The notes beneath the pieces were generated by a model. It saw only the letters and a list, made by a program, of their open reading frames with translations, was not told the DNA's origin and made no database searches. 64,000 nucleotides of DNA, from positions 192,001-256,000 of the IMG/VR virus record IMGVR_UViG_3300045988_179014, one strand, 5' to 3'. Made by a program: the position numbers and the translations under genes. Shown here piece by piece: positions 1 through 64,000 of the stretch; within the stretch, counting starts at the first letter, position 1, and each line of letters begins with the position of its first letter. The DNA is from a virus.

Positions 1-213
1 CTGCTACAATCACTTTTTCTTTGAGTGATTCCGAAAGCGATAGTGGATTATGCTGGGAATCAATGGTCATTATGGGTTCCTATCTTCAACGATGCTTAAA
101 CACCAAAACCTGCGTATTCAGTTTTTGGATGAAAAAGAGAGGGCAGGATTTTCTAACACCCATCCCTCTCTTCACGATTTCATATTACCAAATTTAGTTC
201 ATCACATTTGCAT

Positions 214-816
214 TTACTTCAAGTCGCTATTGCTTCCGAATGCTACAGCACTAACACTGGATTTATGGGTTTGACAAGCAGGAAGACCAAAAACGCCAAA
301 AAAGTTTGTTGATGTGGTGTAAACATCTGCTGAAATTACTCTATAAACATTACCGTTCAAAGAATGTTGAGGAATCGCCCCATTTCCTTCAATTGTCCAT
401 GTACTGGTAACTTGTTTCTTGGCTCCACGTTCCGTTCCTAAAGTCACCACAATATATGGCATTTTTCGTTTCACACCATTGACGACAGCAGTGGAACACG
501 CTTCCGAATTGTACACTTGAGTTTCCGCTGTGCTACCATCAGGTTTCAGTCCATACTGAGTGCGATACTCTCGTACAAAAGCTGATACGGCCTGATTTCC
601 CAAACTACCAGTTGAATTCACTGATTTCACACCAGTTTCAACAGCTGTTTGTGCCATGGAAGCATAAGCACGGTCTGCATTCACTGATTTAGCGGTATCA
701 ACAACAAAACCCATGGTAAGAACAAACAACGGAATAGCCAACAAGAACACCACTAAAACACTGTCACCACGGTCAGAGCGTAATCTAGCTTTCAAACGGT
801 TCATCATTGTTCTCAC
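214..816 (-). CDS. TadE/TadG-like pseudopilin (Flp-pilus assembly family) protein
   Basis: N-terminus R-S-D-R-G-D-S-V-L-V-V-F-L-L-A-I-P-L-F-V-L fits the TadE-like motif (RG..vEfAl..P + hydrophobic helix). Translationally coupled to the upstream paralog (ATGA overlap). Confidence 0.6.
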   Translation of the reverse strand: MRTMMNRLKARLRSDRGDSVLVVFLLAIPLFVLTMGFVVDTAKSVNADRAYASMAQTAVETGVKSVNSTGSLGNQAVSAFVREYRTQYGLKPDGSTAETQVYNSEACSTAVVNGVKRKMPYIVVTLGTERGAKKQVTSTWTIEGNGAIPQHSLNGNVYRVISADVYTTSTNFFGVFGLPACQTHKSSVSAVAFGSNSDLK

Positions 817-1370
817 CTTTTGACAAGACTTGACTGGTCTAATTTTACTTCAGATTCAGCAGAACCCGCTGTGACACTCACATTGTCTTTGCGTACAATG
901 GAGAAAAATGAACCGGCAATACCACCATATTCCCACTGCACTTCACAAGTGACTCGTTGTCCAATGAATGTTGTGACATTAGGAGTGCAATTAACACTTT
1001 TAACAGTTGCATTAACAATCCCATTGGACTCATTCAACCCACGAATAATGTTGCATTCAATAGGGGTGGAATTATTGGTGAAAGCATTACTGGCTATACC
1101 ACCACTCAATCCCGTACAGGCAGTTGCTCTACTTTGTCCATATTTTGCTTCGATTGGTGTTCCCATAGTAGCAGTACCATCCCCACCCATGATTGCAACA
1201 GTACGAGCCCCATCACGAGCAACAGATTGAATTTGTGAACGATTGGTGAGATACAAACTAAAATCAACTGCTGTCACAATAAGCATGAACATTATGGGAA
1301 TTACAAAAACAGCTGACACCAACGAATCACCACGGTCAGACTTCAACCGTTTATAGAGTTTTTTAAACAT
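813..1370 (-). CDS. TadE-like pseudopilin paralog
   Basis: N-terminus K-S-D-R-G-D-S-L-V-S-A-V-F-V-I-P-I-M-F-M-L-I-V-T-A-V-D-F then ...I-Q-S-V-A-R-D-G-A-R: classic TadE signature. Confidence 0.6.
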   Translation of the reverse strand: MFKKLYKRLKSDRGDSLVSAVFVIPIMFMLIVTAVDFSLYLTNRSQIQSVARDGARTVAIMGGDGTATMGTPIEAKYGQSRATACTGLSGGIASNAFTNNSTPIECNIIRGLNESNGIVNATVKSVNCTPNVTTFIGQRVTCEVQWEYGGIAGSFFSIVRKDNVSVTAGSAESEVKLDQSSLVKR

Positions 1371-1430
1371 GAAACACGTCCCTGAAGAATAATCGAATCT
1401 AAAGCAGCAATATCAAGGCACAATAAACAT

Positions 1431-2291
1431 TTATGCAAACTGCCTCAATTGTTCATTCTCGGCACGTAATTTACGAATTTCATCCATATAGTTGACACAT
1501 TGTGAGCATTCATAAATAGCGGGCGGAGTACCCCAACCATTGTTTGCCACTTCAATAATTGACACATAGAATCGACGTTTGGCATCAAGACTCATATGTG
1601 CATCAGCTGTGGAGTTGGGCTCTAAACCAAAAATCATCATACGAAGATAGTCGCTGGATGAAATACACAAACGCTGTGCTCGCCATTTGACGGTTTCTGC
1701 TTCAGGCATTGACATACGTCCTGATAACCGGTTGTTTCGTTTCTCATTCTGAGCTACTAAACGATTGAGTTGAGCATTGATTTCAGCAATACGATTAGCA
1801 TATAGAGCCACCTCGTCTGCATCGTCCTCTTCATCCATCAACACCGCTAATTCCAATTTCGATTGACGTAAGAAAGACTGATTCTTTACAGTATCCTCTA
1901 TCTCTTTCAAAGTTTTTTCAGCAATTTCGCGCCAACCGTTGATGTCTACAGTTCCCAAAGCGCGATTACGGATGAATTGTGACATTGTAATTTTCTCACC
2001 AGCTGCTTTCACCGCTTTTAGTTCTTGGTCCAATGACACACGTTCCTGAGTGGTGACTGTGATGGACACGCGCTGGTCTAAAGGGGCACCACGTCGTTTC
2101 CGGTTGGAGACTCGCGGTTTCCAGTCTTTGAATAAATCAATCATCTCATTGTAGCCCAGTTCCTCCAAAACCTTGAGTTTGTCGTCAACTGACATAACTT
2201 CTGTTGCTACTGTATAACGGTTGTTGGCATTTTGGGCTTGATGCTCTTTGAAACGTTTGGCAACATTGATACGATGACTGTTAGAACTCAT
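1431..2291 (-). CDS. MobC-like ribbon-helix-helix relaxosome accessory protein (N-terminal RHH, coiled-coil middle, C-terminal CxxC)
   Basis: Segment RVSITVTTQERVSLDQELKAVKAAGEKITMSQFIRNRALG matches the MobC/RHH consensus (R..v.ft.eE...l...A...g.s.s.fiR..alg). Confidence 0.45.
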   Translation of the reverse strand: MSSNSHRINVAKRFKEHQAQNANNRYTVATEVMSVDDKLKVLEELGYNEMIDLFKDWKPRVSNRKRRGAPLDQRVSITVTTQERVSLDQELKAVKAAGEKITMSQFIRNRALGTVDINGWREIAEKTLKEIEDTVKNQSFLRQSKLELAVLMDEEDDADEVALYANRIAEINAQLNRLVAQNEKRNNRLSGRMSMPEAETVKWRAQRLCISSSDYLRMMIFGLEPNSTADAHMSLDAKRRFYVSIIEVANNGWGTPPAIYECSQCVNYMDEIRKLRAENEQLRQFA

Positions 2292-2331
2292 ATTGCCTCT
2301 CCATTGGGTTTGATGCTAGGGAATGTGTGTT

Positions 2332-3150
2332 TTATGAACTGCATTGTTGCAACCCTTTTTCCAGAGCATTTTTATCATTGTTACTGATTGATACGCCATA
2401 TTTACTGGCGGTATTTACCCACATTTTAGAATACGTACACTGAAAATTCTGATTGGGTGGCATATATTCGCCAGGCCCTTTATCTGATTTGGAACGGTTT
2501 TCAGATGCGGAAACTGCCAATAGCTGAGAAGTATCATTGGCGAACTCTTGTTTCTTCTCCACGGACCAGCTTTGACCCCCATGGGAAGCAGCGTAACCCA
2601 ATGGAATCACATGGTCAATGTCCAAAGAACCAGGTTTATCTATGGTTTTGCCACTGTATGGGTCTATCCATGTTCCTGATAAAGGTTTACATGTGGTTGG
2701 GTCTGTTTTTACATCTTGACCTTGATTCTGTAGCACAGTTTCCCGAGTATTACAGGGGGAACCTATCCAATGTTTCCATTCAGAACGTTTGTACTCAACT
2801 TTCTGAGCGTCTGCAACTGGTAGAGCCTCCAATGCCGCCAAGTTCGCATCTTTACTCCCTTCCTGTGACGATGTGCTAGTTGGATTGCTTCCTGTCCCAG
2901 TGTTAGTGGAATTGTCATCATCCTTCATATTTGAGTCAGGTATCGAAGGTTTTGTTTGACAGTTCCATTCCAGACTGCCAGCACCACAACCCCAAACATT
3001 GTCAGACCAACCACGGAAGAAATCATATAGCCCACGAATTGAATTGATGTTGTTGGCTTTGGCAATACCAAACAACGCACCCACCAAAATGACCAATACA
3101 ATTCCACTGACTATAGCGCCTTTGAATCCTCCACTGTTCTTTTTCGCCAT
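2332..3150 (-). CDS. Membrane-anchored extracellular DUF1524 (His-Me finger/HNH-like) nuclease
   Basis: N-terminal TM helix, Ser/Thr/Asn-rich linker, then DIDHVIPLGYAASHGG...SASENRSKSDKGP, characteristic of the DUF1524 nuclease domain. Confidence 0.55.
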   Translation of the reverse strand: MAKKNSGGFKGAIVSGIVLVILVGALFGIAKANNINSIRGLYDFFRGWSDNVWGCGAGSLEWNCQTKPSIPDSNMKDDDNSTNTGTGSNPTSTSSQEGSKDANLAALEALPVADAQKVEYKRSEWKHWIGSPCNTRETVLQNQGQDVKTDPTTCKPLSGTWIDPYSGKTIDKPGSLDIDHVIPLGYAASHGGQSWSVEKKQEFANDTSQLLAVSASENRSKSDKGPGEYMPPNQNFQCTYSKMWVNTASKYGVSISNNDKNALEKGLQQCSS

Positions 3151-3161
3151 TTCAAGACCTC

Positions 3162-4559
3162 TCAGTCAGTTCCAAAAACTAGGTCACCAACATCTGATGA
3201 AAAATTCATGCCAGATGTGGAAAGTACATCCAAGTTGGTAATTTGACTAAACGCTTGAACACGATGAGTATCTCCAGGCATTTGCTCCAAAAACAGTTGA
3301 GCTTGGTCTCCAGCAGTCCATTGAAGCAGAATCCCTAAATCATCATAACTTTGCTTCAATTTGGAACAGTATTCTCGCAGTGTTTCTTCTGTAGGGGCTT
3401 CAACAACGATTCGGTAAGAACCTTCCACCCATGGGGTTTTATCAGCTGCAAGCATCTCCGACAGCCTGTGAATGTCATCCAACGCTTGGGCCACATCAGC
3501 TGGGAAACTATCAACGGCAGAATCCAAAGAGTTCTGTGCTGCTGAAATGTTTTCCAATTCGTCTTTCTGCTCTTTCTTCTTCTTTTCCAATTCCAGTTTC
3601 ATTTTCTGGTTTGGATGTAATGTGAATCGGGAGTAACAGGTAAATGGAGCGCCTAAACGCGAAGGAAAATACAGGAAGGGAATACCCGCAGGATAATAAA
3701 TGTCTTTGGGGAATTTGGCGAAACTCAAAGTAGCACGATAACCTGACACTTCAACATCATCAAACATCTGAGTAATTTTCAACCAACGGTACTTGTTCTC
3801 AATGGCCGAACCCACTTCAAGGTCAATATCTCCAGGGCCAATCCGGTTTTCGTGGTCAACATCAAGATATGGTGCAGGCATGGCAGGGTAGAATTGCCGT
3901 TTTATTAACAGTAGAATTTCTTCGGATGTGACTCGTTGTGCTTTGAGATGACCAATTGACAAAATACGGAAAAGCTCTTCTTCCTTTTTCCGTGCATCAT
4001 TTTCTTCTTGTGCTGACACTGCTTCAGTAGGTGTCTGAATTATTGTGTCCATCCATGTTTTGAGGGTTTCCATAGCGCCCTTGAAGCCGCTTTCGAAAAC
4101 ATTCAATCCAGCCATGTTCAAAGCGCCACGTTTACCTAAATTAACGCCCAGGAAAGTCATTTTCTTCATATATTGACGGTTTTTCAGATACATGATTTGC
4201 TCTTCAACGTATCGTTCAAAACCAGGACCTGTTTTCCAATCTTTTGAAACTTCTTTTATCTGTTCAGCCCAGGCGTCAACATCTACTGGTGCTGATGTGA
4301 TAATGAGCTGGCATTCGATTGGTTCTTGTTTTTCTGTCATGAGGTTGTTGAAAGCATTGGAAATTCTCATGGCCAAAGCAACTTTTTGCTCAGATGACAG
4401 AAAATCATAAACATTGTTGCTCAACTGGTAATAAGCATAACTATCAGTTTGACTGAATACAATATTGTCAATTACTGCAACAGCTGAAATACCTAACCTT
4501 TTACGATTGTTGGACGACTTGTTCTTTTTGTTTTTCTCGGTCGTCTTTGTGGTTGCCAT
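3162..4559 (-). CDS. Hypothetical protein, 465 aa (basic N-terminus; no HUH/relaxase or Walker motifs seen)
   Basis: Long ORF, same strand as its neighbours, good coding texture. Confidence 0.4.
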   Translation of the reverse strand: MATTKTTEKNKKNKSSNNRKRLGISAVAVIDNIVFSQTDSYAYYQLSNNVYDFLSSEQKVALAMRISNAFNNLMTEKQEPIECQLIITSAPVDVDAWAEQIKEVSKDWKTGPGFERYVEEQIMYLKNRQYMKKMTFLGVNLGKRGALNMAGLNVFESGFKGAMETLKTWMDTIIQTPTEAVSAQEENDARKKEEELFRILSIGHLKAQRVTSEEILLLIKRQFYPAMPAPYLDVDHENRIGPGDIDLEVGSAIENKYRWLKITQMFDDVEVSGYRATLSFAKFPKDIYYPAGIPFLYFPSRLGAPFTCYSRFTLHPNQKMKLELEKKKKEQKDELENISAAQNSLDSAVDSFPADVAQALDDIHRLSEMLAADKTPWVEGSYRIVVEAPTEETLREYCSKLKQSYDDLGILLQWTAGDQAQLFLEQMPGDTHRVQAFSQITNLDVLSTSGMNFSSDVGDLVFGTD

Positions 4560-4651
4560 TAATTCTCCTTGCAGAATTGCGCGAACATATGCTGTACTCT
4601 ATACGGGTCAATATCAACTTAAGCGCACACCTATAAACATTTGTATACAAC

Positions 4652-4682
4652 AAAAGAGGCAGGTTTAACACCTGCCTCTTTT
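4652..4682. terminator. Rho-independent terminator hairpin (13 bp perfect stem aaaagaggcaggt / acctgcctctttt, 5-nt loop), bidirectional
   Basis: Perfect inverted repeat followed by a T-run on both strands; sits just downstream of the minus-strand gene 4711-5070. Confidence 0.6.
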
Positions 4683-4710
4683 GCCCTTCTCCAGTGGTCA
4701 GTAGGAAAAA

Positions 4711-5070
4711 TCAATCGGAGAAGTTGTTAGGTAGTTCTGCAAAAGATACTCCAGGTACAGTAACAAGATTTGCACTATTCACCATGTTGATGTCTTTAGC
4801 AGCATTCTTAGCAACGCCAGTCAAACCAGAATCCTTGTTACCAAAGATTTCAGAACCAGCGAAGATTAGAACACCAACCACAGCCGCAATACCAACGAAT
4901 GCCAACAATTTCATCCAAGCACGGTCTTTAAGGAAAAAAATAGCAAAGATAGCAACTGCTGCCAAATAGATAGGGGTGAGCCAGCCTTTAAGGACATTGT
5001 TCCACAAGTCAACAAGACCCGCAGCTGGAATCTCAATTGTCATTTGTTGTAAAGTGTTGAAAATTTCCAT
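4711..5070 (-). CDS. Small two-TM membrane protein (possible pilin/VirB2-like)
   Basis: Two hydrophobic helices (IYLAAVAIFAIFFL and LLAFVGIAAVVGVLIFAG); the pilin assignment is speculative. Confidence 0.35.
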   Translation of the reverse strand: MEIFNTLQQMTIEIPAAGLVDLWNNVLKGWLTPIYLAAVAIFAIFFLKDRAWMKLLAFVGIAAVVGVLIFAGSEIFGNKDSGLTGVAKNAAKDINMVNSANLVTVPGVSFAELPNNFSD

Positions 5071-5183
5071 TGTTCCTGCTCCATGTAGAAGGTTTATTTA
5101 AATCAGATGCAACATCTTTTCTAATTGTTGTAAACTCAATTCTGTTTGCAATATCGAAATGATTGCTGTTTAAACAAAACAAT

Positions 5184-6923
5184 TTATCGTGGCGAACTTG
5201 ATGAACTGGGTTTGCTTTCAGATGATGGTTCTGATGATGTTGCTTCCCCTTCTTTGGCTACATAAAATTGTGGAGAGAATTTGGATACCAAGTATTTTCC
5301 ATTTGCTTGTTTAACCAGTGTCATCACATATGTGGATGTGTATTCCAAACGTGCTGCGGAATCTGCTGTTCCCAATGAAGTACGCCAATTTACACGTACA
5401 CTAACTTTGACCATACTTGGGTCATTAGTTGGATATGCTTCATATTTGACTGCATCATTCATGTCCCCAGCAAATGTGTACGTACCATTTAAACCTTTGA
5501 GCAGTTCAACTGGTGGATTAGTGACAACATATTGGTCTAAAGTCGTATGATTAGATGGAGAGGATTTGGCATAACCCTCCAAGAATCCATAAACCACGGA
5601 TTGCAATGATTTGGCCAATGCTTGGTCAGATTCTCCCGTCCCTAATGGAGCTGAAGAGGGAATTTCAGAACTTTGACCCACTTCTGCTGCTGGAACCACT
5701 GTTGGGGAATCCTTGGTGATGGAGAAATTCCCGGACCCAGCATTGTAGTAAACATTCACATTGAAGAATTGCCAACGAGGTTGTGTACCCGCAGGAGTGT
5801 CGCCAGCCGCCAAAGCAGGCTGTACAAGAGCCCCAATGGTGTACCGAGCTGAATAATCAGTCAATGCTTTAGACTCGTACACTGTAGGGCCGTATAGAAT
5901 AGTTTGTTGGAAACCTTTTGCAGCAGTTCTGTTCTCATTGTCCCCGTTACCCATGGTGCCACTGTAGTAATACCCCAATACCTGTTGAGACACAGAATCC
6001 GAATTAACCGTGAGATAAGCCTTCATGAAATCGGTTGCAAATCCACGACCTGACTCCAAAGGAAAGTTAGTCAAACCAGTGGTATCTTTCACTATTTCCT
6101 GTATTTCAGCTGGAGTAACGGAATCTGCTGGGAAGAATGTTTTATAACCACCAAAACCAACAACAAGAAGAATCGCCCCAACAAAAATCGACTGCATTAT
6201 TTTACGGTTTTTCTGAAGATTCTTTCTGGGGTCCAAGTCGTGTTCTTTAATTTTTCGACCACCAAAAGGTTTCAGTTGTTTCTTCTTCTTGTCAATGAAA
6301 ACATTTTGACTATTATCGTCTTTTTCATTCTCATTGGTTGTTTTATTGGAAGCAGTTTTAGATGCACGTTTACCAAACAATTTCTTTTTAGTTGGTTGGG
6401 GTTCTTCCTCTGACAGGTCATCATCCAATGATTCAGATTCCAACATGTCATCATCTTCTGGCAGAACCGTTGAAACTGTGATAGGTTTTTGAGCTTCCCG
6501 AGCACGTCTTTGTTGTCTAGCGAATCGGCTTTGACGTGCTTGTTCAGCAGCTTCCTCTTCTTCCCATTCCAATTGCTCCTCAACAGACATGTCAACAAAA
6601 GTATCGTCTTCAGGCCCATCATAAGAATTAGCAACTGGAGGGCGTTGTGAGGACCATTTCAATCGTTCATATGCCATTCCGCGTTCATCAAAATCATACT
6701 GGTCAACATGAGTAGGGCGCCCTAATGCGATGTCAGGATTTTGTGTATTATTGGATTTATTGTTTGTGGGCATTCCCTGAATAGGAGGTAAACTCGCCTC
6801 ATCATCCATGGACGTTCTTGAGGATGGTTGTACAGGCATTCTGTTACCAGTAGCACGACTCATTGGACTGGTTCGCTGGTTTCTCCCTGGTACATTGTTT
6901 GGAAGTGGCATCAATAGCTCCAA
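5184..6923 (-). CDS. Membrane protein with charged low-complexity N-terminal region, single TM and a large extracytoplasmic domain (TcpC-like conjugation protein?)
   Basis: ~230 aa D/E/K-rich N-terminus, TM IFVGAILLVVGFGGY, C-terminal globular domain. The TcpC-like call rests only on architecture and position next to the ATPase. Confidence 0.35.
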   Translation of the reverse strand: MELLMPLPNNVPGRNQRTSPMSRATGNRMPVQPSSRTSMDDEASLPPIQGMPTNNKSNNTQNPDIALGRPTHVDQYDFDERGMAYERLKWSSQRPPVANSYDGPEDDTFVDMSVEEQLEWEEEEAAEQARQSRFARQQRRAREAQKPITVSTVLPEDDDMLESESLDDDLSEEEPQPTKKKLFGKRASKTASNKTTNENEKDDNSQNVFIDKKKKQLKPFGGRKIKEHDLDPRKNLQKNRKIMQSIFVGAILLVVGFGGYKTFFPADSVTPAEIQEIVKDTTGLTNFPLESGRGFATDFMKAYLTVNSDSVSQQVLGYYYSGTMGNGDNENRTAAKGFQQTILYGPTVYESKALTDYSARYTIGALVQPALAAGDTPAGTQPRWQFFNVNVYYNAGSGNFSITKDSPTVVPAAEVGQSSEIPSSAPLGTGESDQALAKSLQSVVYGFLEGYAKSSPSNHTTLDQYVVTNPPVELLKGLNGTYTFAGDMNDAVKYEAYPTNDPSMVKVSVRVNWRTSLGTADSAARLEYTSTYVMTLVKQANGKYLVSKFSPQFYVAKEGEATSSEPSSESKPSSSSSPR

Positions 6924-6976
6924 TTGCTTGGTTTATTAGGCTAATGGCAATATCAATACCTAATACCAGCAAAACA

Positions 6977-9391
6977 TCACATCAAATCATGCAAATCGGG
7001 CAATGCCTCTTCCTCATCTTCCTGCACTGGAATTGATTTAACAGAATGCGAATCAGGTCGCGTCTGACGTATTTCAGGTTTGTAGTTCGAATCATTGAAC
7101 AATGCTTTAAAACTACTTGTTTCCAATGCTGACCTAGATGTACGTGATGAAGCATTGGTCATATTCTTTGCGGTTTGAGAAGAACGAACAACAGGTAATG
7201 GTTTGTCAACAGGTATTGAAAGAACGTCCCGCATATCCGGGTCTAGCTCATCATCCAACGATTCAAAACCAAACCCGCCATCTTCATCTTCTTCTGACAT
7301 CTGGATTGTGTCATATTCATTCATTGAACTGTTACCAGTATATAATGCCGCCAGAGGATGTTCGCTTTCTTCAGAAGATAACATATTCTGTTGTTCCGGA
7401 CCTGGCAACGTGTTCAATGCTGAATCTGTTTTCTCCAATGAAACAGAAACGGTATCTGACTCATCATGACCAATGGAATCAAATTTTGGTTCATAATAGT
7501 TCGCAATGACTTTATCATCCGGAATCATCCAAACTTTCCGTACCAATGCCCCACCTTCATGATTCCGATATCGTGGGTCATCTGGTGATTTGTTGATGAC
7601 AATAGCTGTAGCGCGATAATTGTTTGTTGAGGTTGGAGCACTCAAATTCATGAAAGCCTGAGTGGGCACAATCCAACGTTCCTCTTCACGTGATTGAACA
7701 GTTTGGTTACGACGATTACGCCAATTGCTTGAAAAGAGGAATGTACGATTGTTGTTGGCTTGACTGTAAACAGTGACCATATGTTTCCCAGAAATTTTGG
7801 ACAGTCTGGTAGCCGAATCCTCTGTCGCTCCGCTGTGAACGATAAAGTTGGAACATGTATCCATGATTCCCAACAAATATGCTTCCCCATTGTGTTCAGC
7901 AGCCGCAATTATTTGTTCAAAAGATTGTGAAGACAAAGTCATGGCAATTTTTGATTCACGAGACTTTTCCAACAATGAGGTAACTGCTGTTGGTGGTACT
8001 GCTTGAAACTCATCAATATATACGTTTACTTGGTTTCTGTCTCCAGCATTTCTTCTTCGTGCGGATACAGCATTGAGGTCAGCGAGGATGAGCGACCCCA
8101 TGTAACGCGAGAAGTCTTTTTCCGAGTCAGCATTCAAGGAGAACAGAATCACATTACCCGGCTCTTTCGTCAATTGGTACAAATCAATGGTTCGCGACCC
8201 TTTGGCAGGACGTAACCAACGACCATATTCAGAAGCCATCAATGTGCGCATCTGTCCTTGTAGCGCCCCAAGCTGGCGAGTCAAATCATCAGTACGGTTA
8301 CGAGTTTTCAAAGCAAGATATTCAGCATCTTCTTGAATGTCCGTCCCCTCACATGCTCCTGCCAATTCATCCAAGTTCCCATTGACAGCAGAAGCAATTT
8401 GACAGATGTGTCCATGGTTCCAGTCAATTGATTTGGTTTTGGAACGGTCAGCCAGTCTTAACATGGAAAAAAGAATCTGAAGAATCTGTCTCATATAGCT
8501 TTTGTAGACAGCTGCGGCATTGTCATATTCACGCATGCCCAAAACCATGTCAGCTTTACCAGCACCCCCACTAATCAAAGGGTCATATGTTGCTTGACCT
8601 GGCGATTTAGGAACATCATAACTACCAGGTTCACCATTGACGAAATGATAAAAATTGCATCCATACTCATGAGCCCAAGCAGCAGTTTTGGAAGCCAACT
8701 CAGGAGACCGTTTGAAATCCACAATCACCACTGGCATTTGATTTTTGATGTCATTCAAAATCATTGACAACATGGTAATTGTTTTTCCTGAACCAGCTGA
8801 CCCACTGATAAGAGTTTGTTTCACTGCTTCGGACATATAACGGTAAACGACAGTATCGTTGTCTTCATTCAGTCCTAATGGAGCTTTCTCCTCACTGGCA
8901 AAACTGCCATCCTTCAATTTTTGAATATTCTTGTTACGTTTGAACAATTCAAAAGGTGTTCTGCGATACCGGAAATTATACAACCAACTTCCCTGCAATT
9001 TGAGTTTGTGAGGATTGTTTTTTATCTGTTGAACTTGTACAAAACTGAGAACAAAACCAAATGGACCTGCCAACATGAGATTCACAAGCAACATGGCTGG
9101 AATCATTTCTGTCCAAGTTTCCATAATAGTGGATAGATTATTGAATACTGACAGAAAACGATTCAAGGCATTGGTAGAGGCCCAGACAATCGCCAATACA
9201 ATTTCATATATGAGGATGATTGTAGTGATAACTGATAACTTTTGACGCCCCCACCGTAGCAACAAATAAAAACTGTAACCTACTACAACAGCTGGTAAAA
9301 AAATGATACCAAGCAGGACTAGCAAACCCCATTCGTTGCCGTCCCCGTCCTTGTCATCTTTTTTCTCTTGCTCTGGCCCCAAAAGTAACAC
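6977..9391 (-). CDS. Membrane-anchored P-loop ATPase, FtsK/TcpA or VirD4/TraG-like type IV coupling protein
   Basis: Three N-terminal TM helices, Walker A SGSAGSGKT, Walker B VYIDEFQ, acidic low-complexity C-terminal tail. Confidence 0.55.
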   Translation of the reverse strand: MLLLGPEQEKKDDKDGDGNEWGLLVLLGIIFLPAVVVGYSFYLLLRWGRQKLSVITTIILIYEIVLAIVWASTNALNRFLSVFNNLSTIMETWTEMIPAMLLVNLMLAGPFGFVLSFVQVQQIKNNPHKLKLQGSWLYNFRYRRTPFELFKRNKNIQKLKDGSFASEEKAPLGLNEDNDTVVYRYMSEAVKQTLISGSAGSGKTITMLSMILNDIKNQMPVVIVDFKRSPELASKTAAWAHEYGCNFYHFVNGEPGSYDVPKSPGQATYDPLISGGAGKADMVLGMREYDNAAAVYKSYMRQILQILFSMLRLADRSKTKSIDWNHGHICQIASAVNGNLDELAGACEGTDIQEDAEYLALKTRNRTDDLTRQLGALQGQMRTLMASEYGRWLRPAKGSRTIDLYQLTKEPGNVILFSLNADSEKDFSRYMGSLILADLNAVSARRRNAGDRNQVNVYIDEFQAVPPTAVTSLLEKSRESKIAMTLSSQSFEQIIAAAEHNGEAYLLGIMDTCSNFIVHSGATEDSATRLSKISGKHMVTVYSQANNNRTFLFSSNWRNRRNQTVQSREEERWIVPTQAFMNLSAPTSTNNYRATAIVINKSPDDPRYRNHEGGALVRKVWMIPDDKVIANYYEPKFDSIGHDESDTVSVSLEKTDSALNTLPGPEQQNMLSSEESEHPLAALYTGNSSMNEYDTIQMSEEDEDGGFGFESLDDELDPDMRDVLSIPVDKPLPVVRSSQTAKNMTNASSRTSRSALETSSFKALFNDSNYKPEIRQTRPDSHSVKSIPVQEDEEEALPDLHDLM

Positions 9392-9410
9392 TATCGTTTC
9401 CTCCGTTGTT

Positions 9411-11027
9411 TCATTCCTGGTCAGTTTCCATTACACCAAGAGGGTCAAAATTAAACTTCTCAACCAGTGCAGCATACAAAGGGGTTTCTTGAACAGGAAT
9501 GATGGATGGTACCAAGAATGCTTTGTCCACCTCGATTTTCTCGTCTTCACGTGGGTCATGGAAAGCTTGATTCACCACATCATTGATACCAGCCAGCTTG
9601 TATTCAACACGCTGCACCAATTCCTGTACGTGGTCTCCTGGCATGGGAGCAATGGCATGATTCAATTCTGTAAGAACGGTTCGACGTTTTTCATTGAGTA
9701 TGTAACGTTCCTTTTCCAAAGACTCCAAATCAAAGAAACAATCCGTTGAATCATCACGAGTAGCATCCAATTCAGTACTCACTGTGATTGGTTGACCTTC
9801 AATGGTTTGGATACCTTGTTCCAATGCCAAATACTGATAATCGCCCAAAGCTTTGTTGTAACACGACTGAGACGCTGAAACTGCACGTTCCACTGCTTTA
9901 ACTTGAAGTTCCAAATCATCATTTTGTCTCGATATGTCAACAATATTAGTAATTCGTTCATTGGGTACATTCGCTGTTGACAATTGTTTTTCCAAATCAT
10001 GTGTCAAAGTGGTGTCATCCAATGCTCCAGTCATTCCCTCATGTGGATTGGACATGACTTCGTAATCAAATCCACCATCGTCTGAAATGTTGAATCCAGA
10101 CTCATCAGCTTTCTTGGATGGGCAAGAATAGTCCCAGTCATCATCATTTGGAAGGATTGAACTGTTGTTGGTTTTAAGAAGTCTCATATCCAATGCCTCA
10201 ACATTTTCAGGTTTGACTGCATTTTCCGAAATTGCTGGCAACGCTTCTTCATCGTGCTCTGGTAATCCTTCAATATGGACATACCCCATAGTTACCAAAT
10301 GTTTCAATGAACGAAGAACATCCACCCACAAGAAACCATATGCACAAGATTTCTTCCGTAATGTTTTCAATGTTTCTTCATGTTGTGACACATTCAAAAT
10401 CAAAGATTCTGCGCCATTTTGGGGTTTGGTTTCGACCAGTTGTGATAATTTGGCCTCATCCGCAATTCCATCAATGATTTCACTAGCTACTTTCTCATCT
10501 TTGGGGAGTTGCTCAATCAAGCGAAACAAGTTTAAAGGAGACTCTTCCAGAAAATCCATACTGAAGATTATTCTCTTATCCATGCCTCGTAGGAGTAACG
10601 TCTGAACCTGTTTTATATTGTATTGATTAGCTTTTTTGAATGACTGAACTGTATGGTCTCTCAAAACCGAATCTACTACAGGTATGGCAACTGGTATTTG
10701 ATGTAGAATGTTGTTGTATGATGTTAGCGGTTTGTCGGGATTGTAAAGTTGTTTCACTTTGACTGGGGTGTCTTCAGGAAGTGATGACTCTAAGCTTATA
10801 CGTTCATTCAAAGGGGGAGTGGTTTCGGACAAGGATGCGAACATGATGTTTCCATTACTGGCCCAGATTTTCAGTGTTGAGCCATTGTCCAAAGAAACTT
10901 CCAACAAACATTCGTTTTGATGGATGTCACTCAATGAATTCAGAATAACAGATTGCAAATTGAGATTATGAACATCTTTGTTGTTTTTTACGCGCTTACG
11001 TCTAAAAAATCCCATAAAATGGTCCAT
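9411..11027 (-). CDS. Hypothetical protein, 538 aa
   Basis: Long ORF directly upstream of the ATPase gene; no motif recognised. Confidence 0.4.
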   Translation of the reverse strand: MDHFMGFFRRKRVKNNKDVHNLNLQSVILNSLSDIHQNECLLEVSLDNGSTLKIWASNGNIMFASLSETTPPLNERISLESSLPEDTPVKVKQLYNPDKPLTSYNNILHQIPVAIPVVDSVLRDHTVQSFKKANQYNIKQVQTLLLRGMDKRIIFSMDFLEESPLNLFRLIEQLPKDEKVASEIIDGIADEAKLSQLVETKPQNGAESLILNVSQHEETLKTLRKKSCAYGFLWVDVLRSLKHLVTMGYVHIEGLPEHDEEALPAISENAVKPENVEALDMRLLKTNNSSILPNDDDWDYSCPSKKADESGFNISDDGGFDYEVMSNPHEGMTGALDDTTLTHDLEKQLSTANVPNERITNIVDISRQNDDLELQVKAVERAVSASQSCYNKALGDYQYLALEQGIQTIEGQPITVSTELDATRDDSTDCFFDLESLEKERYILNEKRRTVLTELNHAIAPMPGDHVQELVQRVEYKLAGINDVVNQAFHDPREDEKIEVDKAFLVPSIIPVQETPLYAALVEKFNFDPLGVMETDQE

Positions 11028-11102
11028 TCTCTTGGTTAGTTGCCCGGGTAGCTTCTCACTAACCCATTGGTTTCAATATCGCATATGCGCACACCAACGT
11101 CA

Positions 11103-11612
11103 TCAACGATTCATCGCATATTGATACATTTGTTCAAGTAGTGAAACTGTAATTGAATCCTTCAGCTTAGCCATATTCAATAATTCGTTGGCAACCATGT
11201 TACGTTCTCCTATTGACCAGGATTCCAGTACAGCAAAATCCCCTGATAAAGAATAAAACAACCGCGTATCATGTAATGCAACTTCAATTAACGTAATCAC
11301 TCTTTTAGGGTTCTCATACATCAAACGTTCATAATATTCTTTGTAACTAATTGCATGTGGACCATGAACCAACTGAAAATACGGCTTTGTACGAAAAACA
11401 GCTTTGAAAGCAAATTGTTTACTATCTTCTGCTCCTTGAATGATGGGCGCGACGCTATTGAAAACGACTACTTCCTGTACTGGGCCATAACACTCAATAA
11501 ATGTTTTGACATGTGCCCGTTTCTCATATGATGAGTTGATGATGTACTCATTGAATTTTGTGGAATCTGTTATCTCTATTAAATGGATAGCAGAATCAAT
11601 CATAAACTTCAC
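11103..11612 (-). CDS. Hypothetical protein, 169 aa
   Basis: ORF track; an alternative GTG start gives tight spacing to the primase gene. Confidence 0.35.
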   Translation of the reverse strand: MKFMIDSAIHLIEITDSTKFNEYIINSSYEKRAHVKTFIECYGPVQEVVVFNSVAPIIQGAEDSKQFAFKAVFRTKPYFQLVHGPHAISYKEYYERLMYENPKRVITLIEVALHDTRLFYSLSGDFAVLESWSIGERNMVANELLNMAKLKDSITVSLLEQMYQYAMNR

Positions 11613-11616
11613 TTAG

Positions 11617-13449
11617 CTAAATCATGTTGACATGGGACAATTCTTTCTTCTCTTTAGCCAATGCTTGTTCCAGGAAATCAACAGAAGCATTCGGAGACTT
11701 CGCCAAAATATCAAAAACCTGATTACGAACCTCATCCTCCACCCGTTTCCTGTCTTGTTGACGCAAATAATGTCGAACATATTTGAACTGTGTTTTCAAT
11801 GTTGATTCGGTCATGATTTGCGCCAATGGAAACAAATTACCGCCTACCAAAAAATCCATCACCTTGGTAAGCATGAACTGTTCGGGCACGACCACTTGGT
11901 GTTCTGCCATTAAATGCTCCATCTCGTCAACTATAGAACGCAATTCTGACACCAACAATGTTTTTGCTTTAATCAGACTGGGTAGAAAACGCGGTTCCAT
12001 CAATGTCAAAACAATAAGCCGAGCTGAAGCCGAATATATGTTGTTGGTTTTAATATGATGGATAAGTGTTTCCTCATCAACATCTGTAGAGTCGAATTCC
12101 GGGCGTGTTTCTTTCGCCACGTCAGCAGATGGCACATAATGTTTAATTACGGGGGTGGCCTTGTTTACCGCTTCCTGAACTGTGTCGATAGAAGTCAATG
12201 AGTTCAGCGAAACCTGGCGCACAAACTGCTCACGAAGAGGAATGTTAGCAACAGCACGTAGAATCGATGCAGCAGACTCAACATAAGATGACCGTCCTAA
12301 CGGTGTTGACAAATCAAAATTGGCAGCAGTCATGGACAGCACAAACTCCACCAGAGGCACTGCGGAATTTTCAACATATTGTTTCAATTTCTCCGACCCG
12401 TGTGCCATATAGTAATCACAGGGGTCACTGTTGTTCGGGAAAGAAACCACATATGCTTGGTCATGAATGTTGGGAACTGCCTGAAACACTTTGTAAGCTG
12501 CTTCCCGTCCAGCAGCATCCCCATCAAAGCAGAACACTATCCGCCCTTGATTAGTAACTAATCTACGACACAACGCTCCTTGACCTTCTGTGAATGCCGT
12601 GCCTAGAGATGCTACAACATTTGGGATGCCCGATTCCACCAAAGCGACAACATCAAATTGTCCTTCAGCAACATACAAAATTTTGGTTTCATGTGCTGAT
12701 GTTTTAGCTTTGGAGACATTAAACAATGATGAACTTTTATTGTATAAAGGAGTTTCAGGAGAATTTACATATTTCCCCATGCGGTCTGTCTCTTGAAGTT
12801 TACGACCAGAGAATCCGATAGGTTTTCCAGTAATGTCTGTAACAAAGAACATCAATCGTCCCTGCCACAAATCATAGAAAACCCCTTTCTCAGATTTACC
12901 ACACACGCCAGCTTTCAAAATGGTTCCATCACTGTAACCCAATGATTTCAGCTTACGATACAAGGTTTGACGACCTTCAGGTGCATAACCATACAAAAAA
13001 GCGTTTTCATTCAATCCACGACTGCGTATTTCTTCACGAGCAATATGATTGTTAGGAAGTTTACGAAATTCTTTGTAGAAGAAATTGGCTGCATCACGTA
13101 CACAAGAACGAAGTGATTTGTAATCTATATTGTTTTTGTTGTTGCCAATTTCAAGAACTATACCTTTGTCTTCTGCTAGCTTACGTAAAGCTTCAAAAAA
13201 GTCCAGATGCTCATATTTCTCCACAAAAGACAGAATGTCTCCATGCACTCCACAACCGAAACAACGATAATTCTGAAAATGTTCATCCACAGTGAATGAT
13301 GGTGTTTTTTCAGTGTGGAAGGGACACAATCCTTTCCATTTCATACCATGTTGTTTCAGTGAAATACCCGACTGTTGCACATAGTCCACCAAGTTGTATT
13401 GAAGTTTAACTTGGGCCACAACAGCTTTGAAGTTTGTAGTGTTGTTCAT
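11617..13449 (-). CDS. dnaG: DnaG-type DNA primase (CHC2 zinc finger + TOPRIM)
   Basis: CPFHTEKTPSF...YRCFGCGVHGD (CHC2 Zn finger); VAEGQFDVVAL and FDGDAAG (TOPRIM acidic residues). The stop codon is TAG. Confidence 0.8.
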   Translation of the reverse strand: MNNTTNFKAVVAQVKLQYNLVDYVQQSGISLKQHGMKWKGLCPFHTEKTPSFTVDEHFQNYRCFGCGVHGDILSFVEKYEHLDFFEALRKLAEDKGIVLEIGNNKNNIDYKSLRSCVRDAANFFYKEFRKLPNNHIAREEIRSRGLNENAFLYGYAPEGRQTLYRKLKSLGYSDGTILKAGVCGKSEKGVFYDLWQGRLMFFVTDITGKPIGFSGRKLQETDRMGKYVNSPETPLYNKSSSLFNVSKAKTSAHETKILYVAEGQFDVVALVESGIPNVVASLGTAFTEGQGALCRRLVTNQGRIVFCFDGDAAGREAAYKVFQAVPNIHDQAYVVSFPNNSDPCDYYMAHGSEKLKQYVENSAVPLVEFVLSMTAANFDLSTPLGRSSYVESAASILRAVANIPLREQFVRQVSLNSLTSIDTVQEAVNKATPVIKHYVPSADVAKETRPEFDSTDVDEETLIHHIKTNNIYSASARLIVLTLMEPRFLPSLIKAKTLLVSELRSIVDEMEHLMAEHQVVVPEQFMLTKVMDFLVGGNLFPLAQIMTESTLKTQFKYVRHYLRQQDRKRVEDEVRNQVFDILAKSPNASVDFLEQALAKEKKELSHVNMI

Positions 13450-13498
13450 GTATCCATTCTAACGAGATGAGTCGCTTCCACAGAGGGATATATGAACG

Positions 13499-13768
13499 TC
13501 AGAAGTCCCAGTCGTTATCAGTTGTAACTGTTGTATTATTGATATCTGGCCAGTGCATATTGATTTTGTCCATGTTGTGACCACTCCAGGCATCGTTGTC
13601 AATCACAACAACAGGAGCTTCACGAAATTTCATGGCTTTTACTTTCAACAAAGCGTCCCGATTGGTGCTCATGTTGACTTCAGTAAAATTGACTCCGCGT
13701 TTCTCCAACTCATTTTTTGTAGCAGTACAGTTAATACAGTTGTTTTTGCTGTACACAATGACGCTCAT
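13499..13768 (-). CDS. nrdH: NrdH-like glutaredoxin
   Basis: VIVYSKNNCINC active-site CxxC in a ~89 aa thioredoxin-fold ORF. Confidence 0.6.
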   Translation of the reverse strand: MSVIVYSKNNCINCTATKNELEKRGVNFTEVNMSTNRDALLKVKAMKFREAPVVVIDNDAWSGHNMDKINMHWPDINNTTVTTDNDWDF

Positions 13769-13870
13769 TATAGAATCCTGTTCTGTTGAAGGGCTTTACC
13801 AACTCCATACATGATACCTGCACTACGCTGAAACCAGTATGAACCTCTTTTGTTGCGTATCTTGAATCAA

Positions 13871-14470
13871 CTACATATTGGAAACATTCTGAAGCCAATG
13901 ACAATAGTATTTGTATTCACACAACGAATCCTGTGCATCCATGAGAGCCCGATGCTTCTTCCCTTTCTCATACCCAAGAACACCTGCATTGGATTGAATA
14001 GCCAATGAAAGACTGGTAACATCAATAGAGCGATGTGATAAGTGTTGATAGAATCGTGGTAAATGAAACGACAGGAAGTTACGGTCCAAAACAATGGTGT
14101 TTCCCCCAAAATATACTGTGGCTTTTTCGTCAACCAAATTCTGTAGCCATCTTGTGAATAAAACATCTGCTTTGTGGTTTTTGATTGATGGTTTATGCCA
14201 CAAATCATGCCATAAACCGGATTGATTGTGCATCACCTGTATCATGGGGTCAGCTGTTGCAATGACATGAGATAAATTACTGACCTGTATCAATGTTTCA
14301 CATGGTTGACCAACAACAGTCCCATCCATATTGGTCAGGATAGCCGCTACCTCCAGCAGTTCATTTAACTCAACAGATGTGCCTGAAGTTTCTACATCTA
14401 TCCATGCAATATATTGGTTTTTGTGGATGGAATGAATTTCCCATGGTGATAAAGTGTCATGTGTACCCAT
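13871..14470 (-). CDS. orn: Oligoribonuclease (Orn-like DEDDh 3'-5' exonuclease)
   Basis: IAWIDVETSGT, GNTIVLDRNFL, HRSIDVTSL and HRALMDAQDSLCEYKYY line up with Orn motifs (WIDLEMTGL, GNSIGQDRRFL, HYRYLDVSTL, HQAMDDI..AELAYY). Ends with TAG. Confidence 0.75.
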   Translation of the reverse strand: MGTHDTLSPWEIHSIHKNQYIAWIDVETSGTSVELNELLEVAAILTNMDGTVVGQPCETLIQVSNLSHVIATADPMIQVMHNQSGLWHDLWHKPSIKNHKADVLFTRWLQNLVDEKATVYFGGNTIVLDRNFLSFHLPRFYQHLSHRSIDVTSLSLAIQSNAGVLGYEKGKKHRALMDAQDSLCEYKYYCHWLQNVSNM

Positions 14471-14512
14471 GGGAACCTTTCTGCCGTATTAAATGATGAA
14501 ACAAATATCTGG

Positions 14513-14794
14513 TCATTCTGATTCCAGTTCATCATTTTCAGATTTCAATTGTTCAATGAAGTCTTTGATTTCAGAAACCTTGTATCCTTCTTTGGCTCCT
14601 AAAATAATGAGATTGACTATAACCAAATCAGCAAAATCATCTGACTCGGCTCCACGATGAATCTCCATCATGGTTTGTCGAATAGCACGAAGAAACAACG
14701 CTCCCAACTCGATGCGACCATCTGATTCCGTAGCAATCAAAACAGACTTGGAGCGAATCGTTTTTAACAATTCATCAAAACTAGACATGAACAT
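14513..14794 (-). CDS. Hypothetical protein, 93 aa
   Basis: ORF track; same strand as the operon. Confidence 0.3.
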   Translation of the reverse strand: MFMSSFDELLKTIRSKSVLIATESDGRIELGALFLRAIRQTMMEIHRGAESDDFADLVIVNLIILGAKEGYKVSEIKDFIEQLKSENDELESE

Positions 14795-14905
14795 TCCTTC
14801 ACAAAAGATAAAACCCTATGCAATGAAACTCATGACAAATACTATATGGTCAGCAAATGTCAAAGATTAATTGCAGAACATTAACATAAATTCAATATCA
14901 CGGGT

Positions 14906-16135
14906 TTATCGTTGTGATTTCAAATTTTCAAACCATGGTAGAACACGCTGTTTGATGTATCTTTCTATGTTTCCATGCCCTGGATAAATTTCATAGTTCC
15001 AGCGCAAATAATACCTTTTCACCAATGAATCCTGTATTGACACATTGATGTGCAACTCATCCAAATTTGTAACATATAAATAATACAACCCACGTATACG
15101 ATACGCAGTCGGTATCGAAGAAGCCCATTCCAATGAAGAAGCAACTTTTGTCTCTAGAAGACCAACAGGGGTGTTTGAATCCCTATCACACACTACATTG
15201 TTCAAATCAATCACTTGCCATGGATGTTCGGGATTTACATATTGCTGGTTTACTTTGACCACACGATTTTTCCCTTGTTGGAATTTTGCATAATCATTCA
15301 GAAGTCGCGGTCCCCAAACTGCTTCTTGATATCTGCGAGCTTTTCGTCGCCAATCTACCTCCCCAGCTTCATCATTGTTGAACCTTTTGGGAATACCCTG
15401 AACTTTGATTTGTTCAATTCTATTGAACAGCTGTTTGATACGTTGATTTTTCGGGTAGGCTGTAAAATCGTGTAACGCGAATAGTCCCACGTCAGATGCA
15501 GTAATTGTGTCACAATAAGGGACGAAATTTGTGTCACCGTCCTCCAGTTGTGTTATTGGAACGGTATCCCCAATAGGACCGAAATTAGCATCAATGTCAT
15601 ATTTTTGCTTGAAATGCGGACTTTCTGTCAACGCTTCCACCAACATGGTCGTGGTTCTTCGATATGATTCATGATTACGAACCAAACTGGCATATGTTTC
15701 CTCATCATATGGACACATAGGTTTTCTGTTCAATGGAGACCGTGCCCATAGTAACTCCCAATTGGCCATAGTGCGTTTACCACGTTCCACGACAAGAGAA
15801 TCAGCGACCTTCCATGATTTGCGCGACTCATCCACTAACTCTTGTAAACGTTCAGCATCAGCGCCATCCATACAATCAATCAAATTGTTCTCAAGGATTC
15901 GCTTCTCAATTTTCTTGGAATGGTTCTGGGTAGACTTATCTTCCTTGTGATGCGATTGAATGGTCTTAAAACGATTAGCCATCATAGTCAAAGATGCTTC
16001 TTGGGCTTCAGCTTTCGTATCATAATGGTTTTCTTCAACACCTTGACCATAACGACATTTTTCTGGGGAGGTTGAACAACGGTTCACTTTACCAGTTTCA
16101 GGGTTAACATGAAATTTCTTTGAAGCCATTACCAT
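14906..16135 (-). CDS. Protein with N-terminal HCCH-like module (FHVNPETGKVNRC..EKCRYG..HYDTKAEAQEA); C-terminal domain unknown
   Basis: Shares an N-terminal ~45 aa motif with at least eight other ORFs in this window. Confidence 0.5.
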   Translation of the reverse strand: MVMASKKFHVNPETGKVNRCSTSPEKCRYGQGVEENHYDTKAEAQEASLTMMANRFKTIQSHHKEDKSTQNHSKKIEKRILENNLIDCMDGADAERLQELVDESRKSWKVADSLVVERGKRTMANWELLWARSPLNRKPMCPYDEETYASLVRNHESYRRTTTMLVEALTESPHFKQKYDIDANFGPIGDTVPITQLEDGDTNFVPYCDTITASDVGLFALHDFTAYPKNQRIKQLFNRIEQIKVQGIPKRFNNDEAGEVDWRRKARRYQEAVWGPRLLNDYAKFQQGKNRVVKVNQQYVNPEHPWQVIDLNNVVCDRDSNTPVGLLETKVASSLEWASSIPTAYRIRGLYYLYVTNLDELHINVSIQDSLVKRYYLRWNYEIYPGHGNIERYIKQRVLPWFENLKSQR

Positions 16136-16294
16136 TCTCCATCCTCAAAACGCATGATGGACACTTTTTCTAAAACCCTATAGAACATGGCATCATTATT
16201 TGTTGAACAATTACAACAAAAAACAATGCACCAAGAAGAATTTTTACATCCTGGTGCATTGTTTAGGTTATAGTCCTTTATTGACCATCAATCT

Positions 16295-17398
16295 TTATGC
16301 AGAATTTTCAATTTGGCGAGTTTCCTGTTCCAAAATATGGCGCAATTGAACCCAATCAGGGCCGAAATTACTGTGCGCCAGTTCTTTGGCATTCAAACCA
16401 ATGTCATTAGCGCCAGTCACGCTGAAAGCCACATGTTCAAATGGACTGAAGTGCTTGTTATCAAACAGCCGTTCCCCAAGACGGATTGTAGCAGTTGATT
16501 TAGATGCACGAGATTTATCGTTATAGGAGATTTGGGCAGACTCGGTGGCAGACAACATGGCCACATTCCTCAAATCCGCAAAACAGGATACATTGGTTGG
16601 TACTTCATCATGGTCAATAAAAGGCAGATGAAGCCAAGAAACCCGTGGAACTGAAACATTCAATGCTTTTTCAACCAATTTGGCCAATGCAACAATAGCA
16701 GGTTGAGCAGTGTTCAAATCCGTGCGCAATTTGAGGAAATTTTCCCAATATGTAGCTGTGATGATAACTTCGTGCATCATAACAGGTTCCAGAATTCGGT
16801 TCACATCCTGTTTATGAATGGACAATGCTAATGGATTTGGATTTTTTGCATTGTAAACTTCTTCATAGTACAAATCTAGTAGTTCAGAATAACGTGAAGC
16901 CAGTGAACCCAACCCAGTGGATTCCTCCCATGGCATCATTCCATCAAGTAGGAAGTCCAGTACTTGTTCCACACACACATCACGCCATACAAGCCACTTT
17001 TTAACTGCCCGTTTTCTTTCCTCAGCAGACAGGAACACTCCACTCATACCTTTCTGATTACGAGTGAAAAGAGGAATGTGAGGTCTTTGCATGACGTCGC
17101 CAATTGTGGTTTTCACCGAACGCGCACGGGATGAAGCCGAGTTACGAGAGAAGGTTCGATGTGTGTTCACTTCTGGAAGAATAGGGCGGGGGAACCGAAC
17201 GATGACGGTAAACACTCGTTGCCCTTCCCCATTCCTGTCAATGTTCGCAATTGTGTCCTCTACCACAGTTGCTTCAAACCCCTCCAACATGGGGTCATGA
17301 TATGTGAAACGCAAATACGGGGATTGACGGTATGGAAGTTGCACCTCCTGAACCAAAATGTCATCAAAATCAGGAACCAAAGGAGAAGCAATAACCAT
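16295..17398 (-). CDS. Hypothetical protein, 367 aa
   Basis: ORF track only. Confidence 0.4.
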   Translation of the reverse strand: MVIASPLVPDFDDILVQEVQLPYRQSPYLRFTYHDPMLEGFEATVVEDTIANIDRNGEGQRVFTVIVRFPRPILPEVNTHRTFSRNSASSRARSVKTTIGDVMQRPHIPLFTRNQKGMSGVFLSAEERKRAVKKWLVWRDVCVEQVLDFLLDGMMPWEESTGLGSLASRYSELLDLYYEEVYNAKNPNPLALSIHKQDVNRILEPVMMHEVIITATYWENFLKLRTDLNTAQPAIVALAKLVEKALNVSVPRVSWLHLPFIDHDEVPTNVSCFADLRNVAMLSATESAQISYNDKSRASKSTATIRLGERLFDNKHFSPFEHVAFSVTGANDIGLNAKELAHSNFGPDWVQLRHILEQETRQIENSA

Positions 17399-17666
17399 AA
17401 TAAACCTTTCATGGTTGAATCAATAGACAACTTCCGCCATTCTACCGAAACAACCATTATGGGAATGCCACTGCATATGTCTTCATATCCAATAATCATG
17501 TCAAAATCTAAGCATGTTTAACCTATCTGACATGAAACCATTATGAAAACGATAGAATTCTTAGGCCAAAATGATAACGAAAGTTAAGCGACTTTATAAA
17601 TAGCAATAACTTTCGGCAGCTAACGAGAACATGCCGAAAGTTATTGCATTACATGACAATACAGGT

Positions 17667-20165
17667 TTACAGTGATTCCATCCAATCAGCAATCACTGTA
17701 ATAGCTTCATCCAGAAACTTTGGTGTTGTCTGGAAAGCTTCTGCTTGGGCCAACATGGAACATGCTATCTGGTGAGGCTCATTTGTTTTCCAGTATTTTG
17801 CATCTTCCAAAGAACAACGCTCCAGAAAAAGCTGATTTAGTTCGCGTCGTTCCTCATTAACATGCTTGTTGTAATACTCAGTGTCAACACATGGCAGACC
17901 AGATGTCGTGTAAAAAATGTCACGTATATTCTTCAACCAATCATAAGTTGCCTGGATTACTGGATGCTTCACGCTACCATAATCCAATGCATTCTGCATC
18001 CATTTAATGGAAGCGTTATATGACGGCAATTTACTAATCAAATAAATTGCCTCAATTTTCTCTTCTGTAACATGAGACAGCTTGTATTCCGTTATTGACA
18101 AGTGGAAACTTCTGTTCTTGATGAGATTTTTACCCACCCCACTTGTATGAGTAAAATCCACATCAACTAAAACTTCCACACCAGCGGCAATAAGCTGTTC
18201 CAAGTCTGTTTTCAGCAGCATACAACCCATGTAGACAGGTCGGTTGAACGCGGCATCGCCATATTTCTGATGATACCCCAACAAAGTTCTTTGGTAAGCA
18301 CTCTTATTCGGGTATTTTGTCAAAATGACTATAGCGTTTTTCTCAACCAGGTCTGAAACATTGACTGGTTTCTTATTACGATGGCACCTACCAGAGAATT
18401 CCAGCAACTCATCGATGGTCTTATCACTTTCACCATAAGAATACAGTGAAACCTGGTTGTCTTCTGGAACAATGTTTTCACTATTAGCAGCACGATTGGA
18501 TTTAACCAATTTGACAATATGTTCCACGTCTGAAAATACGACTTTTTCAGACGAATCGAACTGTTGATTGAAAACACCTTGTTCCTCAACAGGAATTGAA
18601 TCTGATGCCAGAATGAATGAGAACTTGGAATGCATTCGAGTAAGTGTTTTTCGACACCTGACGACTCGTGACAAATCTTTCTCCGTTTTGATGTTTTGAA
18701 CAACGTAAATTGTTTTAACACCATCCCTTGCAGAGGAAGAGACCTTCAGCGCTTCAGTGGAATCCAGCAAACTGTATCTTTTGGCTGGAGACACAAATCG
18801 GTTACGTATTGCTTCAGTCAAATCACATACATTATTGTATGGAATCAATGATGCCACAGCTGAGAACAAAGCATTTGACGCGGTATTGGAAACATTCATG
18901 AGTAGATGAATTGAGTTCCGTTCGTCAAATGTCAAAGTTGCAAAGACTGACGGATTGTTGAAACGAACGATGTCACGCAGGATATTACGACCGTTGTCAT
19001 CATCGAACTGTGACAGCTCAACTTCCGTCTGTGAGCCATGCACGGTTGTGAACACAATATTATCACAATTCCACTGCGGATTCATACTCCGAAGAATTTC
19101 CAACCGGGCAGAGTCATTCTTCAATTGATAGAATTTTTTGATGACAGCATCGGCCAAAAAGGTGTCGTAACCTTGGAGGGATTTCTTTACTAGCGCGTCC
19201 AATGTAGTCGAAGCTGCATTGTTGGTGATATGGTCACGTGAAGATGTAAATTCCACTACCTTGGGTTTCAGCTCAATGATGACATCAGCATATTTCTCCT
19301 TATCGAGCCCATACCCGCTCTTTGGAAGCTCAAAACGGCTATTGGCGACCGAAGGAGAAGTATACAAAAACCCTGACAACAAGTATGCAAACGTCCATGA
19401 ACTAGACTTGGTCTCCAGAAACGCACTCTTAACTAATTTGGACAACGCATCATGTCGTGCCCAAACGCGGCCTGTAATCCCTCGGGACTGTTCAATTACA
19501 ATAGACCCTAGTTCAATGTAATCATCATTCCCATAATAGGTTTCACCATTGATTACGATTGGAATGTCAAAGGACAAATAACGGTATGAATTCAGAGCTT
19601 GATTAAACTGCTCGATTTCATACATATTATCCTTTACAGGAATGGTGATAGTTGTGCCATTACACGTATTCTCAGATGCAAATGTTTCCATCTGAAAATC
19701 CACCCCATTTGCGTTACGGCTCATCGTCGCTTTGGTGGTTACCCCAGAACAAGTAGTCTCAATGTAGAAAGTATCACTATACGCCAAAGGCGCTTTTGCT
19801 CCCAGCCCAAACGAACCGATTTGTGAAGCATCAGACCCTTTGGTCGTACCACCATACTGTGCAAACACAGTACGGACAGTTTCAGGAGACATCCCCGTTC
19901 CGAAGTCTTTCACCACAAACTTGAGGTGATATGGGTTTGGAGTAGTCACCTCTATGGGATTAGTTTTGGCACCATTGCGAACAGCAGCTTTTGTCGCGTC
20001 AATCGCATTTGATAGCGTCTCCCTTACTGCTGCTTCTATGGGAAATGGATACAAGTCTGTCAATCGCTCAATGATATGAGCGATTGCTGACGGGTTGATG
20101 CCAACCATCACAGACTCACGTGGGTCCTGAAACAGAGACAAGGTTCCTCCTATGTTAAAGTACAA
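17667..20165 (-). CDS. Large GHKL-family (Hsp90/MutL/HATPase_c_3-like) ATPase-domain protein, 832 aa
   Basis: N-terminal VRETLSNAIDAT (Bergerat N-box like) and DFGTGMS...IGSFGLGAKAPLAYSD (G-boxes). Confidence 0.5.
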   Translation of the reverse strand: MYFNIGGTLSLFQDPRESVMVGINPSAIAHIIERLTDLYPFPIEAAVRETLSNAIDATKAAVRNGAKTNPIEVTTPNPYHLKFVVKDFGTGMSPETVRTVFAQYGGTTKGSDASQIGSFGLGAKAPLAYSDTFYIETTCSGVTTKATMSRNANGVDFQMETFASENTCNGTTITIPVKDNMYEIEQFNQALNSYRYLSFDIPIVINGETYYGNDDYIELGSIVIEQSRGITGRVWARHDALSKLVKSAFLETKSSSWTFAYLLSGFLYTSPSVANSRFELPKSGYGLDKEKYADVIIELKPKVVEFTSSRDHITNNAASTTLDALVKKSLQGYDTFLADAVIKKFYQLKNDSARLEILRSMNPQWNCDNIVFTTVHGSQTEVELSQFDDDNGRNILRDIVRFNNPSVFATLTFDERNSIHLLMNVSNTASNALFSAVASLIPYNNVCDLTEAIRNRFVSPAKRYSLLDSTEALKVSSSARDGVKTIYVVQNIKTEKDLSRVVRCRKTLTRMHSKFSFILASDSIPVEEQGVFNQQFDSSEKVVFSDVEHIVKLVKSNRAANSENIVPEDNQVSLYSYGESDKTIDELLEFSGRCHRNKKPVNVSDLVEKNAIVILTKYPNKSAYQRTLLGYHQKYGDAAFNRPVYMGCMLLKTDLEQLIAAGVEVLVDVDFTHTSGVGKNLIKNRSFHLSITEYKLSHVTEEKIEAIYLISKLPSYNASIKWMQNALDYGSVKHPVIQATYDWLKNIRDIFYTTSGLPCVDTEYYNKHVNEERRELNQLFLERCSLEDAKYWKTNEPHQIACSMLAQAEAFQTTPKFLDEAITVIADWMESL

Positions 20166-20317
20166 TCAGAGTACCATAGAACATATGTGTGGTCAAACCA
20201 AAAGACGAATACTTACCACAACACAAATAATCCATATTTCGCCAGAAAGCTTGTTAAACCCCACAAAACAGGAATTTCAATCACCAAGAAGTCTTCTATA
20301 ATTTGAATATTATTGGT

Positions 20318-22120
20318 TTACTCTGATGCTTCAATCGTTTCATTCAGGAATTCACCAGTGTTTGAATTCATTACAGTAATACGCTCAGTGGTACTGTCAA
20401 CGATTAGATTCTGCTCTTCAGCTTCTTCCCGTAAATAAGCCACTGCCGCTCCAGCTCCCCAAGGATTGAAAACAGAGGGCCAACTTTCTATCATAGTACG
20501 AATATTCTCTTCACGAATCAAATATGGTGGAATGACACTTTCCCCAAAAATTTGTCGGAATTGTCCTTCTGTACGCTCAAAGTAAATAGATGGGTGCGCA
20601 ATGGTATCTGACAAGGATTCTGATGTTGACCAAGTACGACGAAGAATACGTGTCAACTTCTGATGAGTGTAATCCTCTGGAACGGAATATGTTGGCGCCA
20701 ATCCAGTTCGTTGTTTCTGTTCCAATCGAATAATACCTGTTTGACGCAATACCCGCATAGCTTGGGTTATCTGTGATGGTGTCAATTTAAGCCAACGCGC
20801 CATTGGTTTACGTGCCATCAAAATACGAGTTGCACCAACATTTGACAATGGTTGCAGAAAATAATCCACAATTGACAAGCAGTGGAAATACTGTTGTGGG
20901 ATAGTATGTCGTTCCTTTTTTCCCAGCAAAGCCGAAGAAATTTTCCCCACATCCAATACACGCGGGTTGATGAGACGTGTTTCCCGAGTGGTTCTTGCCA
21001 TACCACCAGGTTGTGATAGTTTTCTCTCAACCCGCTTCAGATGCTCATTCAAATCAAATTCTGCATCTGTATCAAATTTTCGGTGTTGGAACAGTGTTTT
21101 CCATCCTTTGTAACAGTAGATGCCATGATACCGGGAACGTGGATGAAATCTACTTAAATCTGCTATCAAAGCACGGAATCCAATAGAAGACCCAGTATAA
21201 GAATCCTTGTCAATCCCCAACTCGATACACGCTATTGCCATGGAGTAATCATCATGACAACAATGAAGAGCAGATTTGAGGAAGGCGCGGCGTGCATGGT
21301 AGGAAGTCTCAGAACGTTGCGTGAGAGCTTTTCTGAGCAACGCTAAGACCTCGGGAGAGGGCTTCGCGTGGGAAAGGTCACCGGCACTCTCTGAGGCGCT
21401 TAGAAAGCCTTCTGGAGCTTCTTCCTGAGAACGGATGATTCTACGTCGTTCAATCCGCCTTTTCTTGGCTGTTTCCAGCTCCTCGCGCAACTGCACGACT
21501 TGAGACAGTCTTGCCATCGAATCATCAGAAATTGTAAGAACTGAGATTTTACGGACATTCTGAGAAAAACCAAACGACTCATCCGCCAATGAATAAGTTG
21601 GATGAACTGATTCTTGGTCTTTCAAAAGAATCTGACTACCAGGACCAACTACATAACCGTTGACAATTCCGCTTCGAATGTCAGCATCCAATTGTATGTT
21701 GGTTCCAGTCAATTGTGAGAAAGCTTCGGAGTATGGACGTAAAGAAGCTTTTGGTAATCCTTCATCCAATAGAGCAACTGGACGTGGGAACCTTAGATAA
21801 ACATGTAATCCGCCTGATTGGGTCATCACCGCCAAGGATTGTCGCAAATCCACTTCCAGAAACGAGCTGAAAAAATCTACTTGGTTGTGGACACTGTTCG
21901 TTCCCTTGTGATGGTCGAAATCCAGAATGAACAATTGATGTTGGGGAATGATGCCATAGTTCCCCTGCCGTGGAATGTGGAGCAGACGGTTGCGTCGTCC
22001 TGGTAAATAACTTCCCACAGGATGTTTGCTATCTGGTTGAATGCGCAAGTAACATGCATCATCCCCTAGACACTTTTCAAGAGCACGACGTAACCCATGT
22101 GGTGTGTTGAGTTCTTGCAT
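20318..22120 (-). CDS. Bifunctional primase-polymerase (PrimPol) domain replication protein
   Basis: LFILDFDHHKG ... TQSGGLHVYLRFPRP matches the Prim-Pol N-terminal domain pattern (hhDhD ... GGhHhyh). Confidence 0.55.
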   Translation of the reverse strand: MQELNTPHGLRRALEKCLGDDACYLRIQPDSKHPVGSYLPGRRNRLLHIPRQGNYGIIPQHQLFILDFDHHKGTNSVHNQVDFFSSFLEVDLRQSLAVMTQSGGLHVYLRFPRPVALLDEGLPKASLRPYSEAFSQLTGTNIQLDADIRSGIVNGYVVGPGSQILLKDQESVHPTYSLADESFGFSQNVRKISVLTISDDSMARLSQVVQLREELETAKKRRIERRRIIRSQEEAPEGFLSASESAGDLSHAKPSPEVLALLRKALTQRSETSYHARRAFLKSALHCCHDDYSMAIACIELGIDKDSYTGSSIGFRALIADLSRFHPRSRYHGIYCYKGWKTLFQHRKFDTDAEFDLNEHLKRVERKLSQPGGMARTTRETRLINPRVLDVGKISSALLGKKERHTIPQQYFHCLSIVDYFLQPLSNVGATRILMARKPMARWLKLTPSQITQAMRVLRQTGIIRLEQKQRTGLAPTYSVPEDYTHQKLTRILRRTWSTSESLSDTIAHPSIYFERTEGQFRQIFGESVIPPYLIREENIRTMIESWPSVFNPWGAGAAVAYLREEAEEQNLIVDSTTERITVMNSNTGEFLNETIEASE

Positions 22121-22242
22121 GGGTCACCTCCTGGATTCCATCGTAGCATTGGTCCCAGGGTTGTGTCTCACCTGTACACAAGTTTACTTTCCATGCGGTG
22201 TAAGATTTTTTAGAGTACAGTCATCGAATGAAATTTGGTGCC

Positions 22243-23055
22243 TCAAGATTTTTCTATATACAATGCTTGAGGTCTTGGGACAGTGGATATCATTTTACCC
22301 GGAAGCTCAAGATGGATGGACAGGAACCTGGCATCCTTGATGGTCGCAATTGAACCATACGACCTGAAATTGACTTGGGATACATAGTGCAACGGGGACG
22401 TGATGGTGTTGGTCATTTCGCGTCCTTCAGGAGAGTTCAACGTTCCACTAGTGTGCACTTGGTCAAATGGAGCAGAAACAGGTGCAGTAATCCATGACGG
22501 GTACAACTCCATCAAAGGGTCAGCCCAAATGGGGTTGGCAGCGTACTGAGGACCATCACCAAGCCGGAACGCAGGCCCTTGGTACAAAGTTCTTGCATAC
22601 CGTCTGTTCAACGCGTCAGCGGCCTCCTCAGCGGTTTTAGGGGAGCCAATGTCAAGCCATTCCCCATATGTCAATCCTCCATGAGTGACAAGTCTTTGTT
22701 TATCCACTGTGGCAACTGTCATCATTGGGTCAGGGGCGAACCAAGCATTCCGCAAAAACTGCCGACTGTGAGCGTTCGTCCATTCCTCTGGAGCATTCAA
22801 CGCTGCTATCTCATTTGGTCCAACCAACTGATGCCAATTATCATATGTGGAACGATAAAGATACATGAACTTCAACAAAGTCTCATTAGCACCGTATTTT
22901 GGTCCATCCTGAGCAATTTCATTACAACCAATAACATTCCCCATCTGAATGATTTTGTCCACTTGGTTGCAGTTCTTGAGTATTTCTCCACGCCACAGTT
23001 TGTATTGACCATGAAGACCAGGAATGAAAAAAGTCTTGTAATTCTTGAGGGCCAC
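22243..23055 (-). CDS. Calcineurin-like metallophosphoesterase (divergent PrpE/ApaH-like)
   Basis: FIPGLHGQY, QMGNVIGCNE, LVGPNE and VTHGGL resemble degenerate GDxHG / GDxxDRG / GNHE motifs. Confidence 0.4.
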   Translation of the reverse strand: MALKNYKTFFIPGLHGQYKLWRGEILKNCNQVDKIIQMGNVIGCNEIAQDGPKYGANETLLKFMYLYRSTYDNWHQLVGPNEIAALNAPEEWTNAHSRQFLRNAWFAPDPMMTVATVDKQRLVTHGGLTYGEWLDIGSPKTAEEAADALNRRYARTLYQGPAFRLGDGPQYAANPIWADPLMELYPSWITAPVSAPFDQVHTSGTLNSPEGREMTNTITSPLHYVSQVNFRSYGSIATIKDARFLSIHLELPGKMISTVPRPQALYIEKS

Positions 23056-23067
23056 AATACTCCTGAC

Positions 23068-24321
23068 TCAGCTGAACATATCAAGGATTGTACCCATGGT
23101 GGAATTCTTGTTAGAAGTATGAGCAAACAATGATTTGTGCCGCATTTTGGCCATGTGAGCTTCTTCCAATTCCCGCTCTTTATCACGTTGCTGTTGGAAA
23201 CGACGTTCTGCTCGTGCTACCACGCCTTCAACTTGCACCATGTAATCTTCCAGCCAAACCAAACGTGCATTGTCTCGTTTCTCTTTTACTTTTTCATAAC
23301 CGGGTTTTTCCAACATGTTCTCATTCAGAAACTCCCGTAATTTGGTCACAGCCTCTTCAGGACTGTGAACTTGATAACTCACGCCTTCAGGATATTCAGC
23401 GTTCAAGAAATCCATACGCCATTCCCCATTGGTGTATCGAACAGCCCACCACTCTTTGGATTTACCCTGAGAATTGTCCAATACACGTAACTCCATTTCT
23501 GGCATTTGATTCAAATAAAATGGATTGTCTTTTATGAATCTTTCCAATGAGTGTGCACGAAAAGTGGTACTGTTCCATTCCTCACTGACACGAACAGTTA
23601 CCGAATCGCTGGCACGAAAACTTCCTTTTCCCTCTTTCCATCCAAACTCTTCAAATACTTGGTAGGGGCCTTGTGCTTCCTCTTCAACCACTACATGTCC
23701 GGCTTTCAACTGACTCAACAGATAGTCAGTTTGTTTCTCCACTTCGGTATCGTAAAGCGATGTTGAGTTGATGATGACAGTTTCACGCAGAAAGTTGCGA
23801 GCTTGTGCCAATGCGTTTTCCCTATCCCCGTTCAAGTCAATCTCAAGGGTTTCTTTCGGAAAAACACCACTGTTATAGGTCATCTCAAGTTCCCAAATGC
23901 CTCCAATTACTCCTCGGTCATAATCCGCACGTGGTCGACGAAAAGCAGAAACTCGCACACGTGGCACTTCACCAACATTTGTTTGCAGCAATGGAATCTG
24001 TGCTCTTTGAATGGCTGGGTCTTCACCATATTGCAGGAAAGCTTCATCCATCATGTTGGCATAATCTCGTGGAGTTTTACCGGAATTCAAATTGCCGTTA
24101 TATTTTATTATTCCGAATGTTTTTGGAGTGTTGGGGTCTTTTAAAACTGCGTCAACTTGCTCCCGCGCAGCTTCTAACTGTGACCGTTCATTACGTAGAG
24201 CAAGAGCAGTTTCGGCGCCCTGAATTGTGTCATAATCCCGAAATGGGCAGGGTTTAAAAGTAGCGGTGCACTCAGCTACCACGTTATCAGCATTAATGTG
24301 GTAACGTTTTGTTTTGGCCAT
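23068..24321 (-). CDS. Protein with N-terminal HCCH-like module (KRYHINADNVVAEC..FKPCPF); remainder unknown
   Basis: Shared N-terminal motif; strong AGGAGG Shine-Dalgarno upstream. Confidence 0.5.
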   Translation of the reverse strand: MAKTKRYHINADNVVAECTATFKPCPFRDYDTIQGAETALALRNERSQLEAAREQVDAVLKDPNTPKTFGIIKYNGNLNSGKTPRDYANMMDEAFLQYGEDPAIQRAQIPLLQTNVGEVPRVRVSAFRRPRADYDRGVIGGIWELEMTYNSGVFPKETLEIDLNGDRENALAQARNFLRETVIINSTSLYDTEVEKQTDYLLSQLKAGHVVVEEEAQGPYQVFEEFGWKEGKGSFRASDSVTVRVSEEWNSTTFRAHSLERFIKDNPFYLNQMPEMELRVLDNSQGKSKEWWAVRYTNGEWRMDFLNAEYPEGVSYQVHSPEEAVTKLREFLNENMLEKPGYEKVKEKRDNARLVWLEDYMVQVEGVVARAERRFQQQRDKERELEEAHMAKMRHKSLFAHTSNKNSTMGTILDMFS

Positions 24322-24809
24322 AATGACCTCCTATGCTCCGTTTCTTCCCTAGAATGATGGGCGCACACTTTTGTATACACATATATATTATCAAACACAA
24401 CCATTTTAAACAATTTCTCTAACATAAGTTGCCATATTGTATAACCTTCAGATGAATATATGGCCGGAGAAAACAAAGTGATTGATTCCATTCATTCATC
24501 AAATTCACACAACCACTCAATACCGTGATACATTCAACACTTCCACTGATTCATCGTTTTCGCTCAATTGAAACTCATAAAATCTTGTGAAAAATGACAA
24601 GAATAAATCCAGCTTTATCAATTATGAACACAAAAACTGAAACATAGGTATGACATTGATTATTGTGGATTTTGAAAGCAATACAACAAAAACACTAACT
24701 GTTTGCATGCACTGTATTCAGTTCATTTGCGCACTACTTCAACAGTTGTATGAATTGGATACATTTTTGCATAACATGATTGGAAGGACTTCTCGCAATG
24801 CATGAAAAA

Positions 24810-24849
24810 CCTCCCAGAACTGGTTGCATCAAACCATAGTTCTGGGAGG
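24810..24849 (-). terminator. Rho-independent terminator for the topoisomerase gene (12 bp stem cctcccagaact / agttctgggagg, followed by a T-run on the minus strand)
   Basis: Perfect inverted repeat immediately 3' of the minus-strand ORF 24876-27008; tttttc follows in the transcript sense. Confidence 0.6.
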
Positions 24850-24875
24850 TTCCAGGAAAAAATACTTACTTCATT

Positions 24876-27008
24876 TTACCTTAATTCTTCTTCATCCACC
24901 TCATAGGATTCAATCCAGCGTTTTCGTTCATCAGTATCATCACCAAACGCCAATTCCATAGCATCCATGGCTTTTTCAATGTCTTGAGTGAGAACTTGTG
25001 TGATAACTCGTGTTTCAGGGTTGATGGCAGTCACTTGAAGGTCTGGTGCATTCATTTCGCCCAAACCTTTCAATCTTGTTACTGTGTGTTTGATGTTTGA
25101 CTGTTTCAGTTCAGCCAACAAATCGTCACGTTCCCTATCATCACGAGCGTATAATTTACGAGAATTACGGCCTTCTTTGGTGGAAATCACGAATAGTGGG
25201 GTTTCCATCTTGTACAAACGGCCTGCTTCCAGAATGGGCCGGAACAGATGCCAGAACAATGCATAAATCAAACATGCAATGGCGTTACCATCAGGGTCGG
25301 CATCAACGGCAATGAATACACGACCGTAACGCATCTTGTCCAAATCAAAATCACTACCTGCACCAGCACCAAGTGTTTTCACAATATCTTGTACTTCAGC
25401 GTTGTCAAGCACTTTCTTGATTGATTGTTTGTGTGCATTGATGATTTTTCCGCGAATAGGTAGTAGGGCGTTGATTCGACCATCCCGAGCGGCTTTCATA
25501 GAACTGACAGCAGAATCACCCTCACAAATGTACAATTCCGCTTCATCTGTTCCAGCTAGTTCACAATCCATCAGTTTTTCTGGTAATGCCTCAGACTTCA
25601 ACGTGTTCTTTTTACGGTTCAAATCACGTTGTTCTCTTGCAGCTTGCCGATTCTTAGCTGCTGTTGTCACTTTAACAGCAATTGTTTGCAAAGTATCCGC
25701 ATTTTTACGGTCAGCAATCCATGTTTCAAACAGTTTGGTCAATGCGTCCCGAATAGCACGTTGCACATCCGAACCTGACAGAGCTTCTTTTGATTGTGAT
25801 GTGAAATTAGGTTCAGAAATCTGTACTGAAAGAACTACTGTCAATCCTTCTTTGAAATCATCATCAATTGGAAGGATGTCTTTTTTGGACAATAATCCAC
25901 GCATAGTTTTGAAACGTTCATTGAAAGCCGACACCATGGCGCGTTCAAAAGCGGTTTCATGTACTCCCCCCAGTTTCGTATGAATAGTGTTCACAAAACT
26001 GGACATCGTGTAATCAAAACCAGACCCATAACGAAAAGCCAATTCTATGGGTACTTCACGTTCCACATCTTTGGTAACCACAGTATGTCCATCAGACATC
26101 AGAACAGGAACATTCTTTTCCGTATATTTACCTGTGGTCGTCAACAGAACCGTGTCCATGATTTTTTCATCAGGTTGGTTGATGGCAACCAATGCAGACG
26201 GTCCATCAGGGAAGTGGAAAAACTCTTGTTGAGGTTCACTGACTCCTGTTTGAGGGTTTTCAATCTCCAGAAGCTCATTGTAAACTTCTGCTTCCAAATC
26301 TGGAACCAAGAATGCGGTACCTTTTAGGCGATTGATGATATCTTGGTCATCATATGGGTATTTGGAGGAGAAAACCTCATCTCGTAGCCAACATTTGACA
26401 ATGGTACCAGTGGGGTATCGTTTCTTTTCAGCAGGAGTACGTTTGTCTGCTGACACCTCCAAGTATGTCAAATCATCCAGTGGCGTGAAATCAGCATCAG
26501 GGTTGTCATCTTCAGCAAAAAACCCTGGAGTGCCATCTTTGAATGAGAGCTTGTATTGTTTCTTGTTTCTGTATACAGTGATGTCAGCTCGACGGGAAAC
26601 ATGAACAGTGGAGCTGGCACCAACACCATTCAATCCTGAAGAGAATCGTTTCGAGTCGGTTTCAAATTTACCACCTGATTGAATAACTCCAAGTGCCAGA
26701 TAAATACCAGAACAGGGGCGACCTTCAGAATCTACTCCAACATCAACTGGAATGCCCCGACCTGCGTCCTGAACTGAGAATGAACGGTCCTTGTAGAAAT
26801 GAAGTCTTACATTAGTTCCATGTCCTGACCTTACTTCGTCCAAAGCATTGTCCAGAATTTCTCGGACTGCAACGCCTTTTTGTTTTGAGTATGTTTCCCC
26901 TGAACCTTCCAATGGCCCAAAAGTAAGACTCATACGTTTCAACAGGTGAGTGTGTGCTGACACTGCCTTAATAGAACTGGCGTTGTACTCATCCTTCTTC
27001 AATGCCAC
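24876..27008 (-). CDS. Type IIA DNA topoisomerase ATPase+TOPRIM subunit (GyrB/ParE or T4 gp39/gp60-like)
   Basis: GHKL motifs (EILDNALDE, GLNGVGAS) and TOPRIM (ELYICEGDSA ... IAVDADPDGNAI). No GyrA-like partner is seen in the window. Confidence 0.75.
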   Translation of the reverse strand: MALKKDEYNASSIKAVSAHTHLLKRMSLTFGPLEGSGETYSKQKGVAVREILDNALDEVRSGHGTNVRLHFYKDRSFSVQDAGRGIPVDVGVDSEGRPCSGIYLALGVIQSGGKFETDSKRFSSGLNGVGASSTVHVSRRADITVYRNKKQYKLSFKDGTPGFFAEDDNPDADFTPLDDLTYLEVSADKRTPAEKKRYPTGTIVKCWLRDEVFSSKYPYDDQDIINRLKGTAFLVPDLEAEVYNELLEIENPQTGVSEPQQEFFHFPDGPSALVAINQPDEKIMDTVLLTTTGKYTEKNVPVLMSDGHTVVTKDVEREVPIELAFRYGSGFDYTMSSFVNTIHTKLGGVHETAFERAMVSAFNERFKTMRGLLSKKDILPIDDDFKEGLTVVLSVQISEPNFTSQSKEALSGSDVQRAIRDALTKLFETWIADRKNADTLQTIAVKVTTAAKNRQAAREQRDLNRKKNTLKSEALPEKLMDCELAGTDEAELYICEGDSAVSSMKAARDGRINALLPIRGKIINAHKQSIKKVLDNAEVQDIVKTLGAGAGSDFDLDKMRYGRVFIAVDADPDGNAIACLIYALFWHLFRPILEAGRLYKMETPLFVISTKEGRNSRKLYARDDRERDDLLAELKQSNIKHTVTRLKGLGEMNAPDLQVTAINPETRVITQVLTQDIEKAMDAMELAFGDDTDERKRWIESYEVDEEELR

Positions 27009-27164
27009 TGTATCTCCTTAATCTAAATTTTCGCAACGCCATTTTACCGAATCAGAGTATTGGCAATTTTGCGTTTAAATTTAAAACATTGACATTAATA
27101 AACATGAATATACGATTATTGAATGAATTGAAACAGGGTTTTTGCATTACCATTTATTGTTTAG

Positions 27165-27938
27165 TCAATCCCCTGTGCGGTCATCCCATTCCATTCGCCA
27201 ATGTCGTGGGTCTGAAGGAAGAACAGTTAACACCAACATTGCCAAACCCCCAAACGGTACTAGAAATAGTAACATGAACCACGCTGAGAAGCCTGCATCA
27301 TGTAATCTTCGAGCTGTAAGCGCCAAGAATGGAATAAATGTAACACATATAAACACCAGTAGACAGAAACCGGCTACCAAAGCCAATGAACGTCCTACAC
27401 TTGCGCTGAAGAAATCATCAGTGGAGTACAATGAACGACCCCATCCAAACATTATGAGCATTATTACACCAATGGTATACAACACGCTGAAAAATGCTGA
27501 AATCAATGCAAGCCATAATGTTGCAAACCAATATTCACTTCGAGAAGCATAACCAGAAAATCGTGTATATTTTTTGAAGAAACGAATTACTGCTTGTCGA
27601 AATGTGGCTCCATACAAAGGTTGACTCAATGGAAAATCAGCGGTGGAAGCATTGTTGTAATTGTTCATTGGATGCATGTATGGATAAGCCATATGACTAG
27701 GAGCAGCATAATTGTTTGAACTATTATTTTGAGTGAAAAATGGCGGCATGTTTGAATCCTGAAAACCATGATTTGACGTAACCCCCTGATTCACGAAATC
27801 TGGCTGTCCATTTGTAGGAGCGTGTTCAGGATTGGTTGATGGTTCTGTAGTGTTGTGTATGGAATAGGGTTCATGTGACATGTTGTCTCCTATGAGAAAA
27901 GATTCATGCACAATATCCACCCCATTCCACCTCAACAT
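27165..27938 (-). CDS. DUF805-family membrane protein with N/P/Y-rich N-terminal region
   Basis: RRLHDAGFSAWFMLLFLVPFGGLAMLVL matches the DUF805 (YhaH-like) signature; multiple TM helices. Confidence 0.45.
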   Translation of the reverse strand: MLRWNGVDIVHESFLIGDNMSHEPYSIHNTTEPSTNPEHAPTNGQPDFVNQGVTSNHGFQDSNMPPFFTQNNSSNNYAAPSHMAYPYMHPMNNYNNASTADFPLSQPLYGATFRQAVIRFFKKYTRFSGYASRSEYWFATLWLALISAFFSVLYTIGVIMLIMFGWGRSLYSTDDFFSASVGRSLALVAGFCLLVFICVTFIPFLALTARRLHDAGFSAWFMLLFLVPFGGLAMLVLTVLPSDPRHWRMEWDDRTGD

Positions 27939-28036
27939 AATAAATCGAACCAGTTGATTGCATCAAACAACACAATACTTGGGCGTTTATAGTATTGCTT
28001 ATTTTGTGTTATTCTCGGAATACTGTTGGGTTGTGA

Positions 28037-28831
28037 TTAATGAATGTATTTACGATAGGTTTCATCAATCAAAAATCCAGGTTTCTGTAACAGGACCTCG
28101 ACTTTTTGAAGAACTGGTTTTGGTGTTTTCTGTACCAGTTTCACAGTCTGTTTTCTAGTGTTTGGGTTTTTGAATAGTTTGGTGAATTCTTGTGCTGTTT
28201 CGTGGGCTCGTTCCTCTATGGTGGTCACTTGTACATTACTGTTCCGGCCAGAAGCTTTCAATGTTTGTTCATAGTCAAAATCCAGCTCATGCCCTGCATC
28301 CACGAGTGCTTGTTGTACAGGATACAGATTCCACATGGTGATGTTTCTGGTCTTCTTCACCCCAGCATTCATTGTGGTGACAGTACACAACCCTTGCTCG
28401 GATGCTGCTGAGTTCCCCATACCATTGTCATCCCTCAACCCCAACTCGTCCAACCACTTACCAATTGTGTTGGCTGTGACATTGAAATAGGTGGCAATAG
28501 TTCCCAGATTCACCCATTTAGGTTCATCACTATTGTTTGCGACTTCTTGGTTCACAATTTGCCGTTCCAGAGTTAAACCAAATTCTTCCAGTTTGGTTTG
28601 TACATGATTCAAATTCCAAATGAGTTTGTTCTCACACACATCAACAAGACCATCAATAAGTGCTTGTTTGGTGGGTTTATGGTCCACAGACAAGTAACCA
28701 GTGGTGTTGAGTACATGAAACAATGTATCTGTTTGTAGCGATTTGAAATTATCAGCTAGTTTTTGTGTACTGGAATGAGATGGCAGTTTTCCCATGAGAT
28801 AACGCTTTACAGGAGGAGCAAGTTTTTCCAT
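28037..28831 (-). CDS. Hypothetical protein, possible DNA-binding (HTH-like ANTIGKWLDELGL segment)
   Basis: ORF track; weak helix-turn-helix-like segment only. Confidence 0.3.
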   Translation of the reverse strand: MEKLAPPVKRYLMGKLPSHSSTQKLADNFKSLQTDTLFHVLNTTGYLSVDHKPTKQALIDGLVDVCENKLIWNLNHVQTKLEEFGLTLERQIVNQEVANNSDEPKWVNLGTIATYFNVTANTIGKWLDELGLRDDNGMGNSAASEQGLCTVTTMNAGVKKTRNITMWNLYPVQQALVDAGHELDFDYEQTLKASGRNSNVQVTTIEERAHETAQEFTKLFKNPNTRKQTVKLVQKTPKPVLQKVEVLLQKPGFLIDETYRKYIH

Positions 28832-29038
28832 TGTACATTTTCCAATCTGTCTACTGGAAAGAATATAGTTGATTTAGGTTGCTTTTGGATTCCATGACAA
28901 TTTCCAAAATATCTTGTCAAAATATTGGTGTATTCTCAATACAAAAAATAGAGTTTAACTCATTGAGGTTCATATTCATGATAGATGTAATCCGTTGGTT
29001 GTGAATGGTTTTTCAGTGACATGCATGTAGTTGTTGAG

Positions 29039-29680
29039 TCAGAAAAACCCATGAACCATATGATGTTCCAAATGTCCCCAAATGTTTTCCGCCAATGCTA
29101 ACACTTGCTCAGATTCTACAGATTGACGATAATCCAGTTGCAGAAGATTGGGATGACTGATTTTGAGCGGGCACAATCCATCTTCGCGGACACGAATCAA
29201 CAAATTACCATTGTTGAGCAACGCATTGGTTTTACGATAGTCACGAGCACGACGGTCAGAGCCACGATGCCAACGATACCCGTCATATTCCACCATAAAA
29301 GTTCGTCCCATGAAAGTGCCAACAATGTCCACTACAACAATTTTTCCACACGGTAATGTCAATTGCTGTTCCGTGGGTGCTGTAAAACATGCATTGTGTA
29401 TATTGAGATGTTTACGTAACTTGGACTCAATTATGGAACCCTCGTTTTGTCCTCTGCATACTCTGCATTGTGCTGTTCGTTTGTTGCGAGTACGGGTGAA
29501 AACTCTTGCTTCCCAAACATGCCCTTCTTGACAACGCCACCAAACTTTAATGCCTGAATTCGGAACAACAGAATGTGGTGTTAAGTTGAGATGATGATTC
29601 TTGTCATAGAACCATTCCCTAGCAACATGAGGGAACAGGTCCGCCAACGACCCGCCGGTTTCCGGTATGGCCCGTCTCAT
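29039..29680 (-). CDS. Zinc-ribbon + DUF559/Vsr-like PD-(D/E)xK endonuclease (possible homing-type endonuclease)
   Basis: WWRCQEGHVWEA...CRVCRG (zinc ribbon) then VEYDGYRWHRG...RDYRKTNALLNNGNLLIRV (DUF559-like E.DG..H...D..K...G..hhR). Confidence 0.45.
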   Translation of the reverse strand: MRRAIPETGGSLADLFPHVAREWFYDKNHHLNLTPHSVVPNSGIKVWWRCQEGHVWEARVFTRTRNKRTAQCRVCRGQNEGSIIESKLRKHLNIHNACFTAPTEQQLTLPCGKIVVVDIVGTFMGRTFMVEYDGYRWHRGSDRRARDYRKTNALLNNGNLLIRVREDGLCPLKISHPNLLQLDYRQSVESEQVLALAENIWGHLEHHMVHGFF

Positions 29681-29715
29681 TGTTCATGTCCAATACTCAT
29701 GATGAAAACAGAATA

Positions 29716-30321
29716 TCAACGACCATAACGTTCACGCAACATCAAATCAATCTCATTCCAGTTTTTGGCATGTTCCACATTCGGAATGGTTTGATTGTAG
29801 GCTTGTTCATAAGCAATAACATGACGATTAGCATTCCTTAAAGCAATAATATTATGTGGTGCATCATCTATGTATGTATCTGCACTGAATCTCCATTTTT
29901 GATGCAGAAACAAAATGTTGTCATATGGTATACCTGATGAATCCAATGCTTTTGCCGTCTGTTGCAACACCATGTCATGTTGACTAGGGCTCCAAAGACG
30001 AGATGTCACAATATTGATTTCATAACCACGATTCGACAAGTCCTGAAGAACCTTGACCGCTCCAGGTAATGGTTTCAAATTTTGGAATAATCCATTATCC
30101 ACAGCTTTACGATGAAGATACTCAAAACTTCCTAAAGGAATCACACCAGTAGTTTCCATGTTGAATTCATGCATGATGACATTGGGAGGAATCTTGTATC
30201 CCAATGTTTGTATGTAATCACAGAATCCTTGGAAATAGTTGAAACAAGTATCATCCAAATCTATCGCAAGAGCTGGTTCATGGTAGTCGTTCACGTGCTT
30301 TTGTCTCCAAACAATTGGCAA
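29716..30321 (-). CDS. 5'(3')-deoxyribonucleotidase, NT5C/HAD family
   Basis: LAIDLDDTC (HAD motif I DxDxT) near the N-terminus; ~200 aa, typical for the family. Confidence 0.55.
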   Translation of the reverse strand: MPIVWRQKHVNDYHEPALAIDLDDTCFNYFQGFCDYIQTLGYKIPPNVIMHEFNMETTGVIPLGSFEYLHRKAVDNGLFQNLKPLPGAVKVLQDLSNRGYEINIVTSRLWSPSQHDMVLQQTAKALDSSGIPYDNILFLHQKWRFSADTYIDDAPHNIIALRNANRHVIAYEQAYNQTIPNVEHAKNWNEIDLMLRERYGR

Positions 30322-31180
30322 TGATTTCAGCTAACTCTTCAGGGGTTTTGTCATCAGTGTTCAAATAGACATCGAAGAATTCGTAATTGTCCATGGCGGT
30401 TTCTGAATCATGATTACGGGCTTCTTGGGTTACTTCCACTCCATCACGAGCCATTATCCTTTTGGCCTGCACTTCTGGTGACACTTCCAGTCGTACTGCA
30501 TATGCCCCTGCGCCTAAAGCAGCATCAAGTTCGTTTGGGAACCGGTTGTCCGTTATCTGTACTGATTTGTTCTTTGCTAGTTGATGCAATGTGCTGGCCA
30601 ATGTTTTCTTCACCCAATAATTGTTATCTTGTGCTCGACGAACATCAGTCCCCCAATATTGCAAAACCAGCCGAACTGCTTGAGTTTTGATGTATGGGGT
30701 CAAATCCAAGTTTTTTCGCACTTCATCGTACAAATAACCAACTGATACTGTAGCCATCTCCTCTGTCACGCCCATTTGAGCCATGACGGCAGCAACAGCA
30801 TCTTTTTGAGATTCTGCCGCTCGTATAATAGAAAACACTTCACTTATTTCATCTTTGAGAGCTTTGGCATAAAACTCATGTACTCTGTTTTCTTTTGGTA
30901 CATGCAATTTGTCCCATACCAGTGGAGCAACGGTATCCTTTCCCGCCCCAATCTTTCCTGAAAACACCAATAGGACAGCACTACGTCGATGTAAATTATC
31001 CCATGCTGCTTGTGCTACATCTAATGGAACATCATAATCAGCAGCCAACTCAGCTGGGGTGCGTGGAGGAACTTTCACAATAACTCTCATACCATTCATT
31101 TTAACTATTACATTTTGAAAACATTCACCCATAAACCAAAAGATTATCGCAATAGTATTAGTTCTGTAGAAACAAGCCAA
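30278..31180 (-). CDS. P-loop deoxynucleoside monophosphate kinase (T4 gp1-like)
   Basis: VLLVFSGKIGAGKDT resembles T4 gp1 IFLSGVKRSGKDT. The true start is probably an internal Met (MNGMRV...). The 3' end overlaps the next gene by 44 nt. Confidence 0.45.
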   Translation of the reverse strand: MACFYRTNTIAIIFWFMGECFQNVIVKMNGMRVIVKVPPRTPAELAADYDVPLDVAQAAWDNLHRRSAVLLVFSGKIGAGKDTVAPLVWDKLHVPKENRVHEFYAKALKDEISEVFSIIRAAESQKDAVAAVMAQMGVTEEMATVSVGYLYDEVRKNLDLTPYIKTQAVRLVLQYWGTDVRRAQDNNYWVKKTLASTLHQLAKNKSVQITDNRFPNELDAALGAGAYAVRLEVSPEVQAKRIMARDGVEVTQEARNHDSETAMDNYEFFDVYLNTDDKTPEELAEIIANCLETKARERLP

Positions 31181-31477
31181 TAATTTCTATCATCGTATGA
31201 TAATCTGTAATAATCGTTTAGTTTTGGAGTTATATAATGTAGCCTTATATGGTATTATCATTCGAAACTTAGCAGAGACGAATATTTAATCACACACGGA
31301 GGCCGACATATACAATTCTACCGTTTCAGTTGCTTATTGAATATGGTGTTTCCAGATGCAATCAACACTTCTCCTAATCAGATGAGCAACCACCTTGGAC
31401 GTACCCCCCCAAACTTGGATATTACTCGATTGAAGCATAAACGTTGACCCATGGCTGCTGGATGGTAGCATGGATAC

Positions 31478-31831
31478 ATGATTGTTCTGATTGATGATGA
31501 GCGCAGCTTCCGTTCCCATGTTGCTGTGGATGATTTATTGGTGTTTCGTCATTCTGGTGAAGCATTGAATTGGCTTACACAGGCTCAGAACATTGAAGTT
31601 GACCAATTGTGGTTGGACCATGATTTGGGCAGTATGAATGAAACAACCGATAGCGTGATGCCAGTTGTGAAAGAACTGGTCAACATGGTGAGAAACCACA
31701 CTGCTCCGAAAATCCATCAGGTGGTGGTTCATACAGCCAACCCAATAGGAGCACAGAACATTGTTGGATATCTGTCTCCATATTTTCCTGTTGTACGTGT
31801 CAGAGCCAATGACTACCTCACAGTTACATGA
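31478..31831 (+). CDS. Stand-alone receiver(REC)-like domain protein
   Basis: MIVLIDDE ... LDHDLG ... SVMP resembles a CheY-like fold with degenerate acidic pocket residues; one of few plus-strand genes. Confidence 0.35.
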   Translation: MIVLIDDERSFRSHVAVDDLLVFRHSGEALNWLTQAQNIEVDQLWLDHDLGSMNETTDSVMPVVKELVNMVRNHTAPKIHQVVVHTANPIGAQNIVGYLSPYFPVVRVRANDYLTVT

Positions 31832-31965
31832 TTTCATGGATGGAAACCGTTTGAAGGGTTTGTTCTAATTCGCGTTTCAAATTAGTTGATGTACTTCTGA
31901 GCCAAGATGTCCACTTATGTAATTAGAAACAATCGCAAGTTGTTCAAGCGTTTCTATGGAGAAAA

Positions 31966-33111
31966 ATGATGTATCACACAACCCCGGAAGGTCGTACACT
32001 TCCTTGCAGAAATCCAGACAAATGCCCTTATGGAGCATATGCCACACAAGAAGCATCCCAGAAAGCGTATGAAGCGTCCATGGCTTCCAAAACCACTATG
32101 GGAATGTCGCGAACCAATAGCAAAGGTAGGACTCAAAAGGAACTCAACGAATGGGCCAAGAACTCTACAAATGTGGATGAGTTGCAACAAGTGGCCGAAC
32201 AAGGAAAAGAACGTGCACTGAGAAACTTGGCAGCAAATGAACATGCCACCAGCGAACAGTTGCTTTTAGGCCGTAATAGAACCAACAATCCAGAAACCAA
32301 GGAAAAGTTTGAACGGGCTGATAATTTCCCAGTTGAACACATGAGTGAGGAATTGTTGCAACATTTATTCCAACACAACTATGGCAACAAGTTGGAACAA
32401 CGTAATGGTTTGAATGATGCTGGTGTTGACCGTATCATGGCTATGGGGGCTCGTGCGCTTCCGATTGCTGCCAACAGATACAATAAAGTTTCAGCTGCCA
32501 AATTGCAAGAACTCACATCAGGTATGTCCAGTACTGACATTGGCTATGTTATGAGATGTAATCCACGTTATGTTCCCAAGAACATTGAGTCAATGAACAC
32601 AAATGAATTAATCGCCATTGGGAGAGAATCCAATGATGCAGAGACTCTTCACCGAATAGCAACAGTTTTAACAAATAAAACTGACCGTGAACTTGAAACG
32701 GCAGCTGAACAAATACTGATGAATCGAAACACATCAGATAAAACATTGAATATGCTGGTGCAACATCCAGGTATTCGTAACGAAAACAATTTTGTCAACA
32801 TTTTCGCTCATCCAAATGCTTCAAATGCCACCAAACAAATAGCTGCCAAGAGGGACCGTCGTGTTGCCAGTATAGTGAAAATAAAAGATTTGGTTGCGGA
32901 TAAACCCGAAACTATCAAACGTATTCAGGATACTACGCACTATGAATCTGATTACAGGAAATGTCGTTACCGCTTTGACCCTGATGTTTTGAAAGAAGCA
33001 GGATGGGATGACTATGATGTGGATACATATGTTCGTTACGAATTAAGAAACTATCTTTGGGGGCCACAATACAATTCAGCCACAGGAGAATATATCGGAT
33101 ATACGGATTAA
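31966..33111 (+). CDS. Protein with N-terminal HCCH-like module (MYHTTPEGRTLPCRNPDKCPYG...QKAYEASM); remainder unknown
   Basis: Shared N-terminal motif. Confidence 0.5.
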   Translation: MMYHTTPEGRTLPCRNPDKCPYGAYATQEASQKAYEASMASKTTMGMSRTNSKGRTQKELNEWAKNSTNVDELQQVAEQGKERALRNLAANEHATSEQLLLGRNRTNNPETKEKFERADNFPVEHMSEELLQHLFQHNYGNKLEQRNGLNDAGVDRIMAMGARALPIAANRYNKVSAAKLQELTSGMSSTDIGYVMRCNPRYVPKNIESMNTNELIAIGRESNDAETLHRIATVLTNKTDRELETAAEQILMNRNTSDKTLNMLVQHPGIRNENNFVNIFAHPNASNATKQIAAKRDRRVASIVKIKDLVADKPETIKRIQDTTHYESDYRKCRYRFDPDVLKEAGWDDYDVDTYVRYELRNYLWGPQYNSATGEYIGYTD

Positions 33112-33128
33112 AGTCGATTCATCAATAC

Positions 33129-33163
33129 AAGAAGGTCAGAGTGTTTTATATTCTGACCTTCTT
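33129..33163. terminator. Hairpin (aagaaggtcaga / tctgaccttctt) between convergent genes; probable bidirectional terminator
   Basis: 12 bp perfect inverted repeat right after the plus-strand stop at 33111 and before the minus-strand gene end at 33177. Confidence 0.45.
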
Positions 33164-33176
33164 TATATACGTAAAA

Positions 33177-33656
33177 CTATTTGTTTCTGACATTTTTCCA
33201 CGAATAATTTTCGATTCGAGCCTTTTCCAATAGTTCTACCAGTTGTTCGCGTTTCTGCTCACAATCAGCAATCTGCTGGTCCAATCGTTTAATTTGCCCC
33301 AAAACACCAAGCCTTTCTGTTTCCGCCAAGTATTTCTTGTGTTGACGAATACGGGAACGAATCATTGAAGCAAAACCACGGTCTGTCATCTGAATAATAT
33401 GTCGTTCCAATTTGATGTCTTGACGACCTTGAAAGCGGTCCTTCACTGTTATTACAATGTATTCATTTGTTAAATCTTTAATGGCAATGTTCTTAACGAC
33501 CCAAAACAAGTCACCTAGGTATTCCTCGTTCTTTTTATGGTAGGCGGAACACCCAAGGCTTTTCTCAACCACAGAGCGTCCCACTGCTTGTAAAGCTTGC
33601 AGTTTCAGAAAAACAAACTGACGAAACAATTTGGCATAGAACCGTTTACTGGTCAT
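33177..33656 (-). CDS. Hypothetical protein, paralog A of a tandem pair
   Basis: Collinear similarity with 33660-34241 (e.g. ...EYLGDLFWV... vs ...EFLGDLSWV...; FASMIRSRIRQHKKYL vs FASMVRSRIHQHKSHL). Confidence 0.45.
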   Translation of the reverse strand: MTSKRFYAKLFRQFVFLKLQALQAVGRSVVEKSLGCSAYHKKNEEYLGDLFWVVKNIAIKDLTNEYIVITVKDRFQGRQDIKLERHIIQMTDRGFASMIRSRIRQHKKYLAETERLGVLGQIKRLDQQIADCEQKREQLVELLEKARIENYSWKNVRNK

Positions 33657-33659
33657 TTC

Positions 33660-34241
33660 TTAGCTCCTTCTGTCAGGCTTTGGACTGCTTTCGCTCTTGA
33701 GTTTCTTGTGTGTACGTTGATTGGTGTAGTTAACTAAATCATTCACAGTTTTCTTGTACTGTTCCTGCAATGTTGTCAACTGGTCACGCTTTTTGAAACA
33801 ATCATGAATTATTCGCTCCAACTCTCGTATCTCAGTTCGTGCTTCAATCAACTGTTGTCTGGCAAGATGACTTTTATGTTGATGGATACGAGAACGAACC
33901 ATTGAAGCAAAATCACGGTCGCTTTTATGTATGATGTTGCGTTCTAAGCTGATTTCTTCATAATGTTGGTTATTGCTACAAACCACTGCAATATGTTCTG
34001 GCGTTAGTTCTAAAATGTCAATTTTGCCAAGAACCCATGAAAGGTCACCCAAAAACTCTCCATTGACTGTAGTCCAATGCTGTCCCAACGATTTTTGAAC
34101 CACCAATCTGCCTACCATTTGCAAATTTCGTAACTTGGTAAGAACGAAAGAGTTGATTTCTTCCTTCAAGTTGCCCCATTGGTTCTGCAACTGGTCTTGT
34201 CGAGTTAAAAGTTGCATATACTGTGATTTATTACTCATCAA
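33660..34241 (-). CDS. Hypothetical protein, paralog B of a tandem pair
   Basis: See paralog A. Confidence 0.45.
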   Translation of the reverse strand: MMSNKSQYMQLLTRQDQLQNQWGNLKEEINSFVLTKLRNLQMVGRLVVQKSLGQHWTTVNGEFLGDLSWVLGKIDILELTPEHIAVVCSNNQHYEEISLERNIIHKSDRDFASMVRSRIHQHKSHLARQQLIEARTEIRELERIIHDCFKKRDQLTTLQEQYKKTVNDLVNYTNQRTHKKLKSESSPKPDRRS

Positions 34242-34576
34242 TATTTCCCATCATAAAGACATCAATAATAATCCAGTTGTTGATTGGTTCATTATAGGCA
34301 TCAAATGTTAACCAAGTTTGGGTTATGTGTCCTGTTTTAATGAGTCCCGTAGCACCACATGGTATAGGGGGACAGCAATTCAGCAACATGGCTATTTTGG
34401 TGTTAATATAGAAAAATTCAGGTTGCTGGGATGCAAAATCAATTATTGCATGAGCGACCTGATGCGTATGGGGCGAGGTTGTGTACGAAGTAACCTACAG
34501 CACAATGTTTCCTTTCATCTAATTAAAGTCAATGATAACTTTATCACTGACGTCTTCTAGTGATAACTTTATCATG

Positions 34577-34649
34577 GGTGCTTCTGGCGGGAATCGAACC
34601 CACTTACGCGGTTTTAGGGACCACTGCTTGACCATTAAGCTTCAGAAGC
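34577..34649 (-). tRNA. tRNA with anticodon CUA (amber-suppressor-like), 71 nt + CC, atypical C33
   Basis: Minus-strand cloverleaf folded by hand: acceptor GCUUCUG/CAGAAGC, D arm GCUU-AAUGGUC-AAGC, anticodon arm GUGGU-CCCUAAA-ACCGC, 4-nt variable loop, T arm GUGGG-UUCGAUU-CCCGC, discriminator A. The loop reads C-C-[CUA]-A-A. Confidence 0.6.
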
Positions 34650-34702
34650 CTCCGTGAGAAGTCAAATCAAAACTCCTCACTATTCACTAGAATACCACAA
34701 TT

Positions 34703-35482
34703 TCAACTGTTTGTAAAATCAGTTTCGGCTGTCAAAGCGGTTTTTGCCAGTCCTGGACGACGTAGTGGAGGATAGATTTCTGATGCGTCCCCTGCCCGAT
34801 ATAAGTCTGATGAACGTCCACCAACAATACTTGACGTGCGTTTTGTCCCCACCTCATACAGTAATCCTGGTACTGATTGAAGTTTACGACGAAAATTGCT
34901 TGGAATGATGGAAACTCCCCACACTATTTCATAGACTCGACGTAATTCTGACATGGTGAATGTTTCATCTTCCAAAAAATGATGAGCAATGGGGCTGTAC
35001 TTAATTTTGGCTCGAACCCGCTCCAGCCCATCATGAACAATGACATCATGGTCAAATGCCAACTCAAAATCATCACTGAGAACGTCTGCAACAGGGAAGA
35101 AATGAGCTTCTGCGGCATCATCTCCGGCTTTTGGCCGTTCTACTTGTGGAGCCAATGCCACATATGCTGTAGATACCACAAAACCTCGTGGGTCTCTACC
35201 AGGATTGCCGTAGGTTTTCAACTGTTCCAAGTAGCCATCTTCAATGGTTAAATTAGTTTCTTCCTTCAACTCGCGGGCAGCTGCATCATCCAACGATTCA
35301 TTGGTGTTAACAAAGCCCCCGGGAAGCGCCCATTTTCCTTTATTCGGATGGTCACCACGTTTTATCAACAAAATACATAGTTGCCCATTCCGGATTGTGA
35401 AAATTATCAAGTCAACTGTCACACCAACAGATGGATAGTCTGACATGTTATAACCAGCCAGAAAATCTTCTTCATCAATCAT
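34703..35482 (-). CDS. NrtR-like Nudix protein (Nudix ADP-ribose pyrophosphatase domain + C-terminal winged-helix)
   Basis: Nudix box GGFVNTNESLDDAAARELKEETNL (Gx5Ex7REUxEE). The C-terminal region, including NFRRK, resembles the NrtR DNA-binding domain. Confidence 0.55.
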   Translation of the reverse strand: MIDEEDFLAGYNMSDYPSVGVTVDLIIFTIRNGQLCILLIKRGDHPNKGKWALPGGFVNTNESLDDAAARELKEETNLTIEDGYLEQLKTYGNPGRDPRGFVVSTAYVALAPQVERPKAGDDAAEAHFFPVADVLSDDFELAFDHDVIVHDGLERVRAKIKYSPIAHHFLEDETFTMSELRRVYEIVWGVSIIPSNFRRKLQSVPGLLYEVGTKRTSSIVGGRSSDLYRAGDASEIYPPLRRPGLAKTALTAETDFTNS

Positions 35483-35551
35483 TGGTACTCCTTGTTCAAT
35501 AATGCCACTACTACTATTATATCGATAAGAATCAATATGATTATTAAGGTA

Positions 35552-35758
35552 CTACCATTGCTCTGATTGAGTGATTTTATGATTGAGTCGATGATGCCAT
35601 GTTATGTGAACAGTTCTATTGGCAACCAAAGAACCACATAGAACACAGATTGATAGCACAGGTGATTCTCCGGTTTTAGGATTCAATACTGGTAGCCTCA
35701 CAAATTCTGGAACTGGGAATGATTTGAGACCCCAAGGAGATTGGCTATCTTCATTCAT
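35552..35758 (-). CDS. Small hypothetical protein (68 aa, Cys/His-containing), translationally coupled to pncA
   Basis: 4-nt overlap with the upstream pncA ORF; CVLCGS...HITWHH could bind metal. Confidence 0.3.
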   Translation of the reverse strand: MNEDSQSPWGLKSFPVPEFVRLPVLNPKTGESPVLSICVLCGSLVANRTVHITWHHRLNHKITQSEQW

Positions 35759-36345
35759 AGTATCTCAACGCCTGCTTTAAGAAAATCGTTAGTCAACAAT
35801 TTACGAACCTGTTCATTGTTAATTCCTACACAGAATCTTGACAAAATAGTAGTATGTAACCCTTCACGTACTGCATCCAAAGCCGTTTCTCGGACACAAT
35901 AATCAGTTGCAATACCCACGATAGCCACATTGTTTACGCCGAGTTCACGAAGCGCAGCAGCCAATGTTGTTCCATCTTCGGTCATTCCTTCAAAACCTGA
36001 ATAAGCTGCTGCAAACATACCTTTATGTACAGCAATAGAAACTCCACGTCCTCGCTCAGCATCTTTTCGTAATGCATTTGCTAAAGTTGGTACAAGACCT
36101 GCTCCTTCAGTATCAGCTACACAATGAACCGGCCAAGAATCAACAAAATCAGGGTTACTGGAAAAATGCGAACCTGGTTCAATATGCCAATCCTGAGTAG
36201 TGACCAGATAGTCATATTCATTCAAAGTCCCGTCATTAATCGCATCAGCCAAATCATGTGCAAGTTGAGACCCACCAGTAACGGCTAATGCTCCACCCTC
36301 TACGAAATCGTTCTGCACGTCCACAATAATCAATGCTGTGTTCAT
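35755..36345 (-). CDS. pncA: Nicotinamidase / isochorismatase-family hydrolase (PncA-like)
   Basis: ALIIVDVQNDF, catalytic-type residues (D..K..C in ...VHCVADTEG...), ~196 aa. Confidence 0.65.
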   Translation of the reverse strand: MNTALIIVDVQNDFVEGGALAVTGGSQLAHDLADAINDGTLNEYDYLVTTQDWHIEPGSHFSSNPDFVDSWPVHCVADTEGAGLVPTLANALRKDAERGRGVSIAVHKGMFAAAYSGFEGMTEDGTTLAAALRELGVNNVAIVGIATDYCVRETALDAVREGLHTTILSRFCVGINNEQVRKLLTNDFLKAGVEIL

Positions 36346-36346
36346 A

Positions 36347-36895
36347 TCATATTCCTGATTTTCTGCTTGTCCAGTTTAAATGTTCTTTCGCCCAGTCCAA
36401 TATACGAATGATATGTTTCAACTCAAGTCCATTGTGACTATTTGGTTGAATAACCAATGATGGCGCCAAGGTATTACCACGTACATGGTCTTCCCAAAAC
36501 TGTGGCGCTTTGTCATCTATCCAAACAAAAGGTCGTGGATTGTGTTGTTGGTGGTCTATGATGTAGTCTGCTTTCCACCGTGTCCAAGCTTTATAACCTT
36601 TTGTTTGAACATCAAAATTGGCAGGACTGTGTTGTGACAAATCTGCAAGACCCATTATTTCCGCTACTTTGCAAATATTGGCACCATCATTCCAAGTTGT
36701 GTGCCAAATGGAATCAAAACATCCAGTTGACAAAAGCTGCGATATCAATTGGACCGATTCCGGATTCCAATTGATTTGCGTTTTATGTGACAAAATTTCG
36801 CTATTATGTGTAGCGATACGTGCCCTAGTCGTGTTTGACGATGGCGTAATATTGTACACACCGTTGAAATCTGAGTATATTACAAAATTCATCAC
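36347..36895 (-). CDS. Hypothetical protein inside the NAD-salvage operon (possible HAD-like phosphatase)
   Basis: VIYSDFNGV weakly resembles HAD motif I; FVWIDDKAP resembles motif IV. Tightly packed between pncA and pncB. Confidence 0.3.
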   Translation of the reverse strand: MMNFVIYSDFNGVYNITPSSNTTRARIATHNSEILSHKTQINWNPESVQLISQLLSTGCFDSIWHTTWNDGANICKVAEIMGLADLSQHSPANFDVQTKGYKAWTRWKADYIIDHQQHNPRPFVWIDDKAPQFWEDHVRGNTLAPSLVIQPNSHNGLELKHIIRILDWAKEHLNWTSRKSGI

Positions 36896-37211
36896 AGGTT
36901 CCTTAAATCAGTATCCATAATGTTTCCATTTTATCCCAGACCAGAGACAACAACAAAACCTGTGCATACTGTTCTTCAAGTTTCAAGTTTTCATGGTTCT
37001 AAGCGTCAAGGAAACATTTAGACACCTTGAAACCAGCATTACAACAATTTGTACAAACTGGAGTAAATCAGTCAACATCGTTTCCAATCACGACCACAAT
37101 GAATCACGCTACATTCGTTACTCGTTTCCAACATTGTCTCGACTGGAGAAATTAAATAATCTGTTGACAGCAATCATCTCTGAAATGTTTCATTGGTTGT
37201 TGTAATATGGG

Positions 37212-38507
37212 TTATTTTTCAACAACTTCAAACATGGGTTTTCCCGCAGAAGTCAACAATGCCTCTTTGGGCAGAGTACTCAGAGTGTACGCATGAAAAG
37301 CACGAGATTCCTCTATTGTTGGAATATGGTAGTTTCCTTCATTGACATACATTATTTGTACAGGATGAATTGAACCAGATGCGATATCGTCATGCTTCAA
37401 CGACCCAATTCGATAGTATTCACCAGTCATGATTCCATGGTCATAGGTGCGATAAGCTATTTTCAGCCCGCCAGTGGTTTTCTTCCCAGATGCATTTTTC
37501 GCTACTGGAACCATCTCTCCATTACTGTTTTCCCGTTCTACCAATTTGAACACCATTGAAGCAGTTGGATGACCTGAACCAGTTACCACACGAGTTCCGA
37601 CACCAATCCCATCAACTGGTGTTCCTTGGTCAACAAGTTCCGCAATAGTGTATTCATCAATGTCCGAGGAAAGAATAATTTTAGTGTTCACAGCTCCAAG
37701 TTCATCCAACAGGTTACGAGCTTTGACGGTTTCTTCATGCAAATCCCCAGAATCTATACGAATACCACCCAAACTAGGCCCAGCAACTTCTATTGCATTA
37801 CGAATACCTTGTTCAATGTTATATGTATCCACCAGTAATGTAGTTTCAACACCCAATGCATCAATTTGTGCTTGGAAAGCAGATTTTTCATCCTCAAAAT
37901 CTAATGTGAACGCATGGGCTGAAGTGCCAGTGGTAGGAATACCATAACACAATCCAGCTTCCAAATTTGATGTGGCACTGAAACCAGCAATATATGCAGC
38001 ACGAGCAGAATCAATAGCTGCCTTCTCATGAGTACGTCGTGAACCCATCTCAATCAGTGGCAGTCCTTGAGCGGCCACAACCATTCGTGAAGCAGCTGAC
38101 ATTACAGCAGAATCGTGGTTCAGGATGGACAATAGTATGGTTTCCAACAAAACAGCATCACCAAAGAACCCTTCAACTGTCAGAATTGGACTGTTGGGGA
38201 AATAGACGTCCCCTTCACGATATCCTCTGATACGTCCACTGAATGTATAATCACGAAGATAATCAATCGTATCAGAATGAATCATTGGGTCATTTTTCAA
38301 CAAATCAAGCTGTTCTTCTGTGAACCTGAAATCCTTCACTGCTTTAACCGCCCTGTTGACACCTCCCACAACCCCATAACGGCGACCTTTGGGAAGTGTA
38401 CGAGCAAACAAATCAAATGTGGCTTTATCAAATGCATGACCTGATTCCAAAGCCGCTTGCAGCATTGTGATTTCATACTTGTCTGTTTGAAAGGCTGTAC
38501 TTGCCAT
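37212..38507 (-). CDS. pncB: Nicotinate phosphoribosyltransferase (PncB)
   Basis: N-terminal DKYEITMLQAALESGH...ATFDLFAR and 431 aa length are typical of bacterial NAPRTase. Confidence 0.7.
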   Translation of the reverse strand: MASTAFQTDKYEITMLQAALESGHAFDKATFDLFARTLPKGRRYGVVGGVNRAVKAVKDFRFTEEQLDLLKNDPMIHSDTIDYLRDYTFSGRIRGYREGDVYFPNSPILTVEGFFGDAVLLETILLSILNHDSAVMSAASRMVVAAQGLPLIEMGSRRTHEKAAIDSARAAYIAGFSATSNLEAGLCYGIPTTGTSAHAFTLDFEDEKSAFQAQIDALGVETTLLVDTYNIEQGIRNAIEVAGPSLGGIRIDSGDLHEETVKARNLLDELGAVNTKIILSSDIDEYTIAELVDQGTPVDGIGVGTRVVTGSGHPTASMVFKLVERENSNGEMVPVAKNASGKKTTGGLKIAYRTYDHGIMTGEYYRIGSLKHDDIASGSIHPVQIMYVNEGNYHIPTIEESRAFHAYTLSTLPKEALLTSAGKPMFEVVEK

Positions 38508-38848
38508 CTTCGTCTCCTTGTTGTTTGTCCGGCGTTGGAGTTACCCGGTATTTTTATGACAATAATTGGTTGTCCCCGTATCCAGTGTACCATCAACTGA
38601 AAAACTACTCACCAATCAGGGTCAAGTCAATGTTTCGCAGCAAACGACGAATCTAACGTTACAAAACCAGTTTGATTACAAATAATCATATTCTGGCGGA
38701 ACAGTTAGCAATTTGAAACAATTAACATGTTGAAGTTATTCACAGATAACACTTTGACTAACGAAAACACCCGTCTGACAACACTTGATGAAGATGGCGA
38801 TGAATAAACCATGTTGATTTTTGACAAACCGGTGAATAGCCATTCTGT

Positions 38849-39352
38849 TTATTCAAGGTCTTCTGATTCCTGGGCGGAGTGTTTATCAAAATCTGGAACC
38901 TGCAATGATTTGTTAGCTTTGTCAATCATTGCTTCCAAAGATTTACGATACTTGGATTCAAACATGCGTAATTTTTCCACACGTTCCAACAATTCAGTTT
39001 CTTCCAGTTTCAAATCCTCTAATCTATCTTCTACTTCCTGCTCAGTGGTTTCGCGCCATTCTTTGATGTCATGATTTGCGGTCTCAATCATTTCGGCAGC
39101 TTTGGTTTCAGCCTCCAACACCAAATAGTCATGACGCTCCCGACCTTCGGAAACCAATCGGTCACGAGTTTCTTCGGCTTCTGTAATCAAAATTACGGCT
39201 TCTTCTTTGGCCTCATCAATCAATTGGTCATATATTTTCTGCACTGTATCCAACACCGTCACACTTTTATGGAAATCATTTTGGGTTGATTCTGTTGCAA
39301 TTTCAGACATAACCTGTTCAGAATTGGTTTCATTTTCTTCTTGGTTTGACAT
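38849..39352 (-). CDS. Acidic coiled-coil protein
   Basis: E/K/L-rich heptad-like sequence throughout. Confidence 0.35.
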   Translation of the reverse strand: MSNQEENETNSEQVMSEIATESTQNDFHKSVTVLDTVQKIYDQLIDEAKEEAVILITEAEETRDRLVSEGRERHDYLVLEAETKAAEMIETANHDIKEWRETTEQEVEDRLEDLKLEETELLERVEKLRMFESKYRKSLEAMIDKANKSLQVPDFDKHSAQESEDLE

Positions 39353-39439
39353 GGCGTTTCCTTTCAGAATGCAAACAGGTCATCATGCAACACAATTGTT
39401 GTGACCATACTGTGTGCGAATATCACTCACATCTCACAA

Positions 39440-40642
39440 TCAATCCACGTTTTTCAGTTTCAACAATGCTGTCAAAGTCATTTCCGCATCTGCTAAAGCT
39501 CTATGCGCTCCTGTATAGGACTGTCCTGATGCTTCCACCAATGATTTGTTGGTGTTGTCAGGTGTTTCGGGCAGGAAGAATGTACTGACCATGCGAGTGT
39601 CCAATACTTCCAGCCCATTCGCTTGTAATGCATTGAAACCGAAAAGATTGTGCTGCAACTGTCCAATTTCAAATTTGGCATTATGCGCCACCATGACAGA
39701 ATCACTCAACATGGACAACACCTTGGTTTGCTTTTCTGGGTCATTCACGAAAACTTCTTTGTCTTTAATCTCATCCCATGAAATATGATGAACATGCTCA
39801 GCACCAGTACCATGAACTTTGGCGAAGTCTTGAGGAACTCCACTCATGAATGACATGGTTTCAACACGACCATCTGGATAACGTTTGACAATACCTACTT
39901 CAATGATGTTTGAATATGGACCTTTGTCAACATATCCACTCTCTTGAGAAGCGGCAACCTCCAAATCAATTGATACCAAAGGTTTATCTGTTCTCAAAGA
40001 CATATTGGCCCACATATGACGGTATGCCTCAGTGCGGGTCATTCCAGTTGCCATCAAATCATCAACTTGTTTCTTCACGTCTTCAGTTGACATGCCTGAA
40101 TACGAGGAAATCACTTGATTCGCGTCGGCCTCGTTTTCAGATGTGATATCAGGGTGGAAATTGTAAGGACCGTTCTTCTTCTTTTGTTGCCGTTTCCAAT
40201 CCTCAAATTTTGCTTGATTCAATGCTTTCTGGTCATCTCTTCGTTGTTGCAATTGGGCTCGTTCTTCAGAAGACATGTATCTTTCAGCTTCACGTTCTTT
40301 AGCTGTAGCCAAGAAATTCAATTGTTTGGCTTTTTGCACCGTCTGGAACCAACGAACACTGGCCAGAGCTTCTGGATTACCTTCAGCGGTTTTCAGTTCG
40401 TTGGCCAGTTTCCACATATTCCTTTTTGCAGCCCGAGATTTCAGAAACAACTCCTCTATTCGTTCAGCATTTGATGTTGAGGACTTGGACATTGTGTTCA
40501 CTACTTGATTGGACATTCTACGTTCATATGCGTCACGTGCTTCAGCTATAGAGTTGTAGTGGAACTCATCAGAATATGGGCATTGTCGTTTAGCAGAGCA
40601 ACGATTTACAACACCATTTTGAGGGTTTAAATGAAATAACAT
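39440..40642 (-). CDS. HCCH-like N-terminal module fused to a DnaQ/epsilon-like DEDDh 3'-5' exonuclease
   Basis: N-terminus LFHLNPQNGVVNRCSAKRQCPYSDEFHY..EARDAYE. C-terminus VSIDLEVAAS (Exo I), HNAKFEIGQL (Exo II), HRALADAEM (Exo III). Confidence 0.6.
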   Translation of the reverse strand: MLFHLNPQNGVVNRCSAKRQCPYSDEFHYNSIAEARDAYERRMSNQVVNTMSKSSTSNAERIEELFLKSRAAKRNMWKLANELKTAEGNPEALASVRWFQTVQKAKQLNFLATAKEREAERYMSSEERAQLQQRRDDQKALNQAKFEDWKRQQKKKNGPYNFHPDITSENEADANQVISSYSGMSTEDVKKQVDDLMATGMTRTEAYRHMWANMSLRTDKPLVSIDLEVAASQESGYVDKGPYSNIIEVGIVKRYPDGRVETMSFMSGVPQDFAKVHGTGAEHVHHISWDEIKDKEVFVNDPEKQTKVLSMLSDSVMVAHNAKFEIGQLQHNLFGFNALQANGLEVLDTRMVSTFFLPETPDNTNKSLVEASGQSYTGAHRALADAEMTLTALLKLKNVD

Positions 40643-41051
40643 GCCATCCTCCTATTTCAATCTTACATAGTTTGTATCTAACGATTCAACTACTCATGAT
40701 TCTTTCAAGAAGTACAGTTAACCGTGATTCTGACTGATAGTGAAATCGTAGCACGCAAACGAGCAATGTTGACTACAAAATAATATTGCGTTTCCTATTA
40801 TGCCCAAACCATCCTGAAATGACTCCAATGAATGCGTGAATATGCAATTATATTTCGAATTATGGAAAGCACAAACCAAGCTCCTAGAAGTGTTTTGAGC
40901 GTGATTTTGAAGGTATCACGAAGAAGCATTTCACGTAAAACTTCTTGAAAACACGAAAAACGCCCCCGAATAGGCTTGGTAGAATCTGGGCTATTCAAGG
41001 GGCGCTACAGAAAGCGATTTTATGGTTTTCTCATACACTCATTTTATGGTT

Positions 41052-42095
41052 TCATTCCTCCATACCTTGAACATAATCGTAATAAGTCTCTGCGGCTACT
41101 GACAGCTCAGCTTGATAACGATTTTCCAGATTTGATTTGACATCGTACTGTAAAGCTTCATATCCCTTGAATGCTCCAAGAAAAGCTCCGCCAACAGCTG
41201 CTAAACTATCAGAATCACCATTGGTCCACACCAACCGTTGAATCCCTTTGTAGATGCTTCTAGAGCTGTATGCTGCAACAGCAATAATGGCGTTGTACAA
41301 TGTCTCATCCGCTACCCAACCTTCCCCAAAGAAAGAGGTCATGTCGGCTTGTGTGGGAGCATCCAGAAAATCATCCCATTTGAGGCCAAGTTGAGACAGC
41401 CCATCTCTTAGATGCTGAACACCATCTTGAGCATCCTGAACCAAATTACTAGGCATCTTGGCAATTTCGCTCAACACCAACTTGGCATAATGAATGAACT
41501 TTGGCCCAAGAACGTTTTCACTGTCCATATTGAGCAGGTCTCTGGTGAGAAGTGCTGCAAGAGCAGACGCAATCCAACCCACATGACTTCCATGAGTTGT
41601 CTGGGCTTGGATGATAGCAAGGTATACGACTGTTTCGCGGTTATACGGCAATGCTCCAAACCAAGGAGCCCGCATTACTGTTCCACAACCATTGCTATTG
41701 TTGGTTGCTCCCTCCATACCAGTAGATACATTACGAGTATTAAGATATGTTCCCAATGCTCGCATGCATGTCATACCAGGAGCGCGGTTATTCTCAAGGT
41801 CATAGTAGAAATCCACATGATGTGACGCAAAAATCATACGAATCTGGTTTTGCAAGTCCACATTCTGACCTAGTTCTTTCAAATCATCTGATGAATACCG
41901 TTTCATCATGTCTTTGATTGCGGCCAGATTGTATAGACTCATCTGTGTGTCATCAGAAACACGAAGAACATGTGGAGGTTTCACCTTGTTGCGTACAATT
42001 TGTGGATATTGCATGAACTCAGTAACATATCCCCATGCATCACCAAATGCAAACCCATATATCATACCGTCAATTTTGTTCTGGGAAATAACCAT
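41052..42095 (-). CDS. ADP-ribosylglycohydrolase (ARH/DraG/Tri1 family)
   Basis: GMIYGFAFGDAWGY and VSDDTQMS motifs; ~347 aa. Confidence 0.7.
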   Translation of the reverse strand: MVISQNKIDGMIYGFAFGDAWGYVTEFMQYPQIVRNKVKPPHVLRVSDDTQMSLYNLAAIKDMMKRYSSDDLKELGQNVDLQNQIRMIFASHHVDFYYDLENNRAPGMTCMRALGTYLNTRNVSTGMEGATNNSNGCGTVMRAPWFGALPYNRETVVYLAIIQAQTTHGSHVGWIASALAALLTRDLLNMDSENVLGPKFIHYAKLVLSEIAKMPSNLVQDAQDGVQHLRDGLSQLGLKWDDFLDAPTQADMTSFFGEGWVADETLYNAIIAVAAYSSRSIYKGIQRLVWTNGDSDSLAAVGGAFLGAFKGYEALQYDVKSNLENRYQAELSVAAETYYDYVQGMEE

Positions 42096-42226
42096 ATATT
42101 CTCGCTTTCTGTAGACTCCTCATCTGTTCAAATACTAAAACACGATTTTTGAGAGATTGGGTTCTTGTCTCTTGTTGCTGTGTATAGTATTGTCAATTAT
42201 GAGACTTGTACACCATTCATCAATGT

Positions 42227-42406
42227 TCAAGAAACCACTTTACCATCATCATCGAACTGAACCGCATGTTCTACTGGACGGGGAAGGTCTGCATGACGTT
42301 CAGGTCGTAACGCCATAGTCTCCAAATTGGCGTCAGTTGTGTCCTTGCTTCCACTTGTGTTAGGATGTTCCACGTTGAGGATGTTGTCAATCGGATTATT
42401 AGTCAT
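42227..42406 (-). CDS. Small ORF (59 aa) between the ART triplet and the ARH, with strong Shine-Dalgarno
   Basis: Read directly from the DNA: AAAGGAG, 7 nt, then ATG ACT AAT AAT CCG ... TGA. Just below the 60-aa threshold of the ORF track. Confidence 0.35.
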   Translation of the reverse strand: MTNNPIDNILNVEHPNTSGSKDTTDANLETMALRPERHADLPRPVEHAVQFDDDGKVVS

Positions 42407-42465
42407 TGAATACTCCTTTAGTTATTTATTGGCTTTTCAACTTTACCATGTTGTTTAATCTTGTG

Positions 42466-43707
42466 TCAAGCTTGTTCATCATTATCCGAAATAGACTTAC
42501 TTGGTATAGGGTCGGTTTGGGTGAAGGAATTAGTCCCATCCAAGATTTCGCCTTTGTCATTAATAGCGACCAACTGAACTATTGTTGTTGTGCCTTTGTC
42601 ATCTTCTGAACATTTGACATTTTTGTGCACACCAACAACCACGTAACGTGCTCGTCTTGGGAGAACCACTTCACGTTCACGTTCATATAGACTGACGTCA
42701 GTAACATTTACTCCTTCAGGTGTTAAAATCTCGTAAATCAAACCATCTTCGTACTCTGAATATTTATGTGCAACATCAAAAGATAAACTAGCGGATTGGT
42801 ACCCATCAAACACAACCTCTTTCCCCAAAGGCATGTTCTGGTCTACCCAATTACTGACACTACCTGCTTCATCGAATACAGAAGAATCCGCCTTCTTTCC
42901 GCGATAAAGAATTCGTTGTCTTTTAGGACCACGACTTAACGCATCATCCAAGACGCTACATATTTTGTCTATTGTTTCTTTGGTGCGAAACTTGGGCGAA
43001 ACACTAAACCCTGACAGATGAATGTTTTGTTGGTTATCTTCGTCGAATATTCCATACCCTTCTTCAGCAAATTTCTTATACGACTCATCCGGTTCTGGCA
43101 ATTCAGTATTTCTGCCATATAGAATGTTGTTGAACCACTCATAACTGTTAGAAGTGAAAAATCTGGCGGCTAATTTCTCATTCACACTTAATTTACGTAA
43201 TTCAATCTCTGATAACTTGCGTATAGTGCGAACTGGTAGCCCAATTGGTTGGTATTCATTTGGATTCTCATGCGGATTTTGAAAACCAAAAACTGAATAA
43301 GACTCTTCATTCAAATTATTGTAATTGATGATACCTCTCACATAATGAGGTGCCAAATATCCTGCTTTCACCAAATTACCACTCTGTTTTTGATAAGTAA
43401 TATTGAGCGATTCGTCTGTATAGACTTTTTTGTATAGTCTCACACGAGCCTTCCCAGCCAACTCGGCCAGTCTCTTATCATCGTAGTTATCAAAGTTGAA
43501 CTCGACAGCAGAGTATATATTTTTCATCTTTGGTGTAGATGTATTATCAGGAGCAGAAACACTACTCCTTGTTGAAGCAAGGATTGTTTCCGAAACTGAT
43601 GCAGCTTTTTTAGCGGCATAAGCTGCTCTCCGGCGAGCGTTCCGAGCTGCAATAGCTACTGGGTCTCTATGTGATGGACAACGACGTATTGAAGCTAAAC
43701 GACACAT
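42466..43707 (-). CDS. Mono-ADP-ribosyltransferase (C2/C3/iota/VIP2-like R-S-E class), paralog 3
   Basis: ILYRGK (Arg motif), GYQSAS (STS-like), EREVVLPRRARY (ExE + EVLLPR-like ARTT region). Shares the N-terminal leader MCRLASIRRCPSH.DPVAIAARNARRRAAYAAKKA. Confidence 0.65.
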   Translation of the reverse strand: MCRLASIRRCPSHRDPVAIAARNARRRAAYAAKKAASVSETILASTRSSVSAPDNTSTPKMKNIYSAVEFNFDNYDDKRLAELAGKARVRLYKKVYTDESLNITYQKQSGNLVKAGYLAPHYVRGIINYNNLNEESYSVFGFQNPHENPNEYQPIGLPVRTIRKLSEIELRKLSVNEKLAARFFTSNSYEWFNNILYGRNTELPEPDESYKKFAEEGYGIFDEDNQQNIHLSGFSVSPKFRTKETIDKICSVLDDALSRGPKRQRILYRGKKADSSVFDEAGSVSNWVDQNMPLGKEVVFDGYQSASLSFDVAHKYSEYEDGLIYEILTPEGVNVTDVSLYEREREVVLPRRARYVVVGVHKNVKCSEDDKGTTTIVQLVAINDKGEILDGTNSFTQTDPIPSKSISDNDEQA

Positions 43708-43713
43708 GTAACA

Positions 43714-44940
43714 TTACTCCCTGTTCTCAAACGGGTCGGTTTTTGGAGAGGCATTTGTTCCATCCAAGATTTCACCTTTCTCATTAATGGCCACCAACTG
43801 AACTATGGTTGTCATACCTTCGTAATCTCCTGGACATTTGACATTTTTGTGTACACCAACAACCACATAACGTGCTTGTCTTGGAAGAACTACTTCACGC
43901 TCGTTTTCATATTTACTAACGTTGGTAACATTTATTCCTTCAGGCGTTAAAATCTCATAAATCAAACCAGAACTACCTGAATATTCACATGCAACATCAA
44001 AAGATTGACTAGCAGATTGGTAGCCATCAAATACAACCTCTTTCCCCAAAGGCATATTCTGGTCCACCCAGTTACTAACGCCACCAGCCTTATTAAAGAT
44101 TGAGGAAAAACCTGGCTTTCCACGATAAAGAATTCGTTGTCTTTTAGGACCACGACTTAACGCATCATCCAAGACACTACATATTTTCTGCACTGTCTCT
44201 TCTGTACGGTATTCAGGCGGAATACTAAAATTTGATGCATAAGCGTCTTCTTGGTTGTCTTCGTCGAATATTCCATACCCTTCTTCAGCAAATTTCTTAT
44301 ACGATTTATCGGGTTTTGGCAATTTAGTATTTTTCCCATATAGAATACTGTTGAACCAATCATAATTGGTAGAAGTGAAAAATCTAGCAGCCAATAATTC
44401 ACTCACATTTAATGCATCCAACTCAACTGCTGACAAATCACACACAGTATGAACTGGTAACTCAATTGGTTGGTACCCATCTGGATTCTCATGCGGATTT
44501 TGAAAACCAAAAATTGAGTAAGACTCTTCATCCAAATTATTGTAATTGATAACGCCTCTCACATAACGAGGAGCCAAATATCCTGCATTCACCAAGTTGC
44601 CGCTCTGCTTCTGATAAGTAATATTGAGCGACTCATCTGTATCGACTTTTTTGTATAGTCTCACACGAGCTTTACCCTCCAATCCAGCCAGTCTCCCATC
44701 ATCATATTCATCAAAATCAAACTTGACAGCAGAGTATATATTTTTCATCTTTGGAGCAGGTGTATTATCAGGAACAGAAACATTGCCACTTGTTGGGGCA
44801 ACATTTGTTTCCGAAACTGATGCGGCTTTTAGCGCAGCCTTTTTCGCAGCATAAGCGGCTCTTCTCCGGGCGTTACGCGCCGCAATAGCCACTGGGTCAC
44901 TATGAGATGGACAACGGCGAATAGAAGCTAAACGACACAT
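43714..44940 (-). CDS. Mono-ADP-ribosyltransferase, paralog 2
   Basis: RILYRGK, GYQSASQSF, ENEREVVLPRQARY; N-terminal leader nearly identical to paralog 3. Confidence 0.65.
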   Translation of the reverse strand: MCRLASIRRCPSHSDPVAIAARNARRRAAYAAKKAALKAASVSETNVAPTSGNVSVPDNTPAPKMKNIYSAVKFDFDEYDDGRLAGLEGKARVRLYKKVDTDESLNITYQKQSGNLVNAGYLAPRYVRGVINYNNLDEESYSIFGFQNPHENPDGYQPIELPVHTVCDLSAVELDALNVSELLAARFFTSTNYDWFNSILYGKNTKLPKPDKSYKKFAEEGYGIFDEDNQEDAYASNFSIPPEYRTEETVQKICSVLDDALSRGPKRQRILYRGKPGFSSIFNKAGGVSNWVDQNMPLGKEVVFDGYQSASQSFDVACEYSGSSGLIYEILTPEGINVTNVSKYENEREVVLPRQARYVVVGVHKNVKCPGDYEGMTTIVQLVAINEKGEILDGTNASPKTDPFENRE

Positions 44941-44942
44941 GT

Positions 44943-46064
44943 TTACTCCTTGTTCTCAAACGGGTCAGTTTTCGGAGAGGCATTCGTTCCATCAAGAATC
45001 TCTCCTTTATCATTGATGGCAACCAATTGAACTACGCTTATTGGCCCGCTACCGGATGAAGCCATTCGTAAATCATTGTGCACCCCAACCACCAAATAAC
45101 GAGATTGTCTTGGTAACAGAACTTCTTTCTCATCCAAGAAGTCGCTGATAGATGAAATGTTAACACCTTCAGGAGTCATGATTTCAAAAACAAGACCACC
45201 ATTAGAACCAACATATGTTTTGGCAACTTCTAAATCAACACTGGATGATTGGTACCCATCGAATTTAAGCTCTTTACCCAAAGCAATGTTTTCGCTCATC
45301 CACTTTTCTAGGCCTCCAGCTTGTCTGATGAATTTGCTTTCAGCATCTACACAGCGATAAACAATTCGATTAATTTTAGGACCTTTTTCAAGTGCGCTGT
45401 CCAAAACTTTACATGTGTTACGAACTGTTTCTTTTGTACGCATTTCAAGAGGAATGTTAAAACTCATGATATAGTGCACATCTGAATAATCATTAACGAA
45501 TTCAGTTTTGGCATTACCTTCCACAACCTCGACCAAACAAGTCTCATTACCATGAAGAGCCCCATTGAACCATTCGTATTCATTGGTTGTAAAAAACCGA
45601 GTCGCTACTTGTTCTGGTAGCGACAACTTAGTCACTTCCTGCTTAGACAACTCAATTACTCGATTTGCCGGAATTGTCCTTCGTGAAAAACATTGCCTTT
45701 TGAACGGCATCTTGCCAAATCCAAATTCCATGTAACTGTTTTCATCAATGTTTTTGTGATTGATAACACCATGAAAAGTTTTCTCAGCAAAATACCCCAA
45801 CTGCACTAATGCCCCATTGTATTTATCTAAAGTTAAGTTTAGTTTCTGGTTGTTTTCAGTTGATACAGACTTGAACAAGATGTCCCCAGATTCTCCTTGA
45901 AATTCACCATCGAATGTACGAGAAGCGACAATTCCTGAAGTATTTGACTCTTGTGAAGCTTTTTCTAGTTTTCTGGCATGATAACGTTCTCGTCTCCGGG
46001 CGTTCCGGGCTGCAATAGCTACTGGGTCACTATATGATGGGCAACGTCGATTTTTTCTACACAT
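44943..46064 (-). CDS. Mono-ADP-ribosyltransferase, paralog 1 (more diverged)
   Basis: RIVYRC, GYQSSS, DEKEVLLPRQSRY; N-terminus MCRKNRRCPSYSDPVAIAARNARRR. Confidence 0.6.
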   Translation of the reverse strand: MCRKNRRCPSYSDPVAIAARNARRRERYHARKLEKASQESNTSGIVASRTFDGEFQGESGDILFKSVSTENNQKLNLTLDKYNGALVQLGYFAEKTFHGVINHKNIDENSYMEFGFGKMPFKRQCFSRRTIPANRVIELSKQEVTKLSLPEQVATRFFTTNEYEWFNGALHGNETCLVEVVEGNAKTEFVNDYSDVHYIMSFNIPLEMRTKETVRNTCKVLDSALEKGPKINRIVYRCVDAESKFIRQAGGLEKWMSENIALGKELKFDGYQSSSVDLEVAKTYVGSNGGLVFEIMTPEGVNISSISDFLDEKEVLLPRQSRYLVVGVHNDLRMASSGSGPISVVQLVAINDKGEILDGTNASPKTDPFENKE

Positions 46065-46178
46065 ATGTTATATTCCTTGACTATCTGACTCGTCGTCCCC
46101 TATATATCGTTTTATCAGATAACCATAATCATGTCCACTAAAAACAATCAACTTGTCAACAAAACTTCATCAAACGAG

Positions 46179-46811
46179 TCAAATAATACGTTTTGTACTG
46201 TCATTCTTGTCAACAGTGTGCACATCCCCGCCAATGAATCCAATAGTGATGTGAAAATCCTTGGGCGGCAACCCTGCATTTCGTCGCCAAGCATTCATGA
46301 CAGGCGATTTGACCAATATGTACCAAGCTTCTTTTTCCCCATCTCTTACACTGCCAACCCCATCCAATGTGAAAGACATGGAAGTATCAACAGGCAATGA
46401 AACACCAGATTTACGAAGCTGTCTGGTTTCTTTGGGAGTTAACAAAGTCACGTGAAAATAATAACCACCATCGCGTTGTATTTTTGCTGTCTCCATGGCC
46501 TCTGCTGTTTCAGCTCCTACATGTTGCCGCCATGCTTGCAAATGCTCTTGTAAAAGAGTCTCAGAAACCTTGACACCAACATATGAGTTATATTTCAAAC
46601 CTTGTGCCACGTTTTTGAACTCAGTTTGTGGCAATCCAACCCGAACCGACTGTTTCCGTAAACGTTTCAACGGCTCTTGGCTATTGTGGTAGGCTTTTTC
46701 GGCATCTGACAAACTGTTGAAATGTTCACCCTTCTTGCGACAATTCCCTGGTTTGGCTATACATGGTTTAGGCCCGTCATCCGTCATATGGTACATGGTC
46801 CTATTCCTCAC
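46179..46811 (-). CDS. HCCH-like N-terminal module fused to a 2H phosphoesterase (LigT/CPDase-like)
   Basis: N-terminus MYHMTDDGPKPCIAKPGNC...HF. Two H-x-T-x motifs: FHVTL and FHITIG. Confidence 0.6.
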   Translation of the reverse strand: MRNRTMYHMTDDGPKPCIAKPGNCRKKGEHFNSLSDAEKAYHNSQEPLKRLRKQSVRVGLPQTEFKNVAQGLKYNSYVGVKVSETLLQEHLQAWRQHVGAETAEAMETAKIQRDGGYYFHVTLLTPKETRQLRKSGVSLPVDTSMSFTLDGVGSVRDGEKEAWYILVKSPVMNAWRRNAGLPPKDFHITIGFIGGDVHTVDKNDSTKRII

Positions 46812-47966
46812 TCAAATTTTTGTTCTACACACGGGTCCGATGTTTCCGTGTTTAAGAGGCTGTCCACAACGTATACAACAACCTGAATTCCAAACAGTGG
46901 TTACCGCAGGTTCAGGATATGAAGACACTGTGGAAGGGTCCTGTGGCTCAGTGTGTTCAACTGTTGAAACCAATAATCCTTCCCGTTGGAACATTTGTAT
47001 CACACGAGGACGGTCATCAATAGCACCAACTACAGCAAAACCTTCAGCTCGCAGTTTTTTCAACTGTTCTAGCTTGTATTCTGTATCAGTACGATAATCA
47101 TTCAACCGTTTCAGCAACAATTTACTAACCGGGGCATCAACACGTTCCAGAAAATTAATGGTCTCTTGTGCATAGTTATCCGTTCTTCCAGACAATGCAA
47201 CAATGTTTATACCTTCAGCTCGCATTTCACGAATCAGATTCAATACTTGTGTGTTAACTGGAGCATATTCAGCCGCTTTGTGGAACTTGTGAAAATTCTT
47301 CTTCTGCCCAGGAACACCAAAAGCCTCATTCATATCTTTTTGGTTGTGAGCCAATGTCCCATCCAAATCCACCAACATAATAGCATTCCCTATCATTGGA
47401 TAACGTTGAGACATTTCCTCATCAAATTTCGCTATCCGGTCCATGCCATCAGTGTGAAACGGAACCACTGACACTTTTCCAGATGTTTTGGAGACAATGT
47501 ATTCTTTCAAATGCCCCTTGTCATCATAAGCTTTCTGGGCCATAGCATCAATAACATGTTCTGGAACGCAACGCCCACCTTGTTGACCACGAACAATATT
47601 TCGCTGTTTACACACATCAACAGGAACATCAAAATACAACTGTTCAATCTCAGCATTGTAGATTGAGGCCAAATTGTGCAAATGTTCCACCACGTTACGA
47701 TTCAAATTGGTATCATCTGAGATAACATGTTTTCCAGCAGCCAATCCTTGACGAATCAACTCATCCTGCACTGCTGTTACCTGTTCTTCACATTTCTTGC
47801 GAGGCGATTGGTTATGATACTCGCTACCGAACAACGCAGTACGAATGTCATCACGATTCACACGAACAGTGTTTTCAGGGTCAGACGCAACCATTTGTTC
47901 TGCCTGAGTGCTTTTACCCGACCCTGGAAGCCCGTGCGTCATGGTGAAACGCGGATTACCGCTCAT
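46812..47966 (-). CDS. Polynucleotide 5'-kinase/3'-phosphatase (T4 Pnk-like) with C-terminal zinc-ribbon tail
   Basis: GLPGSGKST, VNRDDIR, ISDDTNLN (kinase); MLVDLDGTLA, ALSGR, AIDDRPRVIQMFQREG (HAD phosphatase). Collinear with T4 Pnk motifs. C-terminal CCIRCGQP...CRTK. Confidence 0.85.
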   Translation of the reverse strand: MSGNPRFTMTHGLPGSGKSTQAEQMVASDPENTVRVNRDDIRTALFGSEYHNQSPRKKCEEQVTAVQDELIRQGLAAGKHVISDDTNLNRNVVEHLHNLASIYNAEIEQLYFDVPVDVCKQRNIVRGQQGGRCVPEHVIDAMAQKAYDDKGHLKEYIVSKTSGKVSVVPFHTDGMDRIAKFDEEMSQRYPMIGNAIMLVDLDGTLAHNQKDMNEAFGVPGQKKNFHKFHKAAEYAPVNTQVLNLIREMRAEGINIVALSGRTDNYAQETINFLERVDAPVSKLLLKRLNDYRTDTEYKLEQLKKLRAEGFAVVGAIDDRPRVIQMFQREGLLVSTVEHTEPQDPSTVSSYPEPAVTTVWNSGCCIRCGQPLKHGNIGPVCRTKI

Positions 47967-48029
47967 ATTTATATCTCCTGGTTGTCTACAATTAGTAACA
48001 TATCAGGGTATCTTCCACACCATAGATTG

Positions 48030-48563
48030 TCAAGATTTAACAATCATTGGACGCCCATCAATACCTGTCCTAATACCTTGATGCTCATAATATTTGGCCC
48101 GTAACATTTCTGAAACAATCCGAGTGTTACGTACAGTAGCTTTTACCAGTTCTTTACTCTTGGTTCGCAGGAAAATCTTGCTTCGTTTCAACATTTTTCG
48201 ACGATATGCTTTCAAAGCCGCTATACGGTCACGTCTACGTTGCTGACGCACAATATTGCGAACATTGGGTGTGTAACGTTTTATGGCACGATAATTCATA
48301 ACAAAACGCACAGCAGCATTGTCCTCACCCAATTTCTCCATTTTTCTGTAATAACGTTGGATAGGTGATTGACCAATGTTACGTGCTACAACTTTTCCAA
48401 CCAGTTCGCCATATTCTTGGGTCATTTTGGCTTCATAAACCGCTTGGGCTTCTTGTTGATTGTCAAAATGCTTTCCACCTTGGGCAGCATATGGACATGT
48501 TCCTGCTACCACTTTGCACAGACGTGGTCCATCATTGGTTATATGATAAAGCCTCATACTCAT
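48030..48563 (-). CDS. HCCH-like N-terminal module fused to a basic Arg/Lys-rich C-terminus (possible nucleic-acid binding)
   Basis: N-terminus LYHITNDGPRLCKVVAGTCPYAAQGGKHF..EAQAVYE; C-terminus highly basic. Confidence 0.5.
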   Translation of the reverse strand: MSMRLYHITNDGPRLCKVVAGTCPYAAQGGKHFDNQQEAQAVYEAKMTQEYGELVGKVVARNIGQSPIQRYYRKMEKLGEDNAAVRFVMNYRAIKRYTPNVRNIVRQQRRRDRIAALKAYRRKMLKRSKIFLRTKSKELVKATVRNTRIVSEMLRAKYYEHQGIRTGIDGRPMIVKS

Positions 48564-48614
48564 AGCGGTTCTCCTCAGAATAGCCTGTTACCATTTCTAA
48601 CCGCTACCATCTAA

Positions 48615-48950
48615 TCAAATATGCAGTTTCTCCAACACTGAAACCCTCCATTGAAGAAAACTGAACACAGCTTTGTCCAAGTTCCCATCAGTTAAAGCAT
48701 ATACACTGTCTTGACCCATTTCCTCGTCTGTAACAGAAATGCTACCATCTGGCATTAAAAAGAACTCATTACCAAACAGTTCAAAAGTAATGCCATCTGG
48801 CTCCCATGTATTATTCATCTGTTTGGAGACAAGAGTTAATTCACTCAATAAATACAGTCTGAAAACACCATCAGAAGTCGTATTTTCAATAATGTCGCCT
48901 AAGTCTTGTAGCGCTGATACCAAATGTTCAAAAATCTTTGTTTTCATCAT
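48615..48950 (-). CDS. Hypothetical protein, 111 aa
   Basis: ORF track. Confidence 0.35.
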   Translation of the reverse strand: MMKTKIFEHLVSALQDLGDIIENTTSDGVFRLYLLSELTLVSKQMNNTWEPDGITFELFGNEFFLMPDGSISVTDEEMGQDSVYALTDGNLDKAVFSFLQWRVSVLEKLHI

Positions 48951-49025
48951 GCTCCTAATATCTAAAACAATCGGTTACACCAAGGTTTTCGTTCCTATCT
49001 CAATGTTAATAGGATAGTATTATGG

Positions 49026-49670
49026 TTATGAAGTTTGCATTGCAAGAATCCTTGGAATCACTGTTGCAGCAAACATTTCATCCTGATTCGGCAAGTAACC
49101 AGCAAACTCCTGTTTCAATGTTGTAACATCACCTTGAACCAGATTTCTGCTGGCATTATTCATCATGTTTTGTTGAGTTTTATGGTCAACCAGCCCATCG
49201 ACGTCCCACAAATTTTCGTCCATGTCAATAGCATAAGCATGGAATAAGATTTTCTCCATTTCTGGTATGGGGTCTCCATGTTCATCTAATACCAGCTGTT
49301 GTGTTTCTGCATCAAACAGTAGCACCTCAGATTCGGTTTCAACATACTCAACAGCTATCTGATTGGTCCCAAAATATTCAGACAATACTGTAGCCAATCC
49401 CAAACATTGTCCTTGTAGAAAAACCCGTCGAGCCTCATCGTTCAACTCCCCTGCCTTCAACTCAACTGTATCACCCCAATTGTCTTCTACAGTAAACATT
49501 TCAGTGTCATCAACAATTGTGGAGACAATATGGGAAGTAAAACAAGCATTGGAAGGATTAGTAGTACAATGATTACATGTTTCAGCTGTGGTAACAAAAT
49601 GCTCACTTGTTATAGAACAGCAAGATTGTGAATCGTATAGTTCCATGAGATTATGATTATTACCAGTCAC
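49026..49670 (-). CDS. Hypothetical acidic protein, 214 aa
   Basis: ORF track. Confidence 0.35.
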   Translation of the reverse strand: MTGNNHNLMELYDSQSCCSITSEHFVTTAETCNHCTTNPSNACFTSHIVSTIVDDTEMFTVEDNWGDTVELKAGELNDEARRVFLQGQCLGLATVLSEYFGTNQIAVEYVETESEVLLFDAETQQLVLDEHGDPIPEMEKILFHAYAIDMDENLWDVDGLVDHKTQQNMMNNASRNLVQGDVTTLKQEFAGYLPNQDEMFAATVIPRILAMQTS

Positions 49671-49801
49671 TAAATTGTCCTAATCAATTTTTAAATGTTA
49701 ACTATACAATCATGAGCTTGGATTTACTGTTTCCATACACGGAGTGGTTAATAATCAACCAGTAACTCGGATGGTTTCCACAGTTGCAATCTAGCAGATG
49801 A

Positions 49802-50263
49802 TTACAAGTCTACCACGATTTTGGCATTTTGAGGAATCGAGTGTCCATCCGCTCTTGAAATGGTTTGTTCAAAAGCACGTAAATCCATTGTGCAAGCTTG
49901 ATTGATGGGGACCCGTTTCAACTGCAAATGATAGACACCTTCAGAATCTTTGTTGGCAGAAACGACCTCTGGCAGACATGAACTGCTACCTTTGGAGTAA
50001 TATGTGATGACTCCATTTTTCACAACTGTTTTTCCATCGGTTTCATCATATATCCCTACTGTATATGATGGTTCTGAAATGATGTAATCAGGAGTATTGG
50101 TAGGAATTGGATGGGGTAGCGGTTCAGCAGATGGATTCATGCTGGCCACTTCTTCTGGTTTGTTAAACAATAATTGACCATACATATTAAATGCAACAAT
50201 AATCAGAATTACAGCCACCATGCTGGACAATACAATACCAATAATATGCTTCTGAGGAATCAT
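49802..50263 (-). CDS. Membrane-anchored (N-terminal TM) protein, 153 aa
   Basis: IIGIVLSSMVAVILIIVAF hydrophobic helix. Confidence 0.4.
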   Translation of the reverse strand: MIPQKHIIGIVLSSMVAVILIIVAFNMYGQLLFNKPEEVASMNPSAEPLPHPIPTNTPDYIISEPSYTVGIYDETDGKTVVKNGVITYYSKGSSSCLPEVVSANKDSEGVYHLQLKRVPINQACTMDLRAFEQTISRADGHSIPQNAKIVVDL

Positions 50264-50320
50264 GAATCTCTACCCAATTGTATAAGAATATTTGTATAAT
50301 AATTTTACCAATTGTATAAA

Positions 50321-51325
50321 TCATCGAGGTTTTACTATCAATGCCTCATCACTGAGATGTATGCTTGTTTCATATGACAATGGCTGATTGGAACTTATGA
50401 TTACTTCATCCCAGAAACGGTCACTTCCAGTACATCCACCATATGGTTCTCCCACATTGACAATAGTGACATGTGGGTAATCATCTTTTACCATTTGAAC
50501 TAATTTTGCATCAATGGTATTATCATAGGGCGCCCACACAATAGCCAAGTGTGTAATTGAGTCCCCGTATTTTCTCAATGCATCCTGAGCATCCATCTGT
50601 TCCAACCCTTGAGACAACTGCCAGGAATTATCATCCGTTCCAATGGTTTTAACCCCTTCATCTCGTAAGGCCTTCACCAGATATCCTTTACCTGCCATGG
50701 GGTCCAACAAAGTGCCATTTCCCACCACTCTGGCCAAAGATTTCGCAAACTTTCGTGTAACTTTGGCATAGTATCCTGTCTCACACAACAATGAATGAGC
50801 CATCGTACTTACTGCATAATTTTCCTGCATTTGTTTCGGCAGTTCATTTGGGATTTCACCGTTGATGATTTTTACGCAATATTCTTCAGATTCAACATCT
50901 AGAGACTCCCCCAATGATTCCAATGTTGATTTGATGTCATTCAAATACTCCAGTTTGTCTGAAGCTGGCGTTATGATGACTGGTTCAATCCAATCATTAT
51001 TTTTCTGGCGGGACATGGTTTTACAAGAAGTTCCTCCACATTGAGATTTCATACGTTTCTCAAATGCGACTTGTGCCGCTTGGAGTGTTTGGTAATGAGA
51101 ATCATCCGTATTTCGTGTTATGGGACAATTACCAGGTTGCGCATAACACCTTTTGGGACCAATGGCTGTAAGGTGATAAATGGCAGTGGTCATGGTTTCT
51201 CCTATTACTGTTAAGCATGCAGCAATGTCACACATAATACGAATTACAAACAACATATAGTTTCTAAGGCGATGCATAGTTGTATCCAATACTGGTACAA
51301 CATGCTGAGGTTTCACAACATCCAT
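50321..51325 (-). CDS. HCCH-like module fused to a Rossmann-fold SAM-dependent methyltransferase (possible DNA/RNA MTase)
   Basis: YHLTAIGPKRCYAQPGNCP...HY motif. The real start is probably the internal Met of MTTAIYH. Motif I LLDPMAGKG, acidic TIGTDD, WAPY (degenerate (D/N)PPY?). Confidence 0.45.
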   Translation of the reverse strand: MDVVKPQHVVPVLDTTMHRLRNYMLFVIRIMCDIAACLTVIGETMTTAIYHLTAIGPKRCYAQPGNCPITRNTDDSHYQTLQAAQVAFEKRMKSQCGGTSCKTMSRQKNNDWIEPVIITPASDKLEYLNDIKSTLESLGESLDVESEEYCVKIINGEIPNELPKQMQENYAVSTMAHSLLCETGYYAKVTRKFAKSLARVVGNGTLLDPMAGKGYLVKALRDEGVKTIGTDDNSWQLSQGLEQMDAQDALRKYGDSITHLAIVWAPYDNTIDAKLVQMVKDDYPHVTIVNVGEPYGGCTGSDRFWDEVIISSNQPLSYETSIHLSDEALIVKPR

Positions 51326-51476
51326 ATTCCCTTAGAACCTAGCAAAGTTATGTTACCAGTTATCGTACAAAGACTCAACACATGGAACTGTCAACATTGT
51401 TACAGTTACTTGGTTGTCAGTGTAATGTTTTGAGGCTTCTGAACCTCTACGTATCCCTCTATATGTTCAGATTCTT

Positions 51477-51821
51477 TCAGCAGCTTCCGCCACCAGCTGA
51501 ATTGCAATACTTTCCGTCAAATGCTGATTCTGGGATAGCGTTTCTTTCAAAAAAATACAACTCACGATAAAAATTCTCTCGTTCTGCATTTGTGAACAGT
51601 GTTCGTGGTAGGGAATGGTGCTCGTTCCGGTATCGATGACTCATTACAAAACTTCGTAATGCTGTTTTCAAGCTTTTAGCAACGCGGTCAGAAGATTTCT
51701 TGTTGCTAAAAGCTTTACTGACATCTGAACGAGCATGACGATATATTCGGTCCAAATAACGCCATTGATTGAAGCGTATGGCATTGTAATAAGATTTGTA
51801 CGGATTCCTGATAGTCACCAA
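51477..51821 (-). CDS. Hypothetical basic protein, 114 aa
   Basis: ORF track. Confidence 0.3.
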   Translation of the reverse strand: MVTIRNPYKSYYNAIRFNQWRYLDRIYRHARSDVSKAFSNKKSSDRVAKSLKTALRSFVMSHRYRNEHHSLPRTLFTNAERENFYRELYFFERNAIPESAFDGKYCNSAGGGSC

Positions 51822-51904
51822 ACCTGAAGCATGAAGGCCAACTTCGGAGGGAATGCCTTTAAGTAATTAATGAGCTAGGTTGAATATTGAGGTAATACGA
51901 ACAT

Positions 51905-52219
51905 CTACACCCTCGTTACTGAACACATGGTTAAAATCACGGTTTTGGATGTCGCTGTGATAATCAAAACATCTCGGTCACTGTCAGAATGATGCAGTCC
52001 GTAAACGCTCGAACCCAACAATCCATACCCCACAATATTGCCTTCCATTACCGGCAAAAGGCTTTTGTGGTGTTTCTGATAGTATCTTCTGCTGAGTTCC
52101 AACACCCATTCTGCTTCTGTCATTGTTGGTATTTTCAGAATCGGTTTCATAGGAGCATAAACTGTATTAGATTGATTGGGAATATCGTGCATAAAGGCCT
52201 CATAAATGATAAACAGCAA
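51905..52219 (-). CDS. Minimal nucleotidyltransferase (Pol-beta superfamily, MNT-like)
   Basis: GLLGSSVYGLHHSDSDRDVLI = GS..x..DxD nucleotidyltransferase motif. Confidence 0.5.
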   Translation of the reverse strand: MLFIIYEAFMHDIPNQSNTVYAPMKPILKIPTMTEAEWVLELSRRYYQKHHKSLLPVMEGNIVGYGLLGSSVYGLHHSDSDRDVLIITATSKTVILTMCSVTRV

Positions 52220-52297
52220 AATACTTGATTAAGGAGCTTATTAGAGATACAGTCCCACCATTGAAAGGAAACGTTTCAACAGTTGTTCAAACATAGG

Positions 52298-52346
52298 ATA
52301 TACCCCTGAATAAGCGAGAATATAGCGAGCTTATTCAGGGGTATAT
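52298..52346. promoter_or_regulatory. 18-bp perfect inverted repeat (atatacccctgaataagc ... gcttattcaggggtatat) with 13-nt spacer; no T-tract after it
   Basis: Seen directly. Lies between the two minus-strand genes 52372-52797 and 51905-52219. Confidence 0.5.
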
Positions 52347-52371
52347 ATGTATGACTAGCCAATAGTTGCGT

Positions 52372-52797
52372 TCACATGTTGAAGCACATAAGTAGATGAC
52401 CCTTACGAGCCTCCATGAACTCACGGAGTACTTCTGGGAGAATCAGATTATCATAGTAGGAGTCATTTGGGACATCATAAGCATTCAGAGCCGATTCAAT
52501 CAGCTCGTCAGTAATTACATGGTATGACATCCCGTCACCCAGTACTTCAGTTAGTTTTTCGATTGGGTCAGGGATGTAGCCACCATCACCTGAAAGAGCC
52601 GCCTTTAGAGTGGATAATGAACCAACCTCCATATATCCAGAAGACTGGGCGCAAAACTCATGCAGAAGTTCGCTATAATTGGAACCATGGCTGAACAGTC
52701 CAGGCAGAATTTCTTCCACACCTTCAACCATAGTGTCTAGAAGACGACGGTTGCCAGGAGTATCAAGATTTGTAACCATTGTGTAATCTGCTGACAT
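52372..52797 (-). CDS. Hypothetical acidic protein, 141 aa (candidate partner of the MNT-like gene)
   Basis: ORF track; adjacency only. Confidence 0.3.
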   Translation of the reverse strand: MSADYTMVTNLDTPGNRRLLDTMVEGVEEILPGLFSHGSNYSELLHEFCAQSSGYMEVGSLSTLKAALSGDGGYIPDPIEKLTEVLGDGMSYHVITDELIESALNAYDVPNDSYYDNLILPEVLREFMEARKGHLLMCFNM

Positions 52798-52872
52798 TCT
52801 GCCTAACCTCCAAACTTATGTGTTCTGTACATTTAGCTTAGAGAAGAAAACTACAGATGTCAAATTTGTTTC

Positions 52873-54063
52873 TTGGAGGCCCATCCTATGTATCACATCA
52901 ACGATAAAGACGAATCGAAACGCTGTTATGCCAAAAGCATGGAAAGGTGTCGATTCTACCGTGCTGATGACCCTCGACACTATGAAACCGCAGAAGAAGC
53001 CCAACAAGCAGCAGAGGAAAGGATAAGAAAGAAAGCGTTGAAAGAAGGGCATGGAACCACCAATTCCTTGAGTAAACGCACCATGAATGAACATGATGAC
53101 AAAGACATTAATTTTGCTGGAATGGAACGTGATGAACGTACTCGCCAAATGCAGGAAACTCTTGACCGTGAGGTTGAACAACTAATCAAAGATGGACGAT
53201 TGGCAAAATTCTTGGATGCGATGTCCAAAAATGGGGTACAGAGATGGAGCGCCAACAACATTCTGTTAGCAGCTCTGCAATTGCGCTCATATCGGAAACG
53301 AAACGGATTACCAGTTACCAACAATCTATTTGACACCATAAATGAACTTGATGCTTGTGGAGCCAAACAATGGAATGAACGAGGACGTAAAGTCATCTCT
53401 GGAAAAGGTTCAGCTCTTTACATTCTGGCACCATTACAACGCAAATATCCTGTTAAAGACGCTCAAGGTAATCAATTAGTGGATGAAAACGGCCAACCAG
53501 TCATGCAACGTTACACATATGGTTGGCGTTCTGTAGCTGTTTTTGATGTCAGTCAAACAGAAGGTGAACCAGTTCCTCAGAATCCACTACAAATGAAACC
53601 CGTCACTACAAAAATCAAATCGCAATATGTGGATGACATGAAGAATGTGGTTCAATCATATGGATACAAAGTCGTTCATGCGGAAACAGCGTCAGACCCA
53701 GAAAGATTGAAAGGAACTTTGGGCGCGACCAATCCCACCACAAAAGAAGTGACAATAGACCCTCGTTTATCAGAAGCGCAACAAGCGGCTGTTCTAGCAC
53801 ACGAATTAGGCCATATTGCAATGGGGCATTTGGATGAGGATATGCAGGAATATGTAAAACATAGAGGAATTAAGGAAACTGAAGCTGAGGCGCTTGGTTA
53901 CATGTTGCTGCAAAGAGCTGGACTTGGACCAAAGGAAGGCGCCGCATTCTCAGCTCCTTATGTTGCAGGTTGGTCTAAAGGTGATATGAGTATGGTGCGT
54001 ACAGCTTTGAATAAAGTCACTAGTCGTTTCGGTAAACTGATGGATATATTGAAATGGGATTGA
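52873..54063 (+). CDS. HCCH-like module fused to an ArdC-like antirestriction protein (ssDNA-binding N-domain + HExxH metallopeptidase)
   Basis: N-terminus MYHINDKDESKRCYAKSMERCRFY..HYETAEEAQ; C-terminal AVLAHELGHIAMGH zinc-metallopeptidase motif, as in ArdC. Confidence 0.55.
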   Translation: MEAHPMYHINDKDESKRCYAKSMERCRFYRADDPRHYETAEEAQQAAEERIRKKALKEGHGTTNSLSKRTMNEHDDKDINFAGMERDERTRQMQETLDREVEQLIKDGRLAKFLDAMSKNGVQRWSANNILLAALQLRSYRKRNGLPVTNNLFDTINELDACGAKQWNERGRKVISGKGSALYILAPLQRKYPVKDAQGNQLVDENGQPVMQRYTYGWRSVAVFDVSQTEGEPVPQNPLQMKPVTTKIKSQYVDDMKNVVQSYGYKVVHAETASDPERLKGTLGATNPTTKEVTIDPRLSEAQQAAVLAHELGHIAMGHLDEDMQEYVKHRGIKETEAEALGYMLLQRAGLGPKEGAAFSAPYVAGWSKGDMSMVRTALNKVTSRFGKLMDILKWD

Positions 54064-54076
54064 GATAGGAAAGATT

Positions 54077-54223
54077 ATGGCAATTAGTGTAACAATTGAA
54101 CTACCTGATGGGGAAGAGAAAACATTCACAGGAGAAACTCAAGAAGATGTTGAGAATGAGATTGATTTATTCTTTTCACAAGAGTACCCTGAACCGGAAT
54201 CTGAAGAAGAATACCCCATTTGA
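54077..54223 (+). CDS. Small acidic ORF (48 aa) after the ArdC-like gene
   Basis: AGGAAAG SD then ATG; D/E-rich product; below the ORF-track threshold. Confidence 0.3.
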   Translation: MAISVTIELPDGEEKTFTGETQEDVENEIDLFFSQEYPEPESEEEYPI

Positions 54224-54242
54224 GTAGATAACTTAAAACAAT

Positions 54243-54277
54243 AAGAACCCACTGATGAAAAATTCAGTGGGTTCTTT
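54243..54277 (+). terminator. Rho-independent terminator (13 bp stem aagaacccactga / tcagtgggttctt, then T-run)
   Basis: Perfect hairpin directly after the plus-strand genes and before the convergent gene 54317-54928. Confidence 0.6.
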
Positions 54278-54316
54278 ATGTCCCTAGTTGAGTGATACCT
54301 CATATCTTGGGAGAAA

Positions 54317-54928
54317 TTAACACATTCTAGCCCAGTTGTTTGGACGTTTGTCTTTTGTTACGTCCCATTCCGTCAACTCAGGGCAATCATCCAATACATC
54401 AAAGTCCATACTGTTGTTGTAAACTTGTGCCAAATTTTTGAGCGCAACTCGACGACGCTCGCGTGATGTTGGTGCTGGATGTCCACATGAAGGATATGAA
54501 CAATGATGACGCTGACGTTGTGAAACAACAGGTCGACATTCAGCACGTAATCCAGTACGAGTATCCTTTCCAGTTCTTGCATCATAATGAGCGATATCCG
54601 TACAATACGGGTTCACTTCTTGCGTGCGTTCACGATATACAGCGAACGCAATTGATTTAGGTCTGATTACGTCATTGTCAGCATAAATATTGTAATCAAT
54701 GCGTGCTGGTAGCTCCTTTTCCTCGTAGAAATATTCAGAACCTAGGTTATGTAAAAATTCGCGATATTGCGCCAAGGTTTTGGCATCAGCTTTTGGAATG
54801 ACAATAGATAGTTCGTTCATTTTTACAATGGAACGGTATGTATGACCTAAACATGAGTGGTCATGATGAATATGTCCTGACTTCATTGTACGTACATGGT
54901 AAGGAATATCTTTCTCTGTTCGAGACAT
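54317..54928 (-). CDS. Hypothetical protein, 203 aa
   Basis: ORF track. Confidence 0.35.
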   Translation of the reverse strand: MSRTEKDIPYHVRTMKSGHIHHDHSCLGHTYRSIVKMNELSIVIPKADAKTLAQYREFLHNLGSEYFYEEKELPARIDYNIYADNDVIRPKSIAFAVYRERTQEVNPYCTDIAHYDARTGKDTRTGLRAECRPVVSQRQRHHCSYPSCGHPAPTSRERRRVALKNLAQVYNNSMDFDVLDDCPELTEWDVTKDKRPNNWARMC

Positions 54929-55119
54929 TGGAACTCCTCTCAGTCCTATTTATCAATGAAACTCTGGGGCTAGAATTGATGTCCAACAGCGAAACATCAT
55001 GAATCCAGTCTTTAGTTTCTAATCGACCAATGAGTCAACCTACAAAAACGTATGGGATTATTCTAACACACTCTCACGATTAACAAAAAATCTGACACAC
55101 TATTACAATAGTTCAACAA

Positions 55120-57084
55120 CTACCGCCTAACCATCGTATTGGATACATCATGGATTTCTTCATGGTCAACTGGGGTAGGGACGAACACCCCATTACGATG
55201 CAAAGAACTCTGAAAATTATACAACGCTTTCATCATCATTACCGTATCAGCTTCAGCAGCGTGTGCATCCACATATGGTACTCCATTGTCTTCTGAAAAC
55301 GACTGCAATGAGTTGTCAATAGATGTAACCATAAGATGAGATGCAATTTGTTTAGTATCCAAAATCAACAAACTACCATCATCCAACGCTTCAGCAAACC
55401 CTGGAAGATTCACTGCCAGAAACTCTTTTTCAAATGTGGCATTATGAGCTACAAGCACTGCACCATGAAGAGCGTCCCAAATAGCTGTCACATTGGCTTC
55501 ATCCTCAAATTCCGGCTTGTTTGCCACCATATCAGGAGTAATACGATGCAAAGACTCCAGTCCCACACCTACTCCATCAATCACGTCAGCACTTATCCCG
55601 TGAAGAGTAGACAGCAATGTTTCCACATTACCATCTGGAGACAAACGGACAATGGCGGTTTCCAAAATACGCCCTTTAGCAGGAGACGCTGCACTCGTTT
55701 CCAAATCAATACCAACTATAGGCTGGGTGCGGATTGACGGATTGTGCGCAGCGTACACAGATGTCAAAACTGATTGAATCTGTGTGGGGGAATAACTAGT
55801 GCCGTCTTTCTTGACTTTGGTGAAAGCATCGCGTACAACTTGATAACAATGCTCCACCGTATCCCCAGAGTATGCTGCTACTTTGTACGCCCAGTCTTTC
55901 ATATTGACACTCTTTGGGAACCCTTTATGAATCTTCTTTGCAAAACGATTCACCCCAGCCGCCAATTCCTCTTTGATGGTCTCTACTTCATGCCAGAATT
56001 CGGCTGCTGCGGTTTTCATGTGTTCCCACTCTTCAACAGCTCGTGGGTCATCCATGTTGAAGTGGTACTCGCGATAGTCATAATCATCCAAAACAGCTAC
56101 CAAAGTAACCGTTTTCAAACCAGCCAATCCCGCATACCAAATGGCTTGCTGTCGATACCCAACTGGCATTCCTGCAAAGCCATCTTCAGTGTCTCCCCAT
56201 TTAGAGCTATTGTGAACGCCTGTTTTGATTTCTACGATACCAACGGGAGTATTGGTATCATCAAGCTCTAAACCGTCAAAATTTGCATGACAGTGGGAAA
56301 ACTCGCCAGTCCCGGCCCATGAGGTTTTACAGAAAGCGATGCGTTTCCCAGAGTTCTTCATGTACATATGTCGGATAGCTTCTTCCCAAGCATTTCCCCG
56401 CCCTACAGCTGTTCGTTTGTCAAGACGGGAGTCATCATCAACAGGAAGAATGGACAATCCAACTTTCTGAAGAAGCAATGAATGATAATCTCGTGCTCCA
56501 TATTCTGGGTTGGATTTCAGGATTTTGTGGATATCTGAGCCACCAATGCCATTGTTACGCGCATGATGCCACTCAGCGCTACCAGAGACATAATCCCCTA
56601 CTGCTACCAAAGACCCAATGGTATCTTTGGTGTATGCCAGGAATGTCCCCTCCTCACGTTGTTGCTGTTCACGAATACGCGAAAAAGCTTCAGCCGCCAT
56701 AGCATTGAACGCTTTGTACTCATCAATATTTGTGTTCAGCAGCGATAACCGCTCAAACACTGAACGGTAGGGTAGCGTTGCTTCACGAATAGCAACATAT
56801 GACTTTCTTTTAGTTCCATCCTCATATGGAAGATACCCTTTTGCTCGTTTGATGTTAATGAGCAGATGTCGAAGTACTTTGTAAAAATTGCCCCTAACAT
56901 CAAGGGCGGCCTGGAATTCTGGAGTGTTACTACGTTGGAACACCCACCTCATGAGTACATCTGGGTCCTGTTTTTCCAGTAATTGGTCCAGTTCTGAAGC
57001 CGTACCCTCAGAATTGAACTCTGCTATTGACACTGGCCAATCCAAAACCTCAGAAAGGCTGTACTCAATGTCGTTGTCTGTCAT
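55120..57084 (-). CDS. Fusion protein: YqaJ/lambda-Exo-like PD-(D/E)xK exonuclease domain + C-terminal DnaQ-like DEDDh 3'-5' exonuclease
   Basis: GSAEWHHARNNGIGGSDIHKIL (YqaJ signature); IVGIDLETSA, HNATFEKEFL, HAAEADTVM (epsilon-like Exo I/II/III). Confidence 0.55.
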   Translation of the reverse strand: MTDNDIEYSLSEVLDWPVSIAEFNSEGTASELDQLLEKQDPDVLMRWVFQRSNTPEFQAALDVRGNFYKVLRHLLINIKRAKGYLPYEDGTKRKSYVAIREATLPYRSVFERLSLLNTNIDEYKAFNAMAAEAFSRIREQQQREEGTFLAYTKDTIGSLVAVGDYVSGSAEWHHARNNGIGGSDIHKILKSNPEYGARDYHSLLLQKVGLSILPVDDDSRLDKRTAVGRGNAWEEAIRHMYMKNSGKRIAFCKTSWAGTGEFSHCHANFDGLELDDTNTPVGIVEIKTGVHNSSKWGDTEDGFAGMPVGYRQQAIWYAGLAGLKTVTLVAVLDDYDYREYHFNMDDPRAVEEWEHMKTAAAEFWHEVETIKEELAAGVNRFAKKIHKGFPKSVNMKDWAYKVAAYSGDTVEHCYQVVRDAFTKVKKDGTSYSPTQIQSVLTSVYAAHNPSIRTQPIVGIDLETSAASPAKGRILETAIVRLSPDGNVETLLSTLHGISADVIDGVGVGLESLHRITPDMVANKPEFEDEANVTAIWDALHGAVLVAHNATFEKEFLAVNLPGFAEALDDGSLLILDTKQIASHLMVTSIDNSLQSFSEDNGVPYVDAHAAEADTVMMMKALYNFQSSLHRNGVFVPTPVDHEEIHDVSNTMVRR

Positions 57085-57227
57085 GGAACCTCCAAATCTA
57101 CCTCATACCATTACACCATTCAAACACTGTGGTGTCAAATTGACTGATTCAACTTTGAATCATATGGAACCATGATTTGGTATTCTGAAATCAACATGAA
57201 TACAATACAAGGAATAATGGCAATACG

Positions 57228-57710
57228 ATGATTGAAGCGGTTATTGGACTTGGAATAGTCACTTTGGTGATGATACTAGTATTGTTGCTTTCTCTCTGGT
57301 CAGAACAGCCAGCAGAAGAAACAGGAGTAACTCCAACACAAACTCTATCAACCTCAAACAGTAAGTCATTATCTGACCAACTAAGTGTTTCTGTTTCATC
57401 AGTTCAGGAAGAGAATGAACTGAAAATTATCTCATTAAGCCTTGAAAATTTAGGTACTACCAGTTTGCATGTTGGTGTCACCAGAGTTGTTGGTATTATT
57501 GGCAGTCATCAGAAACAATTTGGTGAAAATGGCGTTCCTGACCGGTTAACAATTGTTTTGGCTCCTTCAAGCATTGAGGTGTTGAATGTGGGATTGGATG
57601 ATTACCCACAAACCACAGTTGCCATGTTGATAGAATTTGTGAACTTGAATACAATAAAACATGGGAAACTGTCATCGCGTGATTATTTGACCAAAACATT
57701 CACATTTTGA
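57228..57710 (+). CDS. Secreted/membrane-anchored protein, 160 aa
   Basis: N-terminal hydrophobic segment VIGLGIVTLVMILVLLLSLW. Confidence 0.4.
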   Translation: MIEAVIGLGIVTLVMILVLLLSLWSEQPAEETGVTPTQTLSTSNSKSLSDQLSVSVSSVQEENELKIISLSLENLGTTSLHVGVTRVVGIIGSHQKQFGENGVPDRLTIVLAPSSIEVLNVGLDDYPQTTVAMLIEFVNLNTIKHGKLSSRDYLTKTFTF

Positions 57711-57814
57711 TGCCATTACGAGGTGAACGATTTCCACATCTATACTAATATGCAGTAGTTTTCAACATACTAAAAACTTATTGGAGGCAAAACAACTACA
57801 ATGTTGGAAACACT

Positions 57815-58792
57815 TCAATTTGAGTATTTGTTGATAATGTTTTGTAACCTGCTGGTAGTGTTGCACAATTGTTTCCATATCACAGCTTTACCACGTTCTG
57901 AAATTGGCAGATTCAGCTTCATCATGGAATGTTTGAAAACCTCTACTACTGGAAGATACTTGATAGCTTGTTTTTTCGTTTTGTGTCTTCGTTCAGGAAT
58001 GTCATTGTTGTAAAGCCCTGTTGCGTTGTCAATGAAATCGCTTACTTTTACTAAAAATACTCCAGGATGATTTTCAATTGCTTTGGCCACGTGGTCGTGA
58101 TAACGCTTGTTCTTGACTTCTGTTGACATGCGTGATTTGTCCTGGTCTGCAATGTAATCATTTGTCACTGCATCCACCAAATGAAGAACACGAGGACCAT
58201 AAGCGTCATTGATGTGTTGACGTAATGTGTTTCGTGCTGTCAATTCATCACAATCAGTTACCCCGTGAAATTTGTCCATGAAAACTCTTGCCCCATCTTC
58301 AATTGTGTCATGAAGAACAGCAGCAACAATTACATCTTGGTCCTGTGCACCCAAACGTATCAAACGTACCGCATTACGTAGAGGATGTTCAATATAAGGC
58401 GTGGTCGCAAAGTTACCTCGATTGCCTCTGATTTGATGTGCATGCAGGATAGTAGCCAAATCTACTGACGAATCGACAATTTCAGCATTCAAGCCCAACA
58501 ATGCTGCTTCATGCCGTAATGTTTGAGCCAGTTGTGCCGCATCCAGTTTTTTCAAAGGTGTTTCACGTAACACTTGCGCTGAACGAGCACATAATTCTTC
58601 TGCACTTACACTAATTGAGGAATGGGGATGGTTTCGGGGCTTTTTTAATGTTGGAATCATTGAGTGGGCCATCATGGATTCATGGTTTTGTTTTGCAGCA
58701 TCAGCAGAATCACCATGAACCAGAGGACAATGACCTTCGCGAGCATCACAGCGAACAGATTTTCCCAATGTCTCGCTGAAATGGTACCTCAT
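57815..58792 (-). CDS. HCCH-like module fused to a RelA/SpoT-type HD domain ((p)ppGpp hydrolase-like small alarmone hydrolase)
   Basis: ILHAHQIRGNRGNFATTPYIEHPLRNAVRLI...VAAVLHDTIEDG...VLHLVDAVTND...LVKVSDFIDN follows SpoT hydrolase motifs (HPL..A, LHDxxEDT, GVTK, KLADRLHN). Confidence 0.65.
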   Translation of the reverse strand: MRYHFSETLGKSVRCDAREGHCPLVHGDSADAAKQNHESMMAHSMIPTLKKPRNHPHSSISVSAEELCARSAQVLRETPLKKLDAAQLAQTLRHEAALLGLNAEIVDSSVDLATILHAHQIRGNRGNFATTPYIEHPLRNAVRLIRLGAQDQDVIVAAVLHDTIEDGARVFMDKFHGVTDCDELTARNTLRQHINDAYGPRVLHLVDAVTNDYIADQDKSRMSTEVKNKRYHDHVAKAIENHPGVFLVKVSDFIDNATGLYNNDIPERRHKTKKQAIKYLPVVEVFKHSMMKLNLPISERGKAVIWKQLCNTTSRLQNIINKYSN

Positions 58793-58875
58793 GATACATC
58801 CCTTCCATTATCCCCATTGTTAGCTTTTGAATGGTTCTCTAACAGAAGATTATCATACTAAGACTATTTAAAAGT

Positions 58876-59352
58876 TCACCGAATGTTTTTAAGAGAGAAT
58901 ACACACCCATTCTCTTCACGTTTACCAACTAAAATCCCTACATTGGATGCATCCCCAGTACGCCATGTTGCTGCTTGCACAGACCCTTGAAAATCTCGCG
59001 TACAAATTGGAGCCTTTCCTTCCAAAAGCTTCAGATTCGTTACATTTGTTGCAGTTTCTATTGTGGCAATAATATTCTCGTGATTATTGGTTCTGTTGTA
59101 GTGTGTGGCCAGTATGTAACATAATATTGTAGCCATCAAAACTGGAACCACTACAAGAGCTTTGGCAAGCGAATCAGTTTTCTGGGTTGCTGAAAAACTC
59201 AAATTGAAATAATGCGCGGTTATTACCATGCCAACAACAAGCACTATGATTGTTAATCCAAACGGCCATAATGACAGATGGTTAAAAGGTACTGTGGTCA
59301 TCGTGGCATCACCATGATAGATAGATTCTTCACACTTGGTTGTCTCACACAA
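58876..59352 (-). CDS. Membrane protein, 158 aa (two TM)
   Basis: LTIIVLVVGMVITA and LVVVPVLMATILCYIL helices. Confidence 0.4.
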   Translation of the reverse strand: MCETTKCEESIYHGDATMTTVPFNHLSLWPFGLTIIVLVVGMVITAHYFNLSFSATQKTDSLAKALVVVPVLMATILCYILATHYNRTNNHENIIATIETATNVTNLKLLEGKAPICTRDFQGSVQAATWRTGDASNVGILVGKREENGCVFSLKNIR

Positions 59353-59516
59353 CGTCCATACTCAGTCAAATATGTGTTAAACAATGTAGTCAGGAAATCA
59401 ACTGCCTGTTCTGGTCTCATTCTTTGTCGTCCCTTTAGAATAACAACGACTCGGACCTGCTCCTTGGCTTTCAAAAATTTCTGGGCCTGTGCCATTTTTC
59501 TATGTAAATCGTTCAA
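59298..59516 (-). CDS. Translation initiation factor IF3 C-terminal-domain-like protein (72 aa)
   Basis: VRVVVILKGRQRMRPEQAVDFL...SIMVMPR parallels IF3-C ([20 protein letters not shown]...MIMVLAP). Overlaps the 3' end of the upstream gene by ~55 nt. Confidence 0.4.
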   Translation of the reverse strand: MNDLHRKMAQAQKFLKAKEQVRVVVILKGRQRMRPEQAVDFLTTLFNTYLTEYGRCVRQPSVKNLSIMVMPR

Positions 59517-59705
59517 CCCTATTTGAAGCGTGCATTGGATTGTTTTAATGATTTTCTCCTCTACTTGTGCTACTATAATATTGTTTCTACAGTTGTAATG
59601 TTATCATTATGCACATCTTGACAGAAACATGTCCCATACATGAATCATTCACAATAATAATTCAATACCATCTTTTATCTAGCAGTTTTCTTCTCATGTC
59701 TTACT

Positions 59706-60500
59706 TCAGTTTTCTATCACAGGTATTGGAGTAGTTGCATTAGGTGTTGGTGATGGGCTGGAAACAGGTGTAGGTGTTGCGGACGGAGACGGAACAGGTG
59801 TCAATTCTGTCTCGTCTGCTCGTTTCTTCGCTGTTTCTTCTGCTTGACGTTGCCGTTCCCTTGCCAAAGCTTCTTGACGTTCCCGCCTCGCTCTGTCCGC
59901 TTCACGTTGCGCATCTTTTCTTCTCTGTGCTGCAACAGAATCTTTAAGTTCTTCTGCCAAGTCGTCTTGTTTGGCTTTTTCAGTACTGTGAAGCGTTTTT
60001 TGCTGCTCATCCTGCGCAGCTTCATTGGTCTTGGTCTCATTCCATGTATCCAATGAATGCTTCAAATCCTCAAATTTAGGCTGAATGTCTGATATGGCTT
60101 GCAAAAACTTGTTTCTATTTGTAACCAATTCATCCATATTCGCTTCTGTAGACAATTCTGTATCCAAAAGGGAACGAAACACGCTAAGAGAGGTATGAAG
60201 GTTTGCTCGATTGGGAGTAATAATCTTACTGTCAGTATCTTTCAACAATTGGTCAGATTGTTCCACTAATTCTTGAAACATGTGACGAGTTTGTTGTTCT
60301 AATCGTTTAGCAGTGGCATGAATTGATTGAAGCGCATAAACGTAAGCTTGTTGTGATTCATGGTTGTGTTTTACCATCCCAGCTCCCACTATTCCGCTAA
60401 CGATGAAACCACACACAGCCATGAAAGCACTAGTTCCAACAACTGCCGTTTTCTTCTTTTTAGAAACTGATTGCCACCACCGTTTCATGTTCGTCCTCAC
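59706..60500 (-). CDS. Membrane-anchored coiled-coil protein with Pro/Thr/Ser-rich C-terminus
   Basis: TM AFMAVCGFIVSGIVGAGMV, coiled-coil middle, C-terminal PVPSPSATPTPVSSPSPTP. Confidence 0.4.
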   Translation of the reverse strand: MRTNMKRWWQSVSKKKKTAVVGTSAFMAVCGFIVSGIVGAGMVKHNHESQQAYVYALQSIHATAKRLEQQTRHMFQELVEQSDQLLKDTDSKIITPNRANLHTSLSVFRSLLDTELSTEANMDELVTNRNKFLQAISDIQPKFEDLKHSLDTWNETKTNEAAQDEQQKTLHSTEKAKQDDLAEELKDSVAAQRRKDAQREADRARRERQEALARERQRQAEETAKKRADETELTPVPSPSATPTPVSSPSPTPNATTPIPVIEN

Positions 60501-60749
60501 ATTTTCTCATGAATGAAACACTGTACTCTGCTATCATATTAGATTACCACAACAGTATCATTCAGCTTAGTTGTCGAGTTACTACCAAAACCAATATTTT
60601 CGCACTCATATCAGTATTCAAACCATAAATCAACAATGAACACACTTTAAAGAGATAGCGCCTAATATTATATTATGTGTTATGGAATGTTTGTTTGCAT
60701 TGGATTCAAAATTCACAGGTTGGTTGACAACAAATGATAGGATGATGAC

Positions 60750-61397
60750 ATGACTGGATTCAACGAGATATACATTTCTGTGGACATTGAAGCAACGGGG
60801 CCGATTCCTGGTCTTTACTCCATGTCATCTATTGGTGCCTTTACAGCCGGCGCAAGAACCTGTGATGGAACATTTGTACATTTCGACCATACAGAGACCA
60901 ATAATGTTTTCTATGCTGAGTTACAGCCAATCTCTGAGCATTATATTCCTGATGCTATAAATGTGGGTATTTTGGACGGATTTGACAATAGTAGACCAGA
61001 TATGGACGGTTCACGACATTTTCAGTGGATGAAAGAACATGGAGACGACCCAGCTGATGTTATGTCTGGTTTTGTCACATGGGTGATTGAACAAGAAAAA
61101 CACTACAAAGCTCCATCTGTTTTCATGGCTTATCCAGCATCATTTGACTGGACTTTCGTGTATTGGTACATGATTCGATTTGGAGTCGAATCGCCTTTCG
61201 GTTTTTCCCGAGTACTGGATTTGAAAACATTGTTCGCAGCCAAGTCGCACAAACCAATCAGAAAGAGTATAAAACGGTACATGCCAAAAAGTTTGTTCCC
61301 AAAGCTGCTGCATACTCACAGAGCTGACGATGACGCCATTGAGCAAGGTGTGTTAGGCATCAATCTGCTTCAGTGGGACGGGAAACAGCCATCATGA
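60750..61397 (+). CDS. DEDD-family 3'-5' exonuclease (Rv2179c/KapD-like)
   Basis: ISVDIEATGPIPG (Exo I); acidic/His residues near the C-terminus (HRADDDA). Confidence 0.45.
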   Translation: MTGFNEIYISVDIEATGPIPGLYSMSSIGAFTAGARTCDGTFVHFDHTETNNVFYAELQPISEHYIPDAINVGILDGFDNSRPDMDGSRHFQWMKEHGDDPADVMSGFVTWVIEQEKHYKAPSVFMAYPASFDWTFVYWYMIRFGVESPFGFSRVLDLKTLFAAKSHKPIRKSIKRYMPKSLFPKLLHTHRADDDAIEQGVLGINLLQWDGKQPS

Positions 61398-61452
61398 CCA
61401 TAAACGACGACAAAAGCCAATAACCTTGAATGTATCAGTGTGTAATGTTTCA

Positions 61453-62016
61453 TTATGGATACACAATGACAGAGGTGACAAAGCTCCAAGGAACATACTG
61501 GGTTAGAATCACATCATTCAAGGTTTTGTAAAACTTCAATCCTGCTGCTTGCATTGCATTACCATCAATGCTCAGTACAACAGGTATGCTCTTATGTTGA
61601 CGGGCAGCAGATAATGCTATTTTCTCATCTGATGACAAATGCACAAACAGTCGTGAACCAGGAACAATACCCCATTCACGGATAGTGCCTACTTTTGATG
61701 CTGTGGTGCCATGATAAATAGTTCCAGGATTGTCAACTGAATCTAATTCTATGGTTATTGGAATAGAATGTCCTTCAGTAGCCCAAACACGACCATTAAC
61801 AACAGCATAATGACCACTGCTATCTTCATCAACAATTTTATGAATCATGCTTTCAGAAGTGTTCAATGCTTTGGCTAAATCTGTAACTTCAACTGAACCA
61901 TCCTGGTGCATATCAACTTGATACTGTTCAGGAGCATGACATAGGGCCTGATTCATTTGTTGGGACAATTCAGTCAATTCCATGTCTCTCCTCAATTCCT
62001 CGATATCATTGTTCAA
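61453..62016 (-). CDS. kptA: RNA 2'-phosphotransferase Tpt1/KptA
   Basis: IYHGTTASKVGTIREWGIVPGSRLFVHLSSDEKIALSAARQHKSIPVVLSIDGNAMQAAGLKFYKTLNDVILT is collinear with E. coli KptA (LYHGT ... HYVHLSADE..A..VG.RHG.PVIL.V ... GV.LT). Confidence 0.8.
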   Translation of the reverse strand: MNNDIEELRRDMELTELSQQMNQALCHAPEQYQVDMHQDGSVEVTDLAKALNTSESMIHKIVDEDSSGHYAVVNGRVWATEGHSIPITIELDSVDNPGTIYHGTTASKVGTIREWGIVPGSRLFVHLSSDEKIALSAARQHKSIPVVLSIDGNAMQAAGLKFYKTLNDVILTQYVPWSFVTSVIVYP

Positions 62017-62141
62017 TATCCTATTCTGAACACTTGACTTGTTCGTATGGAATTGCCCCCATAGTCCAATTCAGTGATGAAGAGCCATTGTGTTTTTCGT
62101 ATTTGTGTATCTATGAACTCATCACAATAGAACAGGAATTT

Positions 62142-63467
62142 TCACGTTTTCAAGACTTCTCGAAGTGCCTTCAACATTGCAGGGGCTTTCCTCGGTTTTG
62201 TGCGTTGTTCTGGCGCATCAACCAGACTAATCAACAATGAGGGAGGCAAAGTGAAATCCATTTTTTCTTGTACAGCTTTCTGCCAATCAGTAAGTGTAGG
62301 AAGAGCATCATCATATTCCATTGCTATATCACCCAAACAGTGAATCAAATCAATGAAATCATTGGTTCCCAAATGTTGAACAGCTTCTTCAAAGAAACTA
62401 ATGGTTGCATGATAATTTCCTGTATTGGAGAAAGCGCTTCTATTTGCTAATACATAGATGAAAAGCATTACGTCTTGTGCTTTTAGTTCTAGTTCGGCTA
62501 CATGACGAATAATGGATTGTATGCGTGCTGTGCTTACTTGGTTGATTGTGACACGATTTATTTCATCAGTCATTTGTTTTGAACACATGTTTCGAATACA
62601 AGCTTCCATTATTGACGTTGCTTCCAACTTCGGAATTTGTACTATTGGGGTACGTGCAACAGCATCACGATACAAAAGTCTAAGTTCTTCCATCACTGTT
62701 GCAGAAGATGGCATCTTTTCTTCAACGCCGTCATGCAACCAAGCAATCATCATTTCCAGTTTATGGCTGAATGAGGATTTGACTGTACCTTGATACCAAG
62801 ATTTAGGCCCTTCAAACAGGGTTTTCATATCTTGGCGAGTCAAACTCTCAATGTTTGTATGGTCTTTCTTTTTGAGCCACCCATGATGAATTATTTGTGG
62901 ATATATGGGACTATAATAACTATTCCTACTGAAATTGAATGATTTAGCTAATTGTTCAGTATGTGGAAACAATTGAATATTGAACGATTGAAAATCCTCG
63001 TATATTCGGTCCCAATGCTCATCCAAATAATCCTTGTATGTTCGCTCCATCACGGTGGTAGACAAAAACTCATTCAAAGCAATAAACGAGAAAATCGGAA
63101 ATTCGTCGTAGTCGCTGCTGGCGTATTTGTTGAAGAAATACATTCCCACATCATGATTTTTTACACGTTCTATCACAAATTTTCTAATTGTTTCAGCAAA
63201 AGTCTGTTCAGATGCCCAAGTATTATTGAATTTGCCTGTTTTCCACATTCTCTTCAAAAACGAGAATGTGATAGGTCCCATTGTGTGGTAGGAATAAGGG
63301 ACTCCCACTTGTGCTAACTTCAAAGTTTCTGGTACCAGTACAATAGAATCGTAACGCTCTATGTTTTGACCCATTGCTCTCAAAGTCAAATAATACTTGT
63401 CTCGTTCATCTTCGGAAAGGTATTGAACCTCTTTCGAAGGCATGAACTTCAGGGATTTAGTTCTCAT
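62142..63467 (-). CDS. Hypothetical protein, 441 aa; C-terminal region paralogous to the next gene
   Basis: MEYDDALPTLTDWQKAVQEKMDFTLPPSLLISLVD vs MTYDGPLCTIEDWKNYVNIEGADFSLEPSLLFQIMT in 63601-63957. Confidence 0.4.
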   Translation of the reverse strand: MRTKSLKFMPSKEVQYLSEDERDKYYLTLRAMGQNIERYDSIVLVPETLKLAQVGVPYSYHTMGPITFSFLKRMWKTGKFNNTWASEQTFAETIRKFVIERVKNHDVGMYFFNKYASSDYDEFPIFSFIALNEFLSTTVMERTYKDYLDEHWDRIYEDFQSFNIQLFPHTEQLAKSFNFSRNSYYSPIYPQIIHHGWLKKKDHTNIESLTRQDMKTLFEGPKSWYQGTVKSSFSHKLEMMIAWLHDGVEEKMPSSATVMEELRLLYRDAVARTPIVQIPKLEATSIMEACIRNMCSKQMTDEINRVTINQVSTARIQSIIRHVAELELKAQDVMLFIYVLANRSAFSNTGNYHATISFFEEAVQHLGTNDFIDLIHCLGDIAMEYDDALPTLTDWQKAVQEKMDFTLPPSLLISLVDAPEQRTKPRKAPAMLKALREVLKT

Positions 63468-63600
63468 ACCTACATGCTTTCATTTAATAGCGACCAAAAC
63501 ACAAGTGTTAAAACTTTGGATTAATTATACAATAAAACCTAAACAGGGGACAACTATGAATAAATCTACTGTTGTAATTGTTATTACATTGCGTAATCTG

Positions 63601-63957
63601 TTAAAATGTCTGATACAAACGCCTGTATTCTGTTAGAACACTACAATTTGCCCTACGTTTGTCTGTTTCATCAATTGTTTCAGATGTCATAATCTGAAAC
63701 AATAGTGATGGCTCCAATGAAAAATCTGCGCCCTCTATGTTGACATAATTCTTCCAATCCTCAATTGTACAAAGAGGTCCATCATATGTCATGTAAACAC
63801 GGTGAATGAATCGAACCAACTCCACTTGATGCGGGTCTTTCTCAAGCAGAGTATGAAACAAATCCAATACGTCTTGTAAGCTAGCCATCTCACCATCAAC
63901 CAGAAGGCTTGGGTGAAGAACTGTAATCAGAAAAGACAACATTTCTGGTGGAGTCAA
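63601..63957 (-). CDS. Hypothetical protein, 118 aa, paralogous to the C-terminus of 62142-63467 (near the window edge)
   Basis: See above. Confidence 0.35.
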   Translation of the reverse strand: MTPPEMLSFLITVLHPSLLVDGEMASLQDVLDLFHTLLEKDPHQVELVRFIHRVYMTYDGPLCTIEDWKNYVNIEGADFSLEPSLLFQIMTSETIDETDKRRANCSVLTEYRRLYQTF

Positions 63958-64000
63958 TGATGTTTTTTCACGCCATAAAAACTCTGCTATTGCTTTGAAT

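Follow-up and report, generated by a model that had tools for sequence, protein, structure and literature searches.

The gene block analysed here is most similar to the monoderm type IV secretion systems (T4SS) of the Tcp (pCW3) and Tn916-ICEBs1 type (MPF_FA/FATA), and two of its proteins resemble components of the Tad (Flp) type IVc pilus. To our knowledge, the VirB4 ATPase domain is regarded as universal and essential in T4SS. Homologues of such machinery occur in several giant elements. Inocles are plasmid-like elements of oral Streptococcus (245-368 kb, GC 24-32%) with VirB4 and VirD4 homologues, gyrase, exonuclease, NrdH-like and tRNA genes and no cellular marker genes (Kiguchi et al. 2025, PMC12340149). 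Hodor megaplasmids exceed 300 kb, inhabit the human gut (Bacillota; GC 45-47%), carry VirB4, VirD4, hard-to-detect VirB6 and Phage_lysozyme2 domains, and are routinely classed as viral by pipelines, without TerL (PMC12934698). Both are read as conjugative (PMC12340149, PMC12934698). Additionally, the cultivated Bacillus megaphage G (499 kb, monoderm host) encodes VirB4/TraC-like and coupling-protein/TraD-like genes that are absent from its virion proteome and without known role (PMC12484599).

Here we analyse a 64,000-nucleotide window, with 10 kb past either end, of a phage-like element of about 340 kb (337 kb; GC 41%) from human mouth bacteria, so that about 84 of the 337 kb were read. We found on its minus strand, at 214-9391, a block that is, judging from sequence comparison, a reduced derivative of a monoderm (actinobacterial, split-VirB4) Tad-pilus/T4SS hybrid.

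Gene content of the block

The open reading frames named in a preliminary description are present on the minus strand (Table 1), and their domain calls (two TadE-like proteins, a relaxosome-type ribbon-helix-helix (RHH) protein, a surface nuclease, a TcpC protein and a coupling protein) are backed by Pfam, NCBIfam and hhalign matches, the HMM tests of the TadE, MobC and T4CP assignments not having rejected them.

Table 1. Positions of the block genes and adjoining features in the window
Feature	Position	Strand	Characteristics
PhoH2 gene (PIN + PhoH ATPase, 468 aa), first ~70 nt	1-70	-	cut by window edge
TadE-like protein 2	214-816	-	N-terminal SDRGD-x-LV, TM 20-38, Cys-containing ectodomain
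TadE-like protein 1	813-1370	-	pseudopilin-like N-terminus, TM 17-35, ectodomain with 4 invariant Cys
NikA/MbpA-type RHH DNA-binding protein	1431-2291	-	no TM
HNH (DUF1524/GmrSD_C) nuclease	2332-3150	-	membrane-anchored or secreted, extracellular; N-terminal TM 12-30
VirB4/TcpF N-terminal domain-only protein, 465 aa	3162-4559	-	P-loop ATPase half missing
Perfect 14-nt inverted repeat, 5-nt loop	4651-4683		gap between TcpD-like and VirB4 N-domain genes
Small 2-TM membrane protein, 119 aa	4711-5070	-	TM 29-47, 55-73
TcpC/VirB8-like bitopic protein	5184-6923	-	~240-aa disordered cytoplasmic N-terminus, one TM 242-260, extracellular TcpC domain
Type IV coupling protein (VirD4/TraD/TrwB family)	6977-9391	-	3 N-terminal TM helices, nucleotide-binding domain, acidic C-terminal tail
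538-aa acidic protein	9411-11027	-	poorly conserved; immediately upstream of coupling protein in every case
169-aa protein	11103-11612	-	between DnaG and 538-aa protein; position kept in close relatives

The coupling protein matched Pfam TraG-D_C (E = 8.2e-10) and TrwB_AAD_bind (E = 4.3e-8) and NCBIfam SXT_TraD (E = 5.7e-21), whereas FtsK_SpoIIIE reached just E = 0.086; of the earlier label "FtsK/VirD4-like", only the VirD4 part is retained. Its Walker A (GSGKT, residues 200-204) and Walker B (DEFQ, 460-463) motifs are invariant in 26 homologues, and in several homologues and lineages inteins lie directly after Walker A, at the P-loop, which fits a conserved, needed active site. Upstream of it, neither the 538-aa nor the 169-aa protein matched any family in profile searches. 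With just 8 invariant columns and no catalytic motif across 7 orthologues, the 538-aa protein was rejected as a relaxase, and it was also rejected as a degraded TadZ or VirB4 ATPase (hhalign against the L113 versions, probability 0.2%). Orthologues of the 169-aa protein in L068 and L069 were detected by a single-sequence HMM only, and its membership of the module is uncertain.

When examining the channel proteins, we observe that residues 295-546 of the TcpC-like protein match positions 1-230 of 231 in Pfam TcpC (PF12642; E = 9.7e-7, 29.3 bits, cutoff 27). The 119-aa protein is possibly TcpD/VirB3-like, with an NCBIfam TcpD_dom match below cutoff (E = 0.021) and with position and sequence (52-68% identity) kept in most main-clade loci; the inverted repeat beside it is possibly an internal attenuator or terminator hairpin. 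The 465-aa protein matched NCBIfam TcpF (E = 1.1e-17) over profile positions 8-428 of 813 and has neither a Walker A motif nor a TM helix. The sole significant PDB folds for its AF2 model (pLDDT 80, pTM 0.79) were those of TrwK/VirB4 of R388 (E = 2.5e-11, TM about 0.5), and its homologues measure 448-489 aa in all 120 listed clusters of the 206 found. No VirB4 ATPase domain occurs in this protein, elsewhere in the window or in 19 related loci. The preliminary description had passed over this VirB4/TcpF N-domain without its ATPase half, the weakly TcpD-like gene and the continuation of the module past the window start.

The window edge truncates the block, and what had been taken for the edge of a phage-like region is the window boundary: PhoH2, then a polytopic VirB6-like protein and a lysozyme anchored in the membrane continue the block, while the phage-like genes (rIIA-like, DnaG) lie on its window side. 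The VirB6-like protein (1227 aa, 6-7 TM) matched the CD3337/EF1877 mobilome membrane protein (E = 2.3e-16) and TrbL (E = 0.0033), and the lysozyme Phage_lysozyme2 (E = 1.2e-26). PhoH2 (L061 10738-12144, where window position equals 10808 minus L061 position) matched Pfam PhoH (E = 8.2e-44) and PIN_4 (E = 4e-14) and NCBIfam PhoH2 (E = 4.9e-94); it lies between TadE-like 2 and the VirB6-like gene in its own sub-clade and is not at that position in L016/L096 or L113.

The RHH protein matched Pfam NikA-like (PF21983; E = 7.2e-8, residues 183-232) and NCBIfam MbpA (E = 8.8e-6), with a weaker RHH-like stretch at 94-113 matching MobA (E = 1e-3); it probably comprises two RHH units and is predicted to bind DNA. 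It is the best-conserved protein of the block, at 75% identity to relative L002 versus 54% for the coupling protein. The nuclease matched Pfam GmrSD_C (E = 9.3e-8), and all 7 orthologues compared share D177-I-D-H180, N205, N218-R219 and 6 Cys without change. TadE-like 1 matched Pfam TadE (PF07811; E = 6.6e-9, 36.2 bits, cutoff 22.9) and has invariant D12, G14, S16-S19, R52, D53 and C85/C106/C128/C142. TadE-like 2 has no Pfam match; in hhalign the first 60 residues of its family profile align with the TadE-like 1 family (probability 96%, E = 4.9e-9), and orthologues occur in every main-clade locus. Tad assembly genes for polymerising these proteins are absent from the locus.

Around the block we find genes typical of jumbo phages, namely rIIA-like (phrog_612, E = 6.1e-40; 2510 phage records match), T4-type dNMP kinase, Pnkp, ART, NAD salvage, suppressor tRNA, IF3_C and R2K genes, and nucleotide-metabolism genes are numerous on the element; the first proposal of a conjugation-type module within a phage-like gene set is supported. 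The block is co-directional with replication genes, suggesting early or middle expression.

Conservation and relationship to known systems

More than 40 loci share this gene order; they lie on contigs of up to 828 kb, have GC of 33-61% and are always beside DnaG and thymidylate-synthase genes. The block is the conserved syntenic core of a deep clade, and the idea of an isolated borrowed module does not stand. The distant L016/L096 type keeps a contiguous 7-gene core (D4, TcpC, small ORF, VirB4N, nuclease, VirB6, lysozyme). No close relatives were found in reference phages, plasmids or GTDB genomes, with identity to reference plasmids just 21-28%. By tblastn, no phage record, megaphage G included, matched the coupling protein, and none matched the VirB4 N-domain at E <= 0.01.

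With the Tcp/Tn916-type systems the block shares the coupling protein, TcpC/VirB8-like and TcpD-like proteins, a TcpF/VirB4 homologue, a CD3337/EF1877-type VirB6-like protein and a membrane-bound peptidoglycan hydrolase, in one co-directional operon of similar order. In contrast to them, its VirB4 homologue has no ATPase half and no relaxase is nearby, and it adds an invariant surface HNH nuclease and two TadE-like proteins. The coupling protein has its best reference match (27.6% over 394 aa) on the 437-kb Streptomyces anulatus plasmid NZ_CP109401, where the order is likewise T4CP, TcpC-like, ..., VirB4 N-domain, ..., VirB6-like and VirB4 is already split, with the N-domain a separate gene. 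On that plasmid the N-domain gene is immediately followed by one for a 576-aa Walker-A "ATP-binding protein", whereas the same slot, between VirB4 N-domain and VirB6, holds the HNH nuclease in the window clade, in which no ATPase half was found.

An uncultured sister group (L109, L110, L111, L113, L115; contigs of 27-102 kb, GC about 50%) carries a Tad-pilus and T4SS hybrid cluster. It has orthologues, at 31-54% identity, of D4, TcpC, TcpD, VirB4N (54%), nuclease (44%), NikA (50%), TadE1, TadE2 and VirB6, and additionally, upstream, TadB, TadA (T2SSE, E = 2.8e-39), TadC, TcpE (E = 2.4e-11), a VirB4 AAA_10 ATPase gene (E = 8.2e-48), RcpC and a TadZ-like ParA ATPase. It lacks PhoH2 and is not flanked by DnaG or ThyX. 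Because this group holds the block together with Tad assembly, TcpE and VirB4 ATPase genes, we read the module as a reduced Tad-pilus/T4SS derivative. The earlier term "Tad-like" holds for the two proteins with a TadE/TadF-type N-terminal segment; unlike a Tad pilus, the locus has no TadA, TadB/C, TadZ or RcpC nearby, although the sister lineage has them all, and its TadE-like proteins have no Glu at +5 after the conserved Gly.

Inocles, compared by description, resemble the element in their human oral source, size (roughly 250-370 kb) and the gene content given above, but differ in GC; the 84 kb available showed no InoC marker (Replic_Relax domain), and Inocles are not called phage-like (PMC12340149), whereas the element has rIIA-like, dNMP kinase, Pnkp and ART genes. 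Of the Hodor features, Rep_3/ParAB, sortase modules, a highly conserved VirB4 and a MOBH relaxase were likewise not seen there (PMC12934698). Megaphage G reports just two such genes, against 7-11 conserved here (PMC12484599).

Possible function

The locus combines identifiable parts of defined topology, with intact catalytic motifs and deep conservation, and both the ATPase half of VirB4 and the genes for Tad assembly have been lost from it. The best reading of its history is vertical inheritance within a clade of extrachromosomal elements that are giant (~0.1-0.8 Mb) and have a jumbo-phage-like gene repertoire. As to its role, we tentatively favour DNA transfer on cell contact with the coupling protein as motor, a reading to which we give a little less than an even chance. 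The lysozyme would open the peptidoglycan, the VirB6-like, TcpC/VirB8-like and small 2-TM proteins and the ATPase-less VirB4 N-domain would form a membrane channel and scaffold, and the coupling protein, as a VirD4-type hexamer and the sole motor encoded in the block, would feed in DNA that the NikA-type RHH protein has marked. On the outer face, the TadE-like proteins and nuclease may provide contact or adhesion and process or clear extracellular DNA. We infer that the substrate would be element DNA, passed to neighbouring cells alongside or instead of virions, and that the machine would work without a VirB4 ATPase or use genes elsewhere.

In favour of transfer are the six T4SS roles in conjugative-operon order (VirD4, TcpC/VirB8-like, TcpD-like, VirB4N, VirB6-like, lysozyme), the relaxosome-type RHH protein as best-conserved gene, the synteny across more than 40 loci, and the invariant Walker A/B and HNH catalytic residues. 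The orthologous block beside a full transfer-type apparatus in the sister group and the order on the Streptomyces plasmid, the closest reference relative, point the same way, as do the Inocles and Hodors (PMC12340149, PMC12934698). Against it, no relaxase or oriT was found in the window, 10 kb past either end or in any relative's flanks, in agreement with the preliminary description as to the relaxase, and no VirB4 ATPase or TadA was found in the 84 kb. Furthermore, the neighbouring genes are typical of lytic jumbo phages, in which no need for conjugation is expected, and the analysis covers about 84 of the 337 kb.

That neighbourhood suits a role in the infection cycle of a lytic huge phage, in which a T4SS-derived envelope complex would export proteins (effectors, exclusion factors) or remodel the monoderm envelope, the nuclease and TadE-like proteins being exported or surface cargo. 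We consider this unlikely. The co-directional arrangement agrees with it, VirB4 ATPase loss and relaxase absence fit a system that has ceased to be conjugative, and the megaphage G genes offer a parallel (PMC12484599), but the most conserved gene is a relaxosome-type RHH protein, the coupling protein falls in the DNA-transfer families SXT TraD and TrwB, and no candidate effector or signal was identified. Alternatively, a megaplasmid of Hodor or Inocle type may have been mis-called phage by virus-detection pipelines, with the VirB4 ATPase half, TcpE, Tad assembly genes and relaxase of a full conjugative system elsewhere in the 337 kb. The viral classification of Hodors (PMC12934698), the gene content of Inocles (PMC12340149), the DnaG-T4CP-TcpC-TcpD order common to low-GC relatives, and the absence of capsid, terminase, portal and tail genes from the 84 kb speak for such an element. 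It is nevertheless improbable in view of the phage-typical rIIA-like, T4-type dNMP kinase, Pnkp/Tpt1, ART, IF3_C and R2K genes, the absence of Rep, ParA and ParB from the same 84 kb, a GC content and habitat that mismatch the described Inocles and Hodors, the truncation of VirB4N in all 120 listed homologue clusters, and an ATPase nearby in 0 of more than 40 loci.

T4SS-type and Tad-type machines serve DNA uptake in some bacteria, as with ComB in Helicobacter and Tad-dependent transformation in Micrococcus. The surface nuclease, an invariant core member within the operon, could cut extracellular or neighbour DNA for import through channel and coupling protein, supplying large-genome replication on an element rich in nucleotide-metabolism genes. 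We regard such scavenging as very unlikely, as known DNA-uptake T4SS have no VirD4 coupling protein, import offers no role for a relaxosome-type RHH protein, and no ComEC-like channel was seen. Least credible is adhesion only, with TadE-like proteins assembled by a host Tad pilus and the other genes a decaying relic. Two TadE-like genes without their own assembly genes, and the full Tad set of the sister lineage, would agree with this, but the supposed relic genes exceed DnaG in conservation (to L002, VirB4N 71% and NikA 75% versus 55%) and keep their catalytic motifs across GC 33-61%, and the L016 type has no TadE genes yet keeps the T4SS core. Across the clade, the T4SS genes show the opposite of frameshifts or relaxed selection.

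Overall, the element carries a conserved, pared-down conjugation machinery from which one of the two usual motors is missing, so that giant elements of this kind may spread in an unusual, contact-based manner.

Structure of the block and its extension beyond the window

We found that positions 214-9391 hold eight co-directional minus-strand ORFs separated by short gaps, and HMM results bear out the domains named in the preliminary description, namely TadE, a MobC-type RHH protein, a nuclease, TcpC and a coupling protein. The ATPase, called FtsK/VirD4-like there, is of the VirD4 type, with TraG-D_C and TrwB_AAD_bind scores both over the Pfam cutoffs, and the FtsK part of the call falls away, FtsK_SpoIIIE reaching just E 0.086. 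Hydropathy places three TM helices at the N-terminus of the coupling protein, one in each of TcpC, the nuclease, TadE1 and TadE2, and two in a 119-aa ORF with a weak match to TcpD (E 0.021). PDB sequence searches with three family-less ORFs and with the NikA-like protein returned nothing useful, and a promoter and terminator scan gave counts no higher than chance.

The window derives from the 337,400-bp metagenome contig k119_28504 of ENA ERZ27262748, the near-identical 344,924-bp contig k127_92592 of ERZ989790 being known from a human oral sample, and its edge cuts the block, as more genes lie downstream of TadE2. A homologue search with a downstream protein of 140 aa yielded variants alone, all on contigs no longer than 2 kb. 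Across the edge, the block comprises a coupling protein (VirD4/TraG/TraD), channel and scaffold parts (VirB6-like, TcpC/VirB8-like and TcpD-E/VirB3-like, the TcpD-like part being weak) and, in the cell-wall hydrolase role of VirB1/TcpG/CwlT, the TM-anchored lysozyme gene.

No relaxase domain was found among the ORFs scanned in the window, where the preliminary description had also seen none, nor among those of L061 and L138, the loci that run past the window start and end (~84 of 337 kb of the element in all). Of relaxosome-type parts, the NikA-like RHH protein alone was found. The 538-aa protein directly upstream of the coupling protein has no catalytic motifs; it was rejected as a relaxase, the catalytic motif being absent, and as a degraded TadZ or degraded VirB4 ATPase (hhalign against proteins of the related locus L113, probability 0.2%). 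Between the 169-aa protein and the 148-aa protein of L113, no similarity was seen.

Features of the window and its flanks, with strand and evidence
Feature	Position	Strand	Evidence or remark
TadE2	214-816	minus	no Pfam match; assigned by profile-profile comparison alone, its family profile aligning with that of TadE1 in the first 60 residues (probability 96%)
TadE1	813-1370	minus	PF07811, E 6.6e-9, over cutoff
NikA-like RHH protein	1431-2291	minus	E 7.2e-8; also an MbpA match; weaker second RHH-like stretch matches MobA
HNH nuclease	2332-3150	minus	GmrSD_C/DUF1524, E 9.3e-8
VirB4 N-domain protein (VirB4N), 465 aa	3162-4559	minus	
TcpC	5184-6923	minus	E 9.7e-7, over Pfam cutoff
Coupling protein, VirD4-type	6977-9391	minus	TraG-D_C E 8.2e-10, TrwB_AAD_bind E 4.3e-8, SXT_TraD E 5.7e-21
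RNase_T/DnaQ-like exonuclease domains, four	13871-14470, 39440-40642, 55120-57084; 60750-61397	minus (first three); plus (last)	one fused to YqaJ
Separate YqaJ-domain protein	14906-16135	minus	
Family-less ORF, 417 aa	23068-24321	minus	weakly similar to a 'putative surface anchored protein' repeat domain, PDB 4mkm, E 3.8e-4
tRNA, anticodon CUA (amber suppressor)	34577-34649	minus	Rfam tRNA, 54 bits; ARAGORN label tRNA-Pyl
NAD salvage cluster	34703-38507	minus	NrtR-like Nudix regulator, nicotinamidase/isochorismatase, nicotinate phosphoribosyltransferase (NAPRT)
Three tandem paralogous ADP-ribosyltransferases (413, 408, 373 aa)	41052-46064	minus	adjoin ADP-ribosylglycohydrolase (ARH)
RNA-repair set	46179-47966, 61453-62016	minus	T4-like Pnkp (kinase and HAD phosphatase), 2H phosphoesterase, Tpt1/KptA 2'-phosphotransferase
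rIIA-like protein	rest of window		phrog_612, E 6.1e-40; tblastn matches in 2510 phage records, Streptomyces phages best
IF3_C-terminal-domain protein, adenylosuccinate synthetase, R2K ATP-grasp	L138 8549-8767, 16844-17944, 19870-20648		just past position 64000
PhoH2 (PIN and PhoH)	downstream of TadE2, past window start		
VirB6-like protein, 1227 aa	downstream		6-7 TM; CD3337/EF1877 mobilome membrane family NF046089, E 2.3e-16; TrbL weakly, 0.0033
TM-anchored lysozyme, 537 aa	L061 15961-17574, directly after the VirB6-like gene		Phage_lysozyme2, E 1.2e-26; conserved in the distant relative L016
Several small membrane proteins	downstream of TadE2, past window start		

A VirB4 N-terminal domain without its ATPase half

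The VirB4 relation of the 465-aa ORF had escaped the preliminary description. Its match to the conjugal ATPase TcpF (E 1.1e-17) is confined to profile positions 8-428 of 813, its homologues are 448-489 aa long in all 120 clusters listed, of 206, and its AlphaFold2 model (pLDDT 80, pTM 0.79) gave significant matches in a PDB fold search to TrwK/VirB4 of the R388 T4SS only (E 2.5e-11). On these three grounds, the protein is the N-terminal domain of a VirB4 and lacks the ATPase half. No homologue of that half, as encoded by a Streptomyces plasmid gene or a gene of L113, was found in the window or the loci searched (~84 of 337 kb read), and the DNA read contains no VirB4-family P-loop ATPase of the kind by which monoderm MPF_FA/FATA T4SS are recognised in CONJScan logic. 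The block resembles a monoderm conjugative T4SS in its working, but it fails the VirB4-ATPase test that defines one.

Conservation of the block across giant elements

Gene order is kept in more than 40 loci of 33-61% GC, on contigs from IMG/VR, JGI, ENA, Logan and NCBI, and reads DnaG, (169 aa), 538 aa, coupling protein, TcpC, TcpD-like, VirB4N, nuclease, NikA, TadE1, TadE2, PhoH2, VirB6-like, lysozyme. In the most distant group (L016/L096, coupling protein 34% identical) we observe coupling protein, TcpC, small ORF, VirB4N, nuclease, VirB6-like and lysozyme, which gives a seven-gene core with the nuclease included; NikA, both TadE genes and PhoH2 are missing from this stretch. Identity between the window and the related locus L002 is 75% for NikA, 71% for VirB4N and 55% for DnaG, and neither the Walker A/B motifs in the coupling protein nor the HNH residues and six Cys in the nuclease vary. 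Many homologues of the coupling protein run to 1050-1400 aa (P0007, P0027, P0030, P0070, P0060, P0021), with an insert of 280-550 aa right after Walker A (lysine-threonine; window residues ~204-211), and LAGLIDADG/Hom_end domains in some of these inserts indicate inteins at the P-loop. Because of the high VirB4N and NikA identity, the invariant catalytic residues and the inteins at Walker A, the block is, as judged by sequence comparison, under purifying selection and no relic. No close relative of the coupling protein was found in 185,579 GTDB species genomes, which argues for extrachromosomal, non-cellular carriers.

Contigs with the block reach 727-828 kb. Five distinct block-carrying contigs of 475-727 kb occur in a single metagenome (JGI Ga0308157; L069, L071, L086, L094, L095), and another sample contains an 828-kb contig with the block (L003, Ga0540622_0000002). 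Should each contig of 475-828 kb represent one genome, these would rival or surpass the largest phage genome known to us, at 735 kb. One IMG/VR contig (IMGVR_UViG_3300012642_000011, 437,576 bp; L011 and L013) carries the block twice, near both ends and in opposite orientation, an arrangement suggestive of an assembly artefact by inverted duplication or of a palindromic concatemer; some reported contig sizes may therefore be inflated.

Several relatives depart from the common arrangement. The low-GC loci L100-L107 and L112 (25-35% GC) keep the DnaG-coupling protein-TcpC-TcpD part alone and, compared by GC alone, fit the published Inocle groups. The TadE2 gene is enlarged to 580-825 aa in some relatives (L003 18646-20391; L078, L079, L090), and the Flg_new (Listeria-Bacteroides repeat) domain in the L003 extension suggests a possible surface adhesin role for this position. 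A VKOR (disulfide-bond-forming) protein is encoded near the block in relatives (L002 732-1358; L005 3702-4334), invariant Cys occur in the nuclease and the TadE-like proteins, and the VirB6-like protein of the window element is rich in Cys in its N-terminal region; this pattern suggests that the elements may encode oxidative folding of exported parts.

Relation to a split-VirB4 plasmid and a Tad-hybrid sister group

The best reference match of the coupling protein, at 27.6% identity, lies on a 437-kb Streptomyces plasmid with the order T4CP, TcpC-like, further genes, a 525-aa VirB4 N-domain ORF, a 576-aa Walker-A 'ATP-binding protein' and VirB6-like. The plasmid system is a split-VirB4 T4SS, and in the window clade the slot of its ATPase gene is taken by the nuclease.

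An orthologous block is present in a sister group (L109-L115, GC about 50%, contigs of 27-102 kb), with identities to the window of 54% for VirB4N, 50% for NikA and 44% for both the nuclease and TadE1. There, the block is preceded by TadB, TadA (T2SSE E 2.8e-39), TadC, TcpE (E 2.4e-11) and RcpC, as well as by a VirB4 AAA_10 ATPase gene (E 8.2e-48) and a TadZ-like ParA ATPase. In L113, the Tad set, TcpE and the stand-alone VirB4 ATPase occupy 1210-9130, and L109, L110, L111 and L115 are alike in this. These extra genes were found neither in the window nor in any huge-element flank, and phmmer searches with the L113 Tad proteins matched L109-L115 only, with nothing in the window or huge-element loci. 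A TadA-like gene was seen in L015.

Because the sister group combines the orthologous block with Tad and VirB4 ATPase genes that are missing from the huge-element flanks, the window module is, on gene content, a reduced derivative of a Tad-pilus/T4SS hybrid; this descent accounts for two TadE-like genes in a conjugation operon that has no genes for pilus assembly. Of the module first called Tad-like, the TadE/TadF-type pseudopilins stand, while phmmer recovered no TadA/CpaF, TadB/TadC, TadZ or RcpC from the window or huge-element loci, and no peptidase A24 match occurred among the ORFs scanned. The block is not a Tad pilus system. We found no description of a Tad and T4SS hybrid like the sister lineage in the literature searched, and this lineage hints at Tad-pilus-assisted conjugation in monoderm bacteria.

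Gene content of the carrier and comparison with known elements

Outside the block, the rest of the window also encodes DnaG, GyrB, ThyX, a T4-type dNMP kinase (DNMK) and NT5C. With these and the features tabulated here, the accessory repertoire of jumbo phages (Caudoviricetes) is present, and the gene repertoire of the element is jumbo-phage-like. The NAD salvage cluster fits reports of NAD+ systems in jumbo phages, and the copy number of RNase_T/DnaQ-like exonucleases in the window is unusually high. The 52 minus-strand ORFs end in TAG (4), TGA (29) or TAA (19), and the CUA tRNA together with the rarity of TAG stops may point to recoding of stop codons in other parts of the genome.

Searches against Pfam, PHROGs and PDB sequences recovered no capsid, terminase, portal or tail genes in ~84 kb of 337 kb, and the 7 kb added past the window end held no structural genes. 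Relatives appear in IMG/VR, listing there being no proof of a virus. Megablast of window positions 1-12000 against phage and plasmid collections returned nothing, tblastn with the coupling protein matched no phage at 1e-5 and just a Salmonella traD record at E 5, the VirB4 N-domain search gave no phage match, and the search with the VirB6-like protein gave two weak actinobacterial matches only.

GC content excludes both a Jug phage (27-30% versus 41% here) and a described Inocle (24-32%, Streptococcus host), and PF13814 (Replic_Relax), the domain of the Inocle marker InoC (about 454 aa), had no match among the ORFs scanned. Hodors were compared by description: none of their domains (Rep_3, ParA/ParB/ParM, sortase-anchored giant surface proteins, MOBH relaxase) was found in the 84 kb read, and their habitat is the gut, whereas the window element comes from the human mouth. 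Monoderm oral taxa are its candidate hosts. Earlier reports place T4SS genes on phage G and on giant elements of the human microbiome: Inocles are giant oral plasmid-like elements with VirB4 and VirD4 (PMC12340149), and TraC-like and TraD-like genes with no known function are carried by the cultivated megaphage G (PMC12484599). No paper on a T4SS block of this kind in huge phages was found in the literature searched, against which the lineage, the VirB4-ATPase-less design with an operon-internal surface nuclease and the Tad-hybrid sister appear undescribed. Since the genes are jumbo-phage-like but no virion genes were found in ~84 kb, and since Hodors, Inocles and phage G offer precedents, we leave the call between a virion-forming huge phage and a giant plasmid-like element split, leaning slightly, as a judgement on gene content, towards the phage.

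Proposed function and implications

The reading that we favour, at somewhat below an even chance, is a conjugation-type envelope channel with the coupling protein as its only locally encoded motor. Beside the established parts, topology, conservation and gene losses, we infer what the channel carries, in which direction it transports and that one motor is enough. In this reading, the retained VirB4 N-domain would serve as a scaffold, the NikA-type protein would mark DNA, the lysozyme would open the wall, and the TadE-like proteins and the nuclease would act at the outer face.

A secretion or envelope role in the infection cycle, which the jumbo-phage-like repertoire would accommodate and the strong conservation of the relaxosome-type protein speaks against, seems unlikely. 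Conjugative megaplasmids above 300 kb are routinely mis-called viral (PMC12934698), and the block could belong to a complete conjugative system on such a megaplasmid, with the relaxase and VirB4 ATPase elsewhere on the element; with no Hodor-type replication or partition domains in the DNA read, we hold this equally unlikely. DNA uptake or scavenging, for which a surface nuclease and a channel would be at hand, is much less probable in a block that keeps a relaxosome-type protein, and a role in adhesion only, as the TadE-like proteins might provide, or a relic state, against which the purifying selection stands, is very improbable.

Extended beyond the window, the favoured channel reading becomes a bolder proposal, which we ourselves rate as unlikely: that giant elements of about 0.1-0.8 Mb with jumbo-phage-type genes, forming a deep and widespread clade, pass from one cell to the next via a T4SS channel run by the coupling protein alone, without a VirB4 ATPase, and that the surface HNH nuclease, in the operon place of the ATPase gene, is integral to the machine. 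If true, the elements would count as 'conjugative phages' or as a virus-like lineage in which conjugation replaces or supplements virions. To our knowledge, VirB4 is regarded as the sole universal, essential T4SS ATPase and is the marker for finding conjugative systems; a T4SS block with the VirB4 scaffold domain alone would escape VirB4-based screens, and one would have to ask if transfer can be driven by a coupling protein alone. The carriers are frequent in the human mouth and elsewhere attain 0.7-0.8 Mb, and they blur the line between huge phage and conjugative megaplasmid as Inocles and Hodors do. Should the elements pass between cells by contact, present estimates of host range, ecology and gene flow in biofilms for huge phages would have to be revised.

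Follow-up and report, generated by a model that had tools for sequence, protein, structure and literature searches.

A common N-terminal Cys/His module heads nine proteins with different payloads in a giant, conjugative plasmid-like human oral element

Nine genes in the 64 kb stretch of DNA analysed here (64,000 nucleotides, 41% GC, which we refer to as the window) encode proteins that open with the same module of about 50 residues, [YF]H-x(8-10)-C-x(5-7)-C-x(3-10)-H followed by an acidic helix, joined to nine payloads which all differ from one another. The source is an element of about 340 kb from the human mouth (contigs of 337–345 kb). The module is most likely an autonomous mini-domain held by one metal ion, probably zinc, on the H-C-C-H residues. 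Our favoured reading, to which we give a probability of roughly 0.4, is that it serves a polymorphic set of nucleic-acid and NAD enzymes as their shared header or docking domain, a role like that of header proposed for ArdC-N.

All nine open-reading frames picked out by an earlier sequence-only reading were recovered with the coordinates and strands given there, and after start refinement the module begins within the first 3–9 residues of each. The full regular expression used to describe them was too strict and matched none of the nine; the core [YF]H-x(8-11)-C-x(5-7)-C is present in all nine, whilst the second histidine of the claimed H-C-C-H spacing is found in seven, being missing in the copies at 23068 and 31966, which leaves H, C and C as the only invariant residues. 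A six-frame regular-expression scan of the 64 kb returned exactly these nine open-reading frames and no others, as did a search of the six-frame translation with an HMM built mostly from external sequences (36–61 bits per domain; scored against the nine proteins alone, E-values ran from 2e-12 to 5e-20, and with the six-frame ORFs as target from 1.5e-9 to 3e-17). Reversed window ORFs and 20× shuffled window ORFs searched with the HMM gave 0 matches at E ≤ 10. Pairwise identity of the module among the nine is 21–33%, and all-versus-all BLASTP confined the similarity to the first ~50–60 residues, with one pair extending to ~116 residues. HMM and library searches of the module against Pfam-A (2025 copy), NCBIfam 20, PHROGs v4 and PDB sequences matched no model, in agreement with its description as a domain without a name.

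Only two of the nine genes, the third and the eighth in order of position, are on the plus strand. The first (14906..16135, minus, 409 aa) carries the module at residues 1–60 (DNA 15956–16135, 61 bits, first His at residue 9) and a YqaJ/RecE-like nuclease C-terminus (Pfam YqaJ E = 2e-4; PHROG 434, RecE-like exonuclease, E = 2e-9), and is thus removed from the three payloads earlier listed as unknown folds. The other two did remain without a family match in Pfam, NCBIfam or PHROG: the payload of a 417 aa protein (23068..24321, minus) with a degenerate module (residues 1–52, DNA 24166–24321, 36.5 bits) which keeps H, C and C, and that of a 381 aa protein (31966..33111, plus) whose module also lacks the second His (residues 1–46, DNA 31966–32103, 42.9 bits). 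The fourth gene (39440..40642, minus, 400 aa) encodes the module (residues 1–52, DNA 40487–40642, 61 bits), a long linker and a DEDDh (RNase_T/DnaQ-like) exonuclease (RNase_T at residues 223–392, E = 1.3e-12), and the fifth (46179..46796, minus, 205 aa) the module (residues 1–42, DNA 46671–46796, 48.9 bits) and a 2H-SAK phosphoesterase (E = 1.1e-19). The start of the fifth is probably the ATG at 46796, public gene calls also giving 205 aa; an earlier GTG at 46811 would add five codons. In the sixth gene (48030..48563, minus, 177 aa) the module (residues 1–54, DNA 48402–48563, 61 bits) is followed by an SPxQRxYR segment, which is conserved, and by a highly basic tail with no family match in Pfam, NCBIfam or PHROG, and this exact protein occurs on 11 human oral metagenome contigs, nine of them 0.2–1 Mb in size.

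The seventh protein (50321..51193, minus, 290 aa) joins the module (residues 1–55, DNA 51029–51193, 60 bits) to a possible Rossmann methyltransferase; the payload matches PHROG 19090 (unknown function) at E = 9e-10, and the methyltransferase call is suggested by a weak TIGR01177 match (E = 0.034) and an LLDPMAGKG motif. Gene callers give 290 or 334 aa, and its start is probably the ATG at 51193 of the ORF 50321–51325. The eighth (52888..54063, plus, 391 aa) has the module (residues 1–52, DNA 52888–53043, 49.5 bits), an ArdC-like region and, as a zincin, a peptidase of M78 type with HExxH, with matches to Peptidase_M78 (E = 1e-8) and PHROG 7245, anti-restriction (E = 4.5e-6); its metallopeptidase assignment holds, whilst the ArdC-N match is weak (E = 0.048, residues 112–224 of the 396-aa ORF) and lies downstream of the module. 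Its start is probably the ATG at 52888 of the ORF 52873–54063, which yields the 391 aa of public gene calls. The ninth (57815..58792, minus, 325 aa) has a divergent module (residues 1–50, DNA 58643–58792, 42 bits) and a SpoT/RelA-type HD hydrolase (HD_4 E = 1.4e-7; TIGR00691 spoT_relA E = 4e-12). The exonuclease, phosphoesterase, HD hydrolase and basic tail are thus as first called.

The module had been presented as a property of this one element, which proved too narrow. A profile of the nine copies alone, searched against 1.84 billion proteins, retrieved at least 4,904 sequence clusters at E ≤ 1e-3, almost all aligned at residue 1, from metagenomic contigs of 0.1–0.73 Mb with 27–62% GC in many environments, including anaerobic-digester MAGs. 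Among 148 top matches the module is N-terminal in 143 (~97%), with the first His at residue 3–10; tandem (17) and C-terminal (4) copies and stand-alone small proteins (7) also occur among the 148. In an alignment of 137 sequences H, C and C are again invariant, the second His is present in 135, the spacing is H-x(8-10)-C-x(5-7, mostly 6)-C-x(5-10)-H[YF], and the domain ends in a consensus A-[YF]-E (Ala 118/137, Tyr/Phe 105/137, Glu 108/137). Up to 10 module genes occur per 20 kb, and in the sampled neighbourhoods 44 of 285 ORFs carry the module. The payloads are as varied as in the window: 138 from other elements fell into 87 clusters, 60 of them singletons, and within single arrays 10/10, 8/9 and 7/8 payloads differed. 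They include ART-PolyVal, ArdC-like zincin peptidase, PNK-type kinases, RNA ligases, 2H, HD, NTases, exonucleases, helicase, HNH, LigA, GNAT, NUDIX, Zeta-type kinases and a CCA-adding-type enzyme. No copy was found in 50,697 phage records or 72,556 plasmid records.

The suggestion of a tiny zinc-binding fold is plausible, an AlphaFold model of the module (pLDDT 82) giving a hairpin/loop/helix in which a basic beta-hairpin would hold the first His and first Cys, a loop the second Cys, then the second His and the acidic helix. The same fold was predicted twice in an unrelated two-module protein. Most of the residues that are conserved seem to serve the fold (turn Gly/Pro, S/T-x-x-E helix cap, helix Ala/Tyr) and so reveal no obvious surface for binding, which counts against the header reading discussed below.

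The element itself is conjugative plasmid-like, as is read from a conjugation cluster at 1431..9391 on the minus strand, where profile matches identify a NikA-like protein (1431–2291), a GmrSD_C/HNH protein, a VirB4-like ATPase (3162–4559, weak CagE/TraC and PHROG 24614 matches), TcpC (5184–6923) and a VirD4/TraG-like coupling protein (6977–9391, TraG-D_C/TrwB). The cluster runs on past the left end of the window into a Phage_lysozyme2-type hydrolase and a 1227-aa protein, and window and left flank together hold Gram-positive-type conjugation genes, with TadE and this lysozyme-type hydrolase among them. The sole secretion apparatus seen in the element is the conjugative T4SS.

If the module does serve for docking, a large polymorphic enzyme set, active in nucleic-acid end-processing and repair, NAD/ADP-ribose metabolism and anti-restriction and drawn from giant conjugative plasmid-like elements, would have one binding partner in common. 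We infer such a partner, and transfer into recipient cells; in the version we favour the partner would be part of the machinery by which the element transfers its DNA or establishes itself, perhaps its coupling protein, a hub that it encodes or the single DNA strand in transit, and the enzymes might thereby be concentrated on element DNA, or travel with it, at entry into a new cell. The constant head and variable body, the high copy number, the strong N-terminal preference and the conjugative T4SS cluster all suggest such a header, and the payload repertoire matches that of polyvalent and leading-region counter-defence proteins. Of the two roles first offered for the module, common docking is now the one preferred, as a proposal. 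Iyer et al. 2017 proposed ArdC-N as an N-terminal header coupling effectors to transferred ssDNA (PMC5512222), and many plasmid proteins are translocated by F-type T4SSs (PMC8406263). The restriction of the module to giant metagenomic elements, with no copy in the phage and plasmid records searched, would fit an element-specific partner. Several observations count against a header: no non-module gene conserved beside module genes across elements, as a partner gene might be, was found in the 10–20 kb neighbourhoods sampled, a housekeeping-type LigA and a CCA-adding-type enzyme carry the module with no obvious reason for export, and the fourth ligand is missing in two window copies. The known signals of T4SS substrates lie internally or at the C-terminus and have little structure, and a folded N-terminal metal domain in that role would, to our knowledge, be unprecedented. 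Because tandem, C-terminal and stand-alone versions exist, a generic binding unit suits the module better than a strict leader.

The main rival, which we hold to be possible if rather unlikely, needs neither a common protein partner nor a role in transfer: the module would be a nucleic-acid-binding zinc knuckle whose basic hairpin binds RNA or DNA and raises the affinity of the enzyme for its polynucleotide. Nearly all payloads that can be recognised work on nucleic acids or nucleotides (for example 2H, PNKP-type kinases, RNA/DNA ligases, CCA-adding-type NTase, DEDDh, YqaJ, HNH, helicase and HD), tandem repetition and paired modules in one protein are a typical feature of zinc fingers that bind nucleic acids, and small N-terminal zinc domains are common on nucleic-acid enzymes, such as the CHC2 finger of the primase at 11617–13449 of the window. 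K/R residues flank the first Cys and the net charge of the N-terminal half comes to about +2, but the helix half is at about −2.8 and the whole about neutral. Moreover, payloads also include ADP-ribosyltransferases, GNAT, NUDIX, the zincin peptidase and Zeta-type kinases, some already have DNA-binding domains of their own (ArdC-N, HTH, the LigA OB/HhH/BRCT set), and neither fold nor sequence resembles any known nucleic-acid-binding finger.

It is improbable that the module is instead a regulatory or stability cap, a redox/zinc switch or protease/chaperone tag by which the whole set would be co-activated or degraded, for example under oral oxidative stress. Cys/His metal sites are common redox switches, the extreme N-terminus is where degrons act, and one tag on many enzymes would permit coordinated control. 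Stress-response genes are reported as enriched in giant oral elements (PMC12340149), but members of the family occur across many habitats and GC contents, and the 10–20 kb neighbourhoods sampled revealed neither a protease gene nor an adaptor gene linked to the module.

We think it very improbable that the module is a virion-targeting propeptide of huge phages, cut by a prohead protease after the helix A-[YF]-E, virion targeting having been the leading idea first offered, along with a phage identity for the element. Related contigs are kept in IMG/VR as viral, UniProt lists six members of the family under 'Siphoviridae sp. ctHip2', the position is N-terminal, the payloads resemble injected early proteins and the consensus end is similar to the S/A/G-x-E sequences cut by prohead proteases of phiKZ type. 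However, A-x-E follows the module in only four of nine window copies, inside the predicted helix, the predicted folded metal domain, with its C-terminal, tandem and stand-alone forms, is unlike short capsid-targeting sequences, and the phage genomes searched yielded no copy. Window and left flank carry the conjugation cluster, and because no capsid, portal, terminase, tail or prohead-protease match was found in these ~74 kb a virion leader is not supported. That the similarity is chance, low-complexity composition or a functionless recent duplication of a 5' gene segment, as the shortness of the module and its low pairwise identity might hint, is refuted for chance and composition by the 4,904 independent clusters retrieved, the empty reversed and shuffled controls and the invariant H, C and C, and ruled out for recent duplication because identity is only 21–33%.

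Amongst known systems, small zinc modules (CHC2 of DnaG, CCHC knuckles, C2H2 fingers, PBZ) are similar to the module in size (30–50 residues), likewise use Cys/His ligands and are likewise fused to enzymes of nucleic acids, but the module's ligand order and spacing, H-x(8-10)-C-x6-C-x(5-10)-H, differ from theirs and gave no HMM or structural match. T4/phiKZ-like capsid-targeting sequences and prohead-protease propeptides are likewise N-terminal elements common to unrelated proteins, and the consensus A-[YF]-E is a further likeness, yet those leaders are short or unstructured and occur in phages with head and protease genes, whereas the module is a predicted folded Cys/His domain in an element of which the ~74 kb examined revealed none. 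Polymorphic toxins and effectors bear N-terminal domains such as LXG (type VII secretion) or MIX, FIX and PAAR (type VI secretion), with the same constant N-terminus, hypervariable enzymatic C-terminus and numerous paralogues in each genome, which frequently form arrays; these domains are larger, helical or beta-rich, without a metal site and tied to T7SS/T6SS and immunity genes, and carry toxins where the module carries mostly repair and counter-defence enzymes.

The Inocles, giant plasmid-like elements of oral Streptococcus (Kiguchi et al. 2025, PMC12340149), also come from human oral metagenomes, were also previously missed by databases, are of similar size (245–395 kb vs. 337–345 kb) and share VirB4/VirD4, gyrase, exonucleases and other DNA-metabolism genes with this element, whilst their GC content is 32% (alpha to gamma) or 24% (delta) against 41% in the window, where the InoC marker gene was not noticed; the module is not described in that paper. 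Closest in arrangement to the favoured header is ArdC-N (PMC5512222), which differs in its ~120 residues, its helix and nested hairpins without a metal site, the many payloads on each of its polyvalent proteins, where module proteins mostly have one, and the lack of sequence or fold kinship. Coupling to transferred DNA has been proposed for ArdC-N, and ssDNA binding by the module is putative. Both prefer the N-terminus of conjugative-element proteins and are fused to many effectors, including zincin peptidases, ARTs and NTases, and the ArdC-like zincin protein of the window itself bears the module.

Nine proteins encoded in the window open with a related N-terminal mini-domain of ~50 residues bearing a His-Cys-Cys-His pattern (the module), an observation that is confirmed and lies far beyond chance. 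All nine open-reading frames (named by first coordinate: 14906, 23068, 31966, 39440, 46179, 48030, 50321, 52873 and 57815) are present on the strands assigned to them in the sequence-only reading, and exactly nine copies, each heading a long open-reading frame, were recovered by both a loose six-frame regular-expression scan and an HMM scan. Alignment of the nine N-termini (21–33% identity to the first sequence) revealed an invariant His, Cys and Cys; an aromatic residue stands before the first His, and the second Cys is followed by a helix that is acidic and rich in Ala. The similarity is not compositional. From the motif first proposed, the core [YF]H-x(8-11)-C-x(5-7)-C holds in 9/9 copies, whilst the full regular expression was too strict (0/9) and the second His occurs in seven, being absent from the 23068 and 31966 copies. 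Similarity is confined to the first 50–60 residues when the nine are compared with each other by BLASTP, one pair extending to ~116. Refined starts were placed at the ATG codons at 46796 (46179 gene), 52888 (52873 gene) and 51193 (50321 gene), and the corresponding proteins are 205, 391 and 290 aa long in public gene calls for near-identical contigs; Shine-Dalgarno-like GGAGG/GAGGA motifs lie upstream of starts, and given these refinements the first His is residue 3–9 in all nine copies. The long open-reading frame of the 50321 gene (50321-51325, minus strand) carries a hydrophobic, Cys-rich 44-codon extension 5′ of its MTTAIYH start, public gene callers are split between 290 and 334 aa, and the adjacent segment varies on near-identical contigs, with 242- and 290-aa genes at one locus (L002) and 95- and 334-aa genes at another (L003).

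A profile built from the nine window modules alone and scored against 1.84 billion representative proteins matched 4,904 proteins at E ≤ 1e-3, of which 187 reached E ≤ 1e-10, the sources being almost wholly metagenomic (Logan, ENA, JGI). Among the top 148 matches the module sits at the N-terminus in 143 and at the C-terminus in four; 17 carry two or three copies, and seven are stand-alone module proteins of 61–100 aa. The His, Cys and Cys are invariant in a 137-sequence family alignment and the second His is present in 135, with the spacing H-x(8-10)-C-x(5-7, mostly 6)-C-x(5-10)-H[YF] and a net charge of about +2 in the hairpin half and about −2.8 in the helix half. As the sequence-only reading had supposed, no named family accounts for the module: models from Pfam-A (2025), NCBIfam 20 and PHROGs v4 gave no match over residues 1–60 of the nine proteins, nor did these profiles match the module in 148 + 125 further family members, and the nine isolated modules searched at E ≤ 10 drew only DUF6472, DUF5633 and YoaP lines (E 0.03–0.2, one copy). 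A profile search of PDB sequences returned zero significant matches, the best resemblance (insignificant, E = 0.25) being between the H[YF]-x-[ST]-x-x-E-A helix start and RRM domains. The motif and related descriptions were not found in the literature searched, and the survey of polyvalent proteins by Iyer et al. (PMC5512222) makes no mention of such a domain. The module therefore appears undescribed, and unnamed in Pfam-A, NCBIfam and PHROGs.

An AlphaFold2 model from the 137-sequence alignment (mean pLDDT 82) places His7 and Cys16 on strands 5–9 and 12–16 and Cys23 within a loop and short helix, followed by a bridge at His32-Phe33 and a helix at 36–51. The predicted fold matches nothing solved, as Foldseek gave zero significant matches to the PDB (best E = 2.5), and in BFVD it found only family members without annotation, from 'Siphoviridae sp. 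ctHip2'. We infer from ligand conservation and this predicted topology that the H-C-C-H residues bind a metal, and the module is an autonomous, probably metal-stabilised mini-domain. It does not fit the classical C2H2 (beta-beta-alpha) finger, in which two hairpin Cys and two helix His are spaced C-x2-4-C-x12-H-x3-5-H, nor the CCHC knuckle (C-x2-C-x4-H-x4-C), and is unlike the PBZ finger (C-x5-C-x6-H-x5-H), of which its C-x6-C-P-[FY]-G stretch is only loosely reminiscent. The His does not keep to position 3, which led to the rejection of an ATCUN-type N-terminal metal site. Four family proteins of 146–169 aa (P0006, P0007, P0009 and P0011), small and with zero enzymatic payload behind the module, carry a module at each end with a long predicted helix between, and could be adaptors or bridges. 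The hairpin/loop/helix pattern was again predicted for both modules of such a protein from a four-sequence alignment (pTM 0.38); self-association of the module is unsupported, since this model of a natural two-module protein shows no confident inter-module packing.

The payloads, the protein parts behind the module, are mutually distinct in 9/9 window genes. Profile matches in Pfam-A, NCBIfam and PHROGs bear out the first assignments of a 2H-SAK phosphoesterase (46179), an RNase_T/DnaQ-type exonuclease (39440) and a SpoT-type HD hydrolase (57815); the ArdC-like metallopeptidase of 52873 is recovered as an M78/zincin peptidase with a weak ArdC-N match and a further match to an anti-restriction PHROG, and the tail of 48030 is strongly basic, as described. 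Three folds had been called unknown, which holds for 23068 and 31966 (zero family matches) and fails for 14906, a YqaJ/RecE-like nuclease, whilst the methyltransferase call for 50321 is tentative, the evidence being weak (TIGR01177 at E = 0.034 and an LLDPMAGKG motif). Four DEDDh/RNase_T-type exonuclease paralogues lie within the 64 kb (13871-14470, 39440-40642, 55120-57084 and 60750-61397); that at 55120-57084 is fused to a YqaJ nuclease, and just one of the four bears the module. A family of small open-reading frames of 111–117 aa directly adjoins a module gene of the 48030 type in three different elements, at 48615-48950 (minus strand) beside the 48030 gene in the window, at 5676-6026 in L030 and at 484-837 in L041, and may represent a linked partner or immunity-like gene.

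The same diversity extends across the family. With the module removed, 138 payloads fell into 87 BLAST clusters, 60 of them singletons, and distinct payloads made up 10/10, 8/9 and 7/8 of those within arrays. Most module proteins are 60–480 aa (median 255) with a single recognisable payload, and roughly 85% of payloads have no Pfam match. Those recognised include HAD phosphatases, AAA_33/Zeta-type kinases and PNKP; T4-type and other RNA ligases and an NAD-dependent DNA ligase; PolyA_pol/CCA-adding-type and other nucleotidyltransferases, HD, 2H-SAK, NUDIX and RNase_T domains; Rv2179c-like, YqaJ and GmrSD_C/HNH nucleases; and a ResIII helicase, ART-PolyVal, GNAT, an M78 peptidase and HTH domains.

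The window had been read as phage DNA, yet it is not visibly phage. Its conjugation genes encode TadE-like and NikA-like proteins, a GmrSD_C/HNH nuclease, a VirB4-like ATPase, TcpC and a VirD4/TraG-like coupling protein (6977-9391), and the left flank extends this cluster with genes for a 1227-aa protein and a hydrolase of lysozyme type. No genes for a capsid, portal, terminase or prohead protease turned up across the 64 kb of the window and ~10 kb to its left, and no phage structural PHROG was matched by ten further open-reading frames without assignment. The nuclease gene of the cluster (2332-3150, minus strand) lies between the VirB4-like and NikA-like genes, and another element has a module-headed GmrSD_C/HNH protein. 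Replication and nucleotide genes (DnaG primase, GyrB, a ThyX-like protein, dNMP kinase) are accompanied by genes for NAD metabolism and RNA repair, in a dense block at 34703-47966 in which module genes are interspersed: a NUDIX hydrolase (34703-35482), NAPRTase (37212-38507), an ADP-ribosylglycohydrolase (41052-42095), three tandem ADP-ribosyltransferase paralogues (42466-46064) and a PNKP kinase-phosphatase (46812-47966). Exact-protein look-ups placed the window on 337–345 kb contigs of human oral metagenomes (e.g. run ERR589357, PRJEB6997), which include ENA ERZ989790 k127_92592 and ERZ27262748 k119_28504. Its GC content is about 41% (range 39–45%), and 41–42% in related contig pieces. Megablast of 20 kb of the window against phage and plasmid collections gave zero matches, and the PNKP and the VirD4-like protein as single queries found zero related loci in viral or genome collections.

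The window also encodes a tRNA with a CUA anticodon, an amber suppressor (34577-34649, minus strand; labelled tRNA-Pyl by ARAGORN, Rfam tRNA score 54 bits), and its genes of at least 100 aa end in TGA (33), TAA (21) and just five times in TAG. On a separate contig of 41% GC (ENA ERZ28619873 scaffold_14015), a 42-aa module open-reading frame at locus L001 (1378-2181) ends in TAG and is followed by 225 in-frame codons for a nucleotidyltransferase-like protein, the sole such case among the fetched loci. Amber read-through there, for example by a suppressor tRNA of the window type, would yield a module-enzyme fusion.

Searches with the consensus module by tblastn gave zero matches in 50,697 phage records and zero in 72,556 plasmid records beyond a chance line at E = 0.7, and word-indexed protein searches with the short module gave 1, 1 and 7 matches. 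Because the full module alignments proved too diverse to yield search patterns, loci were scanned with two subfamily alignments (A4 and A7). These located 26 module loci on IMG/VR contigs, the longest of 325 kb, eight in three MAGs from anaerobic digesters when 185,579 species genomes were scanned, and 55 in JGI/ENA metagenome contigs of up to 727 kb, with GC from 27% to 62%. Module genes are clustered: as many as ten fall within 20 kb, one Clostridiales MAG has at least 12, and 44 of 285 open-reading frames in sampled neighbourhoods bear the module. The surrounding repertoire is that of the window (RNR, LigA, GyrB, NAPRTase, NAD synthase, RNA ligase, PNKP, NUDIX, 2H-SAK and TnpB), with no ribosomal or virion families among the listed matches. 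Clustering all open-reading frames from 19 neighbourhoods found no non-module family common across elements, and the idea of a conserved partner was rejected within that sample. Several distant module-gene positions per contig occur on contigs of 0.44–0.73 Mb (GC 33–61%), namely JGI Ga0308157_10000021/25/26/29 and Ga0308170_10000007 (L049, L056, L062, L070 and L088; 674–728 kb) and Ga0206103_100008 (L052/L075/L078/L097; 437 kb); their module neighbourhoods are window-like (RNR, LigA, GyrB, NAPRTase, PNKP, 2H-SAK), and they may be very large extrachromosomal elements.

We read the module, with a probability of roughly 0.4, as a common docking or header domain; its most likely address is the element's transfer or establishment machinery. 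The module-enzyme layout is the architecture of a shared address domain: N-terminal preference is extreme, there are dozens of copies per element, and the payload differs behind almost every one. The dominant payload classes are nucleic-acid end-healing and sealing, nucleases, NAD/ADP-ribose chemistry and anti-restriction, and the module is restricted to giant elements, at least one of them conjugative. This reading is favoured because that architecture is joined by the precedent of the ArdC-N header, by the passage of plasmid proteins through F-type T4SSs (PMC8406263) and by the abundance of anti-defence genes in leading regions (PMC11541004). Against docking stand the missing partner among the 19 neighbourhoods, the tandem, C-terminal and solo forms of the module, and its presence on LigA-type and CCA-adding-type enzymes. 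The signals known on T4SS substrates lie at the C-terminus or internally, are charged and for the most part unstructured, and are recognised by the coupling protein, whereas the module sits N-terminally and has a predicted fold. The more specific proposal, that it is a recognition domain loading dozens of enzymes onto the transfer apparatus or transferred strand of giant Gram-positive conjugative elements, is speculative and on balance unlikely; on this proposal each module-headed gene would encode an effector of establishment or counter-defence that is co-transferred.

The main rival, a nucleic-acid-binding knuckle, is possible if doubtful: the payload spectrum and the basic hairpin suit it, but the module as a whole is neutral in net charge and some payloads lie outside nucleic-acid chemistry. 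A redox or stability tag seems improbable. The virion-targeting or packaging leader put forward in the sequence-only reading finds little support and is very improbable, as the element carries a conjugation cluster, structural genes were not found in about 74 kb, the module is predicted to be a folded domain and an A-x-E motif occurs in just 4/9 window copies, where A-[YFA]-E lies inside the predicted helix (across the 137 sequences these columns hold Ala in 118, Tyr/Phe in 105 and Glu in 108). Chance similarity is excluded, as the HMM gave zero matches, even at E ≤ 10, to reversed or 20× shuffled open-reading frames of the window.

The module defines a domain family, apparently unnamed and at least ~4,900 sequence clusters in size, which marks a poorly charted class of giant (0.1–0.73 Mb) extrachromosomal elements, including a recurrent human oral one of ~340 kb, and is therefore a practical search handle for them. 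By association, it also points to many candidate enzymes of RNA repair, NAD/ADP-ribose chemistry and anti-restriction, and so guides the way to thousands of uncharacterised proteins that are candidates for counter-defence and repair. Should the header reading hold, it would offer a direct experimental route to the question of whether, and by what means, protein is co-transferred with DNA in Gram-positive conjugation; as a recognition domain, it would be without precedent as a folded, metal-dependent tag at the N-terminus of substrates of a conjugative T4SS and, because most payloads have no Pfam match, a marker for thousands of uncharacterised effectors.

The oral element has much in common with the Inocles of oral Streptococcus, its habitat, size and gene content being similar; assignment to them was rejected on GC, about 41% against 32% or 24% in Inocles, whose marker gene InoC carries a PF13814 domain (Kiguchi et al. 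2025, PMC12340149). The window proteins that were scanned included nothing resembling InoC. Polyvalent proteins combine two to fifteen effector domains per polypeptide (Iyer et al. 2017, PMC5512222), whereas module proteins mostly show one recognisable payload, though the repertoires overlap in ART-PolyVal and in ArdC-like and zincin domains. The closest functional precedent, by analogy, is the ArdC-N header (PF08401), proposed to couple polyvalent proteins to transferred ssDNA (PMC5512222): homology is not seen, ArdcN matching only aa 112-224 of the 52873 protein (E = 0.048), but the module likewise stands N-terminally (143/148) before diverse effectors, in an element with a T4SS cluster. Like polymorphic effectors, module genes pair a constant N-terminal domain with variable C-termini and occur as multiple paralogues within an element, and the architectural principle, a constant header on the polymorphic effectors of mobile elements, is already known.

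Follow-up and report, generated by a model that had tools for sequence, protein, structure and literature searches.

An amber-suppressor tRNA and a putative amber-gated PTH2-like gene in a large oral phage-like element and in other large phages

Suppressor tRNAs and stop-codon recoding have already been described in phages, and suppressor tRNAs, NAD+ genes and PTH2 have been described in jumbo phages. The usual explanation for the suppressor tRNAs of phages is that late genes are recoded wholesale. The recoding phages (crAss-like, Lak, Agate and Jade; Borges et al. 2021/2022; Ivanova et al. 2014) share with the locus analysed here a phage-encoded CUA tRNA in a standard-code host and an in-frame stop codon that controls the translation of particular genes. 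Standard-code relatives of recoded phages were also reported to carry suppressor tRNAs (Borges et al., 10.1101/2021.08.26.457843). The present locus differs from the recoding phages in that, in the DNA sampled, one gene family carried a gate (an in-frame stop codon close to the start of the gene), at codon 3 or 4, in that the genomes otherwise used TAG or TAA as stops, and in that the gated gene belongs to neither the structural nor the lysis genes but encodes a predicted translation-recycling factor.

The prfB gene for RF2 has an in-frame UGA with a +1 frameshift and senses RF2 itself. It resembles the present locus in having an early in-frame stop in a translation-factor gene whose synthesis hinges on competition at that stop, whereas here a dedicated suppressor tRNA would be required, the product is PTH2-like and not a release factor, and the feedback logic is a presumed one. 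PTH2 was covered in a survey of jumbo phages (Iyer, Anantharaman, Krishnan, Burroughs and Aravind 2021, PMC7824862), and PNKP, Tpt1 and HAD_SAK accompany it here as well; however, that survey describes no in-frame amber codon and no link to a suppressor tRNA, and the word "suppressor" is absent from it. Peptidyl-tRNA hydrolase is not mentioned in the searchable phage recoding papers, and no paper tying PTH2 to an in-frame stop or a suppressor tRNA was found in the searchable open-access literature, which does not in itself prove novelty.

Genomic setting of the tRNA and use of TAG

The window, which is the whole 64-kb stretch of DNA analysed, came from the human oral metagenome contig ENA ERZ27262748 k119_28504 of 337,400 bp, where it takes up approximately 90106-154105 in reversed orientation. 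The contig represents a phage-like element of approximately 340 kb with near-identical contigs of 337-345 kb in other oral samples. Genes of the element included those for an RIIA-like protein, a dNMP kinase, a topoisomerase II/GyrB-like protein, ThyX and DnaG. The element also encoded three Alt/Mod-like ADP-ribosyltransferases and one ADP-ribosylglycohydrolase, and the RNA-repair proteins PNKP, Tpt1 and HAD_SAK. These genes look like those of a T4-style jumbo phage. TraG/TraD-like, TcpC, NikA-like and TadE genes were present as well. Assignment to the Inocles, the giant elements of oral Streptococcus, was rejected because their GC content is 24-32% compared to 41% in the window. No close relative of the element was found in the deposited annotated phage and plasmid collections.

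The tRNA gene began 54 nt past the stop codon of an NrtR-like gene, the last gene of an NAD salvage operon on the minus strand. The NrtR-like regulator (34703-35482) showed a Nudix domain and a winged helix (Pfam PF00293, 2.3e-19; PF21906, 1.6e-11). The rest of the operon (35552-38507) was annotated with Pfam and consisted, in order of transcription, of PncB (37212-38507), an HAD_SAK_2 protein (36347-36895), PncA (35755-36345) and a conserved Cys-rich ORF of 68 aa with a TAG stop (35552-35758). The operon was conserved in other lineages (L028, L029, L031 and L042-L044). The earlier note had placed the tRNA directly after the NAD operon. This arrangement held in the window and in some lineages and broke down in three further NrtR lineages and in a sister clade of 50% GC, where the tRNA was not nearby, and a functional tie between the tRNA and the NAD operon was therefore rejected.

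The 65 ORFs of the window ended in TGA (35), TAA (22) or TAG (8). TAG was thus the rarest stop, and the ORFs that used it included those of the primase and of an RNase_T-fold exonuclease. The use of TAG was followed over 80 kb of the source contig, made up of the window and approximately 8 kb beyond each end, which is 24% of the contig. Standard-code ORFs spanned 87-88% of these 80 kb and no genes split by TAG were found in them. When TAG was read as sense, only two gaps were closed in the 80 kb, a non-coding spacer and the tRNA region. The 545-bp gap at 24330-24875 was rejected as TAG-read coding sequence because every frame was interrupted by stops and a coding signal was lacking.

The TAG stop of the 68-aa ORF was replaced by TAA in L017 and L020, two close relatives which both bear the tRNA. 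In the window the 68-aa ORF is in frame with NrtR, which is a coincidence; readthrough from it into NrtR was rejected because the small ORF of the relatives is separate and in another frame and because NrtR has its own AAGGAG site. No real orthologous gene with an in-frame TAG was found in any sampled lineage, and the in-frame-stop matches from the raw orthologue search were rejected as spurious antisense ORFs in GC-rich loci. The dense standard-code ORFs, the TAG-to-TAA swap and the absence of any orthologue carrying TAG in frame show that TAG serves as an ordinary stop within the reachable 80 kb. This agrees with the earlier note, which had taken TAG as a genuine stop here and had cited the ends of the primase and exonuclease genes. 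Over the same 80 kb, with dense standard-code ORFs, TAG stops and no split genes, the source genome did not resemble a TAG-recoded genome of the code-15 type.

Structure, conservation and ancestry of tRNA(CUA)

A search with ARAGORN, proposed in the earlier note, recovered a single tRNA in the whole 64-kb window, at 34577-34649 on the minus strand, with the anticodon cta and a length of 73 nt. Rfam RF00005 aligned to it over the full model (1-71) with 54.4 bits (gathering score 29; E=6e-09). The gene, of the amber suppressor type, reads from the 5' end as acceptor strand GCUUCUG, the two bases AA, a D stem of GCUU and AAGC around the 7-nt loop AAUGGUC, a single A, an anticodon stem of GUGGU and ACCGC around the loop CCCUAAA, the 4-nt variable loop GUAA, a T stem of GUGGG and CCCGC around the loop UUCGAUU, acceptor strand CAGAAGC and the discriminator A (A73, at 34579), then cc. 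The Rfam alignment gave a 7-bp acceptor stem, a 4-bp D stem and anticodon and T stems of 5 bp each, so that the CUA anticodon, cloverleaf, T loop and discriminator base that the earlier note had read by hand were all present. The anticodon loop is C32 C33 C34 U35 A36 A37 A38, with a purine at position 37; CUA lies at 34617-34615 and C33, which the alignment showed to be real, at 34618. Three features had gone unmentioned in the earlier note, namely A8 (34642) instead of the near-universal U8, the 4-nt variable loop, and a 3' end at which only CC, with no terminal A, is encoded after the discriminator. The window tRNA thus has C33 and A8 at positions where U33 and U8 are expected.

ARAGORN named the gene tRNA-Pyl because of the anticodon alone. 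Pyl-type tRNAs have a 6-bp anticodon stem, a 3-nt variable loop, a very small D loop and one base between the acceptor and D stems, with pylS/pylBCD genes nearby. The identity was rejected here, as the anticodon stem has 5 bp, the variable loop 4 nt and the D loop 7 nt, and two bases (A8, A9) lie between the stems. In addition, no Pyl genes were found among the ORFs scanned.

Two overlapping sigma-70-like promoter candidates were found upstream of the tRNA (34679-34717, minus strand) with a consensus scan, which is weak on its own; the first was TTTACA-17-TATTCT with TG ahead of it and the second TTGAAA-16-AATAGT. Downstream, the interval between the tRNA and the gated ORF (34528-34574, minus strand) contained two copies of the palindromic TGATAAAGTTATCA, at 34561-34574 and 34533-34546. 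The second copy was inside a 10-bp hairpin with a T-rich tail (34551-34528) that looks like a terminator, and L017 carried a single copy as a result of a 28-29 nt indel. The TGATAA..TTATCA motif was considered as an NrtR operator and rejected because only two copies were present, both directly past the tRNA; the pair is better explained as a duplicated hairpin or terminator.

The close relatives L017 and L020, with overall identities of 92% and 96%, retained the loop CCCUAAA, and their differences in the stems mostly preserved pairing. Distant homologues were found by a search with NrtR on contigs of up to 728 kb. A CUA tRNA with 50-62 bits was located downstream of NrtR in three distant lineages, L028 (65% GC), L029 (34% GC, 681-kb contig) and L031 (34% GC, 728-kb contig). 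An alignment of six tRNA sequences from lineages with 34-65% GC showed compensatory double changes at 11 of the 21 stem pairs, while CUA, A37-A38, A8, A73, G1-C72 and G7-C66 were invariant. The tRNA was directly preceded by a near-consensus promoter in L031 (TTGACA-17-TATAAT), in L029 (TTGACT-17-TATACT, with a strong terminator too) and in L028 (TTGACA..TAGTGT). Judged from the alignment, the tRNA is a conserved, structurally constrained gene and not a chance fold, and the covariation, the invariant CUA and the sigma-70-type promoters of the relatives argue that it is functional.

The three distant lineages had U33 (loop CUCUAAA), and C33 within this tRNA family was confined to the window clade. 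The C33 noticed in the earlier note is therefore a derived state of that clade and not a property of the family. Among 46 distinct phage suppressor tRNAs gathered, C33 was present in four, which came from two independent lineages, the window clade and L123. The L123 contig (433 kb) carried its C33 tRNA(CUA) alongside an intact canonical gated PTH2. C33 occurs naturally in yeast tRNA-Leu(GAG) at little functional cost, so that decoding still works with C in place of the near-universal U33 (PMC13492127), although that is a eukaryotic sense-codon tRNA and here C33 is found in phage suppressor tRNAs. C33 is best described as a derived, tolerated variant which may tune decoding efficiency.

The sole significant database match of the tRNA was tRNA-Trp(CCA) of Phaeobacter phage MD18, with 80% identity over nt 9-64 (E=3e-5). 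More tRNA-Trp genes were found lower among the matches, with a common 71-nt architecture and the anticodon arm GGUCUCCAAAACC, and no match to tRNA(CUA) was found in E. coli genomes. The anticodon arm GGUCUCUAAAACC, common to E. coli su7 and to the U33 members, corresponds to that of tRNA-Trp carrying U in place of C35. The su7 (supU) tRNA-Trp(CUA) resembles the present family in this arm of the U33 members and in the body, 80% identical to a phage tRNA-Trp, and differs from the window tRNA in the acceptor strand GCUUCUG, A73, C33 and A8 of the latter. Identity as a bacterial tRNA-Trp was rejected, with CUA in place of CCA and A73 in place of G73. The acceptor stem and A73 are unlike those of bacterial tRNA-Trp (G73) and nearer to those of phage tRNA-Lys and tRNA-Thr genes. 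The tRNA body is Trp-like, yet A73, G1-C72 and U35 argue against charging with Trp.

The altered anticodon loop also raises the reading that the tRNA serves in counter-defence, as a nuclease-resistant replacement or as a decoy for anticodon nucleases, with C33 as an evasion mutation and suppression not its primary role. Phage tRNAs with altered anticodon loops can escape host anticodon nucleases (PMC10264068) and the element is rich in RNA-repair genes (PNKP, Tpt1 and HAD_SAK). However, no host depends on a CUA tRNA, so a replacement would have no purpose; C33 varies between lineages and CUA does not; and the matched amber gate would be left unexplained. We consider this reading highly improbable. 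The earlier note had offered the related alternative that the tRNA compensates for depletion or cleavage of host tRNAs, which is unsupported because no host needs a CUA tRNA.

The amber-gated ORF adjacent to the tRNA

An ORF of 90 codons (34231-34503, minus strand) began 73 nt downstream of the tRNA with GTG (34503-34501) and CTG, followed by an in-frame TAG (34497-34495) and then GTT, and ended at a TAA stop (34233-34231). The ribosome-binding site AAAGGAAA was located ahead of it at approximately 34515-34508. The ORF had no alternative start, so that its translation would require reading of the TAG, and the gene-caller annotation comprised its last 52 codons only. A gated ORF was found in the window, L017, L028 and L031. 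In L031 the sequence ATG ACC TAG was followed in frame for 126 codons and the gene was missed by the gene caller because there is no internal start, while in L028 ATG GGC TAG was followed in frame for 131 codons. L029 carried tRNA(CUA) with no PTH2-like gene within 10 kb.

The products of L028 and L031 passed the Pfam PTH2 model (PF01981) with 25.7 and 30.9 bits, respectively, against a threshold of 23, and the profile of the phage PTH2-like family matched solved Pth2 structures (2zv3, E=1.2e-05). By their profile matches, the gated gene products are PTH2-like and are predicted hydrolases. In the alignment, the phage proteins have Tyr at the position which we take to be that of the catalytic Lys of archaeal Pth2. 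The gated ORF of the window gave no Pfam match, and a family HMM built without it did not detect it under default filters. With the filters off it ranked top of 815 window ORFs for two family HMMs, with weak scores (E=0.07 and 0.01). The five family-invariant residues were kept in the window protein, while the C-terminal third, including the RLPLAG region, and the nearly invariant Asp were missing. Since the HMM scores are weak, the assignment of the window ORF as a diverged PTH2-like gene rests mainly on synteny, orientation and the start-N-TAG arrangement.

The gated ORF was 98.2% identical between the window and L017, which made it the best-conserved feature of the region. The L020 copy was frameshifted and partly deleted on a contig with low coverage (1.9x), while the GTG-CTG-TAG start was intact in the window, L017 and L020. 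A purine directly followed the TAG in 10 of the 10 start contexts listed, and Bossi in 1983 reportedly described context effects in which a purine after TAG favours suppression.

The divergence of the window ORF and the frameshift in L020 leave the module possibly decaying in the window clade, and a stronger form of this idea is that the module there is a relic, with a suppressor crippled by C33 and a downstream ORF that is a degenerate remnant. The restriction of C33 to the window clade within the tRNA family would fit such a relic, as would the loss of conserved motifs from the window ORF (E=0.01-0.07) and the frameshifted, partly deleted L020 copy. However, near-identity of the ORF between window and L017, an intact GTG-CTG-TAG in all three relatives and stem differences that mostly keep pairing are unexpected of decay, L123 pairs an independent C33 suppressor with an intact gated PTH2, and the L020 contig has a coverage of only 1.9x. 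The small effect of C33 in yeast tRNA-Leu(GAG) also stands against a crippled suppressor (PMC13492127). A relic is in our view unlikely, though it deserves some weight, and C33 together with the diverged ORF could reflect either retuning or decay in this clade.

The preferred reading, which we hold to be probable on comparative sequence grounds, is that the locus pairs a working amber-suppressor tRNA with a PTH2-like client gene behind an amber gate. A promoter of its own would drive the tRNA, or transcription of the NAD operon would run on into it; host enzymes would then process the tRNA and complete its CCA end, and a host synthetase would charge it. The charged suppressor and release factor 1 would then compete at the UAG of codon 3. 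Termination at the gate would yield a dipeptide only and readthrough would yield the PTH2-like protein, so that the amount of this protein made would depend on how suppressor activity compares with that of RF1. Which residue is inserted is probably immaterial because the gate sits in the variable N-terminal tail. The likely purpose of the pairing would be to link peptidyl-tRNA recycling activity to the amount of readthrough imposed by the phage, a logic akin to RF2 autoregulation by its in-frame UGA and reminiscent of the established tie between two-codon minigenes and Pth; why the gated gene is one for a predicted hydrolase is a matter for conjecture. Further UAG targets may exist in the phage or the host. 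The earlier note had favoured a suppressor acting on selected genes over global reassignment of TAG, and this view is borne out in sequence analysis by the standard code of the 80 kb and by the amber-gated downstream ORF.

Recurrence of the gate in other large phages

The canonical L031 and L028 proteins were used as references for a search of IMG/VR, as the window copy was too diverged to serve. AT-rich IMG/VR phages (26-27% GC) were found to carry PTH2-like genes with 33-36% identity that start with ATG ACA TAG, and a tRNA(CUA) with a different acceptor stem was located 2-2.6 kb from the gated gene. In the annotated phage collection, PTH2-like matches were found only in six published metagenomic huge-phage genomes of 462-735 kb. 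Five of the six had TAG at codon 3 or 4, in the form ATG N(N) TAG ATT, and two of these five had a tRNA(CUA) within 2.5 kb. The sixth was ungated and its gene adjoined a tRNA(UUA). The ORFs around the gate in these huge phages were intact, mostly with TAA stops.

A motif scan of IMG/VR gave 62 validated genes in 48 clusters. TAG was present within approximately the first five codons in 27 clusters, another 20 (mostly GC-rich) were ungated with a sense codon at the gate position, and one was gated with TAA. A tRNA(CUA) was found in the fetched locus for 18 of the 27 gated and 3 of the 20 ungated clusters (p=8.6e-4; several loci were short contigs), and it was present in 18 of the 20 gated clusters having enough downstream sequence. 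Some gated genes had no tRNA(CUA) within 5 kb, which means little where the sampled locus was a short contig. The TAA-gated gene, in L073, was closely related to TAG-gated genes, and a tRNA(UUA) lay 1.8 kb downstream of it; the example is weakened by a disruption of the reading frame further along the gene. Gate codon and suppressor anticodon appear to covary, with CUA where the gate is UAG and UUA where it is UAA.

The gate stop in PTH2-like genes was TAG in 44 cases, TAA in one and TGA in none. As a control, ATG followed by 1-3 codons, a stop and at least 90 open codons was counted over 1.09 Mb, where the non-PTH2 background was similar for all three stops (40 TAG, 54 TGA and 33 TAA). No other gene family with the same gate was found above the TAA/TGA background in this 1.09 Mb. 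Overall, many large phages that are unrelated to one another share an early stop codon in this gene family; with rare exception it is TAG, and it is associated with a tRNA(CUA) close by.

Two-codon minigenes such as lambda bar are functionally tied to peptidyl-tRNA hydrolase in E. coli and lambda. ATG-N-TAG could by analogy be a real two-codon mini-ORF, in which case ribosomes would reinitiate at a non-canonical codon directly behind it to make the PTH2-like protein, and the tRNA(CUA) would be unrelated. Beyond this tie to Pth, the codon after TAG in the five huge phages is ATT, a rare initiator. In other lineages, the window with its GTT included, the codon is GTT, GCT, AGC or AAC, which does not fit reinitiation. 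Nor would a mini-ORF account for the near-exclusive use of TAG at the gate in genomes most of which have TAA as the dominant stop, for the enrichment of tRNA(CUA) beside gated genes, or for the tRNA(UUA) beside the TAA case. We judge this reading to be very unlikely.

No general recoding was found in LR756500, a complete genome bearing the module, in four 50-kb samples (43% of the genome). In these 200 kb, TAG-joined genes were not above background and coding density was identical under both codes. In addition, genes near the gate were intact in approximately 60 loci. These results bear on the alternative that TAG is recoded in blocks of late structural and lysis genes elsewhere in the 337-kb genome and that the tRNA exists for this purpose, the gate being one of many recoded codons. 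Phage recoding is often limited to structural and lysis genes with replication genes in standard code (Borges et al., 10.1101/2021.08.26.457843), and the window holds replication and nucleotide-metabolism genes, has TAG as its rarest stop and lies in a contig of which 257 kb is outside the sampled 80 kb. Against this, the 80 kb are in standard code with 8 of 65 window ORFs ended by TAG and one such TAG replaced by TAA in relatives, LR756500 has no excess of TAG-joined genes, the neighbours of the gate are intact, and a gate fixed at codon 3 or 4 is unexpected from diffuse recoding. Late-gene recoding therefore seems improbable to us, somewhat more so than a decaying relic.

The paired suppressor and gated gene may thus have a wider role. 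We propose tentatively, and at slightly less than even chance, that a suppressor tRNA and the early stop gate of a PTH2-like gene act together as a self-contained switch of translation, found widely among huge and other phages of standard code, which senses suppression against RF1. Such a switch would determine how much of a peptidyl-tRNA-recycling enzyme is made. Compared with wholesale recoding, the locus points to a simpler role for a phage suppressor tRNA, with one tRNA and one gated gene in an otherwise standard-code genome. If true, this would explain the suppressor tRNAs of some standard-code phages, and it would mean that gene callers truncate or overlook an entire gene family, as they did in the source contig and L031. 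The module could also be an entry point for stop-codon recoding, and would offer natural, compact tRNA-and-gate pairs for synthetic biology.

Suppressor-type tRNAs and gated PTH2-like genes

The near-universal U8 was replaced by A8 in all six sequences of the tRNA(CUA) family to which the tRNA of the window belongs (window 34642), including the distant relatives L028, L029 and L031, while the remaining suppressor tRNAs collected had U8 or rarely G8. In several phages (L038 at 7418-7571, L065, L090, L100, L114 and L121), two tRNA(CUA) genes, adjacent or close to each other, were found near the gated PTH2-like gene, i.e., the gene interrupted by an early in-frame stop codon. Codon 37 of the PTH2-like gene of L038 was likewise an in-frame TAG, its second, at a position occupied by N, E, D, V or G in homologues. 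In some phages, the PTH2-like gene was accompanied by an adjacent tRNA of the ochre-suppressor type, whose anticodon is UUA (L039 5399-5475, L057 and L073). The gate codon in L073 was TAA and no early in-frame stop was present in the PTH2-like genes of L039 and L057.

Neighbours of the gated ORF and an ORF-free stretch

A tandem pair of paralogues (192/193 and 159 aa) sharing 47% identity was identified 3' of the gated ORF at window 33177-34241, with no match in Pfam or PHROG. Since their homologues in L028 and L031 likewise come after the tRNA and the PTH2-like gene, the paralogues may be part of the same conserved block. Elsewhere in the window, the stretch of approximately 545 bp that separates the GyrB-like gene from the gene after it (24330-24875) had no ORF in any frame and may have a regulatory or origin-type role.

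NAD salvage operon, ADP-ribosylation and RNA repair genes

A 68-aa Cys-rich ORF with a CxxC...H motif, located between PncA and NrtR (window 35552-35758), was conserved in most lineages sampled. In the window, NrtR is by chance in frame with this ORF across its TAG stop. The NAD salvage operon lies immediately downstream of a tandem array of three ADP-ribosyltransferase paralogues (373, 408 and 413 aa) and the ADP-ribosylglycohydrolase gene that comes after them (window 41052-46064). RNA-repair and translation genes were also identified in the window; PNKP with kinase and HAD phosphatase (46812-47966), a HAD_SAK_2 'Swiss Army Knife' protein within the NAD operon (36347-36895), Tpt1/KptA RNA 2'-phosphotransferase (61453-61983) and a protein of 72 aa that contains an IF3_C domain (59298-59516). 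RNA ligase and 2H-SAK genes were also found close to the NAD operon in relatives.

Conjugation-like genes and the element family

Conjugation-like genes encoding a TraG/TraD-type coupling ATPase, TcpC, a NikA-like protein and TadE were found inside the otherwise phage-like genome (window 5184-9391 and 214-2291; locus L009 10922-19058). The genes that come after these encode proteins of 1227 and 537 aa, the latter having a Phage_lysozyme2 domain and showing tape-measure-like similarity. A search of annotated phage and plasmid collections showed no close relative of the element family. The window (1-64000) and the loci L009, L021, L029, L031 and L043 represent a family of phage-like elements of very large size, with contigs of 337-345 kb in human oral metagenomes, relatives reaching 681, 698 and 728 kb, and GC content ranging from 34% to 65% across lineages.
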